Assembly: GCA_963843555.1 (NCBI GenBank)
Contig: CAWJKV010000007.1
Location: forward strand, 96,001-160,000
Direction of reading: 5' to 3'
From: an uncultured Methanosarcinales archaeon
GTDB taxonomy: Archaea; Halobacteriota; Methanosarcinia; Methanotrichales; Methanotrichaceae
DNA: 64,000 nucleotides
Notes under the pieces: model-generated
Told to the model about the DNA's origin: nothing
The model's database searches: none
Seen by the model: only the letters and a program-made list of their open reading frames with translations
Program-made: the position numbers and the translations under genes
Shown: one piece after another, positions 1 to 64,000 of the stretch
How positions within the stretch are numbered: the first letter of the stretch is position 1
How the letters are laid out: every line of letters starts with the position of its first letter

Positions 1-1095
1 TGAGGACGCAAAGATGGCCATGCAACTGGCCCTGGCCCACAGGATGAGAAGCAGGCCCTTTGAGCCGCCCACCTGAATAAAGAGAAGCTGGAAAAGTCCA
101 TGGAAAAGCATCAACAAGAGCAGCAACACCCGCATCGGTCGCAGAAGAAAGAAGAGCCTCAGACTCACGAGCCCGATGATCAGCAGGATTCAAAGCAGAC
201 CCAGGCGGCAAAAGCCGAGGAGCAGATCTTCAGTGTCGGATCGTCCATTGATGTGCGCCAGATAAATATGCCCCACAAGAGAGATAGGATTGCGCGCCGA
301 AAAACCAGCGGCAGAAGAATGAATACCTTGGCCCTGAAGAAACGGGGTCGATATCTGCGCCAGAGGATGCCCATGGATGGCAAAGACATCGCCATCGATG
401 CTACGATTCGAGCGGCAGCCCCTTATCAGAGGGTTCGATTCGGTCCCAATGCCATACGAGTGTTGAGCGAAGATATTAGAGAGAAGGAGAGGGTTGGCAA
501 GACCTCGGCCGTGGTGCTCTTCGTGGTGGATGCCAGCGGCTCCATGGGGGCCATGCAGAGGATGGAGAGCGCCAAGGGAGCGGTTCTCTCCATGCTCATG
601 GACTCCTACCAGAAGAGAGACAAAATCGGCATGGTGGCCTTCAAAGGCACGGAGGCGGAGCCAATTCTGTCGCCCTCTTCCAGCGTGGATCTGGCCCTGA
701 GCCGATTGCGTGAGCTTCCCACAGGCGGCAAGACGCCGCTATGTGCCGGCCTCTCCCGGGGACTGCAGATTTTGCAGGGCGAGCTGCGCAAGGATGAGGA
801 GACCAAGACCATGATGGTGCTCATATCCGATGGAAGGGCCAATGTGGGAATGGGAGGAAAGATCAAAGACGAGCTGATGGAGATCTCGGAACAGAGCAAA
901 CGGCTCGGAGTGCACACCATCGTCATAGATACCGAAGTTGTGGAGAGCTCCTTCATGGACATCAGGCTCGGCTACTGTCGGGAGATCGCAGAAACTGCAG
1001 GCGGAAAATACTATCCTCTATCCGGCTTGAGTCCGGAAGCTCTTTACGGCATTGTAGATGGTGAGCAAAAGCTGATCTTTGAGAGCAATACATAG
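1..1095 (+). CDS. Magnesium/cobalt chelatase ChlD/BchD-like subunit with C-terminal VWA domain (5'-partial; probable 1-nt deletion near 74)
   Basis: DASGSM MIDAS motif, IAIDATIRAAAP, LPTGGKTPL and ISDGRAN motifs. An upstream frame (LALAHRMRSRPFEPP) joins the ORF with one indel. Confidence 0.85.
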
Positions 1096-1134
1096 GAGAT
1101 CGGACAGAAGAATCCCAGGGGTGTTGCCAGCGAT

Positions 1135-1995
1135 TTGAGCAAGATGATTGAGATATCGGGACTATGCAAGGACTATTCAGGCATAAAGGTGGTTGACGGC
1201 CTGGATCTGGCGGTTGAGTCCGGTGAGCTTTTCGGCTTCCTGGGACCCAATGGAGCCGGCAAGACAACCTCCATTCGCATACTTACCACCCTCACCAAGC
1301 CCACATCCGGGCAGGTTTGGATTAATGGCATAGATGTGGTCAGAGATCCTGCACGGGTGAAGTCGGAGTTCGGCATAGTCCAGCAGCATCTCAGCCTGAA
1401 CCGGGACCTGACCATTGCCGAGAACCTGGAGCTGCATGCACGGCTGCACCACCTTTCCAGGGCAGATCGAAAGAAGCGCATAGCAGAGCTCCTGGATTAT
1501 GTGGAGCTATCCGATCATGCCGACTACCTCATTGATGATGTCTCGGGCGGCATGAAAAGGCGCGCCATGATTGCCCGGGCTCTCATCCACAGACCGAAGC
1601 TTCTCTTTCTGGATGAGCCAACAGTAGGTTTGGACGCCCATGCCCGCCGCAAGGTATGGGATCTCATCCGCAGGATGAACTCCGAGGGTGCAACCGTCTT
1701 TCTGACCACTCATTATATAGAAGAGGCAGAGGCGTTATGCAAGAGAGTGGGCGTGCTGCATCAAGGCCGGATGATTGCCATTGGCTCGCCTCCCAGCTTA
1801 CGACAAAAACTGGGCACGATTGCCGTGGAGATGCAATTGTCGGGAAACGGTACTCAATACAGGTATTTCCCGGATAGGGCCATGGCCGCGGAGTTCATCC
1901 AGACGCTGCCCAGCTCAGAAAGAGTGGTCATGCGGGAGTCGAATTTGGAAGATGTCTTCATCGAACTGACCGGCCAGAAGGTCACCGGGGATTAG
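1135..1995 (+). CDS. ABC transporter ATP-binding protein (DrrA/NodI type)
   Basis: GPNGAGKTT Walker A, VSGGMKRR signature, LFLDEPT Walker B. Confidence 0.92.
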   Translation: MSKMIEISGLCKDYSGIKVVDGLDLAVESGELFGFLGPNGAGKTTSIRILTTLTKPTSGQVWINGIDVVRDPARVKSEFGIVQQHLSLNRDLTIAENLELHARLHHLSRADRKKRIAELLDYVELSDHADYLIDDVSGGMKRRAMIARALIHRPKLLFLDEPTVGLDAHARRKVWDLIRRMNSEGATVFLTTHYIEEAEALCKRVGVLHQGRMIAIGSPPSLRQKLGTIAVEMQLSGNGTQYRYFPDRAMAAEFIQTLPSSERVVMRESNLEDVFIELTGQKVTGD

Positions 1996-1998
1996 GCA

Positions 1999-2769
1999 AT
2001 GGGGTCAATAATGGGATCAGCCAGGCAATCGACAATGGATGCCTACAGCATACTCTGGGCGGACCTCATGTCTCTCAAGCGCCGGGGCCCCAAGTTTCTC
2101 GTCATCACCCTTGTCAGTCCATTGCTATATTTGGTGGCCTTTGGATGGGGGCTGGGCAGAGGCATGAGTCTCAATGGAACGAGCTATCTTGAATTTGTGA
2201 TTCCGGGCATCATCGCTCTCACTGCCATGAACACCAGCTTCAATGGAGCTGGGAACCGTCTCAATGTGGACCGTCTATTCTACAAGAGCTTCGATGAGTG
2301 CCTCATGGCTCCCATCGGGCTGACTTCGCTTTTAATGGGAAAAGCATTGATCGGAGTGGTCAGAGGCCTGATCAGCTCGGTGGCTTTTCTGATAGTGGCC
2401 TTAATAATTGCGCCTGCCATGCACATCGGGCCGCTGTTCCTGGTCGGCCTGATTCTCACCTGCCTGACCTTCTCCTTCCTTGGCGTTCTCGCAGCACTGT
2501 TGGCCCGATCTCATGAGGACATGGCCACCTTCGGGAGCCTTATTCTGATTCCTATGACCTTCCTGGGCGCGACCTTCTTCTCTCTATCCCAGGTGCCTGT
2601 CGGGCTGGAGTATGCACTCTATTTTCTGCCTCTGACTCACGCCAGCCTGTTTCTGAGGGCGTCGGCATTGGACCAGCCCTTGCCCTGGGGATCCTTTCTC
2701 GCGCTCACGGCATTTTTTGCGTTATTCTTATGGGGCGGCATGCTGGCTTTGAAGAGGGCCAGCGTTTAA
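1999..2769 (+). CDS. ABC-2 type transporter permease
   Basis: About 6 TM segments, YLEFVIPGIIA and LPLTHA motifs, directly follows the ATPase. Confidence 0.88.
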   Translation: MGSIMGSARQSTMDAYSILWADLMSLKRRGPKFLVITLVSPLLYLVAFGWGLGRGMSLNGTSYLEFVIPGIIALTAMNTSFNGAGNRLNVDRLFYKSFDECLMAPIGLTSLLMGKALIGVVRGLISSVAFLIVALIIAPAMHIGPLFLVGLILTCLTFSFLGVLAALLARSHEDMATFGSLILIPMTFLGATFFSLSQVPVGLEYALYFLPLTHASLFLRASALDQPLPWGSFLALTAFFALFLWGGMLALKRASV

Positions 2770-2897
2770 TGGCCTGGAATGCAGAGCCGGATGGGGGGGT
2801 ACAATTCTCATTTTTGATGTCAGACCTGCAAAAGCGAGCTGTCAGAAGAACTTTTTCTTGCCCGGTCTATTCTACAAGAAAATGAGGGCAAGTCTCA

Positions 2898-3455
2898 CTA
2901 TTTCACGAGATGTGGTTCTATTAGAGGCTGATGAGCTGTAGAATCCGGAAAATCGCCCTCAACCAATTTAGAGAGGTCGCTTTTTAATGTGGCTCCACCT
3001 GAATTCAGTAACCATCTCTCCAAATGCCGGTTTTCGTCGCAGTAATAGACAATTGTGCCATTTTGTGAGAGCTGAACAGTCCCATTTTGAATTCGAACAA
3101 GAGTCTCTTCTGTTTCATTTATCACTTCGGCTTTGAAGCCGCGATAACCGAGATTGTTGGACAGCTCTCTATATGAATCTCTGGGCAACATTGCGAGTTT
3201 CTTGAGAAAAATGACTCCATCCGCCTCTGACAGGGTCCATACGGGATTGGGATTTCCCGAAAAAATATCTAATTCTACTTCAACCCTTGCCAACATGAGG
3301 CTATCTCCTTCTGCCATTCCATGCGTGTCCACTGCTGGAATTGATAATGCCGGTGATGGACTGCAAAATGAAAGAATCAGTGCAGGAAGGATCCATGCGA
3401 AAAGGAATGACACTCCATTAGCATGTACCGCGATTCTTCTTATATTCTTTATCAT
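2898..3455 (-). CDS. Hypothetical secreted protein
   Basis: Signal-peptide-like N-terminus, DIFSGNPNPVW and LGYRG motifs; start uncertain. Confidence 0.6.
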   Translation of the reverse strand: MIKNIRRIAVHANGVSFLFAWILPALILSFCSPSPALSIPAVDTHGMAEGDSLMLARVEVELDIFSGNPNPVWTLSEADGVIFLKKLAMLPRDSYRELSNNLGYRGFKAEVINETEETLVRIQNGTVQLSQNGTIVYYCDENRHLERWLLNSGGATLKSDLSKLVEGDFPDSTAHQPLIEPHLVK

Positions 3456-3555
3456 GGCACAACATTATCATTCTCTCCGCAAGGAAATTATACGGAGGCT
3501 TTCTTCTATTCACCATTTATGCAAGCTGCTGAAATATCGCTCAAAATTGATTTAA

Positions 3556-4383
3556 ATGATAGAAGCATGTATAAGACCAATGGTTTCGGTCGTTAAAAGT
3601 CATCCTGTAGTTACATTCTTCGTGCTGGCTTATGGCCTCTCGTGGGGGAACCTTATACTATCCAGGGCCTGGCCCAGTATCCCATTTCTCTTCCCTTATG
3701 GACCAATGCTTGCGGCAGTCATCGTTGCAGGCATCACATGCGGAAAGGACGGATTGAAAGATATGTTCAGGCGTTGTACGCTATGGCGCGTTGGGATTAA
3801 ATGGTATGCTGCCGCACTGCTCCTCCCAGCTGCTATCGCCCTTGCCGCAGTCTACTTCAGCATTCTGCTTGGAGGAGATGAGTCGTTCACAGAACATATC
3901 AACTTGGAGCAGATCAGCCTGTTCAGTCTCTTCCTACTGTTTCCCATCGCCATGATCGATGCTCCGCTGGGAGAGGATTCAGGTTGGCGAGGCTATGCCC
4001 TGCCCAGATTTCCTGCCAGCCGTTCACCTCTTGAGAACACCCTGATCCTCGGAGTGTTAATTGCAGGCTGGCATTTGCCTCTCGCTTTGGCCGAAGAATC
4101 AATCGCTGTGCCGTACCTGATCGCAACTATAGCTTCGGCTGTAGTGACAAATTGGGTTTACTACAATGCCAACGAGAGCGCATTGCTGGCCATCTTGTAC
4201 CATACTGCGGCAAATACCATGGGTCTGTACCTCTTCCCAGCGTTCTCTGGATCCGAGTTGGTGAGGCTGTTCTGGCTGTTGGCGGCAGTGAATTGCCTGG
4301 TGGCAGCCGTGGTGGTCCTCCTGGCACCAGGCCGAATCTCCTGGTCCAACCATAGGTCAACCATATCTAAAGACCGTGAGTAG
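3556..4383 (+). CDS. CPBP family (CAAX/Abi) intramembrane metalloprotease
   Basis: GEDSGWRGYALP (variant of EExGWRG), WHLP and HxxxN motifs; multi-TM. Confidence 0.85.
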   Translation: MIEACIRPMVSVVKSHPVVTFFVLAYGLSWGNLILSRAWPSIPFLFPYGPMLAAVIVAGITCGKDGLKDMFRRCTLWRVGIKWYAAALLLPAAIALAAVYFSILLGGDESFTEHINLEQISLFSLFLLFPIAMIDAPLGEDSGWRGYALPRFPASRSPLENTLILGVLIAGWHLPLALAEESIAVPYLIATIASAVVTNWVYYNANESALLAILYHTAANTMGLYLFPAFSGSELVRLFWLLAAVNCLVAAVVVLLAPGRISWSNHRSTISKDRE

Positions 4384-4503
4384 TGGCTAGATGACCTTAA
4401 GTCCTTCTCTACCGCTCTTGGAGACGGCTTTTTGTAGTTTGGACTAATCTTTTATCCCAAGGAATATCTCCAGAGCTATCTTTGGAAATGAGGACCATAT
4501 CCA

Positions 4504-5565
4504 ATGCGAGGAATACAATGGTTGCTGCTTTTTTTGCCGGTCGCAATTCTGATGGAATTGGCCCACACTGGCGGGGCGCTGGTCTTTGCAGCCTCGGCAC
4601 TAGCTATCATTCCCCTGGCTGGAACTCTGGGAGAGGCCACTGAAGCACTGGCTCTGAAAACAGGTCCGCGCATCGGAGGTCTCCTGAACGCAACCTTTGG
4701 CAATGCAGCGGAATTGATTATCACCCTGGTGGCGCTCCAGGCAGGCCAGATGGAGTTGGTCAGGGCCTCTATCACCGGCTCAATTTTAGGTAATTTGCTT
4801 CTGGTCCTGGGATTGGCCATGCTCGTAGGAGGTCTCAAGAACGGTCTGCAGAAATTCGATCGCCGCCATGTAGACACGGATGCCACCATGACCATCCTGG
4901 CGTTGATCGCCATGAGTGTGCCCTCGCTCTTCAGTCATTACATAGAACCGGACAAGCTGCGAGTCGTGGAGCTGAGCCTGACTACAGCGGGAACGATACT
5001 GATCCTATATATCCTCTTCATCATATACACTCTGAAGAGTTGCAGTTCAGAAAAATGCGATGCCGTAACGGTAAGAGAGGCCCTTCCCACACACCGCTGG
5101 AGTATGCGCAAGGCTTTAGCAATGATGACCTTCTCCATGGCCGGAATCGTCCTGATGAGCGAGTTCCTGGTGGGGTCGGTAGAGGCTGCCACCACGGTCC
5201 TTGGCTTGACGCCTTTCTTCGTAGGAATAATAATCGTCCCCATTATCGGCAATGTTGCTGAGCATCTCGTCGCAGTACAGGCTGCTCGGCAGGATAAAAT
5301 GGATCTGTCCCTTTCTATCACCCTGGGGTCCAGCCTGCAGATCGCGCTCTTTGTTACACCAGTGCTGGTCTTCGTCTCTTTCATTATGGGAGATCCACTC
5401 ACACTGGAGTTCAATCAGTTGGAGCTAATTGCCCTGGCCGCTGCAACGTTCATCTCGGCCCTGGTTGCCCTGGATGGAGAATCTAACTGGCTGGAAGGAG
5501 CAATGCTGCTGGCGGTTTATGGCATCCTGGGCCTGGCATTCTTCTTCCTGCCGGCAGGGGTGTAG
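4504..5565 (+). CDS. cax: Calcium/proton exchanger (CaCA family)
   Basis: GNAAELI and GNVAEH alpha repeats, GSSLQIALF, SNWLEGAMLL. Confidence 0.92.
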   Translation: MRGIQWLLLFLPVAILMELAHTGGALVFAASALAIIPLAGTLGEATEALALKTGPRIGGLLNATFGNAAELIITLVALQAGQMELVRASITGSILGNLLLVLGLAMLVGGLKNGLQKFDRRHVDTDATMTILALIAMSVPSLFSHYIEPDKLRVVELSLTTAGTILILYILFIIYTLKSCSSEKCDAVTVREALPTHRWSMRKALAMMTFSMAGIVLMSEFLVGSVEAATTVLGLTPFFVGIIIVPIIGNVAEHLVAVQAARQDKMDLSLSITLGSSLQIALFVTPVLVFVSFIMGDPLTLEFNQLELIALAAATFISALVALDGESNWLEGAMLLAVYGILGLAFFFLPAGV

Positions 5566-5775
5566 GCTGAAATGTGAGGTGCATTGATTGGATGATTCCG
5601 ACCAAATCAATATGTTGTTCTCTATCGAGGGTCCGGTGCTCCCATATCGATAATTTCTGTGTGATATGCAGGAACGGATTTCATAGAGGATTATGAAAAA
5701 CGAAAATAGCAATTTTTATTGGCAAAAGTTTTATAGGGCGGATATGTTAATCATGATTTATGACACACGAAACCT

Positions 5776-7323
5776 CTGTGGGGAATCGCCTTCTACGACG
5801 TTCGTTCGCTTGTTGATGAAAGAGTTCGCATTTTTGACACCACCCTTCGCGATGGAGAGCAGACTCCCGGGGTATCTCTCACTCAGGAAGAGAAGCTCAA
5901 GATCGCCTGGCAGCTTGATAAACTCGGTGTGAATGTCATCGAAGCCGGGTTTCCCGTCTCCTCGAAGGGGGAGTTTGACAGCGTCCGCCAGATTGCCAGA
6001 GCAGGCCTGAATGCCCAGGTCTGCGGTCTCTCCCGTATCGTCAAGAAAGATGCCCAGGCCTGTATCGATGCTGATGTGGGTATGGTGCATGTCTTTGTTC
6101 CTACCTCGGATATCCAGATCGCTCATACTATTAAAAAGAGCCATGATGAGATCGTAGAAGGGGCCAGGGAAACAGTGCAGTTTGTGAAGGACCAGGGAAG
6201 GACCTGCCTCTTCTCGGCAATGGATGCCACCCGCACCTCTCCCGAGTTCTTGCACCGCATCTTCAAGGCGGTAGAAGAGGTGCATTGCGATGTTATCAAC
6301 ATCCCTGACACCGTGGGAGTGGCGAATCCATCCAGTTTCTATCGATTTGTCAAGGACATCTGTGATGATGTGGATATGGTGGTCGACGTCCACTGCCATA
6401 ACGACTTCGGCCTGGCTGTGGCCAACAGCCTGGCAGCCGTCGAAGCCGGAGCAAGAGAAGTCCAGGTCTGCGTTAACGGCCTGGGTGAAAGGGCCGGCAA
6501 CGCCAACCTGGCCGAGACGGTGATGAGCCTGCACTCCATCTACAGAGCCCGAACCGACATAAAGACGGAATATCTGGTGGAGACGGCCCGGCTCGTGGAG
6601 CGGCTGACCAAGGTGAATATATCTATAACGGCTCCCATTGTGGGGGAGAACGCCTTCTCCCACGAGTCCGGCATTCACAGCCATGGAGTGATCGAGAACA
6701 GCAAGACCTTTGAGCCCGGCATCATGACTCCTGAGATGGTGGGCCACAAGAGGCGCATAGTTCTCGGCAAACATACCGGAAGGCACGCTGTGGCCAAAGT
6801 TCTGGAGGAAGCAGGCTACCGGCCCACAGAAGATCAGCTTCAGGAGATCCTGGAGAGGGTTAAAGAGCTGGGTGATAAAGGAAAGCAGATCGGCAATATA
6901 GATCTTCAAACCATTGCCGATGTTGTGATTGGAGAGGTGGCTAAGGGCAGCCAGGCAGTGGTGCTGAAAGAGGTCTCAGTCATGACCGGGAACATCATCA
7001 CGCCCACGGCAACCGTGAAGGCCCTGGTGCGGGGTAAGGAGAAGGTCCTGGCCAGTATCGGCGTGGGACCGGTAGACGCGGCCGTAAACGCTGTGCAGGG
7101 TATCCTGGAGAGCGAGACATCCATTCACCTCTGCGATTTTCGGATAGAAGCCATAACTGGTGGTGCAGATGCACTGGCGGAAGTGGTTATTGGAGTTGAG
7201 GATGACCGGGGCCGCAAGGTCAGCGCCCGCTCGGCGCGCGAGGATATCGTCATGGCCTCAGTTGAGGCCCTGGTCAGCGCCATAAATAGATTGATGCTTC
7301 TGGAGGAACCTCTTGTTGAATGA
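5776..7323 (+). CDS. leuA: 2-isopropylmalate synthase (LeuA/CimA family) with C-terminal regulatory domain; start uncertain
   Basis: In-frame upstream extension gives [34 protein letters not shown] and GVGPVDAA motifs. CimA is not excluded. Confidence 0.75.
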
Positions 7324-8086
7324 ATCAGTGCCTGGGATAATCGATTCACATTGTCACCTCGATTTCAAGCAGTTTAACAAAGATCGCGAAGCTGTGATGG
7401 AGAACGCCCGAAAGTGCGGCGTGGTCCGGATGATCAACTCGGGCGTGGACTATTCCACCAATCAAAAGTCACTGGATCTGGCGAAGAAATATGATTTCAT
7501 CTTCGCCACCCTCGGTCTCAGTCCCAACACCATAGAAGGCCAAAAAGATCCTGAACTGAAGCTGCGATTGGCGCAGATAGAGGAGAATGCGGGACAGGCG
7601 CTGGGAATCGGCGAGGCAGGACTTGATTATTACCACTGCAAAGACGCCAGCTCGAGAGAGCGGCAGGCAGAGGTTTTCAGAAAGGTCATAGACCTGGCTA
7701 AATCTCTGAATTTGCCGCTGGTTATTCATTCCCGGGATGCGGAACAGCCTGCCCTGGAGATGGTCAAACACCTGGATAAGGTCGTGTTTCACTGCTACAG
7801 CGGAACTCTCGCCACCATGAAAGAGGCCATTGACAGAGGATTCTACATCTCTCTGGCCACAAGCATCTGCCGCTCCGGACACCACCAGATTCTGGCGAGG
7901 AATGTATCAATGGACTATCTTCTGGTGGAGACCGACAGCCCATTCCTAAGCCCACGCAGTGGCAGAAATGAGCCCTCATTTATCCAGGATTCCGTCCGAC
8001 TCATCGCCAAGATCAGAGGCATGGAGCCGCAAGAGGTTGCAGAGAAAACAGCGGAGAATACCAAACGAATTTATAACATCCGTTGA
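7313..8086 (+). CDS. tatD: TatD family hydrolase
   Basis: DSHCHLD, GEAGLDY, IHSR, FHCY and ETDSP motifs. Confidence 0.92.
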   Translation: MLNESVPGIIDSHCHLDFKQFNKDREAVMENARKCGVVRMINSGVDYSTNQKSLDLAKKYDFIFATLGLSPNTIEGQKDPELKLRLAQIEENAGQALGIGEAGLDYYHCKDASSRERQAEVFRKVIDLAKSLNLPLVIHSRDAEQPALEMVKHLDKVVFHCYSGTLATMKEAIDRGFYISLATSICRSGHHQILARNVSMDYLLVETDSPFLSPRSGRNEPSFIQDSVRLIAKIRGMEPQEVAEKTAENTKRIYNIR

Positions 8087-8142
8087 AATGTACTGAAATC
8101 GGAAGAGAATTCAGAACATCTAATTATCGAGAAAGGGTCAAC

Positions 8143-8637
8143 ATGGATCGGATGCCAATACACTTCGAGCACATCATGAGGTATCTGGGCTCCAGAAAGG
8201 AGAAGGGGAGAAAGCAAATAGGCCTCCTCGTCGATGGGCCCAATATGCTCAGAAAAGAGTTCCAGATGGACCTGGAGGAGATCAGGGACATCCTCAAGGA
8301 TTACGGCGATATCAAGATGGGTAAGGTCTTCTTGAATCAGTATGCATCGGAGAAGCTGGTTGAAGCGGTGGAAAATCAGGGGTTTGAGCCGGTGATCTGC
8401 ACCAGTGATGTGGATGTAAGGATGGCAGTAGAGGGCGTGGACATGATATACAACCCTGTCATCGATACCCTGGCCCTCGTCACCAGAGATGCAGATCTTA
8501 AACCGGTGCTCATGAAGGCCATGGAACACGGCAAGGAGACCATCATCTTCGGGGCAGAGCCGGGTTTCTCTGTGGCCCTCAGGAACTCAGCCGATTATGT
8601 CATAGTGCTCCGCGACGGCCAGTACGTTACGGAATAA
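8143..8637 (+). CDS. TIGR00288-like NYN domain protein
   Basis: LLVDGPNMLRKEF, DVDVRMAVE and TRDAD motifs. Confidence 0.88.
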   Translation: MDRMPIHFEHIMRYLGSRKEKGRKQIGLLVDGPNMLRKEFQMDLEEIRDILKDYGDIKMGKVFLNQYASEKLVEAVENQGFEPVICTSDVDVRMAVEGVDMIYNPVIDTLALVTRDADLKPVLMKAMEHGKETIIFGAEPGFSVALRNSADYVIVLRDGQYVTE

Positions 8638-8639
8638 TT

Positions 8640-9401
8640 TTGAGGTTAAAATTGAGTCTGCTATCTAGTCAGCCGTTTCTTTGGCCGGACGGCTTGAGAG
8701 CTTGTGCCTGGGAAAGATGCCGCCATTTGGTGCCGCTCTTGTCAATAGCAGGTCGAAGAGAGGAATACAGGCAGAGGGATGAATGGGGAGACCTGGATAT
8801 CCGTGACAGCGGTTGGAGAAGTCGCATTCCTTTCGGGCTGCCTGTATCCTATTCAGGCATTATATTATCGATCTGCCTGATAGTATTTCTCCTGAGCCAG
8901 ATCGTCCCTGGCTTAGTATATAACTACCTGGCCCTAAATCCGGATTATGTAATGCAGAGGCCCTGGACTCTTCTGACGCATATGTTCGTGCATGCCAACT
9001 TCAACCACCTCCTCTTGAATATGCTCGTCCTCTTGTTCTTTGGCATGGAGCTGGAAAGGCGTGTGGGAAAGACCAAATTCCTGGAGATCTACATCCTATC
9101 CGGGATAGTGGCGGCTTTGGTCCAGATGACGGTCTCGGACGGATTTCTGGTGGGAGCGAGCGGAGCTCTTTATGGAGTCATGGGGTGTCTGGCTATAATC
9201 GCTCCTGAGATTCGAGTACTGCTCTTCTTCATAGTACCTATGAGCATTCGGGCCTTGGTCGTGCTGTTTGCCCTGATGGATTTGTTATTCTTTGGTGCCC
9301 CGGACAACATCGCACATATGGCCCATATCGTGGGGCTTTTGGTCGGATTGGCCTTCGGGCTGATGATGAAGAAACAGCCTAAATATTATTACAACCCCTG
9401 A
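8640..9401 (+). CDS. Rhomboid family intramembrane serine protease (true start probably downstream)
   Basis: PWTLLTHMFVH, HLLLNM, GASG and AHMAHIVG motifs. Confidence 0.9.
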   Translation: MRLKLSLLSSQPFLWPDGLRACAWERCRHLVPLLSIAGRREEYRQRDEWGDLDIRDSGWRSRIPFGLPVSYSGIILSICLIVFLLSQIVPGLVYNYLALNPDYVMQRPWTLLTHMFVHANFNHLLLNMLVLLFFGMELERRVGKTKFLEIYILSGIVAALVQMTVSDGFLVGASGALYGVMGCLAIIAPEIRVLLFFIVPMSIRALVVLFALMDLLFFGAPDNIAHMAHIVGLLVGLAFGLMMKKQPKYYYNP

Positions 9402-10023
9402 GGGCTGTTTTCGAGAAGAAGCTATCCATCATCTGCGTCCCGATCCAATTCGCGACCTGATCTGAATGCGACCGGTTGCAGGTGTCATCCTTTCTGGCTG
9501 GTAAAGCGACCATCTTGGGCCTGAAGTCCGGCCCCGCTTCGGATTGGATGGTTTTGCTGCCCTCATCAGAAGCTTAATTCGGAAGCCCGATTTCTATGAG
9601 AGATATTCGCTACGCTGCACTCGGGATTTAGATAAGTTTCTCCCTCTGGCGAGTAATATTATCTAGATGTTAATATCTAGCATTTAAAGTAGCTTTATAT
9701 GATGTCTAATATGCAAAATACACACCCATTGTGCAGATATGGATTGACTTGAATACCCGCCGCCTTATGGCATAAAATCATGCATATAGCTCAGAGGATC
9801 ATTATATAAATACAACGACAAAGTTAAGTTCCATCTCGCCAGGGACCAATCTTTTTATACTTCAAGAACTGTATTAAAACGGGAGATGTAGCAAGAAGGG
9901 CAAATTAAAACTTTTGATGCATGTGATATGATAGTGCATATATCCGTTCAGAGGAAACAAAAGAATGGTGACGGAGCAGCAGATGTTGAAGCATCTAATG
10001 GCACGCCTCAGCGGTGATTATAT

Positions 10024-11629
10024 TTGAAGTCAATAGTCAAGGGATCGGTCGGCACAATTGTTGGCGAGACCAATCCATTAGCATTCAAGTTTCTCATAAA
10101 TAAAGAGGTTGGAAGGGGCACTTACGTCAAGGCCAAGGCCGAAGGAAAGGAGTGGATCCTGGCCCAGGTTGATGACATAAAGAGGTCAAACTCCGCCTAC
10201 AGCGTAAACCAGCTCAATGATGCAGCCAGAAATTACGATTCAAGAGAGATGATGATCGCCGAGACAAGGGTGATCGGCGTGGGAAGCAACGGCAAGCTAC
10301 ATCTTCCCACCAGTCCTGCCCGGCCGGGAGAACCGGTGTTCATTGCCGATGAAAAGCTGATCAAGGCAACTCTGGGCCTGGCCAAAGGCGATATGTACGT
10401 GGGTATGCTGCGGGGTTACGATATCCGGGTGGAGCTGGACGCCAATACGCTGGTGCAGAAGCACTGCAGCGTGTCTAGCCAAAACAGGTTCAGGAAAATC
10501 CTATACAGCTGCAGTGATCCTGGAAGAGCTGTTGGAAAGAAAAGTGGCTCTGCTCGTCATCGATCCTCACGGCGAATATGCCTCTATGAAGGAGCCCAAT
10601 AAGGTGGGCGACTTCAGCAGGTATAAGATCAAGCCGCGAGGCTACGATGTAACTGTATACACCCCGGGCGAGATGGCCATGAATCAGAGAGCTGACCGGC
10701 CTTTTCGCTTCAATGGCCTGAACCTGTCTGCTCGAGAGGTGGCGAAAATGATTCCTCACGAGGGCAGCAGCAGCGGTCAGTTGGGGCTGCTCTATGAGGC
10801 CATCAGCGCCCTGCGAGCGGAAACGGACGCCTACACCCTGGAGGACATAATTGAGCAGGTTGTGCGCAGCAACTCCAAGGTGAAATGGAATTTGGTGGGC
10901 CAGCTGGAATCGCTCCTGGAGCTGGGGCTCTTCTCCGGCTCGGCGACGCCCTGCGAAGAGATGCTCCGGCCAGGAAAAGCTGCAGTCATCGATATGACCG
11001 GCATCATCCCTGAGCTGCAGGCCATGATCGTCTCCCGGCTCCTGACCGATATCTTTGAGGCCCGAAAGCGCAGGCTGATCTCGCCAGGGATGGTGGTGGT
11101 AGAGGAGGCGCATAACTATATCCCGGAGCGGGGCACGGGGAACGCCGCTTCCACCAATATCGTGCGGACCATTGCTGCCGAAGGCAGAAAGTTCGGCCTG
11201 GGTCTGATGATCATCAGCCAGAGGCCGGCCCGCGTGGACAAGAACGTCATCTCCCAGTGCAACACCCAGATCATCATGAGGGTCACAAACCCCAACGATC
11301 TCAAGGCGCTGAGCAAAGGCCTGGAAGGTATGACCTCCGACCTAGAAGAAGAGATCAAACGGCTGCCGGCAGGCGTGGCCATGCTGGTAAGCAATGAGAT
11401 CGAGCGGCCTATTACGGTCAATGTCCGGCCCAGAAAATCCCGGCATGGAGGCATAAGCACTGAGATTGTCTCCAAAGAGAAGGCCAATGCCTCCATCACC
11501 CATGCGACAAGGGGGCCGGAGAAGAGGCCCGATGCTCCAGCAGGCTCAGCGACGGAAAGGCCCAGCCGGGAGAAAAAGGGGCCAGGCGGCGGATTGCTGA
11601 AGAAGGTCTTTGGGACGAGAAAGGCATAA
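10024..11629 (+). CDS. HerA/DUF87-family ATPase with N-terminal HAS-barrel-like domain (+1 indel near 10474)
   Basis: Removing one base restores HCSVLAKTGSGKS (Walker A); IDPHGEY, VEEAH, EGRKFG and SQRP motifs. Confidence 0.85.
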
Positions 11630-11713
11630 TTTAGGCCAACTCCACCAATTCTGCCAATCCATTTTTTCTCTTACTTTATAAAATATCAGAAAGTGCATTG
11701 AGGATGTCGTGCT

Positions 11714-12264
11714 ATGAGACTCATGAAGCCTGGTATATCGGTGCAAATTGTCCTGGCAATATTTGCGTTTTCAGTCCTTTATGTATCGGCCGTCCAAGCC
11801 GAGGAGATTGATATGAAGAACCTTGAAGTGAAATTGGGTTTCACCCGGATTCCGGATGAGTATACGTGCGTTGGATCAGACACTTCGCCAGAGATTGGGA
11901 TTCAAGGGCTTAATGCCACGTCCATGGCAGTGATAGTCGATGACCCGGATGCGGCCTGGGGGCACCTTCACTCACTGGATCATCTGGAATATTCCGCCCA
12001 TGGACATGATACCTGGAGCAATTCCAAAGAATGCTACAGTTAAAAAGCCCATCTCGGCCATGCAGGGGATGACCTCTTTCGGAGAAGTCGGATATGGTGG
12101 CCCCTGCCCGCCTCCGGGAAAACCGCACAGGTATTTCTTCCGCGTCTTTGGACTGGACAGGATGCTGGACCTCCGCCCTGGCGCCTCGAGATCAGGATCT
12201 GGAGAAGGCAATGGTGGGCCACGTGCTGCAGAAGGGAGAGGCCATGGCCACCTATGGAAGGTGA
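11714..12264 (+). CDS. YbhB/YbcL (PEBP) family protein with signal peptide (two +1 indels near 11953 and 12191)
   Basis: DDPDA(P)GGTFTHW and GYGGPCPPPGKPHRYFF motifs across frames. Confidence 0.85.
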
Positions 12265-12376
12265 TTCTATAATCCTTTCTGGAATAACACTCCTTGGGAC
12301 AGCACTCTCTTTTTGATGCCTTAAACAGCGGAAAATTAAAAAGAAAAAAAAGCCGGATTTACCCCGGGCGCAGAAT

Positions 12377-14671
12377 TCAGACTGGTTGGAGAGGAGCTGC
12401 TCCTCTCACAAGGCCTGTGATCAATGAGAATCCTTCACCGCCAGTCCCGGAATTCCTGGGCCAAATATCGACGCTCCAATTTCCTTTTGCAGGCTTATGC
12501 AGGAAATAGTAATCATAGTTGGAGCCTATCAGGTGCGATACATTCTGATCGTCACCCTCCAGAGGTAAAGCGATTCCATTCGGCTGAATCAGGACTACTG
12601 TGAATGGACTGGCTTGCCAGGAGAGCCCGATCATCTCTGCCTGATCAGACATCGAGAGATCGCTTTGGTTTCCCGAAACAGTCTGGTTCTGTCCCAGCAA
12701 TCTCACGAATCGCAGAGGCGGTGCACTTGAATATGCGATACCATTCTCCACCTTCAAAGTTTCAAGAGCTGTAACCTTGGCCCCCCAGGGCAGAGTTACA
12801 ACTGATCCGGCAGGAATGGTGTAGTTGTAAGATTCGGTGGGCTGACTGGTTTTGTAGGGCTCAGTATAGGGAGCGACATAGGGGTAGGGATAGGCATAGG
12901 GATAGTTATAGTAGGGATATTGACAGAAGCCATTGATGCACGTCTTTCCCGGCTCGCAGACCACAAGTGCGTGTATGCAGCCCCAGACACTATCGCAATA
13001 GTCTATAGTGCAGGGATTGCCGTCGTCACAACTTTTCTGCTTATGGACACAATTACCATTGCCGTCACAATAGTCGGTTGTGCAGCTTTTGCCGTCATTA
13101 CAATTTTTCGGGACATTCTTGCACCCCGTGACTGGATCGCAGGAATCGACGGTGCAGGGATTCTTGTCGTCACAGTTTTTCGATTTATGCACACAAGCGG
13201 TTCCATTGTAGGAGTCCGTGGTGCAAGCGCTACCATCATCACAGCTTGTCAGGATGTGAACGCAATTCCCTTCATAGCAGTAATCGAAGGTGGTGGCATT
13301 TCCGTCGTCGCAATCCTTCGGAGTGTGCACGCATGCCTTCCCATTGAAGGTATCGATGGTGCACAAATCGCTATCATTGCAGTCTGGTTGATGATGCTTG
13401 GCCGAGAATGCTTGACTGGCCGAGATTGACTGATTCGAGAACTCGGTTGTGATGTTATCTTCGCTATTGATAACGATGGGCTCATTAATGCAAGCTCCGG
13501 CTTGGCAGGAATCGAGAGTGCTGTCATTTCCATCATCGCAATTCCTTGGCATGTAAATGCAGGCTGCGCCGTTGTAGCTATCTATGGTGCAGGGATCGCC
13601 GTCATCACAGATTATCTCGGTCGATACATTCTCTTTGTCGCTTTGAGATTCGTTGCTGGTAACATTCTCTTCATTGAATGTAGACCAATATCTGTCTTCA
13701 GAAACACCTGGCTCCCAGGGTTCGAAGGCACCTGCATTTCCGCTATCATTGCTTAATGGCGCTCTTGCACAACTACAGGAGCCGGATGCATCGGCAATGC
13801 CTGCGTTCCCGTCATCACAGATCATAGGATCATGAACACAGCCATTTGCACCACAGTTGTCCATGGTGCAGGGGTTGCCGTCATCGCAGTTCAAGAGATC
13901 ATGAACACAGCCGTTTGCACCACAGTAATCATGGTGCAGGGGTTGCCGTCATCGCAGTTCAACAGGATCATGAACACAGCCGTTTGCACCACAGTAATCA
14001 GTGGTACAGGGGTTGCCGTCATCGCAGTTCACAGGATCATGAACACAGCCATTTGGACCGCAGTTATCAGTGGTACAGGGATTGCCGTCATCGCAGTTCA
14101 TGGGATCATGAACACAGCCATTTGGGCCGCAGTAGTCCATAGTACAGGGGTTGCCGTCATCGCAGTTCATGGGATCATGAACACAGCCATTTGGTCCGCA
14201 GTAGTCCATAGTGCAGGGATTGCCGTCATCGCAGTTCATGGGATCATGAACACAGCCATTTGGTCCGCAGTAGTCCATAGTACATGGATTCCGGTCATCG
14301 CAATTCACAGGATCGTGAACACAGCCATTTGGGCCGTAATAATCCCTGGTACATGGGTTGCCGTCGCTGCAGTTCACCAATGCAGGGGCAGCCCCTCCTC
14401 CCCCGAAAGTCACATTCGTAAAGGGGTTGAAGCTCCCAATTCGTCCTAGCTGGTTGATATTGGCGTTCATTCCATAAGCATTCCGCGTAGACTGGCTCCT
14501 GTCCTCGCAATTCGTCATGGGGACATGCTGGCATTCAGTTCCATTGCAGTAGTCCTTAGTGCAGGAATCTCTGTCATCACATTCTCCGCATTGCGCCGAA
14601 ACGCAGGATGGAAATAATAATGACAAGAGAATAAATATTGGGATATATCTGCAAAGCTTACCTTTAACCAT
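12377..14671 (-). CDS. Secreted cysteine-rich repeat protein (CDDGNPCTxDxC, Dicty_CTDC-like repeats), about 764 aa; two compensating indels near 13961 and 13931
   Basis: Signal peptide from ATG 14671; ORFs 13949..14788 and 12377..13894 carry the same repeat and join after indel correction. Confidence 0.8.
13805..14375 (-). repeat. Coding tandem repeat, 69-bp period (23 aa NCDDGNPCTMDYCGPNGCVHDPM), about 8 copies
   Basis: ggatcatgaacacagcc-like unit at 13827, 13896, 13965, 14034, 14103, 14172, 14241 and 14310. Confidence 0.95.
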
Positions 14672-14745
14672 ATTTTTTACCACACTTTTCACTCCCATAT
14701 AAGTCGAAGAATCCTTTTTATTTCTAACTTTCGCTCTTAGGAGTA

Positions 14746-15621
14746 TCATCCACAGGGTGGCGGTTCTGTGGACTCCAACTTCTTCCACATTCGCACCGCA
14801 TGATTTCCCCGCCCATAATAGTTCCTGACCAGCTCCCTCTCCTGGTAGCCTGCTTTTCGGTAGAGCTCCAGAGCACCTGGCTTTTCCAGAGCGGCCTCCA
14901 GGCGGACGGCCTTTGCACCCAATTTGGCAAGCTCCTTCTCCAAAGCCTTTATGAGCTCGCTGCCTATGCCTTTCCTCCGGTAACCGGTATGAACATCCAA
15001 TGTATAAACGGCACCTGCGTTTCCGCTGGTGTATCCCATGACAAAGCCCAGGACCTTTTCCTCAGGCTCACAGGCCACCAGAGCCACAGCGTAGCGGATG
15101 AGGTAGGCAAACATCCCGGGAGGGAAGGCGGTCTCCTCCGGGAAGCAGAGCCCTTCGATCTGCACGATCTGGGCCAGATCCTTGGGCTCTGCTTTGCGTA
15201 TCTTCATTTCTTTATCAGGGATTGGTCTTGCTACCTGTCTCACCACATTGGCATAATTCCCAAAAACCTCAGGGATATCGATAGTTCCAATCACATCCAC
15301 GACGCCAATGGCGGCAATGGCCCGTCCTTCTACTATTATGGGTGCGACAGATACCGGCACTCCCGCGTAGGCTCCACTCTCCGGAACGGTGCGAATGGCC
15401 TTGCCGGTCCTGATGACCTCTTCCAGGACCGGGCCGCTGTAGCTCTTATCCAGAACCTTGCCTTTTTCTACCCGGACTCCCGGATATTTCGAGCCGCGCA
15501 TGGTTACGGGAAGCTGGATGATCTCGTTGAGCGCGAGAGCGAGATCTGCCAGATCCTCAGACCTGGCCTCTTCAGATATCACGAGCCTGGACATGTCAGC
15601 AATATTTGGCTGCAATATCAA
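14746..15621 (-). CDS. DUF2111-like domain followed in frame by a RimI-like GNAT acetyltransferase
   Basis: N-half PVTMRG...Y.GPVLEEV...GVPVSVAPI...AIGVVD; C-half LDVHTGYRRKGIG, ALELYRKAGY, NYYG. Confidence 0.75.
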   Translation of the reverse strand: MILQPNIADMSRLVISEEARSEDLADLALALNEIIQLPVTMRGSKYPGVRVEKGKVLDKSYSGPVLEEVIRTGKAIRTVPESGAYAGVPVSVAPIIVEGRAIAAIGVVDVIGTIDIPEVFGNYANVVRQVARPIPDKEMKIRKAEPKDLAQIVQIEGLCFPEETAFPPGMFAYLIRYAVALVACEPEEKVLGFVMGYTSGNAGAVYTLDVHTGYRRKGIGSELIKALEKELAKLGAKAVRLEAALEKPGALELYRKAGYQERELVRNYYGRGNHAVRMWKKLESTEPPPCG

Positions 15622-16145
15622 ATAAATGCTGCCCTTATCGAGAGTCCAATTTTGACTCCGATCAGTCCAAGACGGATCCAGGGTCGCCTGACTAAAACAT
15701 GCTGAAGGTTAATGATCTCGAAGCACAGACATGATAGGCAAATCGCGCATTGCTCGATCAGTTTCATCTCAATTACATCGGAGATGCCGTAGAAATGCCA
15801 CAGAACTGTTCTGAGGTGAACATCAAGACTTGCAGGTTAAGCGTGGCACTTATGCAGCACCAACAGAGTGCTTAATCCTATTCTGGCAAAGTCTTCATTC
15901 AGCTACCATAAGAATGAAGATCAAGTAAAACTGAGTGGTTGCTGATATCGATCAATTGATCTTGATGCTATCGATTCCGGCAAAGGCAGAACTTGGAGCG
16001 CAACATGAGAGGTTTGAGACGAGAAGAGTCCTTATAATAATATCTTGCAGTTTAAAGCATATCGAAAAAAAGAGAGATTGGATTACAGGTTATACGCACC
16101 TATAGATGAGGATCAACCTGTATATCTCAGCTCCTTTACCTTACC

Positions 16146-17631
16146 CTACTTCTTCGGATCGAACTTTATTGCCCTATCGTACACTATCTCTGAGTAGGAC
16201 GGCCCGGTCTTTGTAGCCTTTTCCAGATAGCTCCTCCAGGCAATGAAGAGCGGTTGATCCAGACCTATGCCGTAGGCTCCCGGACCAGTGGGAACCTCAA
16301 AGCAGTGTGGATCGCCATTGCAATTTCTGGCAATCTTGTAGACATAGAGGTATTTCGCGTTGGGATTGTCGGGCAGGTATTCCTCAGCAGTTCCATTAAA
16401 TTCAGCGTCATGGATTGCTCCAACACCATTCCATGCATCTGCTCCATAGAGGACAAAGTTCTCGTACGTCGCTTTTCCTGTGGCTACATGGTTAACCCCA
16501 TAGACGATTATGAACTCATTGGTATCGTTGCCCAAAGTAATCGCTGGATTCGGCATGAAATCATAGTACTGCGAGAGATTAGGGAATGGAGGTGTCGGCG
16601 AATTCGGAGTTCGGGTTGATGTCCATAGATAGCAGGCATCGTTGTCAGGGCCTAAGGCATCGATTCCTCTCTGGATAGCATCACTTCCCGATGGGACTGC
16701 TATACTAGTTGGAAGCTCTGTAGCGTTCAAATCGCTATATTTATTGAGAATAGCATTCCTCAGCTGTTCGAGATCATCCATAAGGTCAAACTCTGTTTTA
16801 CCCGTTCCACGAACCTTTAGTTCTGGATATTTATACGGATCCAGGCTTTGTAGATTCGTTGGGAGTTATGCGGAAAACAGTTGCAGGTGTGTTATTGAGG
16901 TAGTTATCGCCAGCTTGCTTATCTTTGTATAGTGCTGGGCGAATTAACATTATAAAATTATCGGAGCTATTCTCTAAGCCCATATTCAGGACGGCTGAGG
17001 GAAGCGCCTGAGTATTAAATATGCCGCTTGGATATCCTGCTGATAACGCAGCAGCCCGGATGCGTTGATCAATGCCTCTGTCGGCCGTAGCGACTATCAC
17101 AGTAGTTTGATTAAATGGATTTCCAGCCGACCCATTGGGCGTCCCTTCAGTATTGATCACCAAGTTGTTTACTGTATCGGCCAAGTTGGCAAAGATCCAT
17201 CGTGTCTCATTTCCATATGTCCTAGACAACAAATAATGATCGAAACTAAAGTATCTACATTCTGGTGGCGTTCTTCCTACGAAAACAACGGCTTCATCTG
17301 GACCAATAGTCCAAAAAGCAGATGTGTCCTGACCCATTCCAAGTGCTTTGGTTATTCTAGAAAACAGCTCAGGTACGTTACGGCCAGGCGCAGGTGGAAC
17401 AAAATATGTCAAATATCTTGTGCTGGGGTTGTTTCCATATGCAGAAGGCAACACTCCTGTGTCGTATAACTTGATTATATCCAAATAACCTATCCTGCCT
17501 TGTTGTACAGTGAATCCATCTTTTTCTAAGGTCTGTTTAAAAGTTGTTACGTTACCTATGTCCACATTCTCTGCATGGCATGCTCCTATTAACATGGCAA
17601 ATAAAATTGCCAATATTATATAGACTCTCAT
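16146..17631 (-). CDS. Hypothetical secreted protein (+1 indel near 16845)
   Basis: Signal peptide; ORFs 16831..17631 and 16146..16781 join through KLDPYKYPELKVRGTGKTEFDLMDD. Confidence 0.7.
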
Positions 17632-17743
17632 ATATTATATTCCTCCTAAGTTAATTTATCATTAGTTATCATCATACCTACAAAAATCTTTGGACACGTT
17701 GTCGAAGCAATGTATTGAATAAATGGTGAGCAAACGAATAATA

Positions 17744-17767
17744 GTGCGGGGGTCTCATCCCCCGCAC
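17744..17767. repeat. Perfect 9-bp GC-rich inverted repeat (hairpin)
   Basis: GTGCGGGGG-tctcat-CCCCCGCAC. Confidence 0.7.
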
Positions 17768-17867
17768 CTTGATATCAGCAGCGGTAAATTTCGCTCAATG
17801 TTTCTTACCAGTAATAAATGCGGGGCAGCATTCTATGTCTATCTCTTAAATCGACCATACATGTTAT

Positions 17868-18506
17868 ATGAAGGAATTCATTAAGATGTTCGGCATGGAT
17901 GAGAAGGAGTATTATAAAAAGTGTAAAACCCCCTCCACTTGGTATTTTGCTGGGTGTCAAATGTATAACGCGGCTGTTACTCTTTTAGATATATGGACGG
18001 ATGCTATAAACAAACCGATACCACGTATACCTATTTCCCCAACCACTGAAGAATTAAATGCAATTACGGAACACCTTTCGAAATGTTGCGACTTATTTCC
18101 TGTCTATATGATGCTCATGGGCTACGCACTTGAGAACATGTCGAAAGGCTTAGAGCTTATGGAAAAAACCAAACCTGGTGGCGACCTGGCGGGTCGCTCG
18201 AACCTAACCGTTAAAAATCTAGGTTTTGGTGGCAAAAGAGGCCATGAAACTTTAGAAAGGCTGGACAGGTTAGAAATATCTCTTGATCCAGATGAGAGAG
18301 AAGCAGTTCAAATCGCTGTTGATCATGTCATTTGGGCGGGCAGATATGGTATTCCGATGAATCCTGGAAAGCATGCCTCGGATAACATGCCTGATGTCAT
18401 CAAAGAACGACGAAAATATGCCGATGCACTAAAACCCCTTTTCGACAGGCTTTATGAAAAATATAGAGAAAGGGCTTTTCTCTACTTCGGTTCGATATTG
18501 GATTGA
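17868..18506 (+). CDS. Hypothetical protein, HEPN-like
   Basis: LMGYALENMSKG, GHETLERL and WAGRYGIP resemble HEPN-fold motifs; helical composition. Confidence 0.5.
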   Translation: MKEFIKMFGMDEKEYYKKCKTPSTWYFAGCQMYNAAVTLLDIWTDAINKPIPRIPISPTTEELNAITEHLSKCCDLFPVYMMLMGYALENMSKGLELMEKTKPGGDLAGRSNLTVKNLGFGGKRGHETLERLDRLEISLDPDEREAVQIAVDHVIWAGRYGIPMNPGKHASDNMPDVIKERRKYADALKPLFDRLYEKYRERAFLYFGSILD

Positions 18507-19022
18507 AAGGCATTTCAACGCATCCAGTCTGCATGTTGTATATACTCACTTATACTGTCAAAGAGACCATTGCAGGGCCTACAAATATTTTTATAGATAC
18601 ATTCCTGGACTCGTTACCCCTGATGTTGCGCTCTGGATTGTGGGCTACTAATTTGGTTCTAGACGATGCTGCTTTTTCGATAGCTGGCAATTGTCGATAA
18701 TTGATTCCATAGTGTATGGAATAGGAACTTTGCCAGAAGCGAAAATAGGGCCTGTTAAGAGAATGCCAAAAAGAGAGATGGATTCTTGCAGGTTACACAT
18801 ATTTACTTTTTGCAATACCGATCTCCTTCTTCAGTCCTTTTTGGTGGGATGCAAAAGGGAAGTATTTAACTAAGATATGCAGAATAAGCGAACATGGACG
18901 AAAAGAAGCCGTTTATGCCCAAAATCGAAAGGCCAGATATGCAGGAATTCCTTGATAGTCTTCCAAAACCGGTATTTCCAATAGAGGAAAAAACGATTAT
19001 AGGGAAAAACGTTACCGTGTTC

Positions 19023-20481
19023 CATCGGTCATCGGTTAAGACCACCACTCAGCTCTGAAGCGTTCGCGATTGACATGAGGATCGAGAGCCTGACTACCAT
19101 AAACACCTAAACTAGTTTCTAAAGTCTTGGTTATTCCTAGATGTCGCAAGATGAGGGTAAGTTGATCGCCCGCATTTTCTGCGAAAACAATGCTCCATCT
19201 AAGCTGAGTAAAACGTATTATATTTTTTTCTGCATGATATTTTCTTACGTTGTAATATGTCCTCCTGCTAACGAGGAGTGTTAGAATTGCAACCCAGATT
19301 AGGGCTTCGATTATCTGAGGATTTTTGGTGTTAATGACGTCAAGTGCATACCTGCTCTTCAGTTCCTTGAACATTAATTCGATATCCCAGCGCGCTCCGT
19401 AAAGTTTTCCAATATCTTCTGGCTCCAGAATATCTGAATTAATATTAGTAATATATGTATGATATTTTTCATCCTCTTCATTATGTATAGCCACGAGACG
19501 AAATCGATGTGTATCGGATTTACTGATTCCTTTGTAGGATCTACGCTTGAAGGTTACTTCGATTTCAACATCCAGTATTTGTCTTTTAAGTTTTGGTAGT
19601 ATGTCTTGGAGATAGGCTCCGGACACGTCGATAGTCTGACCTCTCCAGGTTCTATTCGCCTTAATGATTAATGGATTGGAGTTTTCTTTTAGACGAGAGA
19701 CGAAATAGCCACCATTTTCAGCAATTCTCGAAAATAGTTGATATTTATAGAAACCAAGATCAAAGAGGAGAATTTTGTCTTTTATCCAAGGCCCAACACG
19801 GATTGTCTTTAGCTCATTAGTGCTTTCTGAATGAAGTGAGACACTCTCAGGAGTGTTTCCTTTTGCACTTACAAGGATCGAAACTTTTAGGCCCGCTGCT
19901 TCTTTCTTTGATCGTGCCGCAGGGTATAGCTTGGATAAGCTCGCATGAAGCCGGACTATTGTGCTATCTTGGATTAGGATATCGCTAAATTTAATTAATT
20001 TTTTATTAATGTTGTGGCTTTGTTCCTGAGCTAGATATTCAATTCCATGGAGCACGCAAGCTTTAAGAAAAGCTACGAGTTCCGGAGTAAAGCGGTAATA
20101 CCAGCTGCTGTCGCTCAAATTATCTTGGGACTCTTTTTCATAGCTGCGCTTTAAACTCGCTAATGTTCTCTGAAGACGGACGCCGAAATTCAAAGTCAGA
20201 ACCCAAAACATCACTACTGCATCAATTTTACGTTCACGTTTTATTAATCCAGTCTCAATTGCGGTCTTTCTTAAAAACTCCGGCGAAAACATAGAGCATA
20301 GATCCCTCTCTATGATGCTTTGATCTGTAATTGAGCTATCTGTGACCATTAGCTACTCTCCGAGATAGAAATAAGATCACAGCGCCTATATAAAACTAAA
20401 CTTGATCCGAAAACAATTTCAGTACAAAGCGGAAAATAGATCTAGGCAATTTGCCTTTTCGTCCTTAAACGATGACCGATG
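19023..20481 (-). mobile_element. IS4-family (ISH8-like) insertion sequence, 1459 bp
   Basis: Terminal repeats CATCGGTCATCGGTTAAG (19023-19040) and CTTAAACGATGACCGATG (20464-20481), 1 mismatch; 10-bp target duplication TACCGTGTTC at 19013-19022 and 20482-20491. Confidence 0.95.
19036..20349 (-). CDS. IS4-family DDE transposase
   Basis: IQDST, FDLGF and YGARWDIELMFKELK (YREK motif). Confidence 0.95.
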   Translation of the reverse strand: MVTDSSITDQSIIERDLCSMFSPEFLRKTAIETGLIKRERKIDAVVMFWVLTLNFGVRLQRTLASLKRSYEKESQDNLSDSSWYYRFTPELVAFLKACVLHGIEYLAQEQSHNINKKLIKFSDILIQDSTIVRLHASLSKLYPAARSKKEAAGLKVSILVSAKGNTPESVSLHSESTNELKTIRVGPWIKDKILLFDLGFYKYQLFSRIAENGGYFVSRLKENSNPLIIKANRTWRGQTIDVSGAYLQDILPKLKRQILDVEIEVTFKRRSYKGISKSDTHRFRLVAIHNEEDEKYHTYITNINSDILEPEDIGKLYGARWDIELMFKELKSRYALDVINTKNPQIIEALIWVAILTLLVSRRTYYNVRKYHAEKNIIRFTQLRWSIVFAENAGDQLTLILRHLGITKTLETSLGVYGSQALDPHVNRERFRAEWWS

Positions 20482-20811
20482 TACCGTGTTCACAATCGAT
20501 GGAAAAGAGACGACGGGAGTGGTTCAAAGCGCCCCATATTTTGGCCTTGCGCTCAAAAATGGCACCGGCAAAGTCATAGTATTTACAAATGCTATTACAT
20601 CCATACATTTTCATGAGCACGACAAATAAGCAAAAATGCCGCCCATTCCCCGCCGCTAGTATAGGCGTAGTATTGGTGCCGGTACTAGACCGCCCGCTGG
20701 GGAAATCCAACAGTTTTGAACAGCCTAGCTACTCTTTTGGGAGGAATGCCAAGCTCTCACCTTTATGACGGCCAGCCGAAGATGATAGCAGCAAGATCTT
20801 GTTTGAGACAG

Positions 20812-21110
20812 TTATCTTTTAATGCTTCTGCAAGCACACTCATGTCCAAGTTGCCTCGCCACATCTCCGATACGAATCCCGGCATCCAACCACCATGAAG
20901 CGGCACTATGCCTGAGTAGATGTGGGATTATGCGTTTCCTGCTCCTCTGCAACACCGGAAGTTTATCTTGGAGCCCCGCTCTTGTGACGACCTCATCAAG
21001 AAGGCGTTGTACTTGTCATGAGCTTATATGGCCATCCTGACGACCCAGGAAGACGAACCCGGCCTCCCTACCATGTAAATAATCTTGCAAGGCTCCAAGG
21101 GTAGGCTTGG
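20812..21110 (-). pseudogene. Tyrosine recombinase/integrase C-terminal remnant
   Basis: Frame reads LQDYLHGREAGFVF...ISS*QVQRLLDEV...PHLLRHSAASWWLDAGIRIGDVARQLGH; internal TGA at 21016-21018; catalytic Tyr region and N-terminus missing. Confidence 0.85.
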
Positions 21111-21318
21111 GCTTACAACGGTAGCTCTAGTCATTCTAGCCAACATCTCCGTCTCCACAGGAGATCCGCCTGGCATGAAGCGGCCGGAGGGGCTGATGCC
21201 ATCGCTATCGGCCTCTGTGCAATAGTCGCTATTACTGTTGCCGCGATCCTTGCCGCCTGAGAGGAGATTGGAACCCGGATCTCCCGACCCGGCCCTCCTC
21301 CACAGATATCACGAGCCT

Positions 21319-22495
21319 TCAGCGTCCCTTCCTCTTCATCAGCCTGGCCTGGAAGCCATGGTATTTGGCAAATCCCTCTGCATCCTTCTGGCTCAGGGTC
21401 TGAGAGTCGAAGGAGACCATGTCCTGAGAGTAGAGCGCATCTGGCGACTGGCGGCCTATGGGCATAGCACTTCCGCAGAAGAGCTTCATCTTGACTGAGC
21501 CGTTCACCCTTCTTTGGGACTGATCCACAAAGGCATTCAGGTCGGCGTAGAGCGGGTCCTCCACCAGGCCCATGTAGGCCAGCTCAGACCAGAATTCATC
21601 CACCATGACCTTGAAGCGGAGCTCATTCCGGGATAAGACCAGACGCTCGAGGTCTTTATGTGCCGTGAGCAGGATCGTTGCCGCAGGATGCTCATAGTTC
21701 TCGCGCGCCTTCAGGCCCAGAACCCGGTCCTCAACCATGTCCGTCCTGCCCACGCCGTGCTCGCCTCCCATCTGATTGAGCTTCTCAATCAATCCCAGGC
21801 CGTCCATCTGCACTCCATCCAGTGAGACGGGAATGCCTTTTTCGAATCCTATCTCTACCACCTGAGACGGCCTGCTGGCATCAGGCGTTTTGGTCCAGCC
21901 GTAGATCTCCTCGGGCGGCTCGAAGTAGGGGTCCTCCAGCTTTCCTCCCTCAATGGACCGGGACCAGATATTCTCGTCGATCGACCAGGGCTTATCCTTG
22001 GTCACAGTCACTTCTATGCCGTGCTCGCGCGCATAATCGATCTCCCACTCGCGCGCCAGGTCCAGCTCTCGCATGGGCGCTATGACCCTGCAGTCCGTAG
22101 CCCGAAATATAGCCTCGAAACGGAGCTGGTCATTGCCGCGACCTGTGCACCCGTGCGCCAGGTTCTTTATGCCCAACTTCGCGGCGACTTCTACCGCTTT
22201 GCTGGCGATAAGAGGCCTGGCGATGGCTGTTCCCAGGACATATCCCTCGTATGAACCATTAGCTTTGATGAGCGGGAAGAGGCAGGTCTCCACAAACTCC
22301 ATTCTCTGCGTCTATTGTGTAATGCTCGTCCGCCAGTTGCTTTGCTCTGCGGTTTCCCCGCTCGATATCCGACCTTGGCTGGCCGACATCCACGAGAACG
22401 GTAACGATTTTATCAAATCCGTAGCGCTCCCGGAGGAGCGGTATACAAACAGATGTATCCAGGCCACCAGAATAGGCCAATACAACTTCAGACAC
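21319..22495 (-). CDS. argG: Argininosuccinate synthase (+1 indel near 22306)
   Basis: [32 protein letters not shown] and KARENYE motifs. Confidence 0.95.
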
Positions 22496-22595
22496 TTTGG
22501 CAACACCACTTTCGTACAAGAGGCAGGTCAAATTTAACCTTAACTCTTCGTCTAGGCGATAACTCTATAACTGCCACGAAAAAAAAGGAGGAATA

Positions 22596-23690
22596 ATGAC
22601 CCAGCTGATCAAGACGGCCGCTCTTTGCGTGGACTTCGATCGGGATGCTCGGGCCTTGCAGGCTCACGGTGCCCTCGCGCGAATGATCCAGCCTGTTTTG
22701 AAGATGGTAAACCAGAGGCTAGCGGATGAGAAGCCTGCCCAGGTCAGGCTGAAGGATATCGTAGCCAGCACCTGGCTGCCGCCCATCCCCAGCGGCCCTT
22801 TTAAGAGGCTGCTTTTGAATGAGGCGAGGAGCGCAATAGGCCGAATGGTGCCCCAAACTCTCTCCATCGAGGTCACTAGGCTTTGCGGGGCAAAATGCGA
22901 TCATTGCCTTATAAAAGAGGGCGAGGGAGAGCTGAGCCATGAGGAGATTCTGCGCATTATCGACGAGGCCGTCGACATGGGCAGCTGCATCATAACCTTC
23001 ACAGAAGGCGATCCTCTTCTGCGAGAGGACATCTTTGAATTGATAAAGCATGTAGATCCAGAAAAAGCTGTGGTGAATCTCTTCACGCCCGGCCTGGATA
23101 TGACCATGGAAAAGGCTGTCAAGCTCAGAGAAGCAGGGCTTTATAATCTTATTATCGGTGTCTACAGCACCAATCCCGAGGAGCATGACAAGGTTCGGGG
23201 AGTAGCAGGGGCTCATGCCAGGGCATTAGAGGCCATTCGCATCGCTCTGGAAACGGGACTATTGGTCACCATGTCCTGCCATGTGCTGTCCGGGCAGGTG
23301 GATCGGATCGGGGAGCTCTACGAACTCGCCGCAGAGCTGGGAGTGCAGGAATTGTCCATATGGGAAGGCATGCCCAAGACTCCAGAAGAGCAATTGACTC
23401 AGATTGAGCGGGAGAAAATCGTAAACCTCTACCGGAAGATCAATGCCACCCCAGGAGGGCCGCGTCTCTTTGCCAATACCTATTTCGAGGGCGAGTTGCT
23501 GGGTTGCATGGCCGGAAGAAGGTGGCTGCATGTGGGCGTAGACGGCGGCATTAGAGCCTGTCCTTATTTGCAGGAGAGCTATGCCAATATTCATGAAACC
23601 TCCCTCAGAGATGCCTGGAAGGCAGTGAGGAGTTCGGGGCAGTTCGAGGGTTTTGTCTGCGATTGTCCTGCCCAAAATAGAGAGTTTTAA
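22596..23690 (+). CDS. Radical SAM protein with twitch/SPASM-like C-terminus
   Basis: CGAKCDHC motif, FTEGDPLLR, GCMAGRRW...ACPY. Confidence 0.85.
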   Translation: MTQLIKTAALCVDFDRDARALQAHGALARMIQPVLKMVNQRLADEKPAQVRLKDIVASTWLPPIPSGPFKRLLLNEARSAIGRMVPQTLSIEVTRLCGAKCDHCLIKEGEGELSHEEILRIIDEAVDMGSCIITFTEGDPLLREDIFELIKHVDPEKAVVNLFTPGLDMTMEKAVKLREAGLYNLIIGVYSTNPEEHDKVRGVAGAHARALEAIRIALETGLLVTMSCHVLSGQVDRIGELYELAAELGVQELSIWEGMPKTPEEQLTQIEREKIVNLYRKINATPGGPRLFANTYFEGELLGCMAGRRWLHVGVDGGIRACPYLQESYANIHETSLRDAWKAVRSSGQFEGFVCDCPAQNREF

Positions 23691-23915
23691 GTGGGAATAT
23701 TCAGAACAAGGAGTTTTGACGCTGAAATTCGGTTTAGCAGGACGAGCTTGCAAGAAACGGAGACTGAAGTAAGCTGCCCGCACAAGTCAAATTGGCATCC
23801 TTTGAACTTTTTAGGAATATATATTTATTATTTTGACCACTCATGGAGCTAAAAATTAGTCTAGTCTCATCATATCATTGATGATAATAAAATAAGGATG
23901 TGCCTGTAGGAAACC

Positions 23916-24707
23916 ATGTCTGCCTGGGAAGAGTTCCTTAAGTTTTCCTCGTATCTGCTCAGAACCAGAAGAAAGGTTGCAAGCAGCGCTTTCTGGATAG
24001 GCCTAATCACTTCGTTGATAGGTGGCATCTTGCTAAATCAGATGATGATCATGAACTCGCACGATGCAGATAACCAGAAGCTAGAGGATCAGATAAGCAC
24101 TCTCGTAGAGCGGGCGGACCTTCTTCAGGAATCTGGTGAGTACAATGAGTCTATAAAATTTTGTGAGGATGCCCTTAAACAGGAACCAGGTATGAAATCC
24201 AGAGCACCTATTGGATATGGCAGATTGTACCAAACGATGGGAAACGCCTACCGTTCTCTGTCAAGCATTCGTGATACTGAGCTTAATTTACTGAAATCCA
24301 TGTTCTACTATGAGGAGGCGCTCGACGCCTTCTCGGGCCATGGGCAGAAGGCAACATCTATAGAGCATGCGAATTGTGAAAGCGACCTCGGGAAAACTTA
24401 CATGTACCTAGCAGAGGTAAGGGAAAAGGAGGCGAATCTAGACTTGGCGATTGATCATTTCCAGCATGCCCTTTTTGCGATTGATCCCAAGAGGCACCCC
24501 CTGGAGCATGCTTTTGTCCAGAACAATCTAGGAAGCGCCTACCAGCTCCTTTCTGAGGTGAGGAACAAGGAGCAAAACCTCAATCGATCCATCCAGGCCT
24601 ATGGCGATGCGCTGAAAATATGTACTCAGGAGGAATATCCTGAGGATTTTGCGAACATCCAGTATAACCTCGGCAGCGCCTATCAGATTCTCTCAGGAAC
24701 TCCTTGA
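23916..24707 (+). CDS. Membrane-anchored tetratricopeptide repeat protein
   Basis: N-terminal TM helix; repeated QNNLGSAY...AI..Y..AL units. Confidence 0.8.
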   Translation: MSAWEEFLKFSSYLLRTRRKVASSAFWIGLITSLIGGILLNQMMIMNSHDADNQKLEDQISTLVERADLLQESGEYNESIKFCEDALKQEPGMKSRAPIGYGRLYQTMGNAYRSLSSIRDTELNLLKSMFYYEEALDAFSGHGQKATSIEHANCESDLGKTYMYLAEVREKEANLDLAIDHFQHALFAIDPKRHPLEHAFVQNNLGSAYQLLSEVRNKEQNLNRSIQAYGDALKICTQEEYPEDFANIQYNLGSAYQILSGTP

Positions 24708-25052
24708 TTTTATCTGCCATTTCCATGCGCCCCGCCGTCGCATTGACCACCAAGCATCCATCGTTCCCTCTACAGGCTCTTTATTCAAACAATCATTGCT
24801 TTGGCTTATTTGTTCCTCCAGCCAATCTGCCCAAGCTCAACAGAGTTATTTGCTTCACTGAGGTTTCCTCCCAAGTCTTTGGCTGAGACTCAATTCCTTT
24901 TTTTCTTGCAGAAGCTTTATCTAGTAAAAATTTATTAATAATATTCAAAAGATAGCGAATCCGCTCTTCAGCTCAAGCCGGGCGGTACCTGAAATAAAAG
25001 CCATGGAAAATTATTAGTACAGATATGTGCTTTATCAGATCTGAGGTAGGAT

Positions 25053-25691
25053 ATGGGTTTCATCAGCAGCTTCAGGGATAATCTTGGGGCCTGGATAAAT
25101 AAGATCTTCAAAAAGAAGAGGGCTAAGATCGGACTATATGGCCCACCGAATGCCGGAAAGACAACCCTGGCCAATAGGATATTGAAGGACTGGAGCGGAG
25201 AAGGTACCTTCGGGACCATCTCCCCCGTTCCTCACGAAACCCGCAGGGCCATAAGAAAGGAGGGACTGATAATCAACGCCAATGGCTCGACTATCGAACT
25301 GGACATAGTCGACACGCCAGGAATGGCGACAAAGATTGATTTCAAGGAGTTCATGGCCTTCGGCCTCTCCGAAGCCGAGTCCAAGAAACGAGCCAAGGAG
25401 GCTACAGAAGGCGTCATAGAGGCCATCAAGTGGCTGGATGACCTGGATGGCATCCTCCTGGTTATGGACTCAAGCGAGGATCCTTATACCCAGGTCAATG
25501 TCACGGTGATTGGTAACATGGAAGCAAGGAAGCTTCCGCTTCTCATCGTGGCCAATAAAATGGATCTGCCCAATGCCTCGCCGTCCAGGATCAAAGCCGC
25601 TTTCCCCCAGCATGCCATGGTGCAGATATCCGCGCTGGAAGGTTCGAATATTGATAACCTTTATCAGGCAATAGCCACTCATTTCGGGTGA
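25053..25691 (+). CDS. oapA: Era-like GTP-binding protein (OapA-type)
   Basis: GPPNAGKTT, PHETR, DTPG and NKMD motifs; operon with DUF2073 and Zn-ribbon genes. Confidence 0.85.
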   Translation: MGFISSFRDNLGAWINKIFKKKRAKIGLYGPPNAGKTTLANRILKDWSGEGTFGTISPVPHETRRAIRKEGLIINANGSTIELDIVDTPGMATKIDFKEFMAFGLSEAESKKRAKEATEGVIEAIKWLDDLDGILLVMDSSEDPYTQVNVTVIGNMEARKLPLLIVANKMDLPNASPSRIKAAFPQHAMVQISALEGSNIDNLYQAIATHFG

Positions 25692-26056
25692 TCTTGATGA
25701 GAGAAGTGCATATGGACCTAATCTCCGAGGAGAAGCTGGAGAGTATGACATCCATGGAGAAGATCAGGCTCATTCTGGACAAGGTAAAAAAAGGTAAGAT
25801 TGTGGTTCTTGAGAGCGGCCTGACTCCTGATGAGGAGGTGCGTCTCATCGAGATGACTATGACCGAGATCAGGGTGGATGAGTTCTCAGGAATAGAGATC
25901 GAGAGCTATCCTTCTAAGAAGGGAGGATCATTCTTGGATAAGATATTTGGGAAAACCCTCAAGGGCAGGATGACGGTCATCGGCCCGGCCAACCAAATAC
26001 ATACCATTGAGAAAGACAAGTACCAGATCAGCACCAAGGTCTCTATGGGGGATTGA
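25688..26056 (+). CDS. oapB: DUF2073 protein (OapB-type)
   Basis: SMEKIRLILD, GLTPDEE..LIE.TM, GIEIESYP and TVIGPAN motifs. Confidence 0.85.
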   Translation: MILMREVHMDLISEEKLESMTSMEKIRLILDKVKKGKIVVLESGLTPDEEVRLIEMTMTEIRVDEFSGIEIESYPSKKGGSFLDKIFGKTLKGRMTVIGPANQIHTIEKDKYQISTKVSMGD

Positions 26057-26470
26057 ATGCCTCATATCTGTACCCGCTGCAACAACATCTTCGAGTCGGG
26101 AGAAGATATCCTGAAGGGCTGCCCGTCCTGCGGCTGGAAGAAGTTCATGTTTGTGCGCAAAATGCCGCGGGAATTGGATATGTCAAAGCATTCAGGGGAA
26201 CATATCATAACCAGGGCCATGGGCGTGAAGGTGCCACCCAGGAGATCGGAAAAAGAATCTATGCCCCCGACCAGATCCGATGAGGCTCCAGAGAACGAAT
26301 TGAGCCCAGGCGAAGGAAAGCCTCTGGAGAGCATAAAGATAACCGCGCCCGGGACTTACGAGTTGAATCTGCCGTCTTTATTCGAGAGGGATGAGCTGAT
26401 CATGGCAGTCAAGGAAGGAACTTATTTTATAGATCTGACATCTGCCTTCAAAAAAGGCAAGAAAGATTGA
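26057..26470 (+). CDS. oapC: Zn-ribbon protein (DUF2072/OapC-type)
   Basis: MPHICTRC...GCPSCG..KF and ESIKI..PG.YELNL motifs. Confidence 0.85.
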   Translation: MPHICTRCNNIFESGEDILKGCPSCGWKKFMFVRKMPRELDMSKHSGEHIITRAMGVKVPPRRSEKESMPPTRSDEAPENELSPGEGKPLESIKITAPGTYELNLPSLFERDELIMAVKEGTYFIDLTSAFKKGKKD

Positions 26471-26482
26471 AGATCAATCCTA

Positions 26483-26635
26483 TCAATCCTGCGTTATTCG
26501 GATCTCAATAGATTTCCAATCCGGGCTTACCCCTCGCAGAGACTGGGCCATGGCGACGGCCACGTTGCCGATGATCTCCTGGGTGAACTCATTTAGTGGA
26601 ATGTCCTTGCCGTCTGCCTGCAGCTTTACAATCAT
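26483..26635 (-). CDS. Small protein (50 aa) resembling the stand-alone C-terminal domain seen on MobB-type proteins
   Basis: MIVKLQADGKDIPLNEFTQEIIGNVAVAMAQSLRGVSPDWKSIEIRITQD; GAGGGGGA SD-like sequence upstream; absent from the ORF track. Confidence 0.7.
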   Translation of the reverse strand: MIVKLQADGKDIPLNEFTQEIIGNVAVAMAQSLRGVSPDWKSIEIRITQD

Positions 26636-26693
26636 TTATCCCCCTCTCGTTTGCCTGCCTGCGACTTCTTCCAGGTTTTCTGCGAGTTTTGTT

Positions 26694-27101
26694 TTAAGCT
26701 CCGCCAAATATGGCGATAGGCGGTGTGACGACTGAAGCGCTGGCGGAAATGGCCTGTGGAAGAGTGCGGACACTGCCTGCCTGGTTGCCGGCGTCGGGAT
26801 TCTTAACTGCGAACATGGGTGTGACTGTGATCGCACCTGGACCCTTGATTATGGTCGCATTCACATTGGTATTCGTCTTCTTTCCCAGAGTGCTTAGATC
26901 CAAGACATTGCTCTCCACATTACCTCCCAGAGCGGTTGGTGCGATGGTTGGCATATTTTCGGAGACCTGAGGCAGAGACATTGCCTGTATGCTTGTCTTT
27001 TTACCCAATGTGCTCAGATTAAGAACATCTTGGGCACTGGCTGCAGCCATGAAACCTGCCAGGAAAACGGTGACGACGAAGATGGTGAGAATTGACTTCA
27101 T
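26694..27101 (-). CDS. Secreted hypothetical protein
   Basis: Signal peptide, internal duplicated VL.LSTLGKKT, GGAGG SD. Confidence 0.7.
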   Translation of the reverse strand: MKSILTIFVVTVFLAGFMAAASAQDVLNLSTLGKKTSIQAMSLPQVSENMPTIAPTALGGNVESNVLDLSTLGKKTNTNVNATIIKGPGAITVTPMFAVKNPDAGNQAGSVRTLPQAISASASVVTPPIAIFGGA

Positions 27102-27194
27102 ATATGAAACCTCCTTACTCTAAAGGGTACTCAATTGACCCTCGTTTTCTGGTACTTGAGCTTTAACCATTTATTCCTTTTGCTTAATCTATGA

Positions 27195-27741
27195 TCACTG
27201 GAACGATTCGCGAGAAGAAAGATGGGAATTGTCGCTCTTCGATACTGTGCACAGACGCTCCACACCGTTTATCTCCGCGATGAATTTGGCCACAGCCCCG
27301 GGCACGAGGTCTGCCCAGTTGCCATTCTCACTCATCAAATTGCGAATGGCCGTTCCGGAGTACAGATCTCTCTGGTACAAAGGCAGCTTTTTCACCAACA
27401 CATTGGCCTCGGAGAAGAGCTGGACCACCAGAGGATTGTTGGAATAGACCACATCAAAGCGAGGGACCATGGATTGCAGGTGAGAGACCCATAACCGAGT
27501 TGCGTTTGATATCCTGCAAAGGCGTGACAATAGCAGCGCTCTTCCTCAGACTCGCTTTCGCTAGAGCGGCATAGATCATCTCCATCCTCTCGCCGCCGGT
27601 GAAGGGATTCTCGGTGGTGTGGCTCTCCTGGGCGCTGCCGATCACTATCACAATCTCCTCTACCTCTTCTGCGATCTTCTCCAAGACCGCCTGATGCCCG
27701 AGGTGATAAGGCTGGAAGCGCCCAATGTAAAGCCCGCGCAT
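27195..27741 (-). CDS. nadM: Nicotinamide-nucleotide adenylyltransferase (contains indels)
   Basis: IGRFQPYHLGH, GSAQESH, NPFTGGER, YSNNPLV and SGTAIR motifs across frames. Confidence 0.92.
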
Positions 27742-27756
27742 GAACTTCAAATCCAC

Positions 27757-29479
<1,723 letters not shown>

Positions 29480-29492
29480 TTTTCGCTCAGAC

Positions 29493-30731
29493 TCAGGTGA
29501 TTTCTGTGGGTTTTATCGATTCCATCACTATTATTTCTCTCTTTTTCAGCTCTTTCATGAACGCTTCATAGGCTCCATCCTTGAGTGCGTCTTCAGGAGC
29601 CACGATCCCCTTCTCCAGGATCTCGCCCTTCGCCAGGAGCCTGGCCGCCACTGCCGCCGAAGCGCTCGTCACTCTGGCCATGGCAGAGATGCCCGTCGCG
29701 CTGTCCGCGCCCGTCCACATGAAATAGTCCGCCTGCTTCTCTCTCCCCCATGCCGTATTCCACATGACGCAGACATCCTCATCTCCGGGCAATGGCCGGA
29801 GCTTCGCTTCGACCAGTTGGAGGAAGAAGTCCCTGGGCCGGATGAGCTGGCCCGCAAGGGCAACGGGCTCGATGTCCAGAAGGCCGCATTCCTTCAGTGT
29901 ATCGATAGCCTGCCAGTGACCAGGCCAGCGAATGGTCTTCTCCGAGAAGCTCTTCAGGTGTCTTTGCGTGTGGAGAAAACTGGGCATGCCTGGTGTTATG
30001 GCGCATTCCAGCTCCTCATCCCGTCCGCATTCCTGAAAACGGAAGCTCTCCCGGCCCGAGGTGGCATCCACCTCTACGGGCTTCCCGTCATCCAACACGC
30101 GCACCTTGACCATGTACTCGCGCAGCACATGATCGAAGGACCAGGTGATCATATACTGCAGAGGATGACGGGCCGCTGCGTCGCGGCTGGGAATGCCGCC
30201 TACGCGCGCCACAGCACGATCAGCATCAACTTTCCTTATCCCCTCGGCCAGAGTTATATTGCTCAGGCCCGGAGCAAAGCCCATGCCATCCAGCAGCGTG
30301 ACACCGTTGTCCAGAGCCCTGCGGTGCAGAGATTCGCCATACTCATCCAGGCTCATGCCCGCCGGGATCTCCAGGCCTTCTGTCTCGTAAGGGTCAGGCC
30401 GGCGGTGGTACTCTTCCAGGATGTCAACCACATCCAGACCTGCACCGATGGCAGTCTCTACCGTTCTGTAGCTGCTCCTCCGGTCGGGCAGGGCGATGAT
30501 GCCCACGTCGTACTCCTGCATCAGAGCTCGAGATCTGCGGGCGTCCGCGATGTCCAGAACATGGGTGGCGACCTTTTCGCTGCCGATCCAGTCTCTGGCC
30601 TTCTGCAGTGAATTCTGGCTCCGGCCCGCAATGCCTACGATCTCGGCTCCGCCAAACTTTGCCAGATCCCAGGCCACGGCCGAGCCGATCTTGCCTGTGC
30701 CGCCGAAGACAAGTGCTTTCAGATCTGTCAT
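29493..30731 (-). CDS. Saccharopine dehydrogenase family oxidoreductase
   Basis: GGTGKIG Rossmann motif, GFAPGLSN, KTIRWPGH, SAMARVT. Confidence 0.85.
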   Translation of the reverse strand: MTDLKALVFGGTGKIGSAVAWDLAKFGGAEIVGIAGRSQNSLQKARDWIGSEKVATHVLDIADARRSRALMQEYDVGIIALPDRRSSYRTVETAIGAGLDVVDILEEYHRRPDPYETEGLEIPAGMSLDEYGESLHRRALDNGVTLLDGMGFAPGLSNITLAEGIRKVDADRAVARVGGIPSRDAAARHPLQYMITWSFDHVLREYMVKVRVLDDGKPVEVDATSGRESFRFQECGRDEELECAITPGMPSFLHTQRHLKSFSEKTIRWPGHWQAIDTLKECGLLDIEPVALAGQLIRPRDFFLQLVEAKLRPLPGDEDVCVMWNTAWGREKQADYFMWTGADSATGISAMARVTSASAAVAARLLAKGEILEKGIVAPEDALKDGAYEAFMKELKKREIIVMESIKPTEIT

Positions 30732-31102
30732 CTTTCCAGCCTCTGGACGTCCGATGCCCTCGATATCTTCAGCTCTTCCGATCCATGGAAGTCTTCTATC
30801 GTTCCTCTGATCCGTATGCGGTCACCGGCGTGAAGCTGCTCTTGGAGCTCTCCTGCTCCCGCGCCGGCAGGAATGAAAACGGGCATGGCAGTTGAGTCCA
30901 ATCGGAGAAGCAGGTTGCCTCCGGTATTGGTGGGCTTCATCTCCAGGATCAAGCCCTCCAGGGAGAGGAGGGAGTCCGCTTTAGCAGCGGCGCCGTCGTC
31001 ATTGCCCTCTTCAGGGCTGAATGCCCAGAAGGCCACGGCCAGAGACCCCAGGGCCATGAGGAGCAGCACTACTACTATCTTCTCTTCTTTTTGCATCCTC
31101 AT
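30728..31102 (-). CDS. Membrane-anchored OB-fold protein
   Basis: N-terminal TM helix; GDRIRIRGTIEDFHGSEELKI. Confidence 0.65.
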   Translation of the reverse strand: MRMQKEEKIVVVLLLMALGSLAVAFWAFSPEEGNDDGAAAKADSLLSLEGLILEMKPTNTGGNLLLRLDSTAMPVFIPAGAGAGELQEQLHAGDRIRIRGTIEDFHGSEELKISRASDVQRLER

Positions 31103-31209
31103 GATCTTTCATCCCTCAAGGCAGCTCCCGCTAATTGCTGGGCAGTTGTGCGATTTGAGATTTGCGCGAAAAATGTTTCTTGAGCTTATTGCTTATATAA
31201 CATTATTAA

Positions 31210-31386
31210 TTACTTCTTTTCTTCAGGCTTCGGCCCAAAACGCTCCTGCCAGCCCTTCTCCAGATGATCGAGACAGATGTCGCATACGCCCTTGTATGCG
31301 CCCTCGGGATAGGTCAGGTTATGGACGGGGGCCTTAATGGGAAACAGCAGTGGTCGAGCACGGGTACATAGTTCGCAATCAGCCAT
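31210..31386 (-). CDS. fpoO: Short FpoO-like protein (F420H2 dehydrogenase subunit O family), 58 aa
   Basis: MADCELCTRARPLLFPIKAPVHNLTYPEGAYKGVCDICL matches the FpoO pattern DCxLC...YPEG.WKG.CxxCL; absent from the ORF track. Confidence 0.75.
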   Translation of the reverse strand: MADCELCTRARPLLFPIKAPVHNLTYPEGAYKGVCDICLDHLEKGWQERFGPKPEEKK

Positions 31387-31429
31387 TTTGATTCATCTCC
31401 TACGGATCGGTGAATAGAGTTTCTCATGT

Positions 31430-31867
31430 TTAAGTTTTCCGTTGTTCGTAATCTTCCATACCCATGATCATCTCTGTCAACTCTTCCACCAGCCTCTCAT
31501 CAATCTCAGCGAGCATCACCCTTCGCACCATGTTGGGCACATCGATCTCGGCCATGACGATCTTGGGAAGATGGCTGTGCTTGAAGCCTTCCACGACCGC
31601 ATAGTCCACCCCCTCGTCCTGCAGTTCGGCTAATGCGGAATCCAGATCGCCGCGCTCTCGCGTCACCATAAGCTTCGCCTCTCCGAGACCAATGACCACA
31701 TCCGCTCCGGCATCGAAGTGGCGCCTGGTGTCGCCTCTGTCAACTGGATGGGTGACCATGTTCTTGACTGTCCCCACCTTCCCGTGCCTGGCCAGTGAAC
31801 TGACCAGAGCGGCGACCAGGGTTGTCTTGCCTGTCTTCTTTGTTCCTACTACCGATATCACTTTCAT
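31430..31867 (-). CDS. mobB: Molybdopterin-guanine dinucleotide biosynthesis protein B
   Basis: GTKKTGKTT, DTRRHFDAGAD and VEGFK motifs. Confidence 0.85.
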   Translation of the reverse strand: MKVISVVGTKKTGKTTLVAALVSSLARHGKVGTVKNMVTHPVDRGDTRRHFDAGADVVIGLGEAKLMVTRERGDLDSALAELQDEGVDYAVVEGFKHSHLPKIVMAEIDVPNMVRRVMLAEIDERLVEELTEMIMGMEDYEQRKT

Positions 31868-31892
31868 GATTGAGATCGTTGGGATTGTCGGA

Positions 31893-33122
31893 TCATTCAG
31901 CCCGAATTAGCTCAATAAGGAATCGAGCAAATCCCTCCAGATCCGCAATGCGCACATTCTCGTTCAGACCATGGGCATTGCTCTCCAGCTGCCGGCCCAC
32001 GCCGTAGACGCAGGTGGGAATGCGCGTCTTCTCTGTGGCATAGGCCTGATCGAGACTTCCCTGCGCTCCTGAGAGCCGGGGCATGAATCCCATGCCTCTT
32101 TTCACCGCCTCCCTCACCTCAGTCACCCAAGCGTGGTCCGGATTCACGCTCATGGGAGGATAGCCCGGATAGAACTTCAGATCAAACTCGACATCCAATG
32201 GCAACAGTGTCCTCTCGATCTCAGACATAGCCTCATCCATGCTCTCTTCCGGTATCACCCGCCTGTCCCCACGCAAAATGCACCTGTCCGGCACGATGTT
32301 CTCTTTGATGCCTCCATTGATCATGGTGATATTGAGGATGGGCATGAGGTTTTTGAGGCCCACGGCTTCAAAGGCGGAACTGGCCGGAAGATTGGACCTT
32401 CTCGCCTGTATAACCTTCTTGAGATCCATGAGCGTCTCCATGATCGGTATCGACTTTTCTACAGCATTTATGCCCATGAAACTGGAGCCGCTGTGAGACG
32501 AACGGCCATGCACCACCACATCCCAGGTTATGATGCCGTTGCTGCCTATGACCACATCATCGGAAAAGCCGTCCATGCAGAGCATCAGATCTCCCTTTAC
32601 CTGTCCTAAGTCGGTGAGATAGCACAGGCCGGAGTAGCCGCCTACCTCTTCATCCGTGGTTAAGAGGACCGAGAGATTGTACTTCGGCTTGCCGTTCTCC
32701 AGGAGCACCTTTAAAGCGGCAATCAGGGCAGCTATCGATCCCTTACAGTCGGAGACGCCCCGGCCGTATGCTCTTCCATTCTTCTTCACCACCTGGAAGG
32801 GGTCCGTCTCCCATTCTCCCTCTGCCGGAACCACATCCAGATGGGCATAGATCACCAGCGTCTTTTCGGCCCCCACAGACAGATCAGCTCGCAGATTGTT
32901 GCGGTCGCCCACCAGCCGCGGGTCACTGCATTTTGCTGCAAAGACATCCTCCGGCATGACCAGCGTCTCTGTCTTGAAGCCCATTTCCCTGAAAATGGGA
33001 ACGAGCCATTCCACAATCTCTTGATAGCAGTTCCCCGGAGGGGCAACGGTCTTAAAACTTATGATTTTATTTAGCAGGTCCAGGAGGTATTTGGGATCGG
33101 GCGAGGGGATTTTTTCCGGCAT
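31893..33122 (-). CDS. ArgE/DapE family M20 metallopeptidase
   Basis: HLDVVP, GRGVSDCKG, DEEVGG and AHGLNE motifs. Confidence 0.9.
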   Translation of the reverse strand: MPEKIPSPDPKYLLDLLNKIISFKTVAPPGNCYQEIVEWLVPIFREMGFKTETLVMPEDVFAAKCSDPRLVGDRNNLRADLSVGAEKTLVIYAHLDVVPAEGEWETDPFQVVKKNGRAYGRGVSDCKGSIAALIAALKVLLENGKPKYNLSVLLTTDEEVGGYSGLCYLTDLGQVKGDLMLCMDGFSDDVVIGSNGIITWDVVVHGRSSHSGSSFMGINAVEKSIPIMETLMDLKKVIQARRSNLPASSAFEAVGLKNLMPILNITMINGGIKENIVPDRCILRGDRRVIPEESMDEAMSEIERTLLPLDVEFDLKFYPGYPPMSVNPDHAWVTEVREAVKRGMGFMPRLSGAQGSLDQAYATEKTRIPTCVYGVGRQLESNAHGLNENVRIADLEGFARFLIELIRAE

Positions 33123-33395
33123 CTTGCATTCCTTCTTGAAATAGGGCCTAATAAGCCATGACGGCCTATTAAATGCTTCGTATGTGTTTGGCCCCTCTTG
33201 TGGGTTCATCCGAATCCGCAAATGGGAATTTTCCCTGAAAGCCATATTATGTTTCTCACTTTGTACTATAATTCGCAATCTGTGTCATAAAAGGCTTATA
33301 CATACATGCCAAACAACTACAGCTAGAGAACAAGGTTTGACATCATTCGATGCATAAGCTGCATGGATGAAAGCGAAAATCGGAGGTAAGGGAAA

Positions 33396-33572
33396 ATGAT
33401 CGAAAATGAGGCGCTGATTCAAAGACGTGAGCTGCTTTTGGAGAGGATCTTGAAGATGAACGATGAAGTCGAAAAAATAGACCAGCGCATGGCTTTCCTG
33501 CAGGGGATGGCAGAATCCAGTCGCGTTGATCTATTCCAGACACAAGAGCAGTTAGCTGAGGAGGTGTCCTAA
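33396..33572 (+). CDS. Small coiled-coil protein (58 aa)
   Basis: GGAGGT SD; MIENEALIQRRELLLERILKMNDEVEKIDQRM...; stop abuts the next start codon. Confidence 0.6.
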   Translation: MIENEALIQRRELLLERILKMNDEVEKIDQRMAFLQGMAESSRVDLFQTQEQLAEEVS

Positions 33573-33908
33573 TTGAATTCGTTATCGATTACAGATATAA
33601 GGAAGTTTGCATCACGCCGGGGTGCACATAAAGAGGACGTTGAATATTTCTTGAATACAGTTGGGCAGGCCGGCACAGAGGAAGGTGCTCTCATGAACCT
33701 GTACTATGATGCCCGTCTCTACAGCTGGAATATTTCTACGATATGGGCCATAGAGGCAGGCATAAAGTCGGCTTACACAGAAGAGGCGAATGTCGGAGCA
33801 TATGCTGCGGAAAAAGAAATCCAGACTCCTCTGCCCGGGGGCGCTTACTCGCTTTGGCCGCAGCCTCATTCCCCGGCCCAGGCAGGCGCGTCTTCGCTCT
33901 CCAGTTGA
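33573..33908 (+). CDS. Hypothetical protein
   Basis: GGAGGTG SD before TTG; 111-aa ORF. Confidence 0.6.
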   Translation: MNSLSITDIRKFASRRGAHKEDVEYFLNTVGQAGTEEGALMNLYYDARLYSWNISTIWAIEAGIKSAYTEEANVGAYAAEKEIQTPLPGGAYSLWPQPHSPAQAGASSLSS

Positions 33909-34090
33909 TACGGGTCTGCCCCTTACTTCCTTTATGAGATTATGCCTTCGCCTCAATCAATAATCAATCGTGGGCGAAGTCATCTTTCCGTTTTCCAAAA
34001 AATCGGATCTTATCTGCTTATGATTATTGGCTAAGAAAATTGCTTGCGGGCATGCCGCTCTGCGGACATGCACGGGTCGACAAACTCCTT

Positions 34091-34513
34091 TTATTTGCCT
34101 GCACCCTCCTCGGCTTGCGCCTCTTCGTCCTCCTTTTCCTCCTCTAGCGGCTCTTCGATGCCTTCGAAGGCCTTCTTCAGCAGGTCAATCGCGAAGCCAA
34201 TGACCGCTCTGCCGCGCCGGTTTACACCTGCGGCCTCATCGAGCAACTCCTCATAGAGCTCCTTGGTCACTTCCTCGTAATCATCATCATTGTACTCCAG
34301 GTTGCTGCTATCTCTTATCTCCTCCTGTAACATAACTGTGACATCCTGCAGGAGCGCGTAGTCTTCCTTAGTCGGAATGCCTAATCCTAGCTCGGCAAAC
34401 CTGTTGTCAAGCTCCTGCATGCGATCATAATTGTTGGCTCCCAAGATATCGTTAATATCTCTCTTCATGGAAGCAACTTTGCCCTCATCTCCGATTTCCT
34501 CATCTTTCTGCAT
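34091..34513 (-). CDS. Acidic hypothetical protein
   Basis: 140-aa ORF with protein-like helical composition. Confidence 0.65.
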   Translation of the reverse strand: MQKDEEIGDEGKVASMKRDINDILGANNYDRMQELDNRFAELGLGIPTKEDYALLQDVTVMLQEEIRDSSNLEYNDDDYEEVTKELYEELLDEAAGVNRRGRAVIGFAIDLLKKAFEGIEEPLEEEKEDEEAQAEEGAGK

Positions 34514-34543
34514 CTTCCACTCACTTCCTGGGAGAGATAAATG

Positions 34544-35023
34544 CTATAGACTGGACCCGCGGATGCTCTTGATTAGATCGACGATCTTTGTTATCTTCAT
34601 GTTTTCGCCTTCATGGAAGATTGACACAACACTGCATATATGGTCATCGTCAATCTTGCAGAAAGCGCAGATAGCCTCAGATCCTTCTCTATCAAACAAG
34701 GCATAGTGCCAATCCTTATCACCCATGATCCAGTTAGATCCTTGTGCAATCAGGCCTTTTACATCTATTCCCTTATATATCCAATTTGATGTATCTAAAT
34801 TGTGGATCAAACTGAGAAAATGCCTCAATCCCTTATCCTTAAGATCGGTTCCTTTATGCAAATCCTCAATCTTAAGATATTCCAGCCCGATGGATGCAAA
34901 AGCTCTCTCCTCTGATTTTATATATATTATAGCAGGGCCTGCATGGATTATTTCAAGCCCTTCAATTGTGCTTGAATCGAATGCAATTCTGCAAAGTCCG
35001 TCTGTTAAGCTTATTTCAGCCAT
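34544..35023 (-). CDS. Hypothetical protein
   Basis: 159-aa ORF, co-oriented with the downstream gene. Confidence 0.6.
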   Translation of the reverse strand: MAEISLTDGLCRIAFDSSTIEGLEIIHAGPAIIYIKSEERAFASIGLEYLKIEDLHKGTDLKDKGLRHFLSLIHNLDTSNWIYKGIDVKGLIAQGSNWIMGDKDWHYALFDREGSEAICAFCKIDDDHICSVVSIFHEGENMKITKIVDLIKSIRGSSL

Positions 35024-35214
35024 GATTCACATATATGGTATTCATGTGCTAAATTTCTATCTCACTCGAAGATGATAACTGAATGACAACTGAGCAAAAA
35101 ATAAATAAGAATAAGGAGAAACCAAACATAATCGCGCGCACAGGCAAACAGTTCTCGCCTGCCCGGCCCGGAGTCTTCGGCCTCCTGGAGCTTTGAGGAT
35201 AACGTGAGGAATAT

Positions 35215-35901
35215 ATGACATCACAGCCAAGGTTCGATCGAAAGGAGCTAAAAACGCCTCGTGCCGCTGCTATAGCCGGAATCATTTTTGCCTTGCTGCT
35301 AATCTCTAGCATGATCCTTATCAGGCTTTCTCTCACTGCCTACCCGGATCGTTCAGCAGAATGGATCAAAGATTCTGCGCTCTCCTTCAGGATTCTGATA
35401 GGTCTGAACATGTTACCCTTTGCAGGGATCGCATTTCTATGGTTTATAGGTGTGATAAGGGATCTAATTGGAGAGCGAGAGGATAAGTTTTTTGCCACAG
35501 TGTTCCTGGGAAGCGGGCTGATCTTTGTGGCCATGCTCTTCGCCGCGGCTGCAGTTGCCGGCGGACTATTATCGAGTCTTTCGATTCAATCTGGCTCCGA
35601 GCCAGGGCCCGAAATGCTCGCATTCGGCCGGGAAGTCACCTATTCTATCTTATATGTATTTGCTATGAAGATGGCAGGAGTCTTCATGATCTCCACGACT
35701 ACCATGGGCCTGCGTACCGAGGTCATTCCCCGGTGGCTGGGATGGCTCGGGTACGCTTTTTCTGCCGTGCTGCTCGTCAGCATCACCTACTGGGAATGGA
35801 TGGTGCTGCTCTTCCCGATTTGGGTACTTATATTTAGCACCAACATCCTGGTAAAGAACTACCGACGATCGTTGAACGATGGGCAGAACCAGAACCCTTG
35901 A
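35215..35901 (+). CDS. Integral membrane hypothetical protein
   Basis: LKTPRAAAIAGI and PFAGIAFLWFIGVIRD..G.REDKFFATVF motifs; about 6 TM. Confidence 0.8.
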   Translation: MTSQPRFDRKELKTPRAAAIAGIIFALLLISSMILIRLSLTAYPDRSAEWIKDSALSFRILIGLNMLPFAGIAFLWFIGVIRDLIGEREDKFFATVFLGSGLIFVAMLFAAAAVAGGLLSSLSIQSGSEPGPEMLAFGREVTYSILYVFAMKMAGVFMISTTTMGLRTEVIPRWLGWLGYAFSAVLLVSITYWEWMVLLFPIWVLIFSTNILVKNYRRSLNDGQNQNP

Positions 35902-35914
35902 TTTTTTTTACTCT

Positions 35915-36700
35915 TCAAAGCATCTTCTCGATCTCCTCTAACCGCGACTTTAGAATTAGGCTAGCCTTCTCCTGTTCTTCCAGCATTTGCTTGATCTCGC
36001 CAATCTTGGCCTTGGGATCGCTCGGTTCAACAATTGCTTCTTCCTTCTTCTTTCTGGGAGCCAGGAATGAATTGGCTATGAAGCCGGTGAACACGCTGAA
36101 TATGCCCACGCCGCAGACCATGAGCGCCACGCCGATCATCCTACCGCCTGCGGTGATGGGATAGTAGTCTCCATAACCGACAGTAGTTATGGTCACAAAG
36201 CCCCACCATAGAGCGTCGGATCCGTTTACAATATTAGCGTCCGGATTCTGGCTCTCAAACCTGAGAACCCAAACACCGCCTATCTGCAGGACTAGGACGA
36301 CCAGGACAACAACGAGATAGATGGCCATTTGAGCACGGTTATCGGTTATCTCACTAATGATCCTCTTGCGGCCGTATTTCTTTGTCAACCGGTATACTTT
36401 AAGCAGACGGAATATGCGGAAAATTCGTGCATTTGGCAGACAGGACAGAATGTCTGCCCAGCCAAAGTCCCGGAAGAAGTAATAGCTCTTTGATTTAGCC
36501 GTGAAGAATCTATAAAGAAAATCAGCAAAAAAGAATACAGTTAAAAAGGCCTGTATGATAGTTAGGACTTGTTTAGTGTACGGGTTAACGCCTGGCAGTA
36601 TCAGGATAAACAGATCAAAAATTGATATTATTGCTAAGAGACCGATAAATATTTCATATCCTAAACTCTTCGAATCACTGTCCGGCCTGTCGTCAGTCAT
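35915..36700 (-). CDS. Potassium channel, 6-TM voltage-gated-like
   Basis: TITTVGYGD selectivity filter; S4-like RIFRIFRLLK. Confidence 0.92.
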   Translation of the reverse strand: MTDDRPDSDSKSLGYEIFIGLLAIISIFDLFILILPGVNPYTKQVLTIIQAFLTVFFFADFLYRFFTAKSKSYYFFRDFGWADILSCLPNARIFRIFRLLKVYRLTKKYGRKRIISEITDNRAQMAIYLVVVLVVLVLQIGGVWVLRFESQNPDANIVNGSDALWWGFVTITTVGYGDYYPITAGGRMIGVALMVCGVGIFSVFTGFIANSFLAPRKKKEEAIVEPSDPKAKIGEIKQMLEEQEKASLILKSRLEEIEKML

Positions 36701-36709
36701 ATCAATACC

Positions 36710-37423
36710 TCATAATCGCGGAAGCACAATTAAATTCAATATACCTAATGACAGCAGCACGAAGGAGAGAATGATGAGCCCGGTTCGAATCGATCTGATC
36801 TCGAACTGCTGGCTGATGGCCATCAAAACCAGGACCGTTGCCAGGAAGACCGTGTTTCGAACATAGTCGTCTGCAGTCGCTCGAGCCTCTGTCCCATGTT
36901 CATGCTTGGTTGAGGCTTCACTGCTGAGGTTGGTCGCTTCTTCCATCTTTGAACTATGATACTCAGGCATGTAGAGCGGCCCGGGCGGAGCCTCGCTGTT
37001 GTTGATGGGGTCGAGCGCAATCCAGGCATCAAAGGCTGGTTTGAACTCTGGAAGAAAACGGCGTTCGTAGAACTCCGCTATCTCTTCATTTCCTTGCATT
37101 TTGGCATTTAGCCAGGCGTTAATCGTGTTTGAATTGTAGATAAGCTCTTGACCGTTAGCGGTTATAAGGGTTGCTGCTTCCATATTCAATAAGTTCGCTT
37201 CAGAGTAAAGCTCTGCCTGCATTCCATCCCACTGCGCTGCCTGGTAGCCGCTGTAGGCAGTGGTTATTGCAACCAGGGCCAGGATAATTGCTTCCAGAAT
37301 CTCAGTGATAAACTCGGTGCGGTTTGATTGCTGTGCATCCTTTCCATTTTTCTCGCACAGCTTGTTAGCAATTTCGATGTTTGTCCCTCCAACTTCAGGC
37401 ATACTGCTGTCCTCCGGAGCCAT
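36710..37423 (-). CDS. Membrane protein (DUF4337-like)
   Basis: N-terminal TM, TAYSGYQAAQW, two C-terminal TMs. Confidence 0.7.
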   Translation of the reverse strand: MAPEDSSMPEVGGTNIEIANKLCEKNGKDAQQSNRTEFITEILEAIILALVAITTAYSGYQAAQWDGMQAELYSEANLLNMEAATLITANGQELIYNSNTINAWLNAKMQGNEEIAEFYERRFLPEFKPAFDAWIALDPINNSEAPPGPLYMPEYHSSKMEEATNLSSEASTKHEHGTEARATADDYVRNTVFLATVLVLMAISQQFEIRSIRTGLIILSFVLLSLGILNLIVLPRL

Positions 37424-37536
37424 AGATATGAGAGCAAAAAAGCTTTATCAAATTTGATGGGTACAAAAATTTAAGACACCGAAGAATTTTTTCCTCGATG
37501 TCTTCGATTTTAGATTTTTTCACAATTCTTGCCCGG

Positions 37537-37935
37537 TTAACTCTTTTCAGGTATCTCAAAGGCTCTCTTGGTTCCCGGCAGCAGGCAGTAGATCAGGATC
37601 AAGCCGTTAATCAGGATCGCTGTAGACATAGCTTCCCATGATGAACCACCCAGGATGGAGAGGAATGCCAACACAAGATCTAGACCTGATATGATAACCA
37701 GGAATAACCATCCCTGAGGATCTACATTCCACAACATGCGGAAAATCCACATGTAGATCAAGAAGAGTATTCCCCAACCCAGGGCTGCCCAGAAGTCAAA
37801 GGTCCAGAAGTGAATTTCGCCTATCCATACCGGAAGCAAATGCAGCATTTGAAGCGTTATGATCAGAGCTTGCGCTGCACCAATTAAGGCTAATATTGCC
37901 AGAATTGTGATAACAAATGGTCTGTCTCTCGCCAT
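37537..37935 (-). CDS. 4-TM membrane protein
   Basis: MARDRPFVITILAILA...; hydrophobic throughout. Confidence 0.75.
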   Translation of the reverse strand: MARDRPFVITILAILALIGAAQALIITLQMLHLLPVWIGEIHFWTFDFWAALGWGILFLIYMWIFRMLWNVDPQGWLFLVIISGLDLVLAFLSILGGSSWEAMSTAILINGLILIYCLLPGTKRAFEIPEKS

Positions 37936-38045
37936 AGATTCAATCTCCTTCAATTTTGATATATAATTATCAGATAAATCTGAAGGTGGTCGGGTAAATT
38001 CAGTATCTCCCAATCACCCTAGATCTAAGCATATTCATTGATCAC

Positions 38046-38528
38046 TCAGGCAAATGCATGCTGGAGCCTTTCCTCCTGTTCCTTGGAAAGAGATGTCTTT
38101 ACTATCTTGACATTCTTGTACTTATGCAAACGCTCCTCAATCTTGTCGGGTACGGCCTCTCTCACCAGCAGGAACAGAGCGGAATTGCCAGGTTGAAGGG
38201 TGTTTCCGACCTCTTTGATAAATTTATCATCGACGCCAACATCCGCATACTTTCCGCCGAGTGCACCTGCTGCTGCTCCCACTACCAGGCCGAATACGGG
38301 TACAAAGAAGATGAGACCTATCAGCAATCCCCAAAAGGCTCCCCCAAGCGCTCCGGCTCCGGCAAGGCTGGTGATCTGTTTGATCTTGACCTTGCCCTCT
38401 TGATTTCTGACTGCCACCGCAGCATCTTCCAGGCCGATTAGATGCTCCTTTTGCATTTGCATCAAATCGTCTCTCAGCTGCTCAGCACCAGTTTCAGTAT
38501 CAAAAGCCAGCACAACTAAGTTGCTCAT
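38046..38528 (-). CDS. DUF1269 family protein (copy 1)
   Basis: LEDAAVAVR, glycine zipper GALGGAFWGLLIG, DVGVDDKFIKEV..L.PGNSALF. Confidence 0.9.
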   Translation of the reverse strand: MSNLVVLAFDTETGAEQLRDDLMQMQKEHLIGLEDAAVAVRNQEGKVKIKQITSLAGAGALGGAFWGLLIGLIFFVPVFGLVVGAAAGALGGKYADVGVDDKFIKEVGNTLQPGNSALFLLVREAVPDKIEERLHKYKNVKIVKTSLSKEQEERLQHAFA

Positions 38529-38564
38529 TTTTCAATTCACCTCACTCATTATAATATCTCCAGC

Positions 38565-38614
38565 AAATTTATAGATATTTGAGAAGACATCATAAAAGTA
38601 TGAAAAGTTATGAA
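38565..38614 (-). promoter_or_regulatory. Island regulon box plus BRE/TATA (site 1, DUF1269)
   Basis: Minus strand TTCATAACTTTTCATACTTTTATGA-N8-CAAATATCTATAAATTT. Confidence 0.85.
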
Positions 38615-38682
38615 AGGAATAGCCGCCACCGTCAAAGCCTTTCTGATTTATATCAGATATTGCACGGAACTGGTAGCCCGCT

Positions 38683-39849
38683 TTATCTACATTCGACAAC
38701 TATCCCCTCGCAATTCACTTGGCTGGCTGCAAACATCTTTCCAAACCGGCCGTCCATCTTCTTGCTGTAAAGCATAATTGCTTCATTGCTGGCTGCCATG
38801 GCTCTTGCATCACGAATGCACCTGTAAAAGGTGACACGAGAGATTTTGATATCATGATCCGGTGTAAAGAGCTTATCCTGGTTGCAGGCAGCCTTCCAGA
38901 TCGTCTCGTAGGCGGGGAGAACACATAACAGGCTGGCAAGGCGGTAACCTTTAGCCCGGTAGGGCAGAGCCTGGATATATGAGAAGAAGTCCTTCAGCTC
39001 ATTTAATACATCTCTCAATACATCCTGTTTCCAGCTCAGAGGTGCTCCCGCCAGGTTTAATGGCGCATACATGGCGCTTTGCATCCAACTATCTGGCAGG
39101 TAGCATACACCGCGCGATAGATCGTGGACAAAATCCTTTACAATATTGGTCTTTTGCAATCCTCGACCGCATGCTTCACTGAGGTTCAATAAGGTACTTG
39201 CTTCGTCATCATCCAGGCAATAATGATCAATGGCCAGATCAGTGCTCATATGACCTACCGTTCCTGCTACAAAATAGCAGTACTGATTGTAGTCCTGTTC
39301 TCTTGCGAGCAGGCGAACTTCCCCATGAGTTACAAATAACGGTTCGCTATCGGGATCTTCTGCATTCTCCATTCCTCTGGCCATCTCCAGGCTCCAGCAT
39401 CCAATAGCCGATCTGGGGGCATCAGGGATCAGAGAGTAAATCTGCCAGAGCGGCAAACCTTCTGCCAGGCTCATCATACGTCTCTCGTCAGGAGTTAATC
39501 CCGGCCAGTCCTCGTTTTCCCAAATGTGCAAGATCTCCCGGCTTTCAGCAGGATCCTTCAAAAGCTCTTTGAATTCAGAAAAACGCAATCTCTTCCAGTC
39601 CAGAGGCTGGCTGCAATCCTCAATATTATCAACCACCCGGCAGATCAGGTAGGCTGTGGACATGAAATAGTTAAGCGGATATTCGAAACATGGCGTAACA
39701 AGTGCAAAGGAACGAGAGACCTTATTCATGGAATCATTAAGGTACTTTTTCTGCAATTTGGTTAGGCTGAATTCATTGTTCACAATGAGCCACCGATCCT
39801 TTTTTTCAATAGGTCCATTATTTATACCCGGATCTAATTGTCGTCCCAA
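38683..39849 (-). CDS. Squalene/phytoene synthase family (head-to-head prenyltransferase)
   Basis: VSRSFAL, YLICRVVDNIED, YCYFVAGTVG and LQKTNIVKDFVHD motifs. Confidence 0.88.
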   Translation of the reverse strand: MGRQLDPGINNGPIEKKDRWLIVNNEFSLTKLQKKYLNDSMNKVSRSFALVTPCFEYPLNYFMSTAYLICRVVDNIEDCSQPLDWKRLRFSEFKELLKDPAESREILHIWENEDWPGLTPDERRMMSLAEGLPLWQIYSLIPDAPRSAIGCWSLEMARGMENAEDPDSEPLFVTHGEVRLLAREQDYNQYCYFVAGTVGHMSTDLAIDHYCLDDDEASTLLNLSEACGRGLQKTNIVKDFVHDLSRGVCYLPDSWMQSAMYAPLNLAGAPLSWKQDVLRDVLNELKDFFSYIQALPYRAKGYRLASLLCVLPAYETIWKAACNQDKLFTPDHDIKISRVTFYRCIRDARAMAASNEAIMLYSKKMDGRFGKMFAASQVNCEGIVVECR

Positions 39850-39935
39850 TCGATATTTTTATACTGAAAAAATTCAATTGGGAAATGATCGAGCCTAAAG
39901 GATTTCCTCTTCGGCTCCACTTCCAACTGTCCTTT

Positions 39936-40427
39936 TCACTCGATGCTTATCTTGGTGTGGGTTATCACATTTTCCTTGGGAAGAGTGATGGTGAGCAGGC
40001 CATTATTTAAATCGGCTTTTGCCTGTTCCCTCTTAATGCCACATGGCAGTTTGATATCTCTCCGGAAGAGACCGTAGGACCGCTCACATTTCTGGACGGT
40101 TTCATCTTCCATCTCAGGCGCTTCAGTCTTCTTTGCCAGGACAGATAGCTCATCATCGGTTGCCGTGATTTCAATTGCTTCCTTCTCTACTCCGGGCATT
40201 TCCAGAGTAACGATGATCTCTTCATCTGTCTCCACAATATCGGTCAGAGGCTTTCTCACATTTCCCATTGCCATGGGAACGGAATCTGCGATACAGCTCA
40301 TTTTTCCGCAGAGCCCCTTCATCTTGTTTGAATAAATTGATTCAACATCTATCAGGCCGAGATCGTCTGCGAGCATATACATTCCCGTGCTCAAGCTCCT
40401 TATACCTTGATATAACATTCCGAACAT
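39936..40427 (-). CDS. Hsp20/alpha-crystallin family protein (copy 1)
   Basis: PLTDIVET, EMPGVEKE, ERSYG and LNNGLLTITLPK motifs. Confidence 0.9.
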   Translation of the reverse strand: MFGMLYQGIRSLSTGMYMLADDLGLIDVESIYSNKMKGLCGKMSCIADSVPMAMGNVRKPLTDIVETDEEIIVTLEMPGVEKEAIEITATDDELSVLAKKTEAPEMEDETVQKCERSYGLFRRDIKLPCGIKREQAKADLNNGLLTITLPKENVITHTKISIE

Positions 40428-40430
40428 ATT

Positions 40431-40718
40431 TTACCCTACCATTAGACTATTTGCTCCAAAATTCGCTTTGACTTTATCGAGCAATGCATCATGTGCCAGC
40501 AGGAACAGGGAGGATTTGCCAGGCTCGATGAAGTTTCCGGTTTCTTTAATGAATCTGTCATTAGCGCCTACGCCAGCATATTTGCCTGCCAGAGTTCCTG
40601 CTGCCGCTCCAATGACAAGTCCAAATACGGACATAAAGAGGATCAGACCTATTAGCAGTTCCCAGAGAGCCCCGCCTGGAGCTTTGGTATCTAAGGCCTG
40701 TGCAATTAAGTTGCTCAT
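40431..40718 (-). pseudogene. Internally deleted and truncated DUF1269 copy
   Basis: MSNLIAQALDT joined directly to the GGALWELLIGL segment; about 50 codons and the C-terminus are missing relative to the paralogs. Confidence 0.75.
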
Positions 40719-40759
40719 CTTTCTTTTTACTCCTCTTAATTCTCTTATTTGCTTCGATC

Positions 40760-40808
40760 AAATTTATAGATATTTGAGAAGCGCTCATAAAAGTATGAAT
40801 AGTTATGA
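40760..40808 (-). promoter_or_regulatory. Island regulon box plus BRE/TATA (site 2)
   Basis: TCATAACTATTCATACTTTTATGA-N8-CAAATATCTATAAATT. Confidence 0.85.
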
Positions 40809-40843
40809 GTGCCTCGCAATCACCAGGGCTAAATGTTTCCTTT

Positions 40844-41791
40844 CTAAGACATCTTTGCGGATCGTATTACCAATACGGGCCTTTTTGCCTTTCTGGCCAC
40901 ATCGAAGACCACGCTTCCGACTGTTGAAGCATCGAGATATCCTTTGCCGGCAGAGCTCAGGACGATCAAGGATGCATCTATCTCCTCGGCCTTGGCCATT
41001 ATAGTTCCTTCGACGCCTCCGATATCCGGGATGGATCCGCCCTTTGATTGAGTCATGCCACCGGACCCATACGATCTATATCCAGCACCAACGGTAACCA
41101 CCTCGGAGGTTACATTGATCTTTACATGGGACATAAGATCTGTTTTGATGGCGTTGAGCTTCTCCTGTGCGTCCTTGGTTCTTGCTTCTATCTCCGCCGC
41201 GCTCTCACCTTTAGCGATCACGCTCAAGAGATGTACATCTATTGGCAGATCAATATTTTTTAACAAATTTATCGTTGCCATACCTGCCTCAGAGAAATCA
41301 ACCGGGCAGAGTATTTTGGAAAACAAATGAGGGCAGAGCTTCTCCATTGACCCGTCATCGACGATATTGTAGCGCATAATCAGGAGATTGTGGGTTCCCC
41401 GCTGCAATACTTTGGTAGAGACACTTCCCAGAAATATGCCTTTCAAGAGACTTCTTCCACGAGCGCCCATTACCACGAGATCGGCATTCTCCTCGTCTGC
41501 AACCCTCTCGATTACCTCGTACTCCGCACTGCTTGCTGACGGTTCCTCCCTAGCTTTGAAATTCAATCCCAACGCCTCGAGAGCACTCTTTGGTTTTGCC
41601 AGTTCCTCTCGGGCCTTTTTTTGGTCGTCTCCCGGAGACCATACCCTCGCCAATTCATCCTCTTTTAGCACATTCAAAAGGATTACATCTTTTACACCGG
41701 GGATCTCACCGACGCACTCAATAATTTTTTCGCCGTGTTTCGAGAAGTCGGTCGCCACCAAAACTTTTTTAAACATATTGGTTATCTCCAA
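40844..41791 (-). CDS. Universal stress protein (tandem USP domains)
   Basis: KVLVATDFS, VMGARGRS...GSVS, KILCPVDFS and GSVVFDVARKAKRPVLV motifs. Confidence 0.92.
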   Translation of the reverse strand: MEITNMFKKVLVATDFSKHGEKIIECVGEIPGVKDVILLNVLKEDELARVWSPGDDQKKAREELAKPKSALEALGLNFKAREEPSASSAEYEVIERVADEENADLVVMGARGRSLLKGIFLGSVSTKVLQRGTHNLLIMRYNIVDDGSMEKLCPHLFSKILCPVDFSEAGMATINLLKNIDLPIDVHLLSVIAKGESAAEIEARTKDAQEKLNAIKTDLMSHVKINVTSEVVTVGAGYRSYGSGGMTQSKGGSIPDIGGVEGTIMAKAEEIDASLIVLSSAGKGYLDASTVGSVVFDVARKAKRPVLVIRSAKMS

Positions 41792-41835
41792 GACTTATTA
41801 TTTAGCTAATTATCTCAAAGATTACCCTGTATGCA

Positions 41836-41882
41836 TTAATAGATATTTGTGATCACTGCATAATAGTATGAGAAATTATGAA
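41836..41882 (-). promoter_or_regulatory. Island regulon box plus BRE/TATA (site 3, USP)
   Basis: TTCATAATTTCTCATACTATTATGC-N8-CAAATATCTATTAA. Confidence 0.8.
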
Positions 41883-41942
41883 TCTATGGATATTATTCAA
41901 ATATAAAACTTCACCATATACGAATAGTTGATCTGCTATATT

Positions 41943-43691
41943 TCATCCATTCATCCGTCTTGAGATTAAATCAACGCCCGCTATTGAGAAGCCTGTAAAG
42001 AAGAAGAATCCCCACAACCACCAAGGTAGGCCGAAGGCCGCTAATACTGCTCCTGTCAAGAGACAGATTCCGCCGAATGCTGTGCCCAAGATTACTGTGA
42101 GAGGATTGCCTTTATCCGTCCCAACTTGATATTCCAGAATACGCTTTAAATCGTTAATATATAGAGGGCTTTGCTTCAAGGTATCCAGTATCTCCGGGAC
42201 CAAAAGAATACTGGCTTTAAAGGTTTTGATCAAATTAAATTCTTCCAAGAGCAGATTTCGAATATGTTTCTTGGAAACGGCAACAACATTGATTCCTGGG
42301 ACAAGCTGGTTTCCCACTCCTTCTACCGTGACCAGTGCCTTAACCATCAGGATTATTTCACCTGGATACTCAATTCGATAGCGCCCTGCCAGTTTGACCG
42401 ATTCCAGAACGAGCTGCCCTAAGGAGAAGTCTTGGAAATTTGGATGCCTCAACCAGCGCCGGTTCAGATCCTCAACAGCCCTCCGAAAGCCATTCGGATC
42501 GCTTCTTATACCGGCATACGATAGGGCGGTCAGATAACGGGCTGCACTGGCCGAATCGCCTTCTGCTAAAGAATAAAAGTAATAGAACAACCTATTCCTT
42601 AGCTCGCTGTCAAACTGCCCTACCATTCCCAGATCGATAAAGCCAATCTTGCCCCCTTCCATTGCGATCATGTTTGCCGGATGAAGGTCCGCATGAAAAA
42701 AGCCATCCCTGAAGATCATTCTTATGATAGTCTTGATTCCCAGATCAATCAGCTTATACCTTCTTATCAGGTCTAACTTCTTAAGTTCAGCAGAGTCAGC
42801 TTCCTTTCCCTCTATGTATTCCATGCTCAAAGTATCACGATTGCTGAATTCTCTATAAATCGCCGGGAAACGTATTTTTGGCTCATCTTCGAAGTTGGCT
42901 GCAAATATCTCTGCATTATCGGCCTCAATTCGCAAATCCACCTCTCTCAGGCTGTATCTTGCAAATTCTTGGGTAAGCTTAGCCGGCTGGTAACGAGATA
43001 GAAAGATTTGTGAAATTCGTCCAAAAAAAGTCAGAAGCATGGTATCGGTCTGCACCATCTTTCTGACTCCGGGCTTGAGTACCTTGATCACAATCTCTTC
43101 TCCAGAACTCAATCTAGCTAGATGAGTCTGGGCCAGGGAACCTGAGCCCAACGGTTCCGGATCAATCCATGCAAACATCTCTTCAACAGGCCGTTTGAGA
43201 TCCGCCTCGATTAATTCTTTAAAGCGCTCAAAAGGCACTACCGGAGCTTGTCTAAGAAGATTTTTAAGCTCCTCTGTAACTGATTTTGGCAAAATATCCT
43301 CACGCAGGCTGAGAATTTGCCCTAGCTTTATATAAGACGGGCCCATCAGTTCGAGTCTCCGCCTGAATTGGACGGGGAAAGGTTGACTGATTATTTCTTT
43401 GATCATAAAAGGCCAGGCAAACACCAGTATTATGCGCAAAATGATTACCCTAAAGCTCCAGGCCCTTCCCTGATTTTTCATCTCTCTAACATAGGCAAAT
43501 CCCCCACCCAGCAGCATTCCAAGGAAATGTCTCAGAGTTCCAATGAAACGACGAATCAACCCCTGAGGAGGTTTTTCTTTGTATATTTCAAAGATGGGCT
43601 TTGGTTTTATCGGCTCAGATAAGTCTACAATCGTCACTTTCGTGGGTTCATCCCTGCATGATTTGAAACTCATAATTTTTCTTTGCCTCAC
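41943..43691 (-). CDS. ABC1/AarF/UbiB family atypical kinase
   Basis: GPSYIKLGQILS, GSGSLAQTH, FFHADLHPAN and IDLGMVG motifs; C-terminal TMs. Confidence 0.92.
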   Translation of the reverse strand: MRQRKIMSFKSCRDEPTKVTIVDLSEPIKPKPIFEIYKEKPPQGLIRRFIGTLRHFLGMLLGGGFAYVREMKNQGRAWSFRVIILRIILVFAWPFMIKEIISQPFPVQFRRRLELMGPSYIKLGQILSLREDILPKSVTEELKNLLRQAPVVPFERFKELIEADLKRPVEEMFAWIDPEPLGSGSLAQTHLARLSSGEEIVIKVLKPGVRKMVQTDTMLLTFFGRISQIFLSRYQPAKLTQEFARYSLREVDLRIEADNAEIFAANFEDEPKIRFPAIYREFSNRDTLSMEYIEGKEADSAELKKLDLIRRYKLIDLGIKTIIRMIFRDGFFHADLHPANMIAMEGGKIGFIDLGMVGQFDSELRNRLFYYFYSLAEGDSASAARYLTALSYAGIRSDPNGFRRAVEDLNRRWLRHPNFQDFSLGQLVLESVKLAGRYRIEYPGEIILMVKALVTVEGVGNQLVPGINVVAVSKKHIRNLLLEEFNLIKTFKASILLVPEILDTLKQSPLYINDLKRILEYQVGTDKGNPLTVILGTAFGGICLLTGAVLAAFGLPWWLWGFFFFTGFSIAGVDLISRRMNG

Positions 43692-43745
43692 CTGAGCACA
43701 TAATTTTAAGATCTTATTGGTAATAAAATTTCTCTTAGATCCCGA

Positions 43746-44252
43746 TCATTCCACACGAATCCTCGTTCGAGCGGTCACAACCTCCTTAGGGATGGTGATG
43801 GTGAGCAGACCATTATTCAGAGTCGCGCCGGTCTCATCTCTCTTTATGCTACACTGCAGTTTGATCTTCCGCCGGTAGATTCCGTGTGACCTCTCACACT
43901 TAAGGGCTCTAACATCATGCATCTTTGGCTCTACCGTCTTCTTTGCGCGGACAGATAGCTCATCATCAGTTGCTGTAACCTCAATATCATCTTTTTGCAT
44001 TCCAGGTAGTTCCAGAGTTACAATGATCGCCTCGTCCGTTTTCACAAAATCAGTCAGAGGCTTCCTCACGTTTCCCGCCAGCAAAGGAATGGCTTCTGTT
44101 ATTCGGCCCATCTTCTCGTAGATGTATCTCATCTCATCAGAATAAGGGGTCTCGATATCGATCAGGCCCAAGTCATCCGCCACTAAATACATTTTTGTGG
44201 CGAGGTCATTTAACCCTTTACAAATCACTTTAGGTATCATCTGGCAAACCAC
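43746..44252 (-). CDS. Hsp20/alpha-crystallin family protein (copy 2)
   Basis: PLTDF, ELPGMQKDDI, ERSHG and LNNGLLTITIPK motifs; clear paralog of 39936..40427. Confidence 0.9.
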   Translation of the reverse strand: MVCQMIPKVICKGLNDLATKMYLVADDLGLIDIETPYSDEMRYIYEKMGRITEAIPLLAGNVRKPLTDFVKTDEAIIVTLELPGMQKDDIEVTATDDELSVRAKKTVEPKMHDVRALKCERSHGIYRRKIKLQCSIKRDETGATLNNGLLTITIPKEVVTARTRIRVE

Positions 44253-44269
44253 CTATAGCTAATCTAAAG

Positions 44270-44770
44270 CTAAGCATTGACAGCCTGGACCGCGAAGGCC
44301 GTCCTGAAATGATCTTCCTGCTCCTTGGAAAGAGACGTCTTCAATACCTTAATATTCTTATATTTCTTCAACTCATCCATGACCTTATCGGGCGTAGCAT
44401 CACGAACCAGCAGGAAAAGGGCAGAATTGCCGGGCTGAATGGAGTTGCCGACCTCTTTGATGAATTTGTCATCGACACCCACATCTGCATATTTGCCTGC
44501 CAGCGCTCCTGCTGCCGCTCCAATGACCATTCCGAATACGGGAACAAAGAATATCAAGCCTATCAATAGTCCCCAAAATGCACCACCAAGCGCTCCAGAT
44601 CCGGCCAGGCTGGTGACTTGTTTAACTTTAACCTTGCCATCTTTGTTTCTAACTGCTACTGCGGCATCATCCAGGCCGATTAGATGCTCCTTTTGCAGAC
44701 GCATCAAATCGTCTCTCATCTGCTCGGCACCGTTTTCAGTGTCGAAAGCCAATACAACTAAGTTACTCAT
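44270..44770 (-). CDS. DUF1269 family protein (copy 2)
   Basis: Highly similar to 38046..38528. Confidence 0.9.
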   Translation of the reverse strand: MSNLVVLAFDTENGAEQMRDDLMRLQKEHLIGLDDAAVAVRNKDGKVKVKQVTSLAGSGALGGAFWGLLIGLIFFVPVFGMVIGAAAGALAGKYADVGVDDKFIKEVGNSIQPGNSALFLLVRDATPDKVMDELKKYKNIKVLKTSLSKEQEDHFRTAFAVQAVNA

Positions 44771-44886
44771 CGTTTCAATACCCTAATTTGTTTGAATTTC
44801 ATTTGCAAGATATAAGTAATGTCGCTGTTGGATTGGTGCATACTTCATTTGCCATTCGCTGATCGTTTTGCCATTGGCTTTCGATT

Positions 44887-44935
44887 AATTTATAGCTATT
44901 TGAGCTGTCATCATAAAAGTATGAACTATTATGAA
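44887..44935 (-). promoter_or_regulatory. Island regulon box plus BRE/TATA (site 4)
   Basis: TTCATAATAGTTCATACTTTTATGA-N8-CAAATAGCTATAAATT. Confidence 0.85.
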
Positions 44936-45102
44936 ATTGAAAATGCATAAGAGAACAGTAAGTGATATTTATCTGTTATAGATACCAGCAGCTTGCATTG
45001 AGAAGAGGTACCTTTGGGCAAAAGGGTGACGATACAAGAAGTGTTGCGCTTTATAAATGCACTAAGATAAATAATAATGCAATTATGTTTATAGGTTTCG
45101 CA

Positions 45103-45151
45103 TTCATATCAAATTCATACTCTTGGAAATGCTTCTCAAATACCTATTAAT
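45103..45151 (+). promoter_or_regulatory. Degenerate regulon box plus BRE/TATA (divergent from site 4)
   Basis: TTCATATCAAATTCATACTCTTGGAA...CTCAAATACCTATTAAT; third half-site lost and first spacer 1 nt longer. Confidence 0.55.
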
Positions 45152-45298
45152 ACCTAAAATACCTATATATCTAAACTCAACAAAACATTATCGGAAAGAT
45201 ATTAAGAACCGCTATGGACCAGTCCGGGCAGATTTGTAATCGGTATCAATAGCTGAAGATGCTTCAAATATGCCCTTGAGAACTGAAATGGAGGTTTT

Positions 45299-45982
45299 AT
45301 GTATAAAAATATAGCTCTAACCTTAATGGTGCTGTGGGTCCTAGCAGCACCAACACAGAGTTCCATAGGTGAAAACTTGACAACCATGATGGAACCGACG
45401 ATAATAGGGCAGATTAATCAAACGGACCGAATCGTCACTCCTGCGGAAGCTAATCTATGGCTCCAACAGAGAACCCTCTGGCAAGAGCGCGCTTTCTGGA
45501 CCAGGATGGCCATTATGGCTATACTCCAGGATTCGGCTGATAAGGGGCCCGTCGTGAAACGATTGATGAGAAACTATGAGGATACAGCTCAAAACCTTGT
45601 GCCTTATTATGGAAATGAGACCTCAGAAAAGTACGGCAATCTGATCCGAGACAATCTTCTGATCACAGCCGATTTCGCCAATGCAGTCAGGCAAAAAGAT
45701 AAGACAGCGCTGGCGAATGCAAGCGTCGAATGGAATAAGAACGTAGAGGATATAGCCGATTTCGAAAACACACTTGGCGCCAACCTGACTCCGGTCGATA
45801 GAAAAGCCATTTGGCTGCAGCAATTGAACCTCACCAAGAATGAGACAATGCAGCTGTCCGATAAAGATTACAGCACATCCATTGATACCTTCGACCGAAT
45901 CGAGGAATTGAGCAGTATGATGGCGGACTCGCTTGCTAACGGGATCATCCGAAGGTTCTCCGAGGAGTTCCATCAGAATTGA
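45299..45982 (+). CDS. Secreted helical-bundle hypothetical protein
   Basis: Signal peptide; LWQERAFWTR...RLMRN...PYYG motifs. Confidence 0.75.
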   Translation: MYKNIALTLMVLWVLAAPTQSSIGENLTTMMEPTIIGQINQTDRIVTPAEANLWLQQRTLWQERAFWTRMAIMAILQDSADKGPVVKRLMRNYEDTAQNLVPYYGNETSEKYGNLIRDNLLITADFANAVRQKDKTALANASVEWNKNVEDIADFENTLGANLTPVDRKAIWLQQLNLTKNETMQLSDKDYSTSIDTFDRIEELSSMMADSLANGIIRRFSEEFHQN

Positions 45983-46019
45983 TTGTGAATGATTCGTTTA
46001 GATGCTTCGAGGAAGAAAT

Positions 46020-47180
46020 ATGAAAAAAATCTTGGCTATGGCAGTGCTTCTGATACTCCTTTGCATGAATGCATGGGCTCAGCCGACACCGCCAGCAACA
46101 CCGCCCAGTCCAGAATCTCTGGGATTGCCGGTACCGGAAGCAACCAACAGTACCTCTGCTCCCCCAGTTTCTGAGACTACCCAGGCTGCAGTTTCCACAA
46201 CAGCAACCACTGCAGAAGCAGCTGCGCCCTCAACTCAGGCTACAACTACGGCCAGCACCAACATGGTAGTGCCCGTGGGAGTTCCAGTTCCTAATAAATT
46301 CTACATCCCCTACTCGCCATCAACCACGGCAAGCTGTTACTATGGTCAGTGGGTGCCTATGTGGCTTGATAATAAAGGATATGGCCCTCTGTATACATAC
46401 GAGTGGTATCCTGATGGGAGACTTGTAACACAATATCTCGCCAACATACCTTATCCGGGCTGGCTGAAGATGTGGTTCTATGGAGATGCCCCAGGCTGGC
46501 ACACCCTGCAGTACTACTGCAACGGCTGGAGCAATTACATCTATGTCTACGTAAATGGTGGCACGACGGCCCCAACTCAGCCGCCTGCTCAAGGCTGCAA
46601 TGCTAGAATTGTTGTCAGTTCACCGTATGCGAGAGGATATTCTGTTTACGTGGATGGCTACTATAAAGGAGGAGACGGCCAGAATGGAGACCCGATGGAC
46701 GGATATTATGAATTCTACGTTCCAGGAGGTCAGCTGCACACGATAAAGGTCTTCTATCAGGGTGGAACCTACCAGCAGACAAAGACCTACTACTGTGGAA
46801 GCACCTACATGATAACAATATCATCGGCACCGCCAACTGGAAGCACGCCGCCAGCGGAAACTACGCCGCCTGTAGAGCCAGTAGAGCCTACACCGCCTGT
46901 AGAGCCAGTGCCACCAGTAGAGCCTGTATATCCGACGCACCCTATAGAGTTACCTGCATATCCGACGCACCCTATAGTGATTGAACCTATACCTGTATAT
47001 CCGACACAGCCTATAGCGACTCCACCTGCTCTTCCGACACAGCCTATAGCGACTCCACCTGCTCTTCCAACACAGCCTATAGCGACTCCACCTGCTCTTC
47101 CAACACAGCCTATAGCGACTCCACCTGCAGTTCCAACACAGCCTATAGCGACTCCAACCCCTACAGTGACACCTTACTAG
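46020..47180 (+). CDS. Secreted Pro/Thr-rich protein with PEGA-like domain and C-terminal repeats
   Basis: Signal peptide; SVYVDGYYKG; PTQPIATPPAL repeats. Confidence 0.8.
   Translation: MKKILAMAVLLILLCMNAWAQPTPPATPPSPESLGLPVPEATNSTSAPPVSETTQAAVSTTATTAEAAAPSTQATTTASTNMVVPVGVPVPNKFYIPYSPSTTASCYYGQWVPMWLDNKGYGPLYTYEWYPDGRLVTQYLANIPYPGWLKMWFYGDAPGWHTLQYYCNGWSNYIYVYVNGGTTAPTQPPAQGCNARIVVSSPYARGYSVYVDGYYKGGDGQNGDPMDGYYEFYVPGGQLHTIKVFYQGGTYQQTKTYYCGSTYMITISSAPPTGSTPPAETTPPVEPVEPTPPVEPVPPVEPVYPTHPIELPAYPTHPIVIEPIPVYPTQPIATPPALPTQPIATPPALPTQPIATPPALPTQPIATPPAVPTQPIATPTPTVTPY
47001..47160 (+). repeat. Coding tandem repeat, 33 bp x about 5 (PTQPIATPPAL)
   Basis: Units start at 47001, 47034, 47067, 47100 and 47133. 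Confidence 0.95.
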
Positions 47181-47514
47181 GCGATTGATTGTGAAGTAAT
47201 AGGGCATCCTTGGATGCTCTATTGCTGAATCAAGATCCATTTTTTTGGTATAATTATATGTCAAAATGAATAATTTATCGGCTATTTCGAGTTATAGCCA
47301 AGGATACCGAAAATTTTGAAGAGCGACTCCACCCGAGCAGACAGTGACACTTACTAAGCAATTGATTGTGAAGTAATAGGGCATCCTTGGATGCTCTATT
47401 ACTGAATCGAGATCCAATTTTTTTATAACTATGACTCAAAAAAAGTGATTGATCGGTTATTTCGATCTCGCTTCTTACTTGCTATAGCCAAGGATACCGA
47501 AAATCTTGAAGAGC
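47147..47514. repeat. Diverged tandem duplication (about 180-190 bp) spanning both convergent gene ends and the intergenic hairpin
   Basis: Unit 1 about 47147-47324, unit 2 about 47322-47514; both contain ACAGTGACAC...GGGCATCCTTGGATGCTC...TATAGCCAAGGATACCGAAAAT. Confidence 0.9.
47198..47223. terminator. Hairpin between convergent genes (second copy at 47374-47401)
   Basis: AATAGGGCATCC-TT-GGATGCTCTATT with a T-tract shortly downstream. Confidence 0.5.
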
Positions 47515-47819
47515 TTTTTAAAATCTACGTTTTTAGTCTCCACGGTGACAGCCGCAGTCCCCGCGGCAATCAGTGTCATATCACCGCCACTGTATATCAG
47601 AGCACGTGTGGGGCTCCAATTCCTCGGTGCTTCGCGAGCAAATTCTCTAAACGTGGAGGTGATCTCCATAAGCATTTTGCTTGTGTGCTCCTTAACTATC
47701 TCGGGATCTACAATACCCTTGGCCTTCCAGTCAACGATTCGTCCCATATCATCCAATTTCGCTACGGCAATGACACCATCCACTTGAAATAAGTCGTCTG
47801 TATTTACCAAAGAAAACAC
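47475..47819 (-). CDS. DUF2173-like (roadblock-type) protein
   Basis: DGVIAVAKLDDMG, WSP...YSGGD and VET.NVDFKKLF motifs. Confidence 0.75.
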   Translation of the reverse strand: MFSLVNTDDLFQVDGVIAVAKLDDMGRIVDWKAKGIVDPEIVKEHTSKMLMEITSTFREFAREAPRNWSPTRALIYSGGDMTLIAAGTAAVTVETKNVDFKKLFKIFGILGYSK

Positions 47820-47846
47820 CTCTATTCTTTTTTACTCTTTGCGAAA

Positions 47847-47894
47847 ATAAATAGATATTTGAGATTCCATCATAAAAATATGAAAAGTTATGAA
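47847..47894 (-). promoter_or_regulatory. Island regulon box plus BRE/TATA (site 5)
   Basis: TTCATAACTTTTCATATTTTTATGA-N8-CAAATATCTATTTAT. Confidence 0.85.
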
Positions 47895-47981
47895 CCAGGA
47901 CTTGGCCCATGACCCCGGCAAGATGAAGAAATAGCGATCAGAAAAGAGGATTAGCTGCGATCTGATCGCTTATCGATCGAA

Positions 47982-48539
47982 TTATTCCGTCTCAAATGGC
48001 TTGTCCGGCGCCATTACGGAAAGAGTCAATGTATTATTTCCGGTGGTGACACCTGTTACTTTGTAGCCCTTGGCCAAAGCATTCTGATATGCATCGTTGG
48101 CGGCCACCTCTACCTCCTCCAGGGCTGACTTTATGGGGCCCACCCAGGTCTCCTCAGGCAAGTTGAGGAATCCCACCTTTAAAACCTTAGGCTCAACTTT
48201 GAGGGTATCATTTACGATGCTGACATTGGCCTCCACTGCTACATTTTGATCTACACCAATGAGTCCGCCGCCTATTCTTAGTACCGCATTTACCTCTATA
48301 GGCTCATTCTCCTTTAGCTGTACATTGATATCCTTCACTCCCTTGGGACCCAGCTCCTCCATATCTGCCGTTATGACGCGATTGAGATAGTCTTCACTTA
48401 AAGTCACAATCATATCAGGAGTGCTCTGCGATGGGAGCACGGTCCCTTCCTGGCCCAGCACCGCAGACTGTCCAACGAGAAGAACCATTAAGGCAATTCC
48501 TAGCACGCATATTTTCGGGAAAAAAAAGGGGGTTTTCAT
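47982..48539 (-). CDS. Secreted hypothetical protein (possible tubular lipid-binding-like fold)
   Basis: Signal peptide; VTLSEDYLNR helix followed by long beta strands. The fold is inference. Confidence 0.65.
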   Translation of the reverse strand: MKTPFFFPKICVLGIALMVLLVGQSAVLGQEGTVLPSQSTPDMIVTLSEDYLNRVITADMEELGPKGVKDINVQLKENEPIEVNAVLRIGGGLIGVDQNVAVEANVSIVNDTLKVEPKVLKVGFLNLPEETWVGPIKSALEEVEVAANDAYQNALAKGYKVTGVTTGNNTLTLSVMAPDKPFETE

Positions 48540-48562
48540 GATGTATACCTCTAAAAATTGCT

Positions 48563-48844
48563 TCAAGCTCCAAGCAGCTTCTGCTTGGCTGCAGTGAATT
48601 CTGCGTCAGTTAGCACTCCAGATTGATGCAGCTGTGCGAGTTTTTGCAGCTCGGCAGTCACATCCACTCCTGGAGCCGGGGCAGGGGCTGGTGCAGCGTA
48701 AACCGGCTGTGCCTGCATCTGCTGAATCTGGGCGTCCTGCGCCTCCTCATGGGCGGCATTCTGTGCGCCTGCCTTTCCCATATGATATGCAGCTCCACCT
48801 ACCACGGCTGCGCCTAGCAGTCTCCTTCGTCTCATTAATGGCAT
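48563..48844 (-). CDS. SHOCT domain protein
   Basis: LQKLAQLHQSGVLTDAEFTAAKQKLL. Confidence 0.9.
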   Translation of the reverse strand: MPLMRRRRLLGAAVVGGAAYHMGKAGAQNAAHEEAQDAQIQQMQAQPVYAAPAPAPAPGVDVTAELQKLAQLHQSGVLTDAEFTAAKQKLLGA

Positions 48845-49004
48845 AATAACTCTCCTCTTTTTGATCTATTTGTATTTCCATCGCCAACAAAAGTTAGCAA
48901 GTCAGTACATGGCTTGATCAACTCTAAAAATGGGTATCAAAGCCTAATTCTTGAAGGGCGGGTGTGCCCTTCAAATATCGCCGATTTTTTTTGGACAAAC
49001 TAGC

Positions 49005-49355
49005 TTATTTATTCTTTGCATATTCTTCAATCTCGTACCCCAGGGCAAATGATATCTCAGTAGCAGCTGGGATGATGCGAGCCAAGCCTACTGTGGGAGC
49101 CAGTGCGACGAGAACGCCTGTTATTTCCTCGGGTGTTACTCCCGCTCCCTTGGCCAATTCAACATTCCAGACATACGAGGCTGGCGATGCATTCATGGCT
49201 ACGAGAGACGCAATTTTGACCAGGGCATAGGTTTTGGGGTCCAGGCCGGACTGCTCTATATTTTCGACTTGCGTTTTTAATAGACTATCGATTAGCTCGG
49301 GCTTCATCGTGGCCAGACCAGCTAATATTACTTCTGCGTTATTTAATTTCCCCAT
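49005..49355 (-). CDS. Carboxymuconolactone decarboxylase (CMD/AhpD-like) family protein
   Basis: SGLDPKTYALVKIASLVA..A.PASY and GVTPEEI motifs. Confidence 0.85.
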   Translation of the reverse strand: MGKLNNAEVILAGLATMKPELIDSLLKTQVENIEQSGLDPKTYALVKIASLVAMNASPASYVWNVELAKGAGVTPEEITGVLVALAPTVGLARIIPAATEISFALGYEIEEYAKNK

Positions 49356-49419
49356 ATTTCCACCTTTGAAATTCGATTGCTGTTTTCCAGAAAGGAATAA
49401 CTCTCATTTGCTTTGTATC

Positions 49420-49468
49420 AATTTATAGCTATTTGAGAAGCTGCCATAAAAGTATGAAACGTTATGAA
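49420..49468 (-). promoter_or_regulatory. Island regulon box plus BRE/TATA (site 6)
   Basis: TTCATAACGTTTCATACTTTTATGG-N8-CAAATAGCTATAAAT. Confidence 0.85.
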
Positions 49469-49541
49469 GGTTGAACTACCGCGCATGAAGGGCACTGCTT
49501 CCCACTTTATCCCGGTAAGAATGATTGGCCAAAGAAGCTCA

Positions 49542-49589
49542 TCATAACTTTTCATACTTTTCTGACTAACTCTTAAATATCTATAAATT
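49542..49589 (+). promoter_or_regulatory. Island regulon box plus BRE/TATA (site 7, Tes-like gene; divergent from site 6)
   Basis: TCATAACTTTTCATACTTTTCTGA-N8-TAAATATCTATAAATT. Confidence 0.85.
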
Positions 49590-49623
49590 AAATAAGCAGA
49601 AATAGGAGCAAAGAGGAAACAAG

Positions 49624-51168
49624 ATGTCAAGAATCCATGAAGGGCCATTAGTTCAGTCGGACTCCGTCACATGTTGGGATGTGCCCATCGCGGAAAATTC
49701 GAGTGGTAGGGATATTATACTCAGCGACTATTCAAAGGCTGCTATCGATAAAACAGTATCCTCTCTATGTCCTGTATGTCTCAAGGTGGTTTCTGCACAC
49801 CTATTTCAGGAGAACGGCAAGGTCCTCATGGAGAAAGAGTGCGATGATCATGGAAATTTTCGGGAGATTTATTGGTCCGATGCAATATCATATAATAGAT
49901 TCATTAAGTATTTGCAGAACGGCCACAAATCAAGCAACTTTGCCACAGAGCAGAAAGGATGCCCTCTTGATTGCGGCATCTGCAAAAATCACATCACGAA
50001 CACTTTACTAGGGAATATTGATCTGACCAGCAGATGCAATATGGCCTGCCCTATATGTTTTGCTGATGCCGGAGGCGACCATCTGGACCCCAATTTGGAC
50101 GAAATTTGGTCTATGATGAAAAACCTCAGAGCAGAAAAACCGGCCCCCTGCCCGGCAGTACAGTTTTCCGGTGGCGAACCGACCCTGAGAGATGATCTGC
50201 CAGAGATAATCAGCATGGCTAAAAAATTGGGTTTTTCGCAGATCCAGATAGCGACTAATGGCCTGCGCCTCGCTAAAAGTCTGGAATTCTGCAAATCGAT
50301 CCAGAAAAGCGGCCTTAACACGGCCTACCTCCAGTTCGATGGTGTAACTGCTGAGCCATATATATCCAATCGCGGCCGGGATGTTCTGCCCATGAAGCTT
50401 CAAGCCCTGGAGAATTTAAAAAAGGCAGGCATGGAAAGCGTGGTGTTGGTTCCAACGCTTGCAAAGGGCATAAACGATCATCAGGTGGGAGAAATAGTTG
50501 GATTCGCCTCCAAAAACCTGGATATAGTGAATGGTGTGAACTTCCAGCCTATTTCTTTCACTGGCAGGATGGATGCAGAGGAAAGAGCAGAAAAAAGGAT
50601 AACCATACCAGATTTCTTTTCCCTTTTAGAGGAGCAGATGAATAACGAGATTACACGGGATGACTTCTATCCCATACCTTTCATAATTCCACTATCAGAT
50701 TTATTGGCCGCACAATCAGATAGAGTCCAACCGGTCTTTACCATTCATCCCTGTTGCGGCGCTGCTACCTACGTTTACAAATTCAATGGCCGTCTGATCC
50801 CCTTGACAAGATTTATCGATGTCGAAGGGCTGCTGGAAAGAATCAGGATAGAGGCTGAGAACTTCAATGGGTCCAGCTTTAGTAAGCTTAAGATGACCGG
50901 CATGATCTTAAAGGAGCTGCCCAAGTTTGTGGATGAGGACCAGGCACCTAGCGATCTGAAATTAACTCGAATGCTCATCCGCATCTTTAGAAATGGGACA
51001 CGTGAATCTTTAAGAGAGTTCCATAAAAAGACACTTTTTATTGGAACCATGCACTTCCAGGATGCCTATAATATTGATCTAGAGAGGCTGCAGAGATGTG
51101 GCATCCATTATGCTCTGCCTGACGGGAGGGTCATACCGTTCTGCGCTTATAATATCATTTACAGGTAG
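49624..51168 (+). CDS. tes: Radical SAM enzyme of the tetraether synthase (Tes/GDGT-MAS, MJ0619) family
   Basis: CPVC...ECDDHG rubredoxin-like site, CPLDCGIC, CNMACPIC, HPCCG, MHFQDAYN, RCGIHY and IPFCAYN. Confidence 0.8.
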   Translation: MSRIHEGPLVQSDSVTCWDVPIAENSSGRDIILSDYSKAAIDKTVSSLCPVCLKVVSAHLFQENGKVLMEKECDDHGNFREIYWSDAISYNRFIKYLQNGHKSSNFATEQKGCPLDCGICKNHITNTLLGNIDLTSRCNMACPICFADAGGDHLDPNLDEIWSMMKNLRAEKPAPCPAVQFSGGEPTLRDDLPEIISMAKKLGFSQIQIATNGLRLAKSLEFCKSIQKSGLNTAYLQFDGVTAEPYISNRGRDVLPMKLQALENLKKAGMESVVLVPTLAKGINDHQVGEIVGFASKNLDIVNGVNFQPISFTGRMDAEERAEKRITIPDFFSLLEEQMNNEITRDDFYPIPFIIPLSDLLAAQSDRVQPVFTIHPCCGAATYVYKFNGRLIPLTRFIDVEGLLERIRIEAENFNGSSFSKLKMTGMILKELPKFVDEDQAPSDLKLTRMLIRIFRNGTRESLREFHKKTLFIGTMHFQDAYNIDLERLQRCGIHYALPDGRVIPFCAYNIIYR

Positions 51169-51301
51169 GTGATAAATTCGTCAGACATATTAGCATTTGA
51201 AGGATTACGGTTATAAAATAGTTGTGACCGGTGGGAGAGATATTGAACAAGAGGAGAAAATAAAACTCCGTTACGATTCATGATATAATGAGGTGCTGCA
51301 A

Positions 51302-51382
51302 ATGGATTTAAAGCTAATTGCTATGATATTACTGGCATTTGTTATACTGGGCTGGATCAGCTACATTTTACTCGTTCGATGA
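51302..51382 (+). CDS. Putative 26-aa single-TM small protein
   Basis: GAGGTG SD; MDLKLIAMILLAFVILGWISYILLVR. Confidence 0.5.
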   Translation: MDLKLIAMILLAFVILGWISYILLVR

Positions 51383-51412
51383 TGCTTAAAAATTAATAAA
51401 AAAAACACTTTT

Positions 51413-51736
51413 TTACTGCAGCCATCTGAAGCCAGGCTTATTGATATTGTTGAAATTCTTGATAGTGCCTACCGCATCGTTCTTGGGCATTTCGCTCTTG
51501 AAGATCTTCGATGCTACGCAGCGCAGAGCCGCTTTCTCCAACAATATGGATTTACTATCCTCAGGCTTATCCACTAGGCCATAATGCTTGAAGAGGTGCT
51601 CCTTATCCGCTTGCTCATGTATATATCCCTCTCCCCACTTAGTCATCATTAGCGATGCCTCATCGAGGAGTTTTTGGTCAAAGCTCTCCGGGATCTGGCA
51701 ATCCTGTATTAGCTTCATGAAATCATCTTTCTTCAT
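51413..51736 (-). CDS. Hypothetical protein
   Basis: 107-aa ORF, GAGG SD, preceded by a regulon box. Confidence 0.75.
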   Translation of the reverse strand: MKKDDFMKLIQDCQIPESFDQKLLDEASLMMTKWGEGYIHEQADKEHLFKHYGLVDKPEDSKSILLEKAALRCVASKIFKSEMPKNDAVGTIKNFNNINKPGFRWLQ

Positions 51737-51892
51737 CTTATACCAACCTCAACTTTAAACATTTTTTTAATCCATTTCTATTAAGACATAGCCACTATTA
51801 TGGTTCTATCCTTCTCGGGCCTTATCAACCACTTGTACTTGTGCAACCTCTCCATTCTTCATTTGGATACCATCTTAATGTTACTTATTTGG

Positions 51893-51940
51893 ATTTATAG
51901 ATATTTGTGAAACCCTGACAGAAGTATGAAAAGATATGAA
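51893..51940 (-). promoter_or_regulatory. Island regulon box plus BRE/TATA (site 8)
   Basis: TTCATATCTTTTCATACTTCTGTCA-N8-CAAATATCTATAAAT. Confidence 0.8.
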
Positions 51941-51980
51941 TAGCCCTTTCAATCGGCCTCAAGCCTACCTCTTATCTACT

Positions 51981-54900
51981 CTACCATTCCTTTATCCGCA
52001 TATTGCTTGTTTTAACGCGGGTTTTCCATATATTATAAATAATCTGCAGACGTTCGTTATCGCTTATCATAGCTTCATCAGCCAGTTTGTGTTCGGTAAG
52101 ATCCTGCTGGAGGCACAGGTATCCTTCCGGTTCTCTGGCTTCTCCCAGGGAAGCAATTATATTTTCAATGTAGATATGCCCTGCTCGACTCGGAGGCATC
52201 TTTTTATCTATGTCGGTATCCTTTGCCTTAGCGGTTTTCATCTTGATCCATCTGCCTTCACTGACAATTTGGCCGTCTTCCAGCTTATGTTTGCTTTCAA
52301 TATCTGCTATTACTTCACGGAATATGTTATACCTCTTATGCTTGCCAGTACCAATCAAGCTCATAATTTTCTCGCTTACCTGGTTGGAATTAACTATAAA
52401 ACCTTCTGAATCATACAGCTGAATGCCGATGGGAGATAGCTCAAAGATCTTCCTGAATCGCTCCTCGCGTTCGCTCAAGTCTTTTTCCATTTTCTTTCTA
52501 TCTGTTATATCCAGGCTTGAACCAATTAAGCATAAAGGTTTGCCCGCTGCATCTTTAACAATGTTTGCAGATAGATGGATATCGAATGTAGAACCGTCTT
52601 TTTTCTTACCGACAATGTCGCCTGACCAGGCTCCTTTTTTGAGTGAGGCATCTATTACTTCATCAATTTCACCAGGATCACCAAAGAACACCCGAGCGGG
52701 CTTACCCAGGACCTCATCCTTTTTGTATCCCCACAGATCTAAGGCAGCCGCATTGACATAGGTAAGAATTCCTTTGGTATCAGCAATAACCGTCGCTGTA
52801 ATTGCAGCCTCGATGGCAGCATCTTTAATCCTCAGGCTTTCCTCCATTTTCCGTTGCTCTGTTATATCTATAACTACACATAGTGCACCCCAATCAGAAA
52901 TAGGAGTGGGAACTGCTTTAGTGTTGGCCCAAACAATTTCCCCATTTTCTTTTTCAATCCCAATTTCGATGTACGGGGTAGGCTTTTTCTCATGCATCGC
53001 CTTTCCTGCAGGGAAATTTTTATATAAATTATCCTCTGTATCCTTTGGATTTGGCAAAATGCTTCCATCAGCCGAGAAGCATTTCCACTCCCAATGTTTT
53101 TTTCGATTTAATTCATCCAGGGACAAATCCGTGAAATCGATGAAGGATTGATTAGCCTCGATAATTCTGCACTCTTTATCTACCACATATATTCCAATAG
53201 GTATAAGATCAAAAATAGCCTTAAGTTTATTCTCGCTTTCCATCAATTTTTTCTGTGCCTTTTTGCTTTCGCTGATATCAACGAATGAGCTGATTATACA
53301 GACGGATCTATCTGATCTATCCTTGACAGTGCTTATGGAGAGGTGAACATCCATGTATGAGCCGTCTTTTTTCCTGAAAACCAGCTCACCCTCCCATCTG
53401 CCAGTTGCAGATATTTGCTTTGCTATTTTATCGGCATCTTTGGGGTATTGCAGGAAATCATGGAGAGAATGCCCCACAATTTCTTCTCTTTCATATCCCA
53501 TCTTCCTCAGCCAGGATTCATTGGCATAGAATAGATCTCCCGACGAATTGGCCAGAGATATGGCATTCAGGGACGATTCAATTGCCTCGTCCTTAATTCT
53601 CAGAGACTTCTCCTTCTCCGCTCGTTCAGTGATATCGCGGGTGACTACTCCTATGCTAAAACCATTCTCCGTCTTTATGGGGAAGAGCACCTCGTGAATG
53701 GTTCTGCGCGTTCCATCAGCTAGCTGGATCTCCTGGTCCTCAAACCATCCCTTCAGGGCTATTCGTCCCTTATCAGTAAGCCGGATCAAAAAGGATTTTA
53801 TCTTCTCGTAATCTTCCTCGGTTTTTTGATCATCCGGAATTAATTGAAACTCGACATCCCATGCAAATTTGCCTAGCACTTCTTCTCGCTTTAAGCCGGT
53901 GATATATTCCTGGGAGTCATTCCATTCTACAATTTTGCCGCTGTAGTCTATAAGGCTTATGCCGTCCTCCGAGTTCTCTACAATGCTGCGGAACTTTTGT
54001 TCGCTCTCTCGCAGCGCCTCATCGATCTGCTTGAGCTTCGTGATCTCCATATGATGCCATAATCGACCGTAGGATTTTCCATCGATGAATATAGGAATAA
54101 AATCTCGCAGGCATGTCTTCCCACCTTGCAGAGAGACTTCCTGACCTTTTACCGGTTGCCCTTGGTTCACGATCTCCTCGATGCGGGCGACTTCCTCATC
54201 TGGATTTAAAAAAGAGTCCTTTATCTTTCCGATAATCTCCTGAGAACCGAGCCCAACTAATTCTTGAGGCGCGTCCTTCAGATCAAATAGGCTGCAGAAT
54301 GCTTGATTGGCATACTCGATTCGATCCTCATCAGTCACAAGCAAGATGCCGGCATACAGGCTGGAAAGAATAGCGTATGAGCGCTGCAAAGTAGTGCGCA
54401 GTTGGTCTTCTGACTTCTTTCCACCGGTGATATCCTCAAAGGTGCTGTAGACCCGGTAAGGTTTTATTTCTCCCGGTAGAAATTGAGGTATAGCATTGAT
54501 ATTTATCCATCTATATTCCATGGCATTAGAGTTGAAGATCCCCATCACAATGTTCTCGACAGTCTTCCCTGTAGCTAAGGCGATCATGGCGGGATGGGTC
54601 TCTCCAGGAAAATCTGAGCCATCTTCATGTATTGCCTTCCACCCTGGATCATTGGATGTCCTGCCTTCAATCTGGCCCGAGGTCAAGCCAAGAATCCTTT
54701 GCGCGGCAGGATTTGCTGAGATTATGTTCCCATTATCATCTTGATATACTACGCCCTGCACCATAGTCTCAAAGAGCAGGCGGTATTGTTCTTCAGATTG
54801 CCTTAGCTGCTCTTCTGCTTTTTTGCGATCGGCAATTACCTGGAAATATACGGATATGCCATTCTCTCTGGGGTACACCCGTACATCATACCAATTTTCA

Positions 54901-55565
54901 TAAGGCTTTACCCCAAAGTAAGTCTCGAAAGAGATAGAGCGTTTTTCTTTATTCGCCCAGTTATATGTATCATCAAAAATGGATCCCTTAATTTCAGGAA
55001 ATGCATCGAATATATTGTATCCAACAACCTCTGGGCCAGTCCGTCCCAGCAGCAACTCCGCAGCTTTATTGAAGTAGGTGATCTTCAGGTTCTCATCCAG
55101 AACAAAAAATCCATCGCTAATGCTTTGGAGAATTTCTTTATATTCCTTCTTTGCTGCATTTGCCTCGCTCTCAGCATTCTTGAGGCTGGTTATATCCAGG
55201 AGAGCAACTTGCATAGCGGTTTTTCCCTGATATTCGATAAAATTTGCCCGCACATCTAACCAGGCAGTGTCCCCATTTTTCCTGATAATTCGAAACTCCT
55301 GACGCAGGGGCAGTTTGTTGCTAGAAATGCCGTCTATCATGGCTCCAAGGATGCTATTTTGGTCATCGGGATAGATCATCGACATGAAATCATTAGCAGA
55401 AAGAGCAAGCATATCCTCCAGAGTATGCCCGGTTATATCGGCCAAGCTCCTATTAGCATAGACCAATTTTTTGTTCTGAATTATTCCCATTCCTAGGAGG
55501 GCGTTATCAATTAATTCACGACAAATTTCCTTATTAAGCTCAATATCCGGGATCTCAGAAGACAT
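51981..55565 (-). CDS. Multi-PAS sensor protein (about 9 PAS/PAC domains, no kinase or other output domain)
   Basis: Repeated PAS patterns (N.A...L.G....E..G ... DIT/DIS/EIT) over 1194 aa; no HisKA H-box or HATPase motifs. Confidence 0.9.
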   Translation of the reverse strand: MSSEIPDIELNKEICRELIDNALLGMGIIQNKKLVYANRSLADITGHTLEDMLALSANDFMSMIYPDDQNSILGAMIDGISSNKLPLRQEFRIIRKNGDTAWLDVRANFIEYQGKTAMQVALLDITSLKNAESEANAAKKEYKEILQSISDGFFVLDENLKITYFNKAAELLLGRTGPEVVGYNIFDAFPEIKGSIFDDTYNWANKEKRSISFETYFGVKPYENWYDVRVYPRENGISVYFQVIADRKKAEEQLRQSEEQYRLLFETMVQGVVYQDDNGNIISANPAAQRILGLTSGQIEGRTSNDPGWKAIHEDGSDFPGETHPAMIALATGKTVENIVMGIFNSNAMEYRWININAIPQFLPGEIKPYRVYSTFEDITGGKKSEDQLRTTLQRSYAILSSLYAGILLVTDEDRIEYANQAFCSLFDLKDAPQELVGLGSQEIIGKIKDSFLNPDEEVARIEEIVNQGQPVKGQEVSLQGGKTCLRDFIPIFIDGKSYGRLWHHMEITKLKQIDEALRESEQKFRSIVENSEDGISLIDYSGKIVEWNDSQEYITGLKREEVLGKFAWDVEFQLIPDDQKTEEDYEKIKSFLIRLTDKGRIALKGWFEDQEIQLADGTRRTIHEVLFPIKTENGFSIGVVTRDITERAEKEKSLRIKDEAIESSLNAISLANSSGDLFYANESWLRKMGYEREEIVGHSLHDFLQYPKDADKIAKQISATGRWEGELVFRKKDGSYMDVHLSISTVKDRSDRSVCIISSFVDISESKKAQKKLMESENKLKAIFDLIPIGIYVVDKECRIIEANQSFIDFTDLSLDELNRKKHWEWKCFSADGSILPNPKDTEDNLYKNFPAGKAMHEKKPTPYIEIGIEKENGEIVWANTKAVPTPISDWGALCVVIDITEQRKMEESLRIKDAAIEAAITATVIADTKGILTYVNAAALDLWGYKKDEVLGKPARVFFGDPGEIDEVIDASLKKGAWSGDIVGKKKDGSTFDIHLSANIVKDAAGKPLCLIGSSLDITDRKKMEKDLSEREERFRKIFELSPIGIQLYDSEGFIVNSNQVSEKIMSLIGTGKHKRYNIFREVIADIESKHKLEDGQIVSEGRWIKMKTAKAKDTDIDKKMPPSRAGHIYIENIIASLGEAREPEGYLCLQQDLTEHKLADEAMISDNERLQIIYNIWKTRVKTSNMRIKEW

Positions 55566-55701
55566 AAATGCCGGCCACCTTATCTCGCATATGACTTAGG
55601 ACCAACCTATATTCATAACTTTCTCTCATAAAGGATTTTGCATCAAATTCCCGTTCGATAATTGAATACTTGACTGAATAAATGAGTCGCAGATCAGCTA
55701 A

Positions 55702-55750
55702 TCATAACTTTTCATACTTTTATGACATTGCCTCAAATATGTATATAAGT
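55702..55750 (+). promoter_or_regulatory. Island regulon box plus BRE/TATA (site 9)
   Basis: TCATAACTTTTCATACTTTTATGA-N8-CAAATATGTATATAA. Confidence 0.85.
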
Positions 55751-55786
55751 AATTATTCGAATTATAGGGATAGGGGATCTATGATC

Positions 55787-56329
55787 ATGGAAGAAATTCA
55801 AATTTTATTAGTAGGATTTACCGGAGATGACTTTATAAGGAGAGTCCTTCCTGAACTTCGGGCCCTGAGCGAGAAGGGCTTTATCAATATAATCGATCTT
55901 CTCTTTGCAAAGAAAGATATTAAAGGCAATATTTTAGCCTTGAAAAAACGCGAACTAACTGCCGATGAGGCAGTGCGCTTTGGATCCATTGCCGGAACTT
56001 TAATAGGTTTAGATATATTCGATGACGAAGGTGGAACGGATACTTCCGGGATGGAACATATAGCCGTAAAAGAGAGTGATTTTGGATCCGATCTTAAGGA
56101 TATCGCAATTGTTATCGAGAAAATTCCTAAAGACAGTTCATTTGGGATAATTTTAATCGAGTACTGCCGGACTATCGAATTGAAGAAGACCTTAAACGAT
56201 GCAGGCGGAGTGTTGCTGGCCCAGGGGCTGGTATCACCTCTTGCTCTGGCAAATATTGATGCGGAAATAGCTGAATATTTGCGGGCTTCAGCCAAACGTA
56301 AAGAAACGTTAATCGCGCAAGCAAGTTGA
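55787..56329 (+). CDS. DUF6325/DUF1269-related protein
   Basis: QILLVGF.G, I.IIDLLFAKKD..G and ILIE...L...L..AGG motifs. Confidence 0.7.
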   Translation: MEEIQILLVGFTGDDFIRRVLPELRALSEKGFINIIDLLFAKKDIKGNILALKKRELTADEAVRFGSIAGTLIGLDIFDDEGGTDTSGMEHIAVKESDFGSDLKDIAIVIEKIPKDSSFGIILIEYCRTIELKKTLNDAGGVLLAQGLVSPLALANIDAEIAEYLRASAKRKETLIAQAS

Positions 56330-56454
56330 ACAACAGACCGGACCTTCATACCTAAAAACATCCTGGATGCTACCGCCTGAATGATCCTGAGAGTTGAGCA
56401 GTTATTGTAATCCAATTATCTAATTAATTCTCTAAATTTGAATGGTGATACAAA

Positions 56455-58803
56455 ATGGCGAAAAGATGGAATGGAAAGCTGGCAATAGACATTCGTGATG
56501 CTAAACCTGATTGGACCCCGTTCTTGCAGCCCCAGGCGCCGGAAGGAGCGCCCAATATCCTTATGATCGTCTGGGATGATGTAGGTTTCGGGGCTCTCGA
56601 TGTCTATGGAGGGCCTATCGAAGTGCCCAATATGCGCCGCATCTCAGATATGGGCATTCGCTACAACAACTTCCACACAACGGCTCTGTGTTCACCCACC
56701 CGATCCTGTCTGGTCACAGGCAGAAACGCTACCAGCAATAACATGGCTTGCATTACCGAAGCCACAAGTGGATTTCCGGGCTTCAGCGGCCGGATACCTT
56801 TCGAGAATGGCTTCATCTCCGAGGTGCTGAATGAGCGGGGCTGGAATACTTACGCTTTGGGCAAGTGGCATCTGACCCCTGAGGAGGAGACTGATCTATC
56901 GGCCTGGAAAGGGCGCTGGCCGCTTGGAAGAGGCTTTGAACGGTTTTATGGTTTCCTGGGCGCCGAGACTCATCAATGGTACCCGGACCTCGTCTACGAT
57001 AACCACCCTATCGACCAGCCCTATCCTCCTGAGGAGGGCTACCACCTCTCCAAAGACATTACGGACAAGGCTATAGAATTCATCATGGATGCCAAGACAA
57101 TAGCTCCGGAGAAACCCTGGTTCATGTATTTCTGCCCGGGCTGCGCTCATGCTCCGCACCATGTATTCAAAGAATGGGCTGATAAGTACAAAGGCAAGTT
57201 TGACATCGGCTATGAGAAGATCAGGGAGCAGATCCTGGCCAATCAGAAGAAGATCGGTCTCCTGCCGGAGGGCACCAGGCTTTCGCCCATCAATCCTCAT
57301 GGCGAGCCTGATGTGACAGGCCCGGAGGGCCAGCCCTGGCCTAAATTGGACTTCGTGCGCCCCTGGGAATCACTGAGTGAAGAAGAGAAGAGACTCTTCG
57401 TACGTATGGCTGAGGTCTATGCGGGATTTGTATCCTACACAGACAGTGAGATTGGACGGCTGCTTGATCATCTGGTAGAGTCTGGCCAGCTCGAAAACAC
57501 CATAATAGTAGTAGTATCCGACAATGGTGCCAGTGCCGAGGGTGGACCCAATGGTTCATTCAATGAAAACAAAATGTTTAATGGTATACCCGATTCAATT
57601 GAGGACAACCTTGAATTTATCGATGAACTGGGTAGCCCAAAGACTTACAACCACTACTGCAGCGGCTGGGCCTGGGCCTTCGATACTCCGCTACCATACT
57701 GGAAGCGTTATGCGGGTTATGAGGGTGGTTCATCCGATGTCTGTATCATCGCCTGGCCCAAAGGCATAAAGGCCCGGGGAGAGATTCGCAATCAATACAT
57801 CCATGCCATAGACATTGTTCCCACCATCTACGATATGATGGGAATCGAGCCCCCTGAAGAGATCAAGGGATACAAGCAGAGCCCAATAGAAGGAGAGAGC
57901 TTCAAAGCCAGCTTTGATAACCCAAAGGCCCCGGAGCGCGAAATCCAGTTCTATTCCATGCTCGGCCAGCGTGCCATATACCACCAGGGCTGGCTGGCGA
58001 ATACGCTACACCCCACCATATCAGGCTGGAGCAAATTTGAGAAGGACGTCTGGGAGCTCTACAATCTCAAAGAAGATCGTTCTCAAATGCGTAACCTTGC
58101 AGGTCAGAATCCGGGAATGCTCGAAAAGCTCAAAGGGCTCTGGTTCTACTACGCCGGCGTCTACAAGGGACTGCCAATCGACGATCGCAGCCCGCTTGAG
58201 ATCGTCAATACACCACGACCCCAGCCCTCCAAGCCTCGCAACCGCTACATCTACTATCCCCACACGGCTGATGTCCCTGAATCGGTTGCGGTCAATATTC
58301 GCGGCCGATCGTATACAATTGCAGCAGGAGCTCTAATAGATAAGCTCGAAGCCGAAGGGGTGCTCTTCGCCCAGGGCAGCGGCCTGGGAGGTCACAGCCT
58401 GTACATAAAGGATAGGAAGCTGCACTATGTCTACAACTGGCTCGGTGTAGACATCCAGAAGATCACGTCAGATGTGGAGATTCCAACTGGAAAGCACATC
58501 TTCTCAGCCGAGTTCCAGAAGACCGGTCAGGACCCACAAACCAGGAGTTTCCTGGGAACTCTGAACCTCTATATCGATAACAAAAAGGTCGGCGAGGCTG
58601 GGATCAAGACACAGCCCGGCAAGTTCTCAATAGCTGGCGAGGGACTTTGTGTGGGCAGGGACAGCGCTTCACCAGTCTCTCCGGACTATAAGCCGCCCTT
58701 TGCTTTCATCGGTGGAATGATCGAGAAGGTGGCAGTGGATGTAAGCGGTGAGCCATTCGTGGACCATGAAAAGGAGGTTTCGGCCTGGATCATGAAGGAC
58801 TGA
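56455..58803 (+). CDS. Arylsulfatase (Cys-type) with C-terminal LamG-like domain
   Basis: DDVGF, TALCSPTR (CxPxR), GKWHL, HAPH and SDNG motifs. Confidence 0.95.
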   Translation: MAKRWNGKLAIDIRDAKPDWTPFLQPQAPEGAPNILMIVWDDVGFGALDVYGGPIEVPNMRRISDMGIRYNNFHTTALCSPTRSCLVTGRNATSNNMACITEATSGFPGFSGRIPFENGFISEVLNERGWNTYALGKWHLTPEEETDLSAWKGRWPLGRGFERFYGFLGAETHQWYPDLVYDNHPIDQPYPPEEGYHLSKDITDKAIEFIMDAKTIAPEKPWFMYFCPGCAHAPHHVFKEWADKYKGKFDIGYEKIREQILANQKKIGLLPEGTRLSPINPHGEPDVTGPEGQPWPKLDFVRPWESLSEEEKRLFVRMAEVYAGFVSYTDSEIGRLLDHLVESGQLENTIIVVVSDNGASAEGGPNGSFNENKMFNGIPDSIEDNLEFIDELGSPKTYNHYCSGWAWAFDTPLPYWKRYAGYEGGSSDVCIIAWPKGIKARGEIRNQYIHAIDIVPTIYDMMGIEPPEEIKGYKQSPIEGESFKASFDNPKAPEREIQFYSMLGQRAIYHQGWLANTLHPTISGWSKFEKDVWELYNLKEDRSQMRNLAGQNPGMLEKLKGLWFYYAGVYKGLPIDDRSPLEIVNTPRPQPSKPRNRYIYYPHTADVPESVAVNIRGRSYTIAAGALIDKLEAEGVLFAQGSGLGGHSLYIKDRKLHYVYNWLGVDIQKITSDVEIPTGKHIFSAEFQKTGQDPQTRSFLGTLNLYIDNKKVGEAGIKTQPGKFSIAGEGLCVGRDSASPVSPDYKPPFAFIGGMIEKVAVDVSGEPFVDHEKEVSAWIMKD

Positions 58804-58891
58804 ATCGGAGAGGTTGACTCAGGGGCCAAAGGGCCATCCAGTCAATTCTTTCTCCGAGTGGATGCAGATGATTTAGAAGGGGGGAACGCAT

Positions 58892-59338
58892 ATGTCTACA
58901 GAGGTTGTAGCGACAAGTAACGCGACTGCAGGGGCTGCAGCAGCGAGCCATGAAATCGGCGTTTGGATTGAACTATCGGTACGTCTGATAGAGGCAATTT
59001 CGGTCATCGTAATCGTTCTTGCCATTCTTTATGCGACCTATATCTTCATTCGCAGGGCGACAGGCCGCAAGGGCACAAAGGACCCCATCGAGGAGTACAA
59101 AGAAAGAATTGGGAAATCCCTTCTGTTGACTCTGGAAATTCTGGTTGCCGCAGATGTGATCGAGACTGTTGCATTTTCGAAAACGATGGAGAGCGTAGTG
59201 CTATTAGGTGTGCTTGTTATAGTCAGGATTCTCCTGAGCTGGTCTATAGTTGTGGAGATGGAAGGAACCTGGCCCTGGAGGAAAAAAGAATTCGATTTAA
59301 AAGCTGAACAGAAGGCGGCTGCCTCAAAGAAGGAATAA
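58892..59338 (+). CDS. DUF1622 membrane protein
   Basis: GKSLLLTLEILVAADVIETV and EMEG.WPW motifs. Confidence 0.88.
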   Translation: MSTEVVATSNATAGAAAASHEIGVWIELSVRLIEAISVIVIVLAILYATYIFIRRATGRKGTKDPIEEYKERIGKSLLLTLEILVAADVIETVAFSKTMESVVLLGVLVIVRILLSWSIVVEMEGTWPWRKKEFDLKAEQKAAASKKE

Positions 59339-59345
59339 AATCATC

Positions 59346-59917
59346 TCAGCTATTGCCAGTGGATGCGATTAGCTGAGTCTCATTTTTTATGATAACCTCT
59401 GCGTTTTTCAGGGCGTTATAAGTCCTTATATCCAGCTTATATGGCTGAAGCTCGTATAAAAAAACCTCTGTAGGATCCCATATGGCCATCCAGATGAGAA
59501 TGGTGAGAAAACCAACAAAGACTGCAAGAAGGGTGTCACCTAAGGCATCCAATCGATAAACTGTTAGAGCCACCAACAGACAAAACGCGGAAAAAATCAG
59601 TCCAATCGTCAATGCCCGCCAGCCAGCAGCCCGTCCTATCTCAAGCTGGCGGTGGTTCTCCGATATTTTAAAATCACAATACCTGGATAAAGCATCTGCT
59701 GTCCTGTCTGGAGATCGGGCTCGATCTGCTCGCTGGGAAGGAAGATGGTTAGCCTTATCCTGTCCACCTTCCTCTTTTTTGTTCTTAGATAATTGGCCGC
59801 TTCTTCCGCCCCGGATATTTGCAGCCTCTGATAGGCAAAGGGATTCAATTCCGGGTCTACAAACAGGTGCTTAATTTCCTCTAGATGCAAATCAATATCT
59901 AAATAGGAAGTTTCCAT
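59346..59917 (-). CDS. Membrane hypothetical protein (1-nt deletion near 59705)
   Basis: ORFs 59636..59917 and 59346..59612 join through TADALSRYCDFKISEN; W.AIWDP.E.FLY motif. Confidence 0.7.
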
Positions 59918-60011
59918 GGCTGTGCACCTTTTGATCTTCTCCCGTTAAATGTGCATTTAATATAAACTTGATGCACAATCTGGATCAAGGTCTTGCAGGA
60001 GAGCTGGAGTC

Positions 60012-60058
60012 TTCATAACAATTCATATATTTATGAAGACGCCACAAATATCTATATC
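60012..60058 (+). promoter_or_regulatory. Island regulon box plus BRE/TATA (site 10, BASS-MFS)
   Basis: TTCATAACAATTCATATATTTATGA-N8-CAAATATCTATAT. Confidence 0.85.
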
Positions 60059-60138
60059 TGTTCAAAGCGAAATATATGGACCGTGGAACCGCCCGCTATT
60101 AGAGAGAATGATAGCAGGACTCGGGAGCTGAACTACCT

Positions 60139-61005
60139 ATGACTCAAATAGATCCTTTCTTGATCGCCATAGGCACTTTGGGAGTGCTGGTCTTCATCAT
60201 CACCAGCATGGTTGGTATGGGCTTCAGCCTGACAATTCCTCAAATCATGGCTCCTCTCAAGAATAGACGGCTGGTTCTGTCTTCCTTAGCGGCCAACTTC
60301 GTAATAGTACCCATCCTGGTATTATTGATCGCCCGGGTCCTCCCTCTGTCAGAGGGGCTGCAGATCGGCCTGATTCTGACAGGCATGGCGGCAGGTGCGC
60401 CTTTTCTTCCCAAGCTGGTGCAGGTGGCCAAAGGCGACATGGCCTTCACAGCAGGGCTGATGGTCCTGCTCATGGTGGCAACTGTTGTCTACTTGCCCAT
60501 AGTCCTGCCGTTTGTATTGACCGGAGTGCAGGTCAGTCCCTGGGAGATCGCCAAGAGCCTGATTTTTTTAATGTTAGTCCCGCTGGCGATAGCACTCTTC
60601 GTTCGAGCCAGATATGAAGAAGTAGCTAAGGGTCTCATACCTACCATGACCATGGCCACCAATCTATCTCTTGTGGTCTTGTTCATCGGATACTTCGTGG
60701 CTTACTTCAGCGAGATCATCGGGACGATTGGGACAGGAGGGATTCTGGCAGCCATCCTCCTCATCGTGGGAGCCGCTGCTGTGGGATTTCTGCTGGGCGG
60801 AAAGAGCATGGATACCAAGAAGGTCCTAGCCCTCGGAACCGGTCAGAGAAACTTGGCGGCTGCATTTGCTGTCGCCACCAGCAACTTCGCAACCGATCCC
60901 GAAGTCCTGGTAGAGATTATGGTGGTGTCGCTTATGGGATTGGCTATATTGATGGTCATTGCCGGACAGCTTGGCAGGCATGGCAAGGCAACTGAGGTGT
61001 CCTGA
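60139..61005 (+). CDS. Bile acid:sodium symporter (BASS/Acr3) family transporter
   Basis: ANFVIVP, AGAPFLPKL and GTGQRN motifs; about 9 TM. Confidence 0.88.
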   Translation: MTQIDPFLIAIGTLGVLVFIITSMVGMGFSLTIPQIMAPLKNRRLVLSSLAANFVIVPILVLLIARVLPLSEGLQIGLILTGMAAGAPFLPKLVQVAKGDMAFTAGLMVLLMVATVVYLPIVLPFVLTGVQVSPWEIAKSLIFLMLVPLAIALFVRARYEEVAKGLIPTMTMATNLSLVVLFIGYFVAYFSEIIGTIGTGGILAAILLIVGAAAVGFLLGGKSMDTKKVLALGTGQRNLAAAFAVATSNFATDPEVLVEIMVVSLMGLAILMVIAGQLGRHGKATEVS

Positions 61006-61070
61006 AAATTATTCTGCATCCTTTTCGAACACACTACCGATCAATATAATAAGTATGAACATGCAGTTTT

Positions 61071-62564
61071 ATGAAAGAAAATCGATTCGGGAGAGAGCCA
61101 TTTATGGAAAAAGCCGCCTATAGGGCATTGATCCTTCCGCTGGCACTTGGACAGTTCATCTGCAGCTATGCCGGCTCAAATATGAATGTGGCCATCAGTG
61201 CCATAGCCGAAGATCTGGGAACGAGCGTCAGTGGAATTCAAGTAACGATCACGCTCTTCACCTTGACCATGGCTGCCCTGATGATCCCCGGCAGCAAACT
61301 GACAGACATCTGGGGACGCAAATTCTGCTTCAGGATCGGCCTCATTATTTACGGTGTGGGGGGGCTGATAGCGGCGCTCGCATCATCCCTGGGCATCCTC
61401 ACCCTTGGCTATTCCCTGCTGGAGGGTATCGGCTCTGCATTTTTAATCCCACCCATCTATATCTTGCTCACGGTCTCTTTCCCCGACGTGAAGTCACGAG
61501 CCAAACAATTTGGTATTGTAAGTGCCGCTGCAGGAATCGGATCTGCGGCTGGACCATTGATCGGCGGTTTTGTCACAAGCGCCTGGAGCTGGCGAGCTTC
61601 TTTCATCTTACAGGTCCTGGGGGTCGCATACATTCTCTTCCTCAGCAGGCGGATTGCTGATCCCGGGATAACAGGTCCAAAGCCTCATTTCGATCTACTT
61701 GGAGCTGTCCTTTCAGCTGCCGGTCTGTTCTTTGTTGTGCTTGGCGTACTTCTATCCTCGACGTATGGGTGGTTCACGGCTGCAGAGGATTTCACAATAG
61801 GGAATACTGTCCTGATTCCAGCGGGTGGAATCTCGCCTCTTTGGGTGTCTGTTGCCATAGGCGCCGTTATCCTCCTGTTGTTCTTCTTGCACATCAGATC
61901 CAGAGAACGACATGGCAAGGAGCCCCTTGTCGCAACCCATATATTCCGGAACCGCACCTCTAACCTGGGGCTGGTGACACAAAATGTCCAATGGCTCGTC
62001 CTGCAAGGAAGCTTCTTCGTAATCTCTGTCTTCCTGCAAACGATCCGCGGATTCGACGCCATTCATACGGGCCTGATACTCACAGCGACGACTATCGGCA
62101 TACTGATCTCCTCGATGGCCGCAAGGAAGCTTGCGCTTAAGCATTCTCAAAGGAGACTCATCCGGGGTGGCTTTATTCTCACCATCCTTGGCATAGTCCT
62201 TCTGTTGTGGCTGGCAAGTGCTACCTCGCCCATCCTTAATTTCGTCCCCGGTCTCTTTTTGATGGGACTGGGCATTGGGGTCATGCTGACTTCATCGGTC
62301 AATGTCGTGCAGTCCGCCTTCCCAGAGAAAGATCAGGGTGAAATATCGGGAGTATCGCGAAGCGTTTCGAATCTGGGATCCGCGCTGGGCACTTCAATCG
62401 TCGGCTCAGTTTTGCTGATGACGTTCCTCCCGGAGACCAAGACTTTTGGTCTGGCGCTCATCGTGATGACCGTCATTGCTGGAATTGGTCTGATCGCAGC
62501 GATCCTCCTTCCCCCCGATGTTGTTCAATCTGATAAAGCCGGTAAACCTGGGGAAGCGGTTTGA
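61071..62564 (+). CDS. MFS transporter (14-TM DHA2-like)
   Basis: MNVAI, GSKLTDIWGRK and GPLIGG...SWR motifs. Confidence 0.9.
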   Translation: MKENRFGREPFMEKAAYRALILPLALGQFICSYAGSNMNVAISAIAEDLGTSVSGIQVTITLFTLTMAALMIPGSKLTDIWGRKFCFRIGLIIYGVGGLIAALASSLGILTLGYSLLEGIGSAFLIPPIYILLTVSFPDVKSRAKQFGIVSAAAGIGSAAGPLIGGFVTSAWSWRASFILQVLGVAYILFLSRRIADPGITGPKPHFDLLGAVLSAAGLFFVVLGVLLSSTYGWFTAAEDFTIGNTVLIPAGGISPLWVSVAIGAVILLLFFLHIRSRERHGKEPLVATHIFRNRTSNLGLVTQNVQWLVLQGSFFVISVFLQTIRGFDAIHTGLILTATTIGILISSMAARKLALKHSQRRLIRGGFILTILGIVLLLWLASATSPILNFVPGLFLMGLGIGVMLTSSVNVVQSAFPEKDQGEISGVSRSVSNLGSALGTSIVGSVLLMTFLPETKTFGLALIVMTVIAGIGLIAAILLPPDVVQSDKAGKPGEAV

Positions 62565-62690
62565 ATATCGTAAAGCGGCGGCTGAGGCCAGCCGCTTTCA
62601 CGAAGAGCTGCTGATAGTTCTTCAAAGCAGTGGGGAGAGGCAGATCACACAAGGATAAAAAAAGGTGATTGGACACTCTACGAATGGTTT

Positions 62691-64000
62691 TTACTTCTTT
62701 TTGGAACCGGAAGTGAACGCCGCTCTTGTCCCCGAATTGAGCAATTCATCTGGATCCAGATTGCCGAAAAGGTGAATGAGCTCGGCCACAAGCCCTGTCC
62801 AGCCGGTCTGGTGGTTCGCACCCAAACCCGCTCCGTTGTCTCCGTGGAAATACTCGTAGAACAGGATATGGTCGCGCCAGTGAGGATCGGACTGGAACTT
62901 TTCGGTCCCGCCGAAAACAGGCCTCCGGCCATTTTCGTCCTTTAAGAAGATGCGTTCAAGGCGATCGGCGATTTCTTTGCTTACCTCGAAGAGATTCATC
63001 ATCTTTCCTGAACCTGTCGGGCACTCCACCTTGAAGCTATCTCCATAATAGAGATAGAATTGAAGAAGCGCTCTCATGAGAAGGATATTTACCGGGAACC
63101 AGATTGGCCCGCGCCAATTGGAGTTTCCGCCAAACACGCCGCTGTCCGACTCTGCTGGGAGGTAATCTACCCTGTATTCCTTGCCTTCCAAGTAGAATAC
63201 ATAAGGATGCTTCTCATGGTACTTGGAGAGGGAGCGTATCCCATAGGGGCTGAGAAACTCATCTTCGTCAAGCATTTTGGTAAGGACCATCCTCAGCCTC
63301 TCCGGCTTCAGCAGGGCGAGAATTCCCCTATCAGCTACGCCAAGATGTTCAAGTCCCGTGGGATGGATTGATTCCATCAGTTCAGGCATTTGTTGCATGC
63401 GCTCGCGCAGGTGAGTCATGACACGGGGGATGCGATCCCTTTGCCACTTTTCAATTTGAGTTGTCGCACATAGGGGGAGAAGCCCAACCATTGATCGTAC
63501 TTTCAGCCGCTTGGAACTGCCGTCTGGAAGTCGGAGGATGTCATAGTAAAAGCCGTCTTCCTCGTCCCACATCCCTTCCGCACCCGGCCGGTTCATGGCT
63601 GCGGCGATCCACACGAAATGATCTACGAACTTCTCGGCCATTGCTTCATAAGTGGAGTCGTAGCTGGCAAGCTCCATTGCGAGTTCGGCCATATTCTGGG
63701 AGAAGAGGGCCATCCAGGCTGTGCCATCTGCCTGCTCCAGGTATCCGCCGGAAGGAAGAGGAGCGCTTCGGTCGAAGACGCCGATGTTGTCGAGTCCCAG
63801 GAATCCGCCCTCGAACACATTTTTGCCAAAACGGTCCTTGCGGTTCACCCACCAGGTGAAGTTCAGCATCAGCTTGTGAAAGGCTGCCTTCAGGAAATCC
63901 ATGTCCCCCTCTTCTTGCAGGGCCTTCTCGGTGCGGTGGAGGAACAGAGTCGCCCAGGCGTGAACAGGCGGATTCACGTCGCTGAAGTTCCACTCGTATG
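62691..64000 (-). CDS. GH63/MGH1-like glycoside hydrolase (5'-partial)
   Basis: NPPVHAW, GGFLGLDNI, GGNSNWRGP and EYFHGDNGAGLGANHQTGWT motifs. Confidence 0.92.
   Translation of the reverse strand, partial: YEWNFSDVNPPVHAWATLFLHRTEKALQEEGDMDFLKAAFHKLMLNFTWWVNRKDRFGKNVFEGGFLGLDNIGVFDRSAPLPSGGYLEQADGTAWMALFSQNMAELAMELASYDSTYEAMAEKFVDHFVWIAAAMNRPGAEGMWDEEDGFYYDILRLPDGSSKRLKVRSMVGLLPLCATTQIEKWQRDRIPRVMTHLRERMQQMPELMESIHPTGLEHLGVADRGILALLKPERLRMVLTKMLDEDEFLSPYGIRSLSKYHEKHPYVFYLEGKEYRVDYLPAESDSGVFGGNSNWRGPIWFPVNILLMRALLQFYLYYGDSFKVECPTGSGKMMNLFEVSKEIADRLERIFLKDENGRRPVFGGTEKFQSDPHWRDHILFYEYFHGDNGAGLGANHQTGWTGLVAELIHLFGNLDPDELLNSGTRAAFTSGSKKK

Follow-up and report, generated by a model that had tools for sequence, protein, structure and literature searches.

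Few archaeal activators have been characterized. Activator sites set at a constant spacing 5' of a weak BRE have precedent (PMC5512572, PMC10665913). The EarA-dependent archaellum promoters of Methanococcus and the Thermococcales described there carry repeated short sites, up to three of them adjacent, fixed about 9 nt upstream of the weak BRE. Ptr2, TFB-RF1 and the ara-box, as covered in sections of PMC5512572, likewise place a site directly upstream of a sub-optimal BRE/TATA, to which TFB or TBP is recruited. Targets of NrpR/NrpA include glnA, amtB-glnK and nifH, and NrpR is a repressor (parts of PMC9765008, PMC11456600 and PMC6801745). Some archaeal REC-(PAS)n and PAS-HisKA proteins lack an output domain: they stack PAS domains but carry neither a DNA-binding nor an enzymatic module, and are thought, in PMC5847659, to act by protein contacts. 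CopG/Arc/MetJ regulators, which include archaeal CdrS and aCcr1, have an N-terminal ribbon-helix-helix (RHH) domain. RHH regulators bind short tandem sites cooperatively.

The window, a 64-kb stretch of archaeal DNA, holds a family of promoter-like elements that resembles several of these systems. Like the EarA promoters, it has repeated short sites, and its 8-nt spacer (N8) resembles the EarA distance. The preliminary description had allowed that the motif might be an already described site. EarA does not provide the match: its half-site is TACATA, whereas ours is TCATA/TATGA, and its targets are the arl operon rather than the stress and nitrogen genes found here, for which the candidate binder is an RHH protein. 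Sequences and factor families also differ from those of Ptr2, TFB-RF1 and the ara-box, for which the part of PMC5512572 used here reports no pair of sister regulons with N5 and N4 spacing. The NrpR/NrpA targets are those of the parent N5 box described below, though NrpR represses, unlike the activator that we predict.

Ten predicted promoters share one architecture

Each island element consists of three 5-bp half-sites (TCATA or the reverse, TATGA), the 8-nt spacer and a weak BRE/TATA. Ten boxes (38590 to 60036) and a degenerate copy at 45103 lie where, and on the strands, the preliminary description placed them, some starts being 1 nt off a 25-nt frame. The window features are as follows.

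38046..38528, minus strand: DUF1269 protein (Pfam PF06897); by spacing, probably the first gene of an operon reaching the K+ channel gene 35915-36700
38568..38614, minus strand: box 38590-38614, N8, BRE-like YAAATA 38576-38581 and TATA 38568-38575; predicted driver of that DUF1269 gene
40763..40809, minus strand: box, N8, BRE/TATA; predicted driver of a short DUF1269 gene 40431-40718, with Hsp20 39936-40427 and a squalene/phytoene-synthase-like gene 38683-39849 downstream
41836..41882, minus strand: box, N8, BRE/TATA; predicted driver of the tandem-Usp gene 40844-41776
44889..44935, minus strand: box, N8, BRE/TATA; predicted driver of DUF1269 44270-44770, then Hsp20 43746-44252 and an ABC1/UbiB kinase 41943-43691
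45103..45150, plus strand: degenerate box, N8, BRE/TATA; precedes ORFs 45299-45982 and 46002-47180, both with signal-peptide-like N-termini
47848..47894, minus strand: box, N8, BRE/TATA; predicted driver of the DUF2173 gene 47475-47819
49422..49468, minus strand: box, N8, BRE/TATA; predicted driver of a CMD-family gene 49005-49355, then a SHOCT gene 48563-48844 and 47982-48566
49541..49587, plus strand: box, N8, BRE/TATA; predicted driver of tetraether lipid synthase Tes 49624-51168 (score above the NCBIfam NF045702 cut-off)
51894..51940, minus strand: box, N8, BRE/TATA, directly past the PAS gene; predicted driver of a 107-aa ORF 51413-51736 with no family assigned
51981..55565, minus strand: multi-PAS protein of 1194 aa, candidate sensor or co-factor of the island regulon
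55701..55747, plus strand: box, N8, BRE/TATA, divergent from the PAS gene; predicted driver of a 182-aa ORF 55781-56329, then a sulfatase 56455-58803 and DUF1622 58892-59338
60012..60058, plus strand: box, N8, BRE/TATA; predicted driver of an SBF-family transporter 60139-61005 and an MFS transporter 61071-62564

All ten window boxes are followed after exactly 8 nt, as had been claimed, by YAAATA and a TATA-like octamer. The ORF start lies 36-165 nt past the first TATA base, in line with the roughly 30-160 nt given earlier, and a matrix scan finds 0 copies in bases 1-38 kb, where none had been seen. The core had been written as (T/G)CTATAAAT; its non-canonical character stands, but the octamer varies more than that formula allows. 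The TTTATAWA consensus, taken for comparison from the part of PMC5512572 used here, occurs in only 3 of 73 distinct island sites and in 0 of 38 glnA promoters, the TATA being non-canonical in 70 of the 73. The first half-site period of the degenerate 45103 copy is 11 nt; half-site spacing is regular in the orthologous promoter of a metagenome locus (L072).

These ten boxes are genuine, with scores far above chance. A box-only matrix scores them at 29.9-40.3 bits (20.0-39.6 on leave-one-out), against at most 15.4 bits when the window was locally shuffled 40 times and a best score of 13.2 bits, with 0 matches above 20, in one shuffled genome. We then slid the BRE/TATA across offsets 2-20 from boxes found with the box-only matrix. 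Offset 8 was best in 21 of 23 held-out sites: 7/8 outside the window in the same genome (G000; the remaining one at 9), 6/6 in two relatives, G005 and G076, and 8/9 among metagenome sites not chosen by the search pattern. The shuffles gave no signal, and the claimed fixed distance thus holds beyond the boxes that suggested it. So does the orientation: of the 63 sites with a label, 60 point in the sense direction of a gene, and the other 3 owe their label to a spurious antisense ORF overlying a sense DUF2173 gene; 18 of the 81 sites carry no label. Rfam gave 0 matches in four stretches. On this architecture the island elements very probably function as promoters.

The targets form a patchily distributed island

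To the preliminary description the target genes were mostly unrelated. That view fails, as DUF1269 paralogues account for three of the targets, and across the genome the targets include two Tes genes as well as three sulfatases that have a box directly before them. The targets are a patchily distributed stress-type island and not a random set; its cargo includes no nitrogen-assimilation genes.

The scan of the whole genome and its relatives that had been proposed gave 18 boxes in G000 (82% complete) and the multi-site form in 2 of 105 genomes of the order, the second being G005 (97% complete). G076, 68% complete, has one box and no PAS C-terminal domain. Metagenome loci with the multi-site box carry the same gene set, shuffled. 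The N4 form, TCATA-N4-TATGA, occurs in 1 of 401 genomes in a phylum sample, namely G000, and in none of five other genomes (G014, G092, G003, G017, G012). Inspection of 20 of the 25 places with weak N4-like matches in Methanotrichales outside G000, G005 and G076 found a BRE/TATA at N8 in none, and viral contigs gave 13 box-only matches, 0 of the 10 scored having a BRE/TATA. A strict-pattern scan of genome contigs, which tolerates no mismatches such as those in the G005 sites, returned a single Eubacterium record that we take as chance. DUF1269 is present in 27/105 genomes and the gene for the 227-aa protein at 45299 in 14/105; the copies examined elsewhere have no upstream box.

The island box is very probably a shortened nitrogen promoter

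What had been presented as a new stand-alone motif shares its promoter architecture as claimed, but is a one-base-shorter sister of the order-wide glnA/glutamate-synthase promoter. Across the order, 79 of 105 genomes have the sister form, TCATA-N5-TATGA followed by N8 and the same BRE/TATA (0 with a reversed-pattern control); the loci fetched place it at glnA and glutamate synthase. In other families it lies upstream of amtB, nifH, cynS, glnA and glutamate synthase. Consensus sequences of the 73 island sites and 38 glnA promoters agree over the whole span between the first half-site and the end of the TATA, except that the island sites lack one A. Half-site periods are therefore 10+9 in the island and 10+10 in the nitrogen box, where 44 of 44 three-half-site arrays in nitrogen-gene loci keep 10+10, across four orientation patterns. 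We are highly confident that the island box descends from the nitrogen box.

The two forms hardly mix. There are 0 N5 sites in island loci, and N4 outside them is limited to the glutamate-synthase promoter of G000 itself and one chance match; in G076 the glnA-glt gap is only 43 nt. A one-base shift amounts to a turn of about 34 degrees for the distal sites. So near-absolute a split is compatible with two different binders as well as with one.

The reading that we prefer, with a probability of roughly 0.55, is that activator promoters derived from glnA and read by the host protein RHH-V4R were copied across the stress island. A Methanotrichales glnA promoter would have lost one base between its last two half-sites, giving 10+9 periods, and the shortened promoter would have been copied ahead of about 18 transcription units. 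RHH-V4R would read the parent box as dimers, each a helical turn from the next and facing either way, and would assist TFB/TBP in engaging the weak core; this protein would be borrowed by the island, possibly with gating or re-spacing by the island's multi-PAS protein. The island would then be a snapshot of the birth of a regulon through promoter duplication, in about 18 copies, with the promoter recruited to genes that have ordinary promoters elsewhere and serving also as a crossover point in gene shuffling.

RHH-V4R is a candidate regulator

A single novel transcription factor had been postulated, with no DNA-binding regulator recognizable in the window. None is recognizable among the window ORFs scanned, and our candidate is a core chromosomal protein encoded elsewhere (G000 C16:27592-28140), an RHH protein with a putative V4R/H-NOX-like ligand domain. 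The 227-aa ORF at 45299 has a weak Forkhead match but was rejected for its signal-peptide-like N-terminus and its presence in 14/105 genomes.

The N-terminus of RHH-V4R matches Pfam RHH_1 at 34.3 bits (cut-off 20.5) and CopG structures at E 8e-4. For the C-terminal model (pLDDT 72), H-NOX gives Z 7.6 (rmsd 3.7, 95 aligned), a Z under 8 not being decisive, followed by YslB (6.9), Bet3 (6.8) and PoxR (6.1), with designed proteins ranking higher. This putative V4R/H-NOX/Bet3-like domain, the linkage to nitrogen genes and the predicted activator position set RHH-V4R apart from CopG, Arc and MetJ.

RHH-V4R is encoded in 96 of 105 genomes of the order, and in 27 of 28 N5-positive genomes compared with 121 of 301 overall, 94 of these 121 lacking the strict N5 pattern; this link is one of synteny and co-occurrence among related, hence non-independent, genomes. 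In 14 of 29 loci its gene has glnA, amtB, glnK or a glutamate-synthase-like gene as a neighbor no more than 1.5 kb away, and there are further examples besides. An NrpR-type operator lies about 99 nt upstream of it in 25 of 41 loci. The motif GGAA-N6-TTCC, which we take to be that operator, matches G000 at 13 places that lie outside long ORFs, and never at an island, glnA or glutamate-synthase promoter. NrpA is nif-specific in M. mazei according to the passages cited above; RHH-V4R is found in 0 of 47 genomes of family f2, which we infer to be the Methanosarcinaceae. In the main texts of the mostly open-access literature searched, we found no description of the box or of RHH-V4R, which is apparently an undescribed nitrogen-control protein. 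Given its gene neighborhood and its co-occurrence with the box, RHH-V4R likely binds the N5 form, and we lean slightly toward it being the reader of the N4 form as well. For nitrogen assimilation in Methanothrix-type acetoclastic methanogens and related lineages, this puts forward a candidate for the regulator, together with a precisely defined site and naturally occurring variants of its spacing, covering glnA, glutamate synthase, amtB, nifH and cynS.

The N4 box might instead have the same ancestry but be read by a separate, island-specific factor, the one-base shift insulating the island from the nitrogen regulator. The strict N4/N5 partition would fit this, as would a cargo resembling general stress rather than nitrogen; such a regulator may be absent from the G000 assembly because of its 82% completeness, and an HTH_45 gene does lie on the island contig of G005 (C22:9410). 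Yet there is no RHH-V4R paralogue in G000, in the 97%-complete G005 or in the island loci, and no DNA-binding family among the island ORFs scanned (a set that includes part of G005 and part of the small ORFs), and the G000 island yields no HTH_45 match. The half-sites are identical, which argues for the same DNA-binding domain, and the glutamate-synthase promoter of G000 is itself N4. An island-specific reader is thus unlikely. The only other full RHH_1 match in G000 was rejected as an island paralogue, being NikR-like by eye.

Still less probable is that another core factor, such as an Lrp/AsnC or HTH_45 protein, reads both boxes while RHH-V4R is a nitrogen-linked neighbor with some other role. 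Sulfolobus Lrp proteins do bind glnA/gltB promoters and AT-rich semi-palindromes, as reported in part of PMC6801745. G000 and G005 have 5 AsnC matches each, and 12 and 19 HTH_45 matches, respectively. However, AsnC is also present in the f2 genome tested, although this family lacks both RHH-V4R and the box (1 of 47 genomes, a chance-like match). RHH-V4R repeatedly adjoins boxes, and orientation-free half-sites with a 10-bp period suit RHH dimers.

The repeat could also serve mainly for recombination or the joining of cassettes, in the manner of attC or dif, or be a promoter that was amplified passively and has no shared control. Gene order does vary among loci. Some promoters share the upstream flank, box and spacer and then diverge after the BRE/TATA (for example, G000 C7:173100 and L100), a HEAT-repeat gene in G000 has lost the box yet retains the spacer and BRE/TATA, and island GC3 is low (0.53 vs 0.62). 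Against this, the same architecture is single-copy at glnA/glutamate synthase across the order, half-sites and BRE/TATA are conserved while N8 drifts, and the labelled sites are sense to genes. No recombinase family was found among the island ORFs scanned, which include part of the small ones, and no tRNA in six stretches. We regard this explanation as very improbable.

Finally, we rate lowest the idea that the box is an operator for a repressor or marks promoters of an alternative TFB. RHH proteins are known mostly as repressors and the BRE/TATA variant itself is rare (by a crude count, 7/1895 upstream regions), yet the box stops 8 nt before the BRE and overlaps neither TATA nor start, the TATA is non-canonical and one TFB gene was found in the 82%-complete G000. 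From its position, the box quite likely works by activation.

A multi-PAS protein as possible co-factor

Borrowing of RHH-V4R by the island might involve the 1194-aa protein. In a bolder version of our preferred reading, RHH-V4R would be a third nitrogen regulator beside NrpR/NrpA in Methanotrichales and several related lineages, hijacked by a mobile island whose kinase-dead PAS protein docks on it and enables N4 reading. We offer this only tentatively; if true, an orthogonal regulon was made from a host factor with no new DNA-binding protein needed.

The PAS C-terminal domain (about residues 1030-1194) matches the multi-site box exactly in its distribution, both being found in the same 2 genomes of 105, unlike DUF1269 and the 227-aa gene; this co-occurrence rests on two genomes and may reflect co-transfer. 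A second copy of the PAS protein (C17) has no box. Complex prediction for an RHH dimer with the PAS C-terminal domain scored 0.52 (best of three controls, 0.00), with at least 81% of contacts shared and partner pLDDT of 71-75. Of 157 solved pairs, 116 reach the mark used, as do 2 of 215 mismatched pairs; only 18 of the 157 solved pairs, but both of these mismatches, reach it with a score of 0.60 or less, so 0.52 is weak support. A direct role as co-factor of the regulator is doubtful. Were it true, it would supply a concrete output for PAS proteins of the kind, common in archaea, that have none.

The protein matches PAS-type families only, with no kinase, DNA-binding or HATPase domain. Like REC-(PAS)n proteins it stacks PAS domains without such an output, but it has no REC domain, a specific partner is proposed for it, and it ends in a degenerate HisKA_2-like helix that aligns to the HisKA_2-type H-box in L436 (E 9e-5) with the histidines missing. 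An atlas search with the C-terminal domain returned PAS clusters only, and its model has a PAS fold with a long helix (pLDDT 69.5).

The N4 Box Is a Regulon-Type Element

The preliminary description proposed ten promoters in the window sharing one box, and all ten were found in the sequence with the described layout. Each has a pair of TCATA half-sites with a 10-nt spacing, then 4 nt and TATGA (the N4 box); past a gap of exactly 8 variable nt come YAAATA and an octamer resembling TATA. The first TATA base lies 36-165 nt before the ORF start. With a matrix of the box only, the ten score 29.9-40.3 bits (20.0-39.6 with leave-one-out), while the maximum is 15.4 bits in 40 local window shuffles and 13.2 bits in a shuffled genome. 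The same matrix finds 18 sites above 28 bits in the whole genome holding the window (G000; 2.68 Mb, 82% complete), with the next score at 20.8. Fifteen are on the window's contig (C7) between 134.6 and 180.7 kb and three are elsewhere. By the names of its protein matches, G000 is of Methanothrix type. The proposed fixed 8-nt gap also held, being kept in 7/8 held-out G000 sites, 6/6 sites of genomes G005 and G076, and 8/9 unselected metagenome sites. The ten boxes are a real regulon-type element.

In the window the boxes precede three DUF1269 genes, two Hsp20 genes, a tandem-Usp gene, an ABC1/UbiB kinase, a squalene-synthase-like gene, DUF2173, a CMD protein, a tetraether lipid synthase (Tes), one sulfatase and transporters. 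Targets elsewhere in G000 are 6-phosphogluconate dehydrogenase with lactonase and glucose dehydrogenase, MGH1-like and debranching hydrolases, a crystallin, a DUF6325 protein, three further sulfatases and a second Tes. Judged by family names, we infer a general-stress or dormancy set. This island has a median GC3 of 0.53 versus 0.62 for the rest of the genome (48 versus 1847 ORFs, from crude ORF calls).

Both Tes paralogues (window 49624-51168 and L004:2942-4519) follow an N4 box; the gap is 9 nt at the copy on contig C2 and 8 nt at its G076 orthologue. The MGH1-like glycoside hydrolase genes appear as ORF pairs in G000 (window 62691-63977; L001:691-3469, 5286-8128) versus a single 907-aa ORF in G005. 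In seven loci (L066, L091, L096, L097, L105, L107, L109) the box drives a small, conserved basic ORF, about 35-37 aa long, that has a clear ribosome-binding site; no counterpart is labelled among G000 ORFs at least 90 aa long.

Distribution of the Island

Multiple N4 sites occur in 2 of the 105 Methanotrichales genomes, G000 and G005, which belong to different genera. G005 has six sites and G076 one, before Tes; the box was found in 0 of 400 other sampled genomes of the phylum. Scanning metagenomes yielded 50 matches spread over 48 loci; 39 of the loci match the G000 island, six match other genes and three are chance-like. Gene order is shuffled between island loci, and protein identity is about 40-96%. 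At the sites the spacer drifts while half-sites and BRE/TATA are conserved. DUF1269 genes are present in 27/105 genomes of the order; among the 30 matches listed (one partial), only the G000 and G005 copies have the box. Since the listed copies outside these two genomes lack it, the box was recruited to DUF1269 genes in some lineages only. Many box-less copies have a conventional TATA.

Some promoters (G000 C7:173100 versus L100, L080 and L090; also L081, L092 and L104) share the upstream flank, box and spacer and diverge past BRE/TATA, as crossovers within the repeat would produce. Decayed copies were also seen. The G000 HEAT-repeat gene (C5:192418-195601, L007), apart from its island neighbors, retains spacer and BRE/TATA but no longer has the box; L101 and L108 have it intact. 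At C5:236089 (L008) lies a decayed version of the promoter of the island crystallin gene. A related palindrome upstream of a HAD hydrolase gene is conserved in two genomes (G000 C2:262935, L010; L138), with BRE/TATA at 8 nt absent from both.

A Related Box at Nitrogen Genes

The G000 glutamate-synthase operon is preceded by the palindrome with the same 8-nt gap and BRE/TATA. In 10 of 14 other genomes the glutamate-synthase promoter has this element with 5 nt between half-sites (the N5 box). The N5 pattern is found in 79 of the 105 genomes of the order at one to three per genome, with none for the reversed-pattern control. In the fetched loci it lies at glnA, with the third half-site present, and at glutamate synthase. 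Consensus sequences of 38 glnA promoters and 73 island sites are equal except for one A. In the phylum sample 28/301 genomes carry the pattern. Outside the order, matches lie mostly before glnA, amtB, nifH, cynS or glutamate synthase, or directly after glnA, and several are chance-like. Three-site arrays in nitrogen-gene loci keep a 10+10 period in 44/44 cases with four orientation patterns, and the G000 amtB promoter is one more such array.

The island founder was very probably a glnA-type promoter that lost one base and was multiplied along with the genes; the promoter repeats probably double as crossover points. The two boxes are strictly split. Island loci yielded no N5 site, and N4 sites elsewhere were limited to the G000 glutamate-synthase promoter and one chance match. 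In G014, which lacks N4 boxes, an N5 box is divergent from a homologue of the island DUF6325-family gene (L332, C25:109037), possibly an intermediate state.

A Candidate Reader of the Box

The N4 elements are most likely weak promoters that a bound factor activates from a site one turn upstream of BRE. They would work like known activator-dependent archaeal promoters; activation from such a site is described for EarA, Ptr2 and TFB-RF1 in PMC5512572 and PMC10665913. The box had been put forward as the site of a new regulator, and by sequence it is neither an EarA nor an NrpR site, differing from both.

The candidate binder and the partner considered below are:

G000 C16:27592-28140, RHH-V4R, 182 aa
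Window 51981-55565 (-), multi-PAS ORF, 1194 aa, eight PAS matches and no other family

RHH-V4R, which adjoins N5 boxes in three lineages, carries an RHH_1 domain (CopG match, E 8e-4), and the model of its C-terminal domain resembles H-NOX, Bet3 and PoxR-type folds at Z 6-7.6, an undecisive range. RHH dimers suit orientation-free half-sites at a 10-bp period. The gene is present in 96/105 genomes of the order, usually in one copy and with about 90-98% identity inside the genus, and in 121/301 genomes of the phylum sample, among them 27 of the 28 that are N5-positive; these genomes are related by descent and the counts are not independent. It was found in none of the 47 genomes of family f2, probably Methanosarcinaceae. 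In 14 of the best 29 loci a nitrogen gene is at most 1.5 kb away, with further cases elsewhere. In family f6 it reaches eight copies per genome.

In 25/41 loci a motif that we take to be an NrpR-type operator lies about 99 nt upstream of RHH-V4R, a position that suits a divergent transcript at least equally. The operator, an opposite-strand TATA and a further conserved stretch (G000 C16:28140-28513, L289:6140-6513; L294-L323) suggest a divergent product under nitrogen control, either a small RNA or a small protein; no Rfam match was found.

A 59-sequence profile found no RHH-V4R paralogue in G000, G005 or the island loci, which leaves the host protein as the most economical reader of the N4 box. 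We predict that it reads the box, with a probability of roughly 0.55. Literature searches, among them PMC5512572, PMC10665913, PMC5847659, PMC9765008, PMC11456600, PMC6801745 and PMC3991700, gave no account of either the box or RHH-V4R; the NrpA study may qualify this novelty. The nitrogen regulator behind the element is apparently undescribed so far.

From the strict N4/N5 split we tentatively predict a role for the PAS protein in re-spacing or licensing the host activator. Among the 105 genomes, the C-terminal 139 aa of this protein occur only in G000, which has two copies, and in G005, whereas two cargo genes spread wider (14/105 and 27/105). The gene is in 9/48 metagenome loci and is usually flanked by a box on one side or on both. 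Its conserved tail aligns with a HisKA_2-type H-box and lacks the histidines and an ATPase domain. Complex prediction for the RHH dimer with the PAS C-terminal domain scored 0.52 versus 0.00 for the best control; at least 81% of contacts were shared and the partner pLDDT was 71-75, weakly hinting at binding. The mark was reached by 116/157 solved and 2/215 mismatched pairs; of these, just 18 of the solved pairs, and both mismatched ones, scored 0.60 or lower, counts that apply only roughly here. Against a link to the box, the distribution covers two genomes only, G076 has the box without the PAS domain, and the PAS copy on contig C17 has no box. That copy (L293:3596-6460; G000 C17:11596-14460) is shorter, about 80% identical at both ends, and beside a transposase-like fragment.

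The same split would also fit a separate factor reading the N4 box in place of RHH-V4R, an alternative of fairly low probability. Other candidate factors, with HTH_45, AsnC and NrpR domains, also exist and may read the box. HTH_45 winged-helix genes are expanded, with 8-21 matches per genome in G000, G004, G005, G057 and G076.

Other Features of the Window

About 12 kb from the island edge is an origin-associated cluster of GTPase, OapB and OapC genes (25053-26470). Two ORFs carry Dictyostelium CTDC cysteine repeats (12377-14788, -), and a DDE transposase gene (19036-20349, -) lies in a low-GC stretch.
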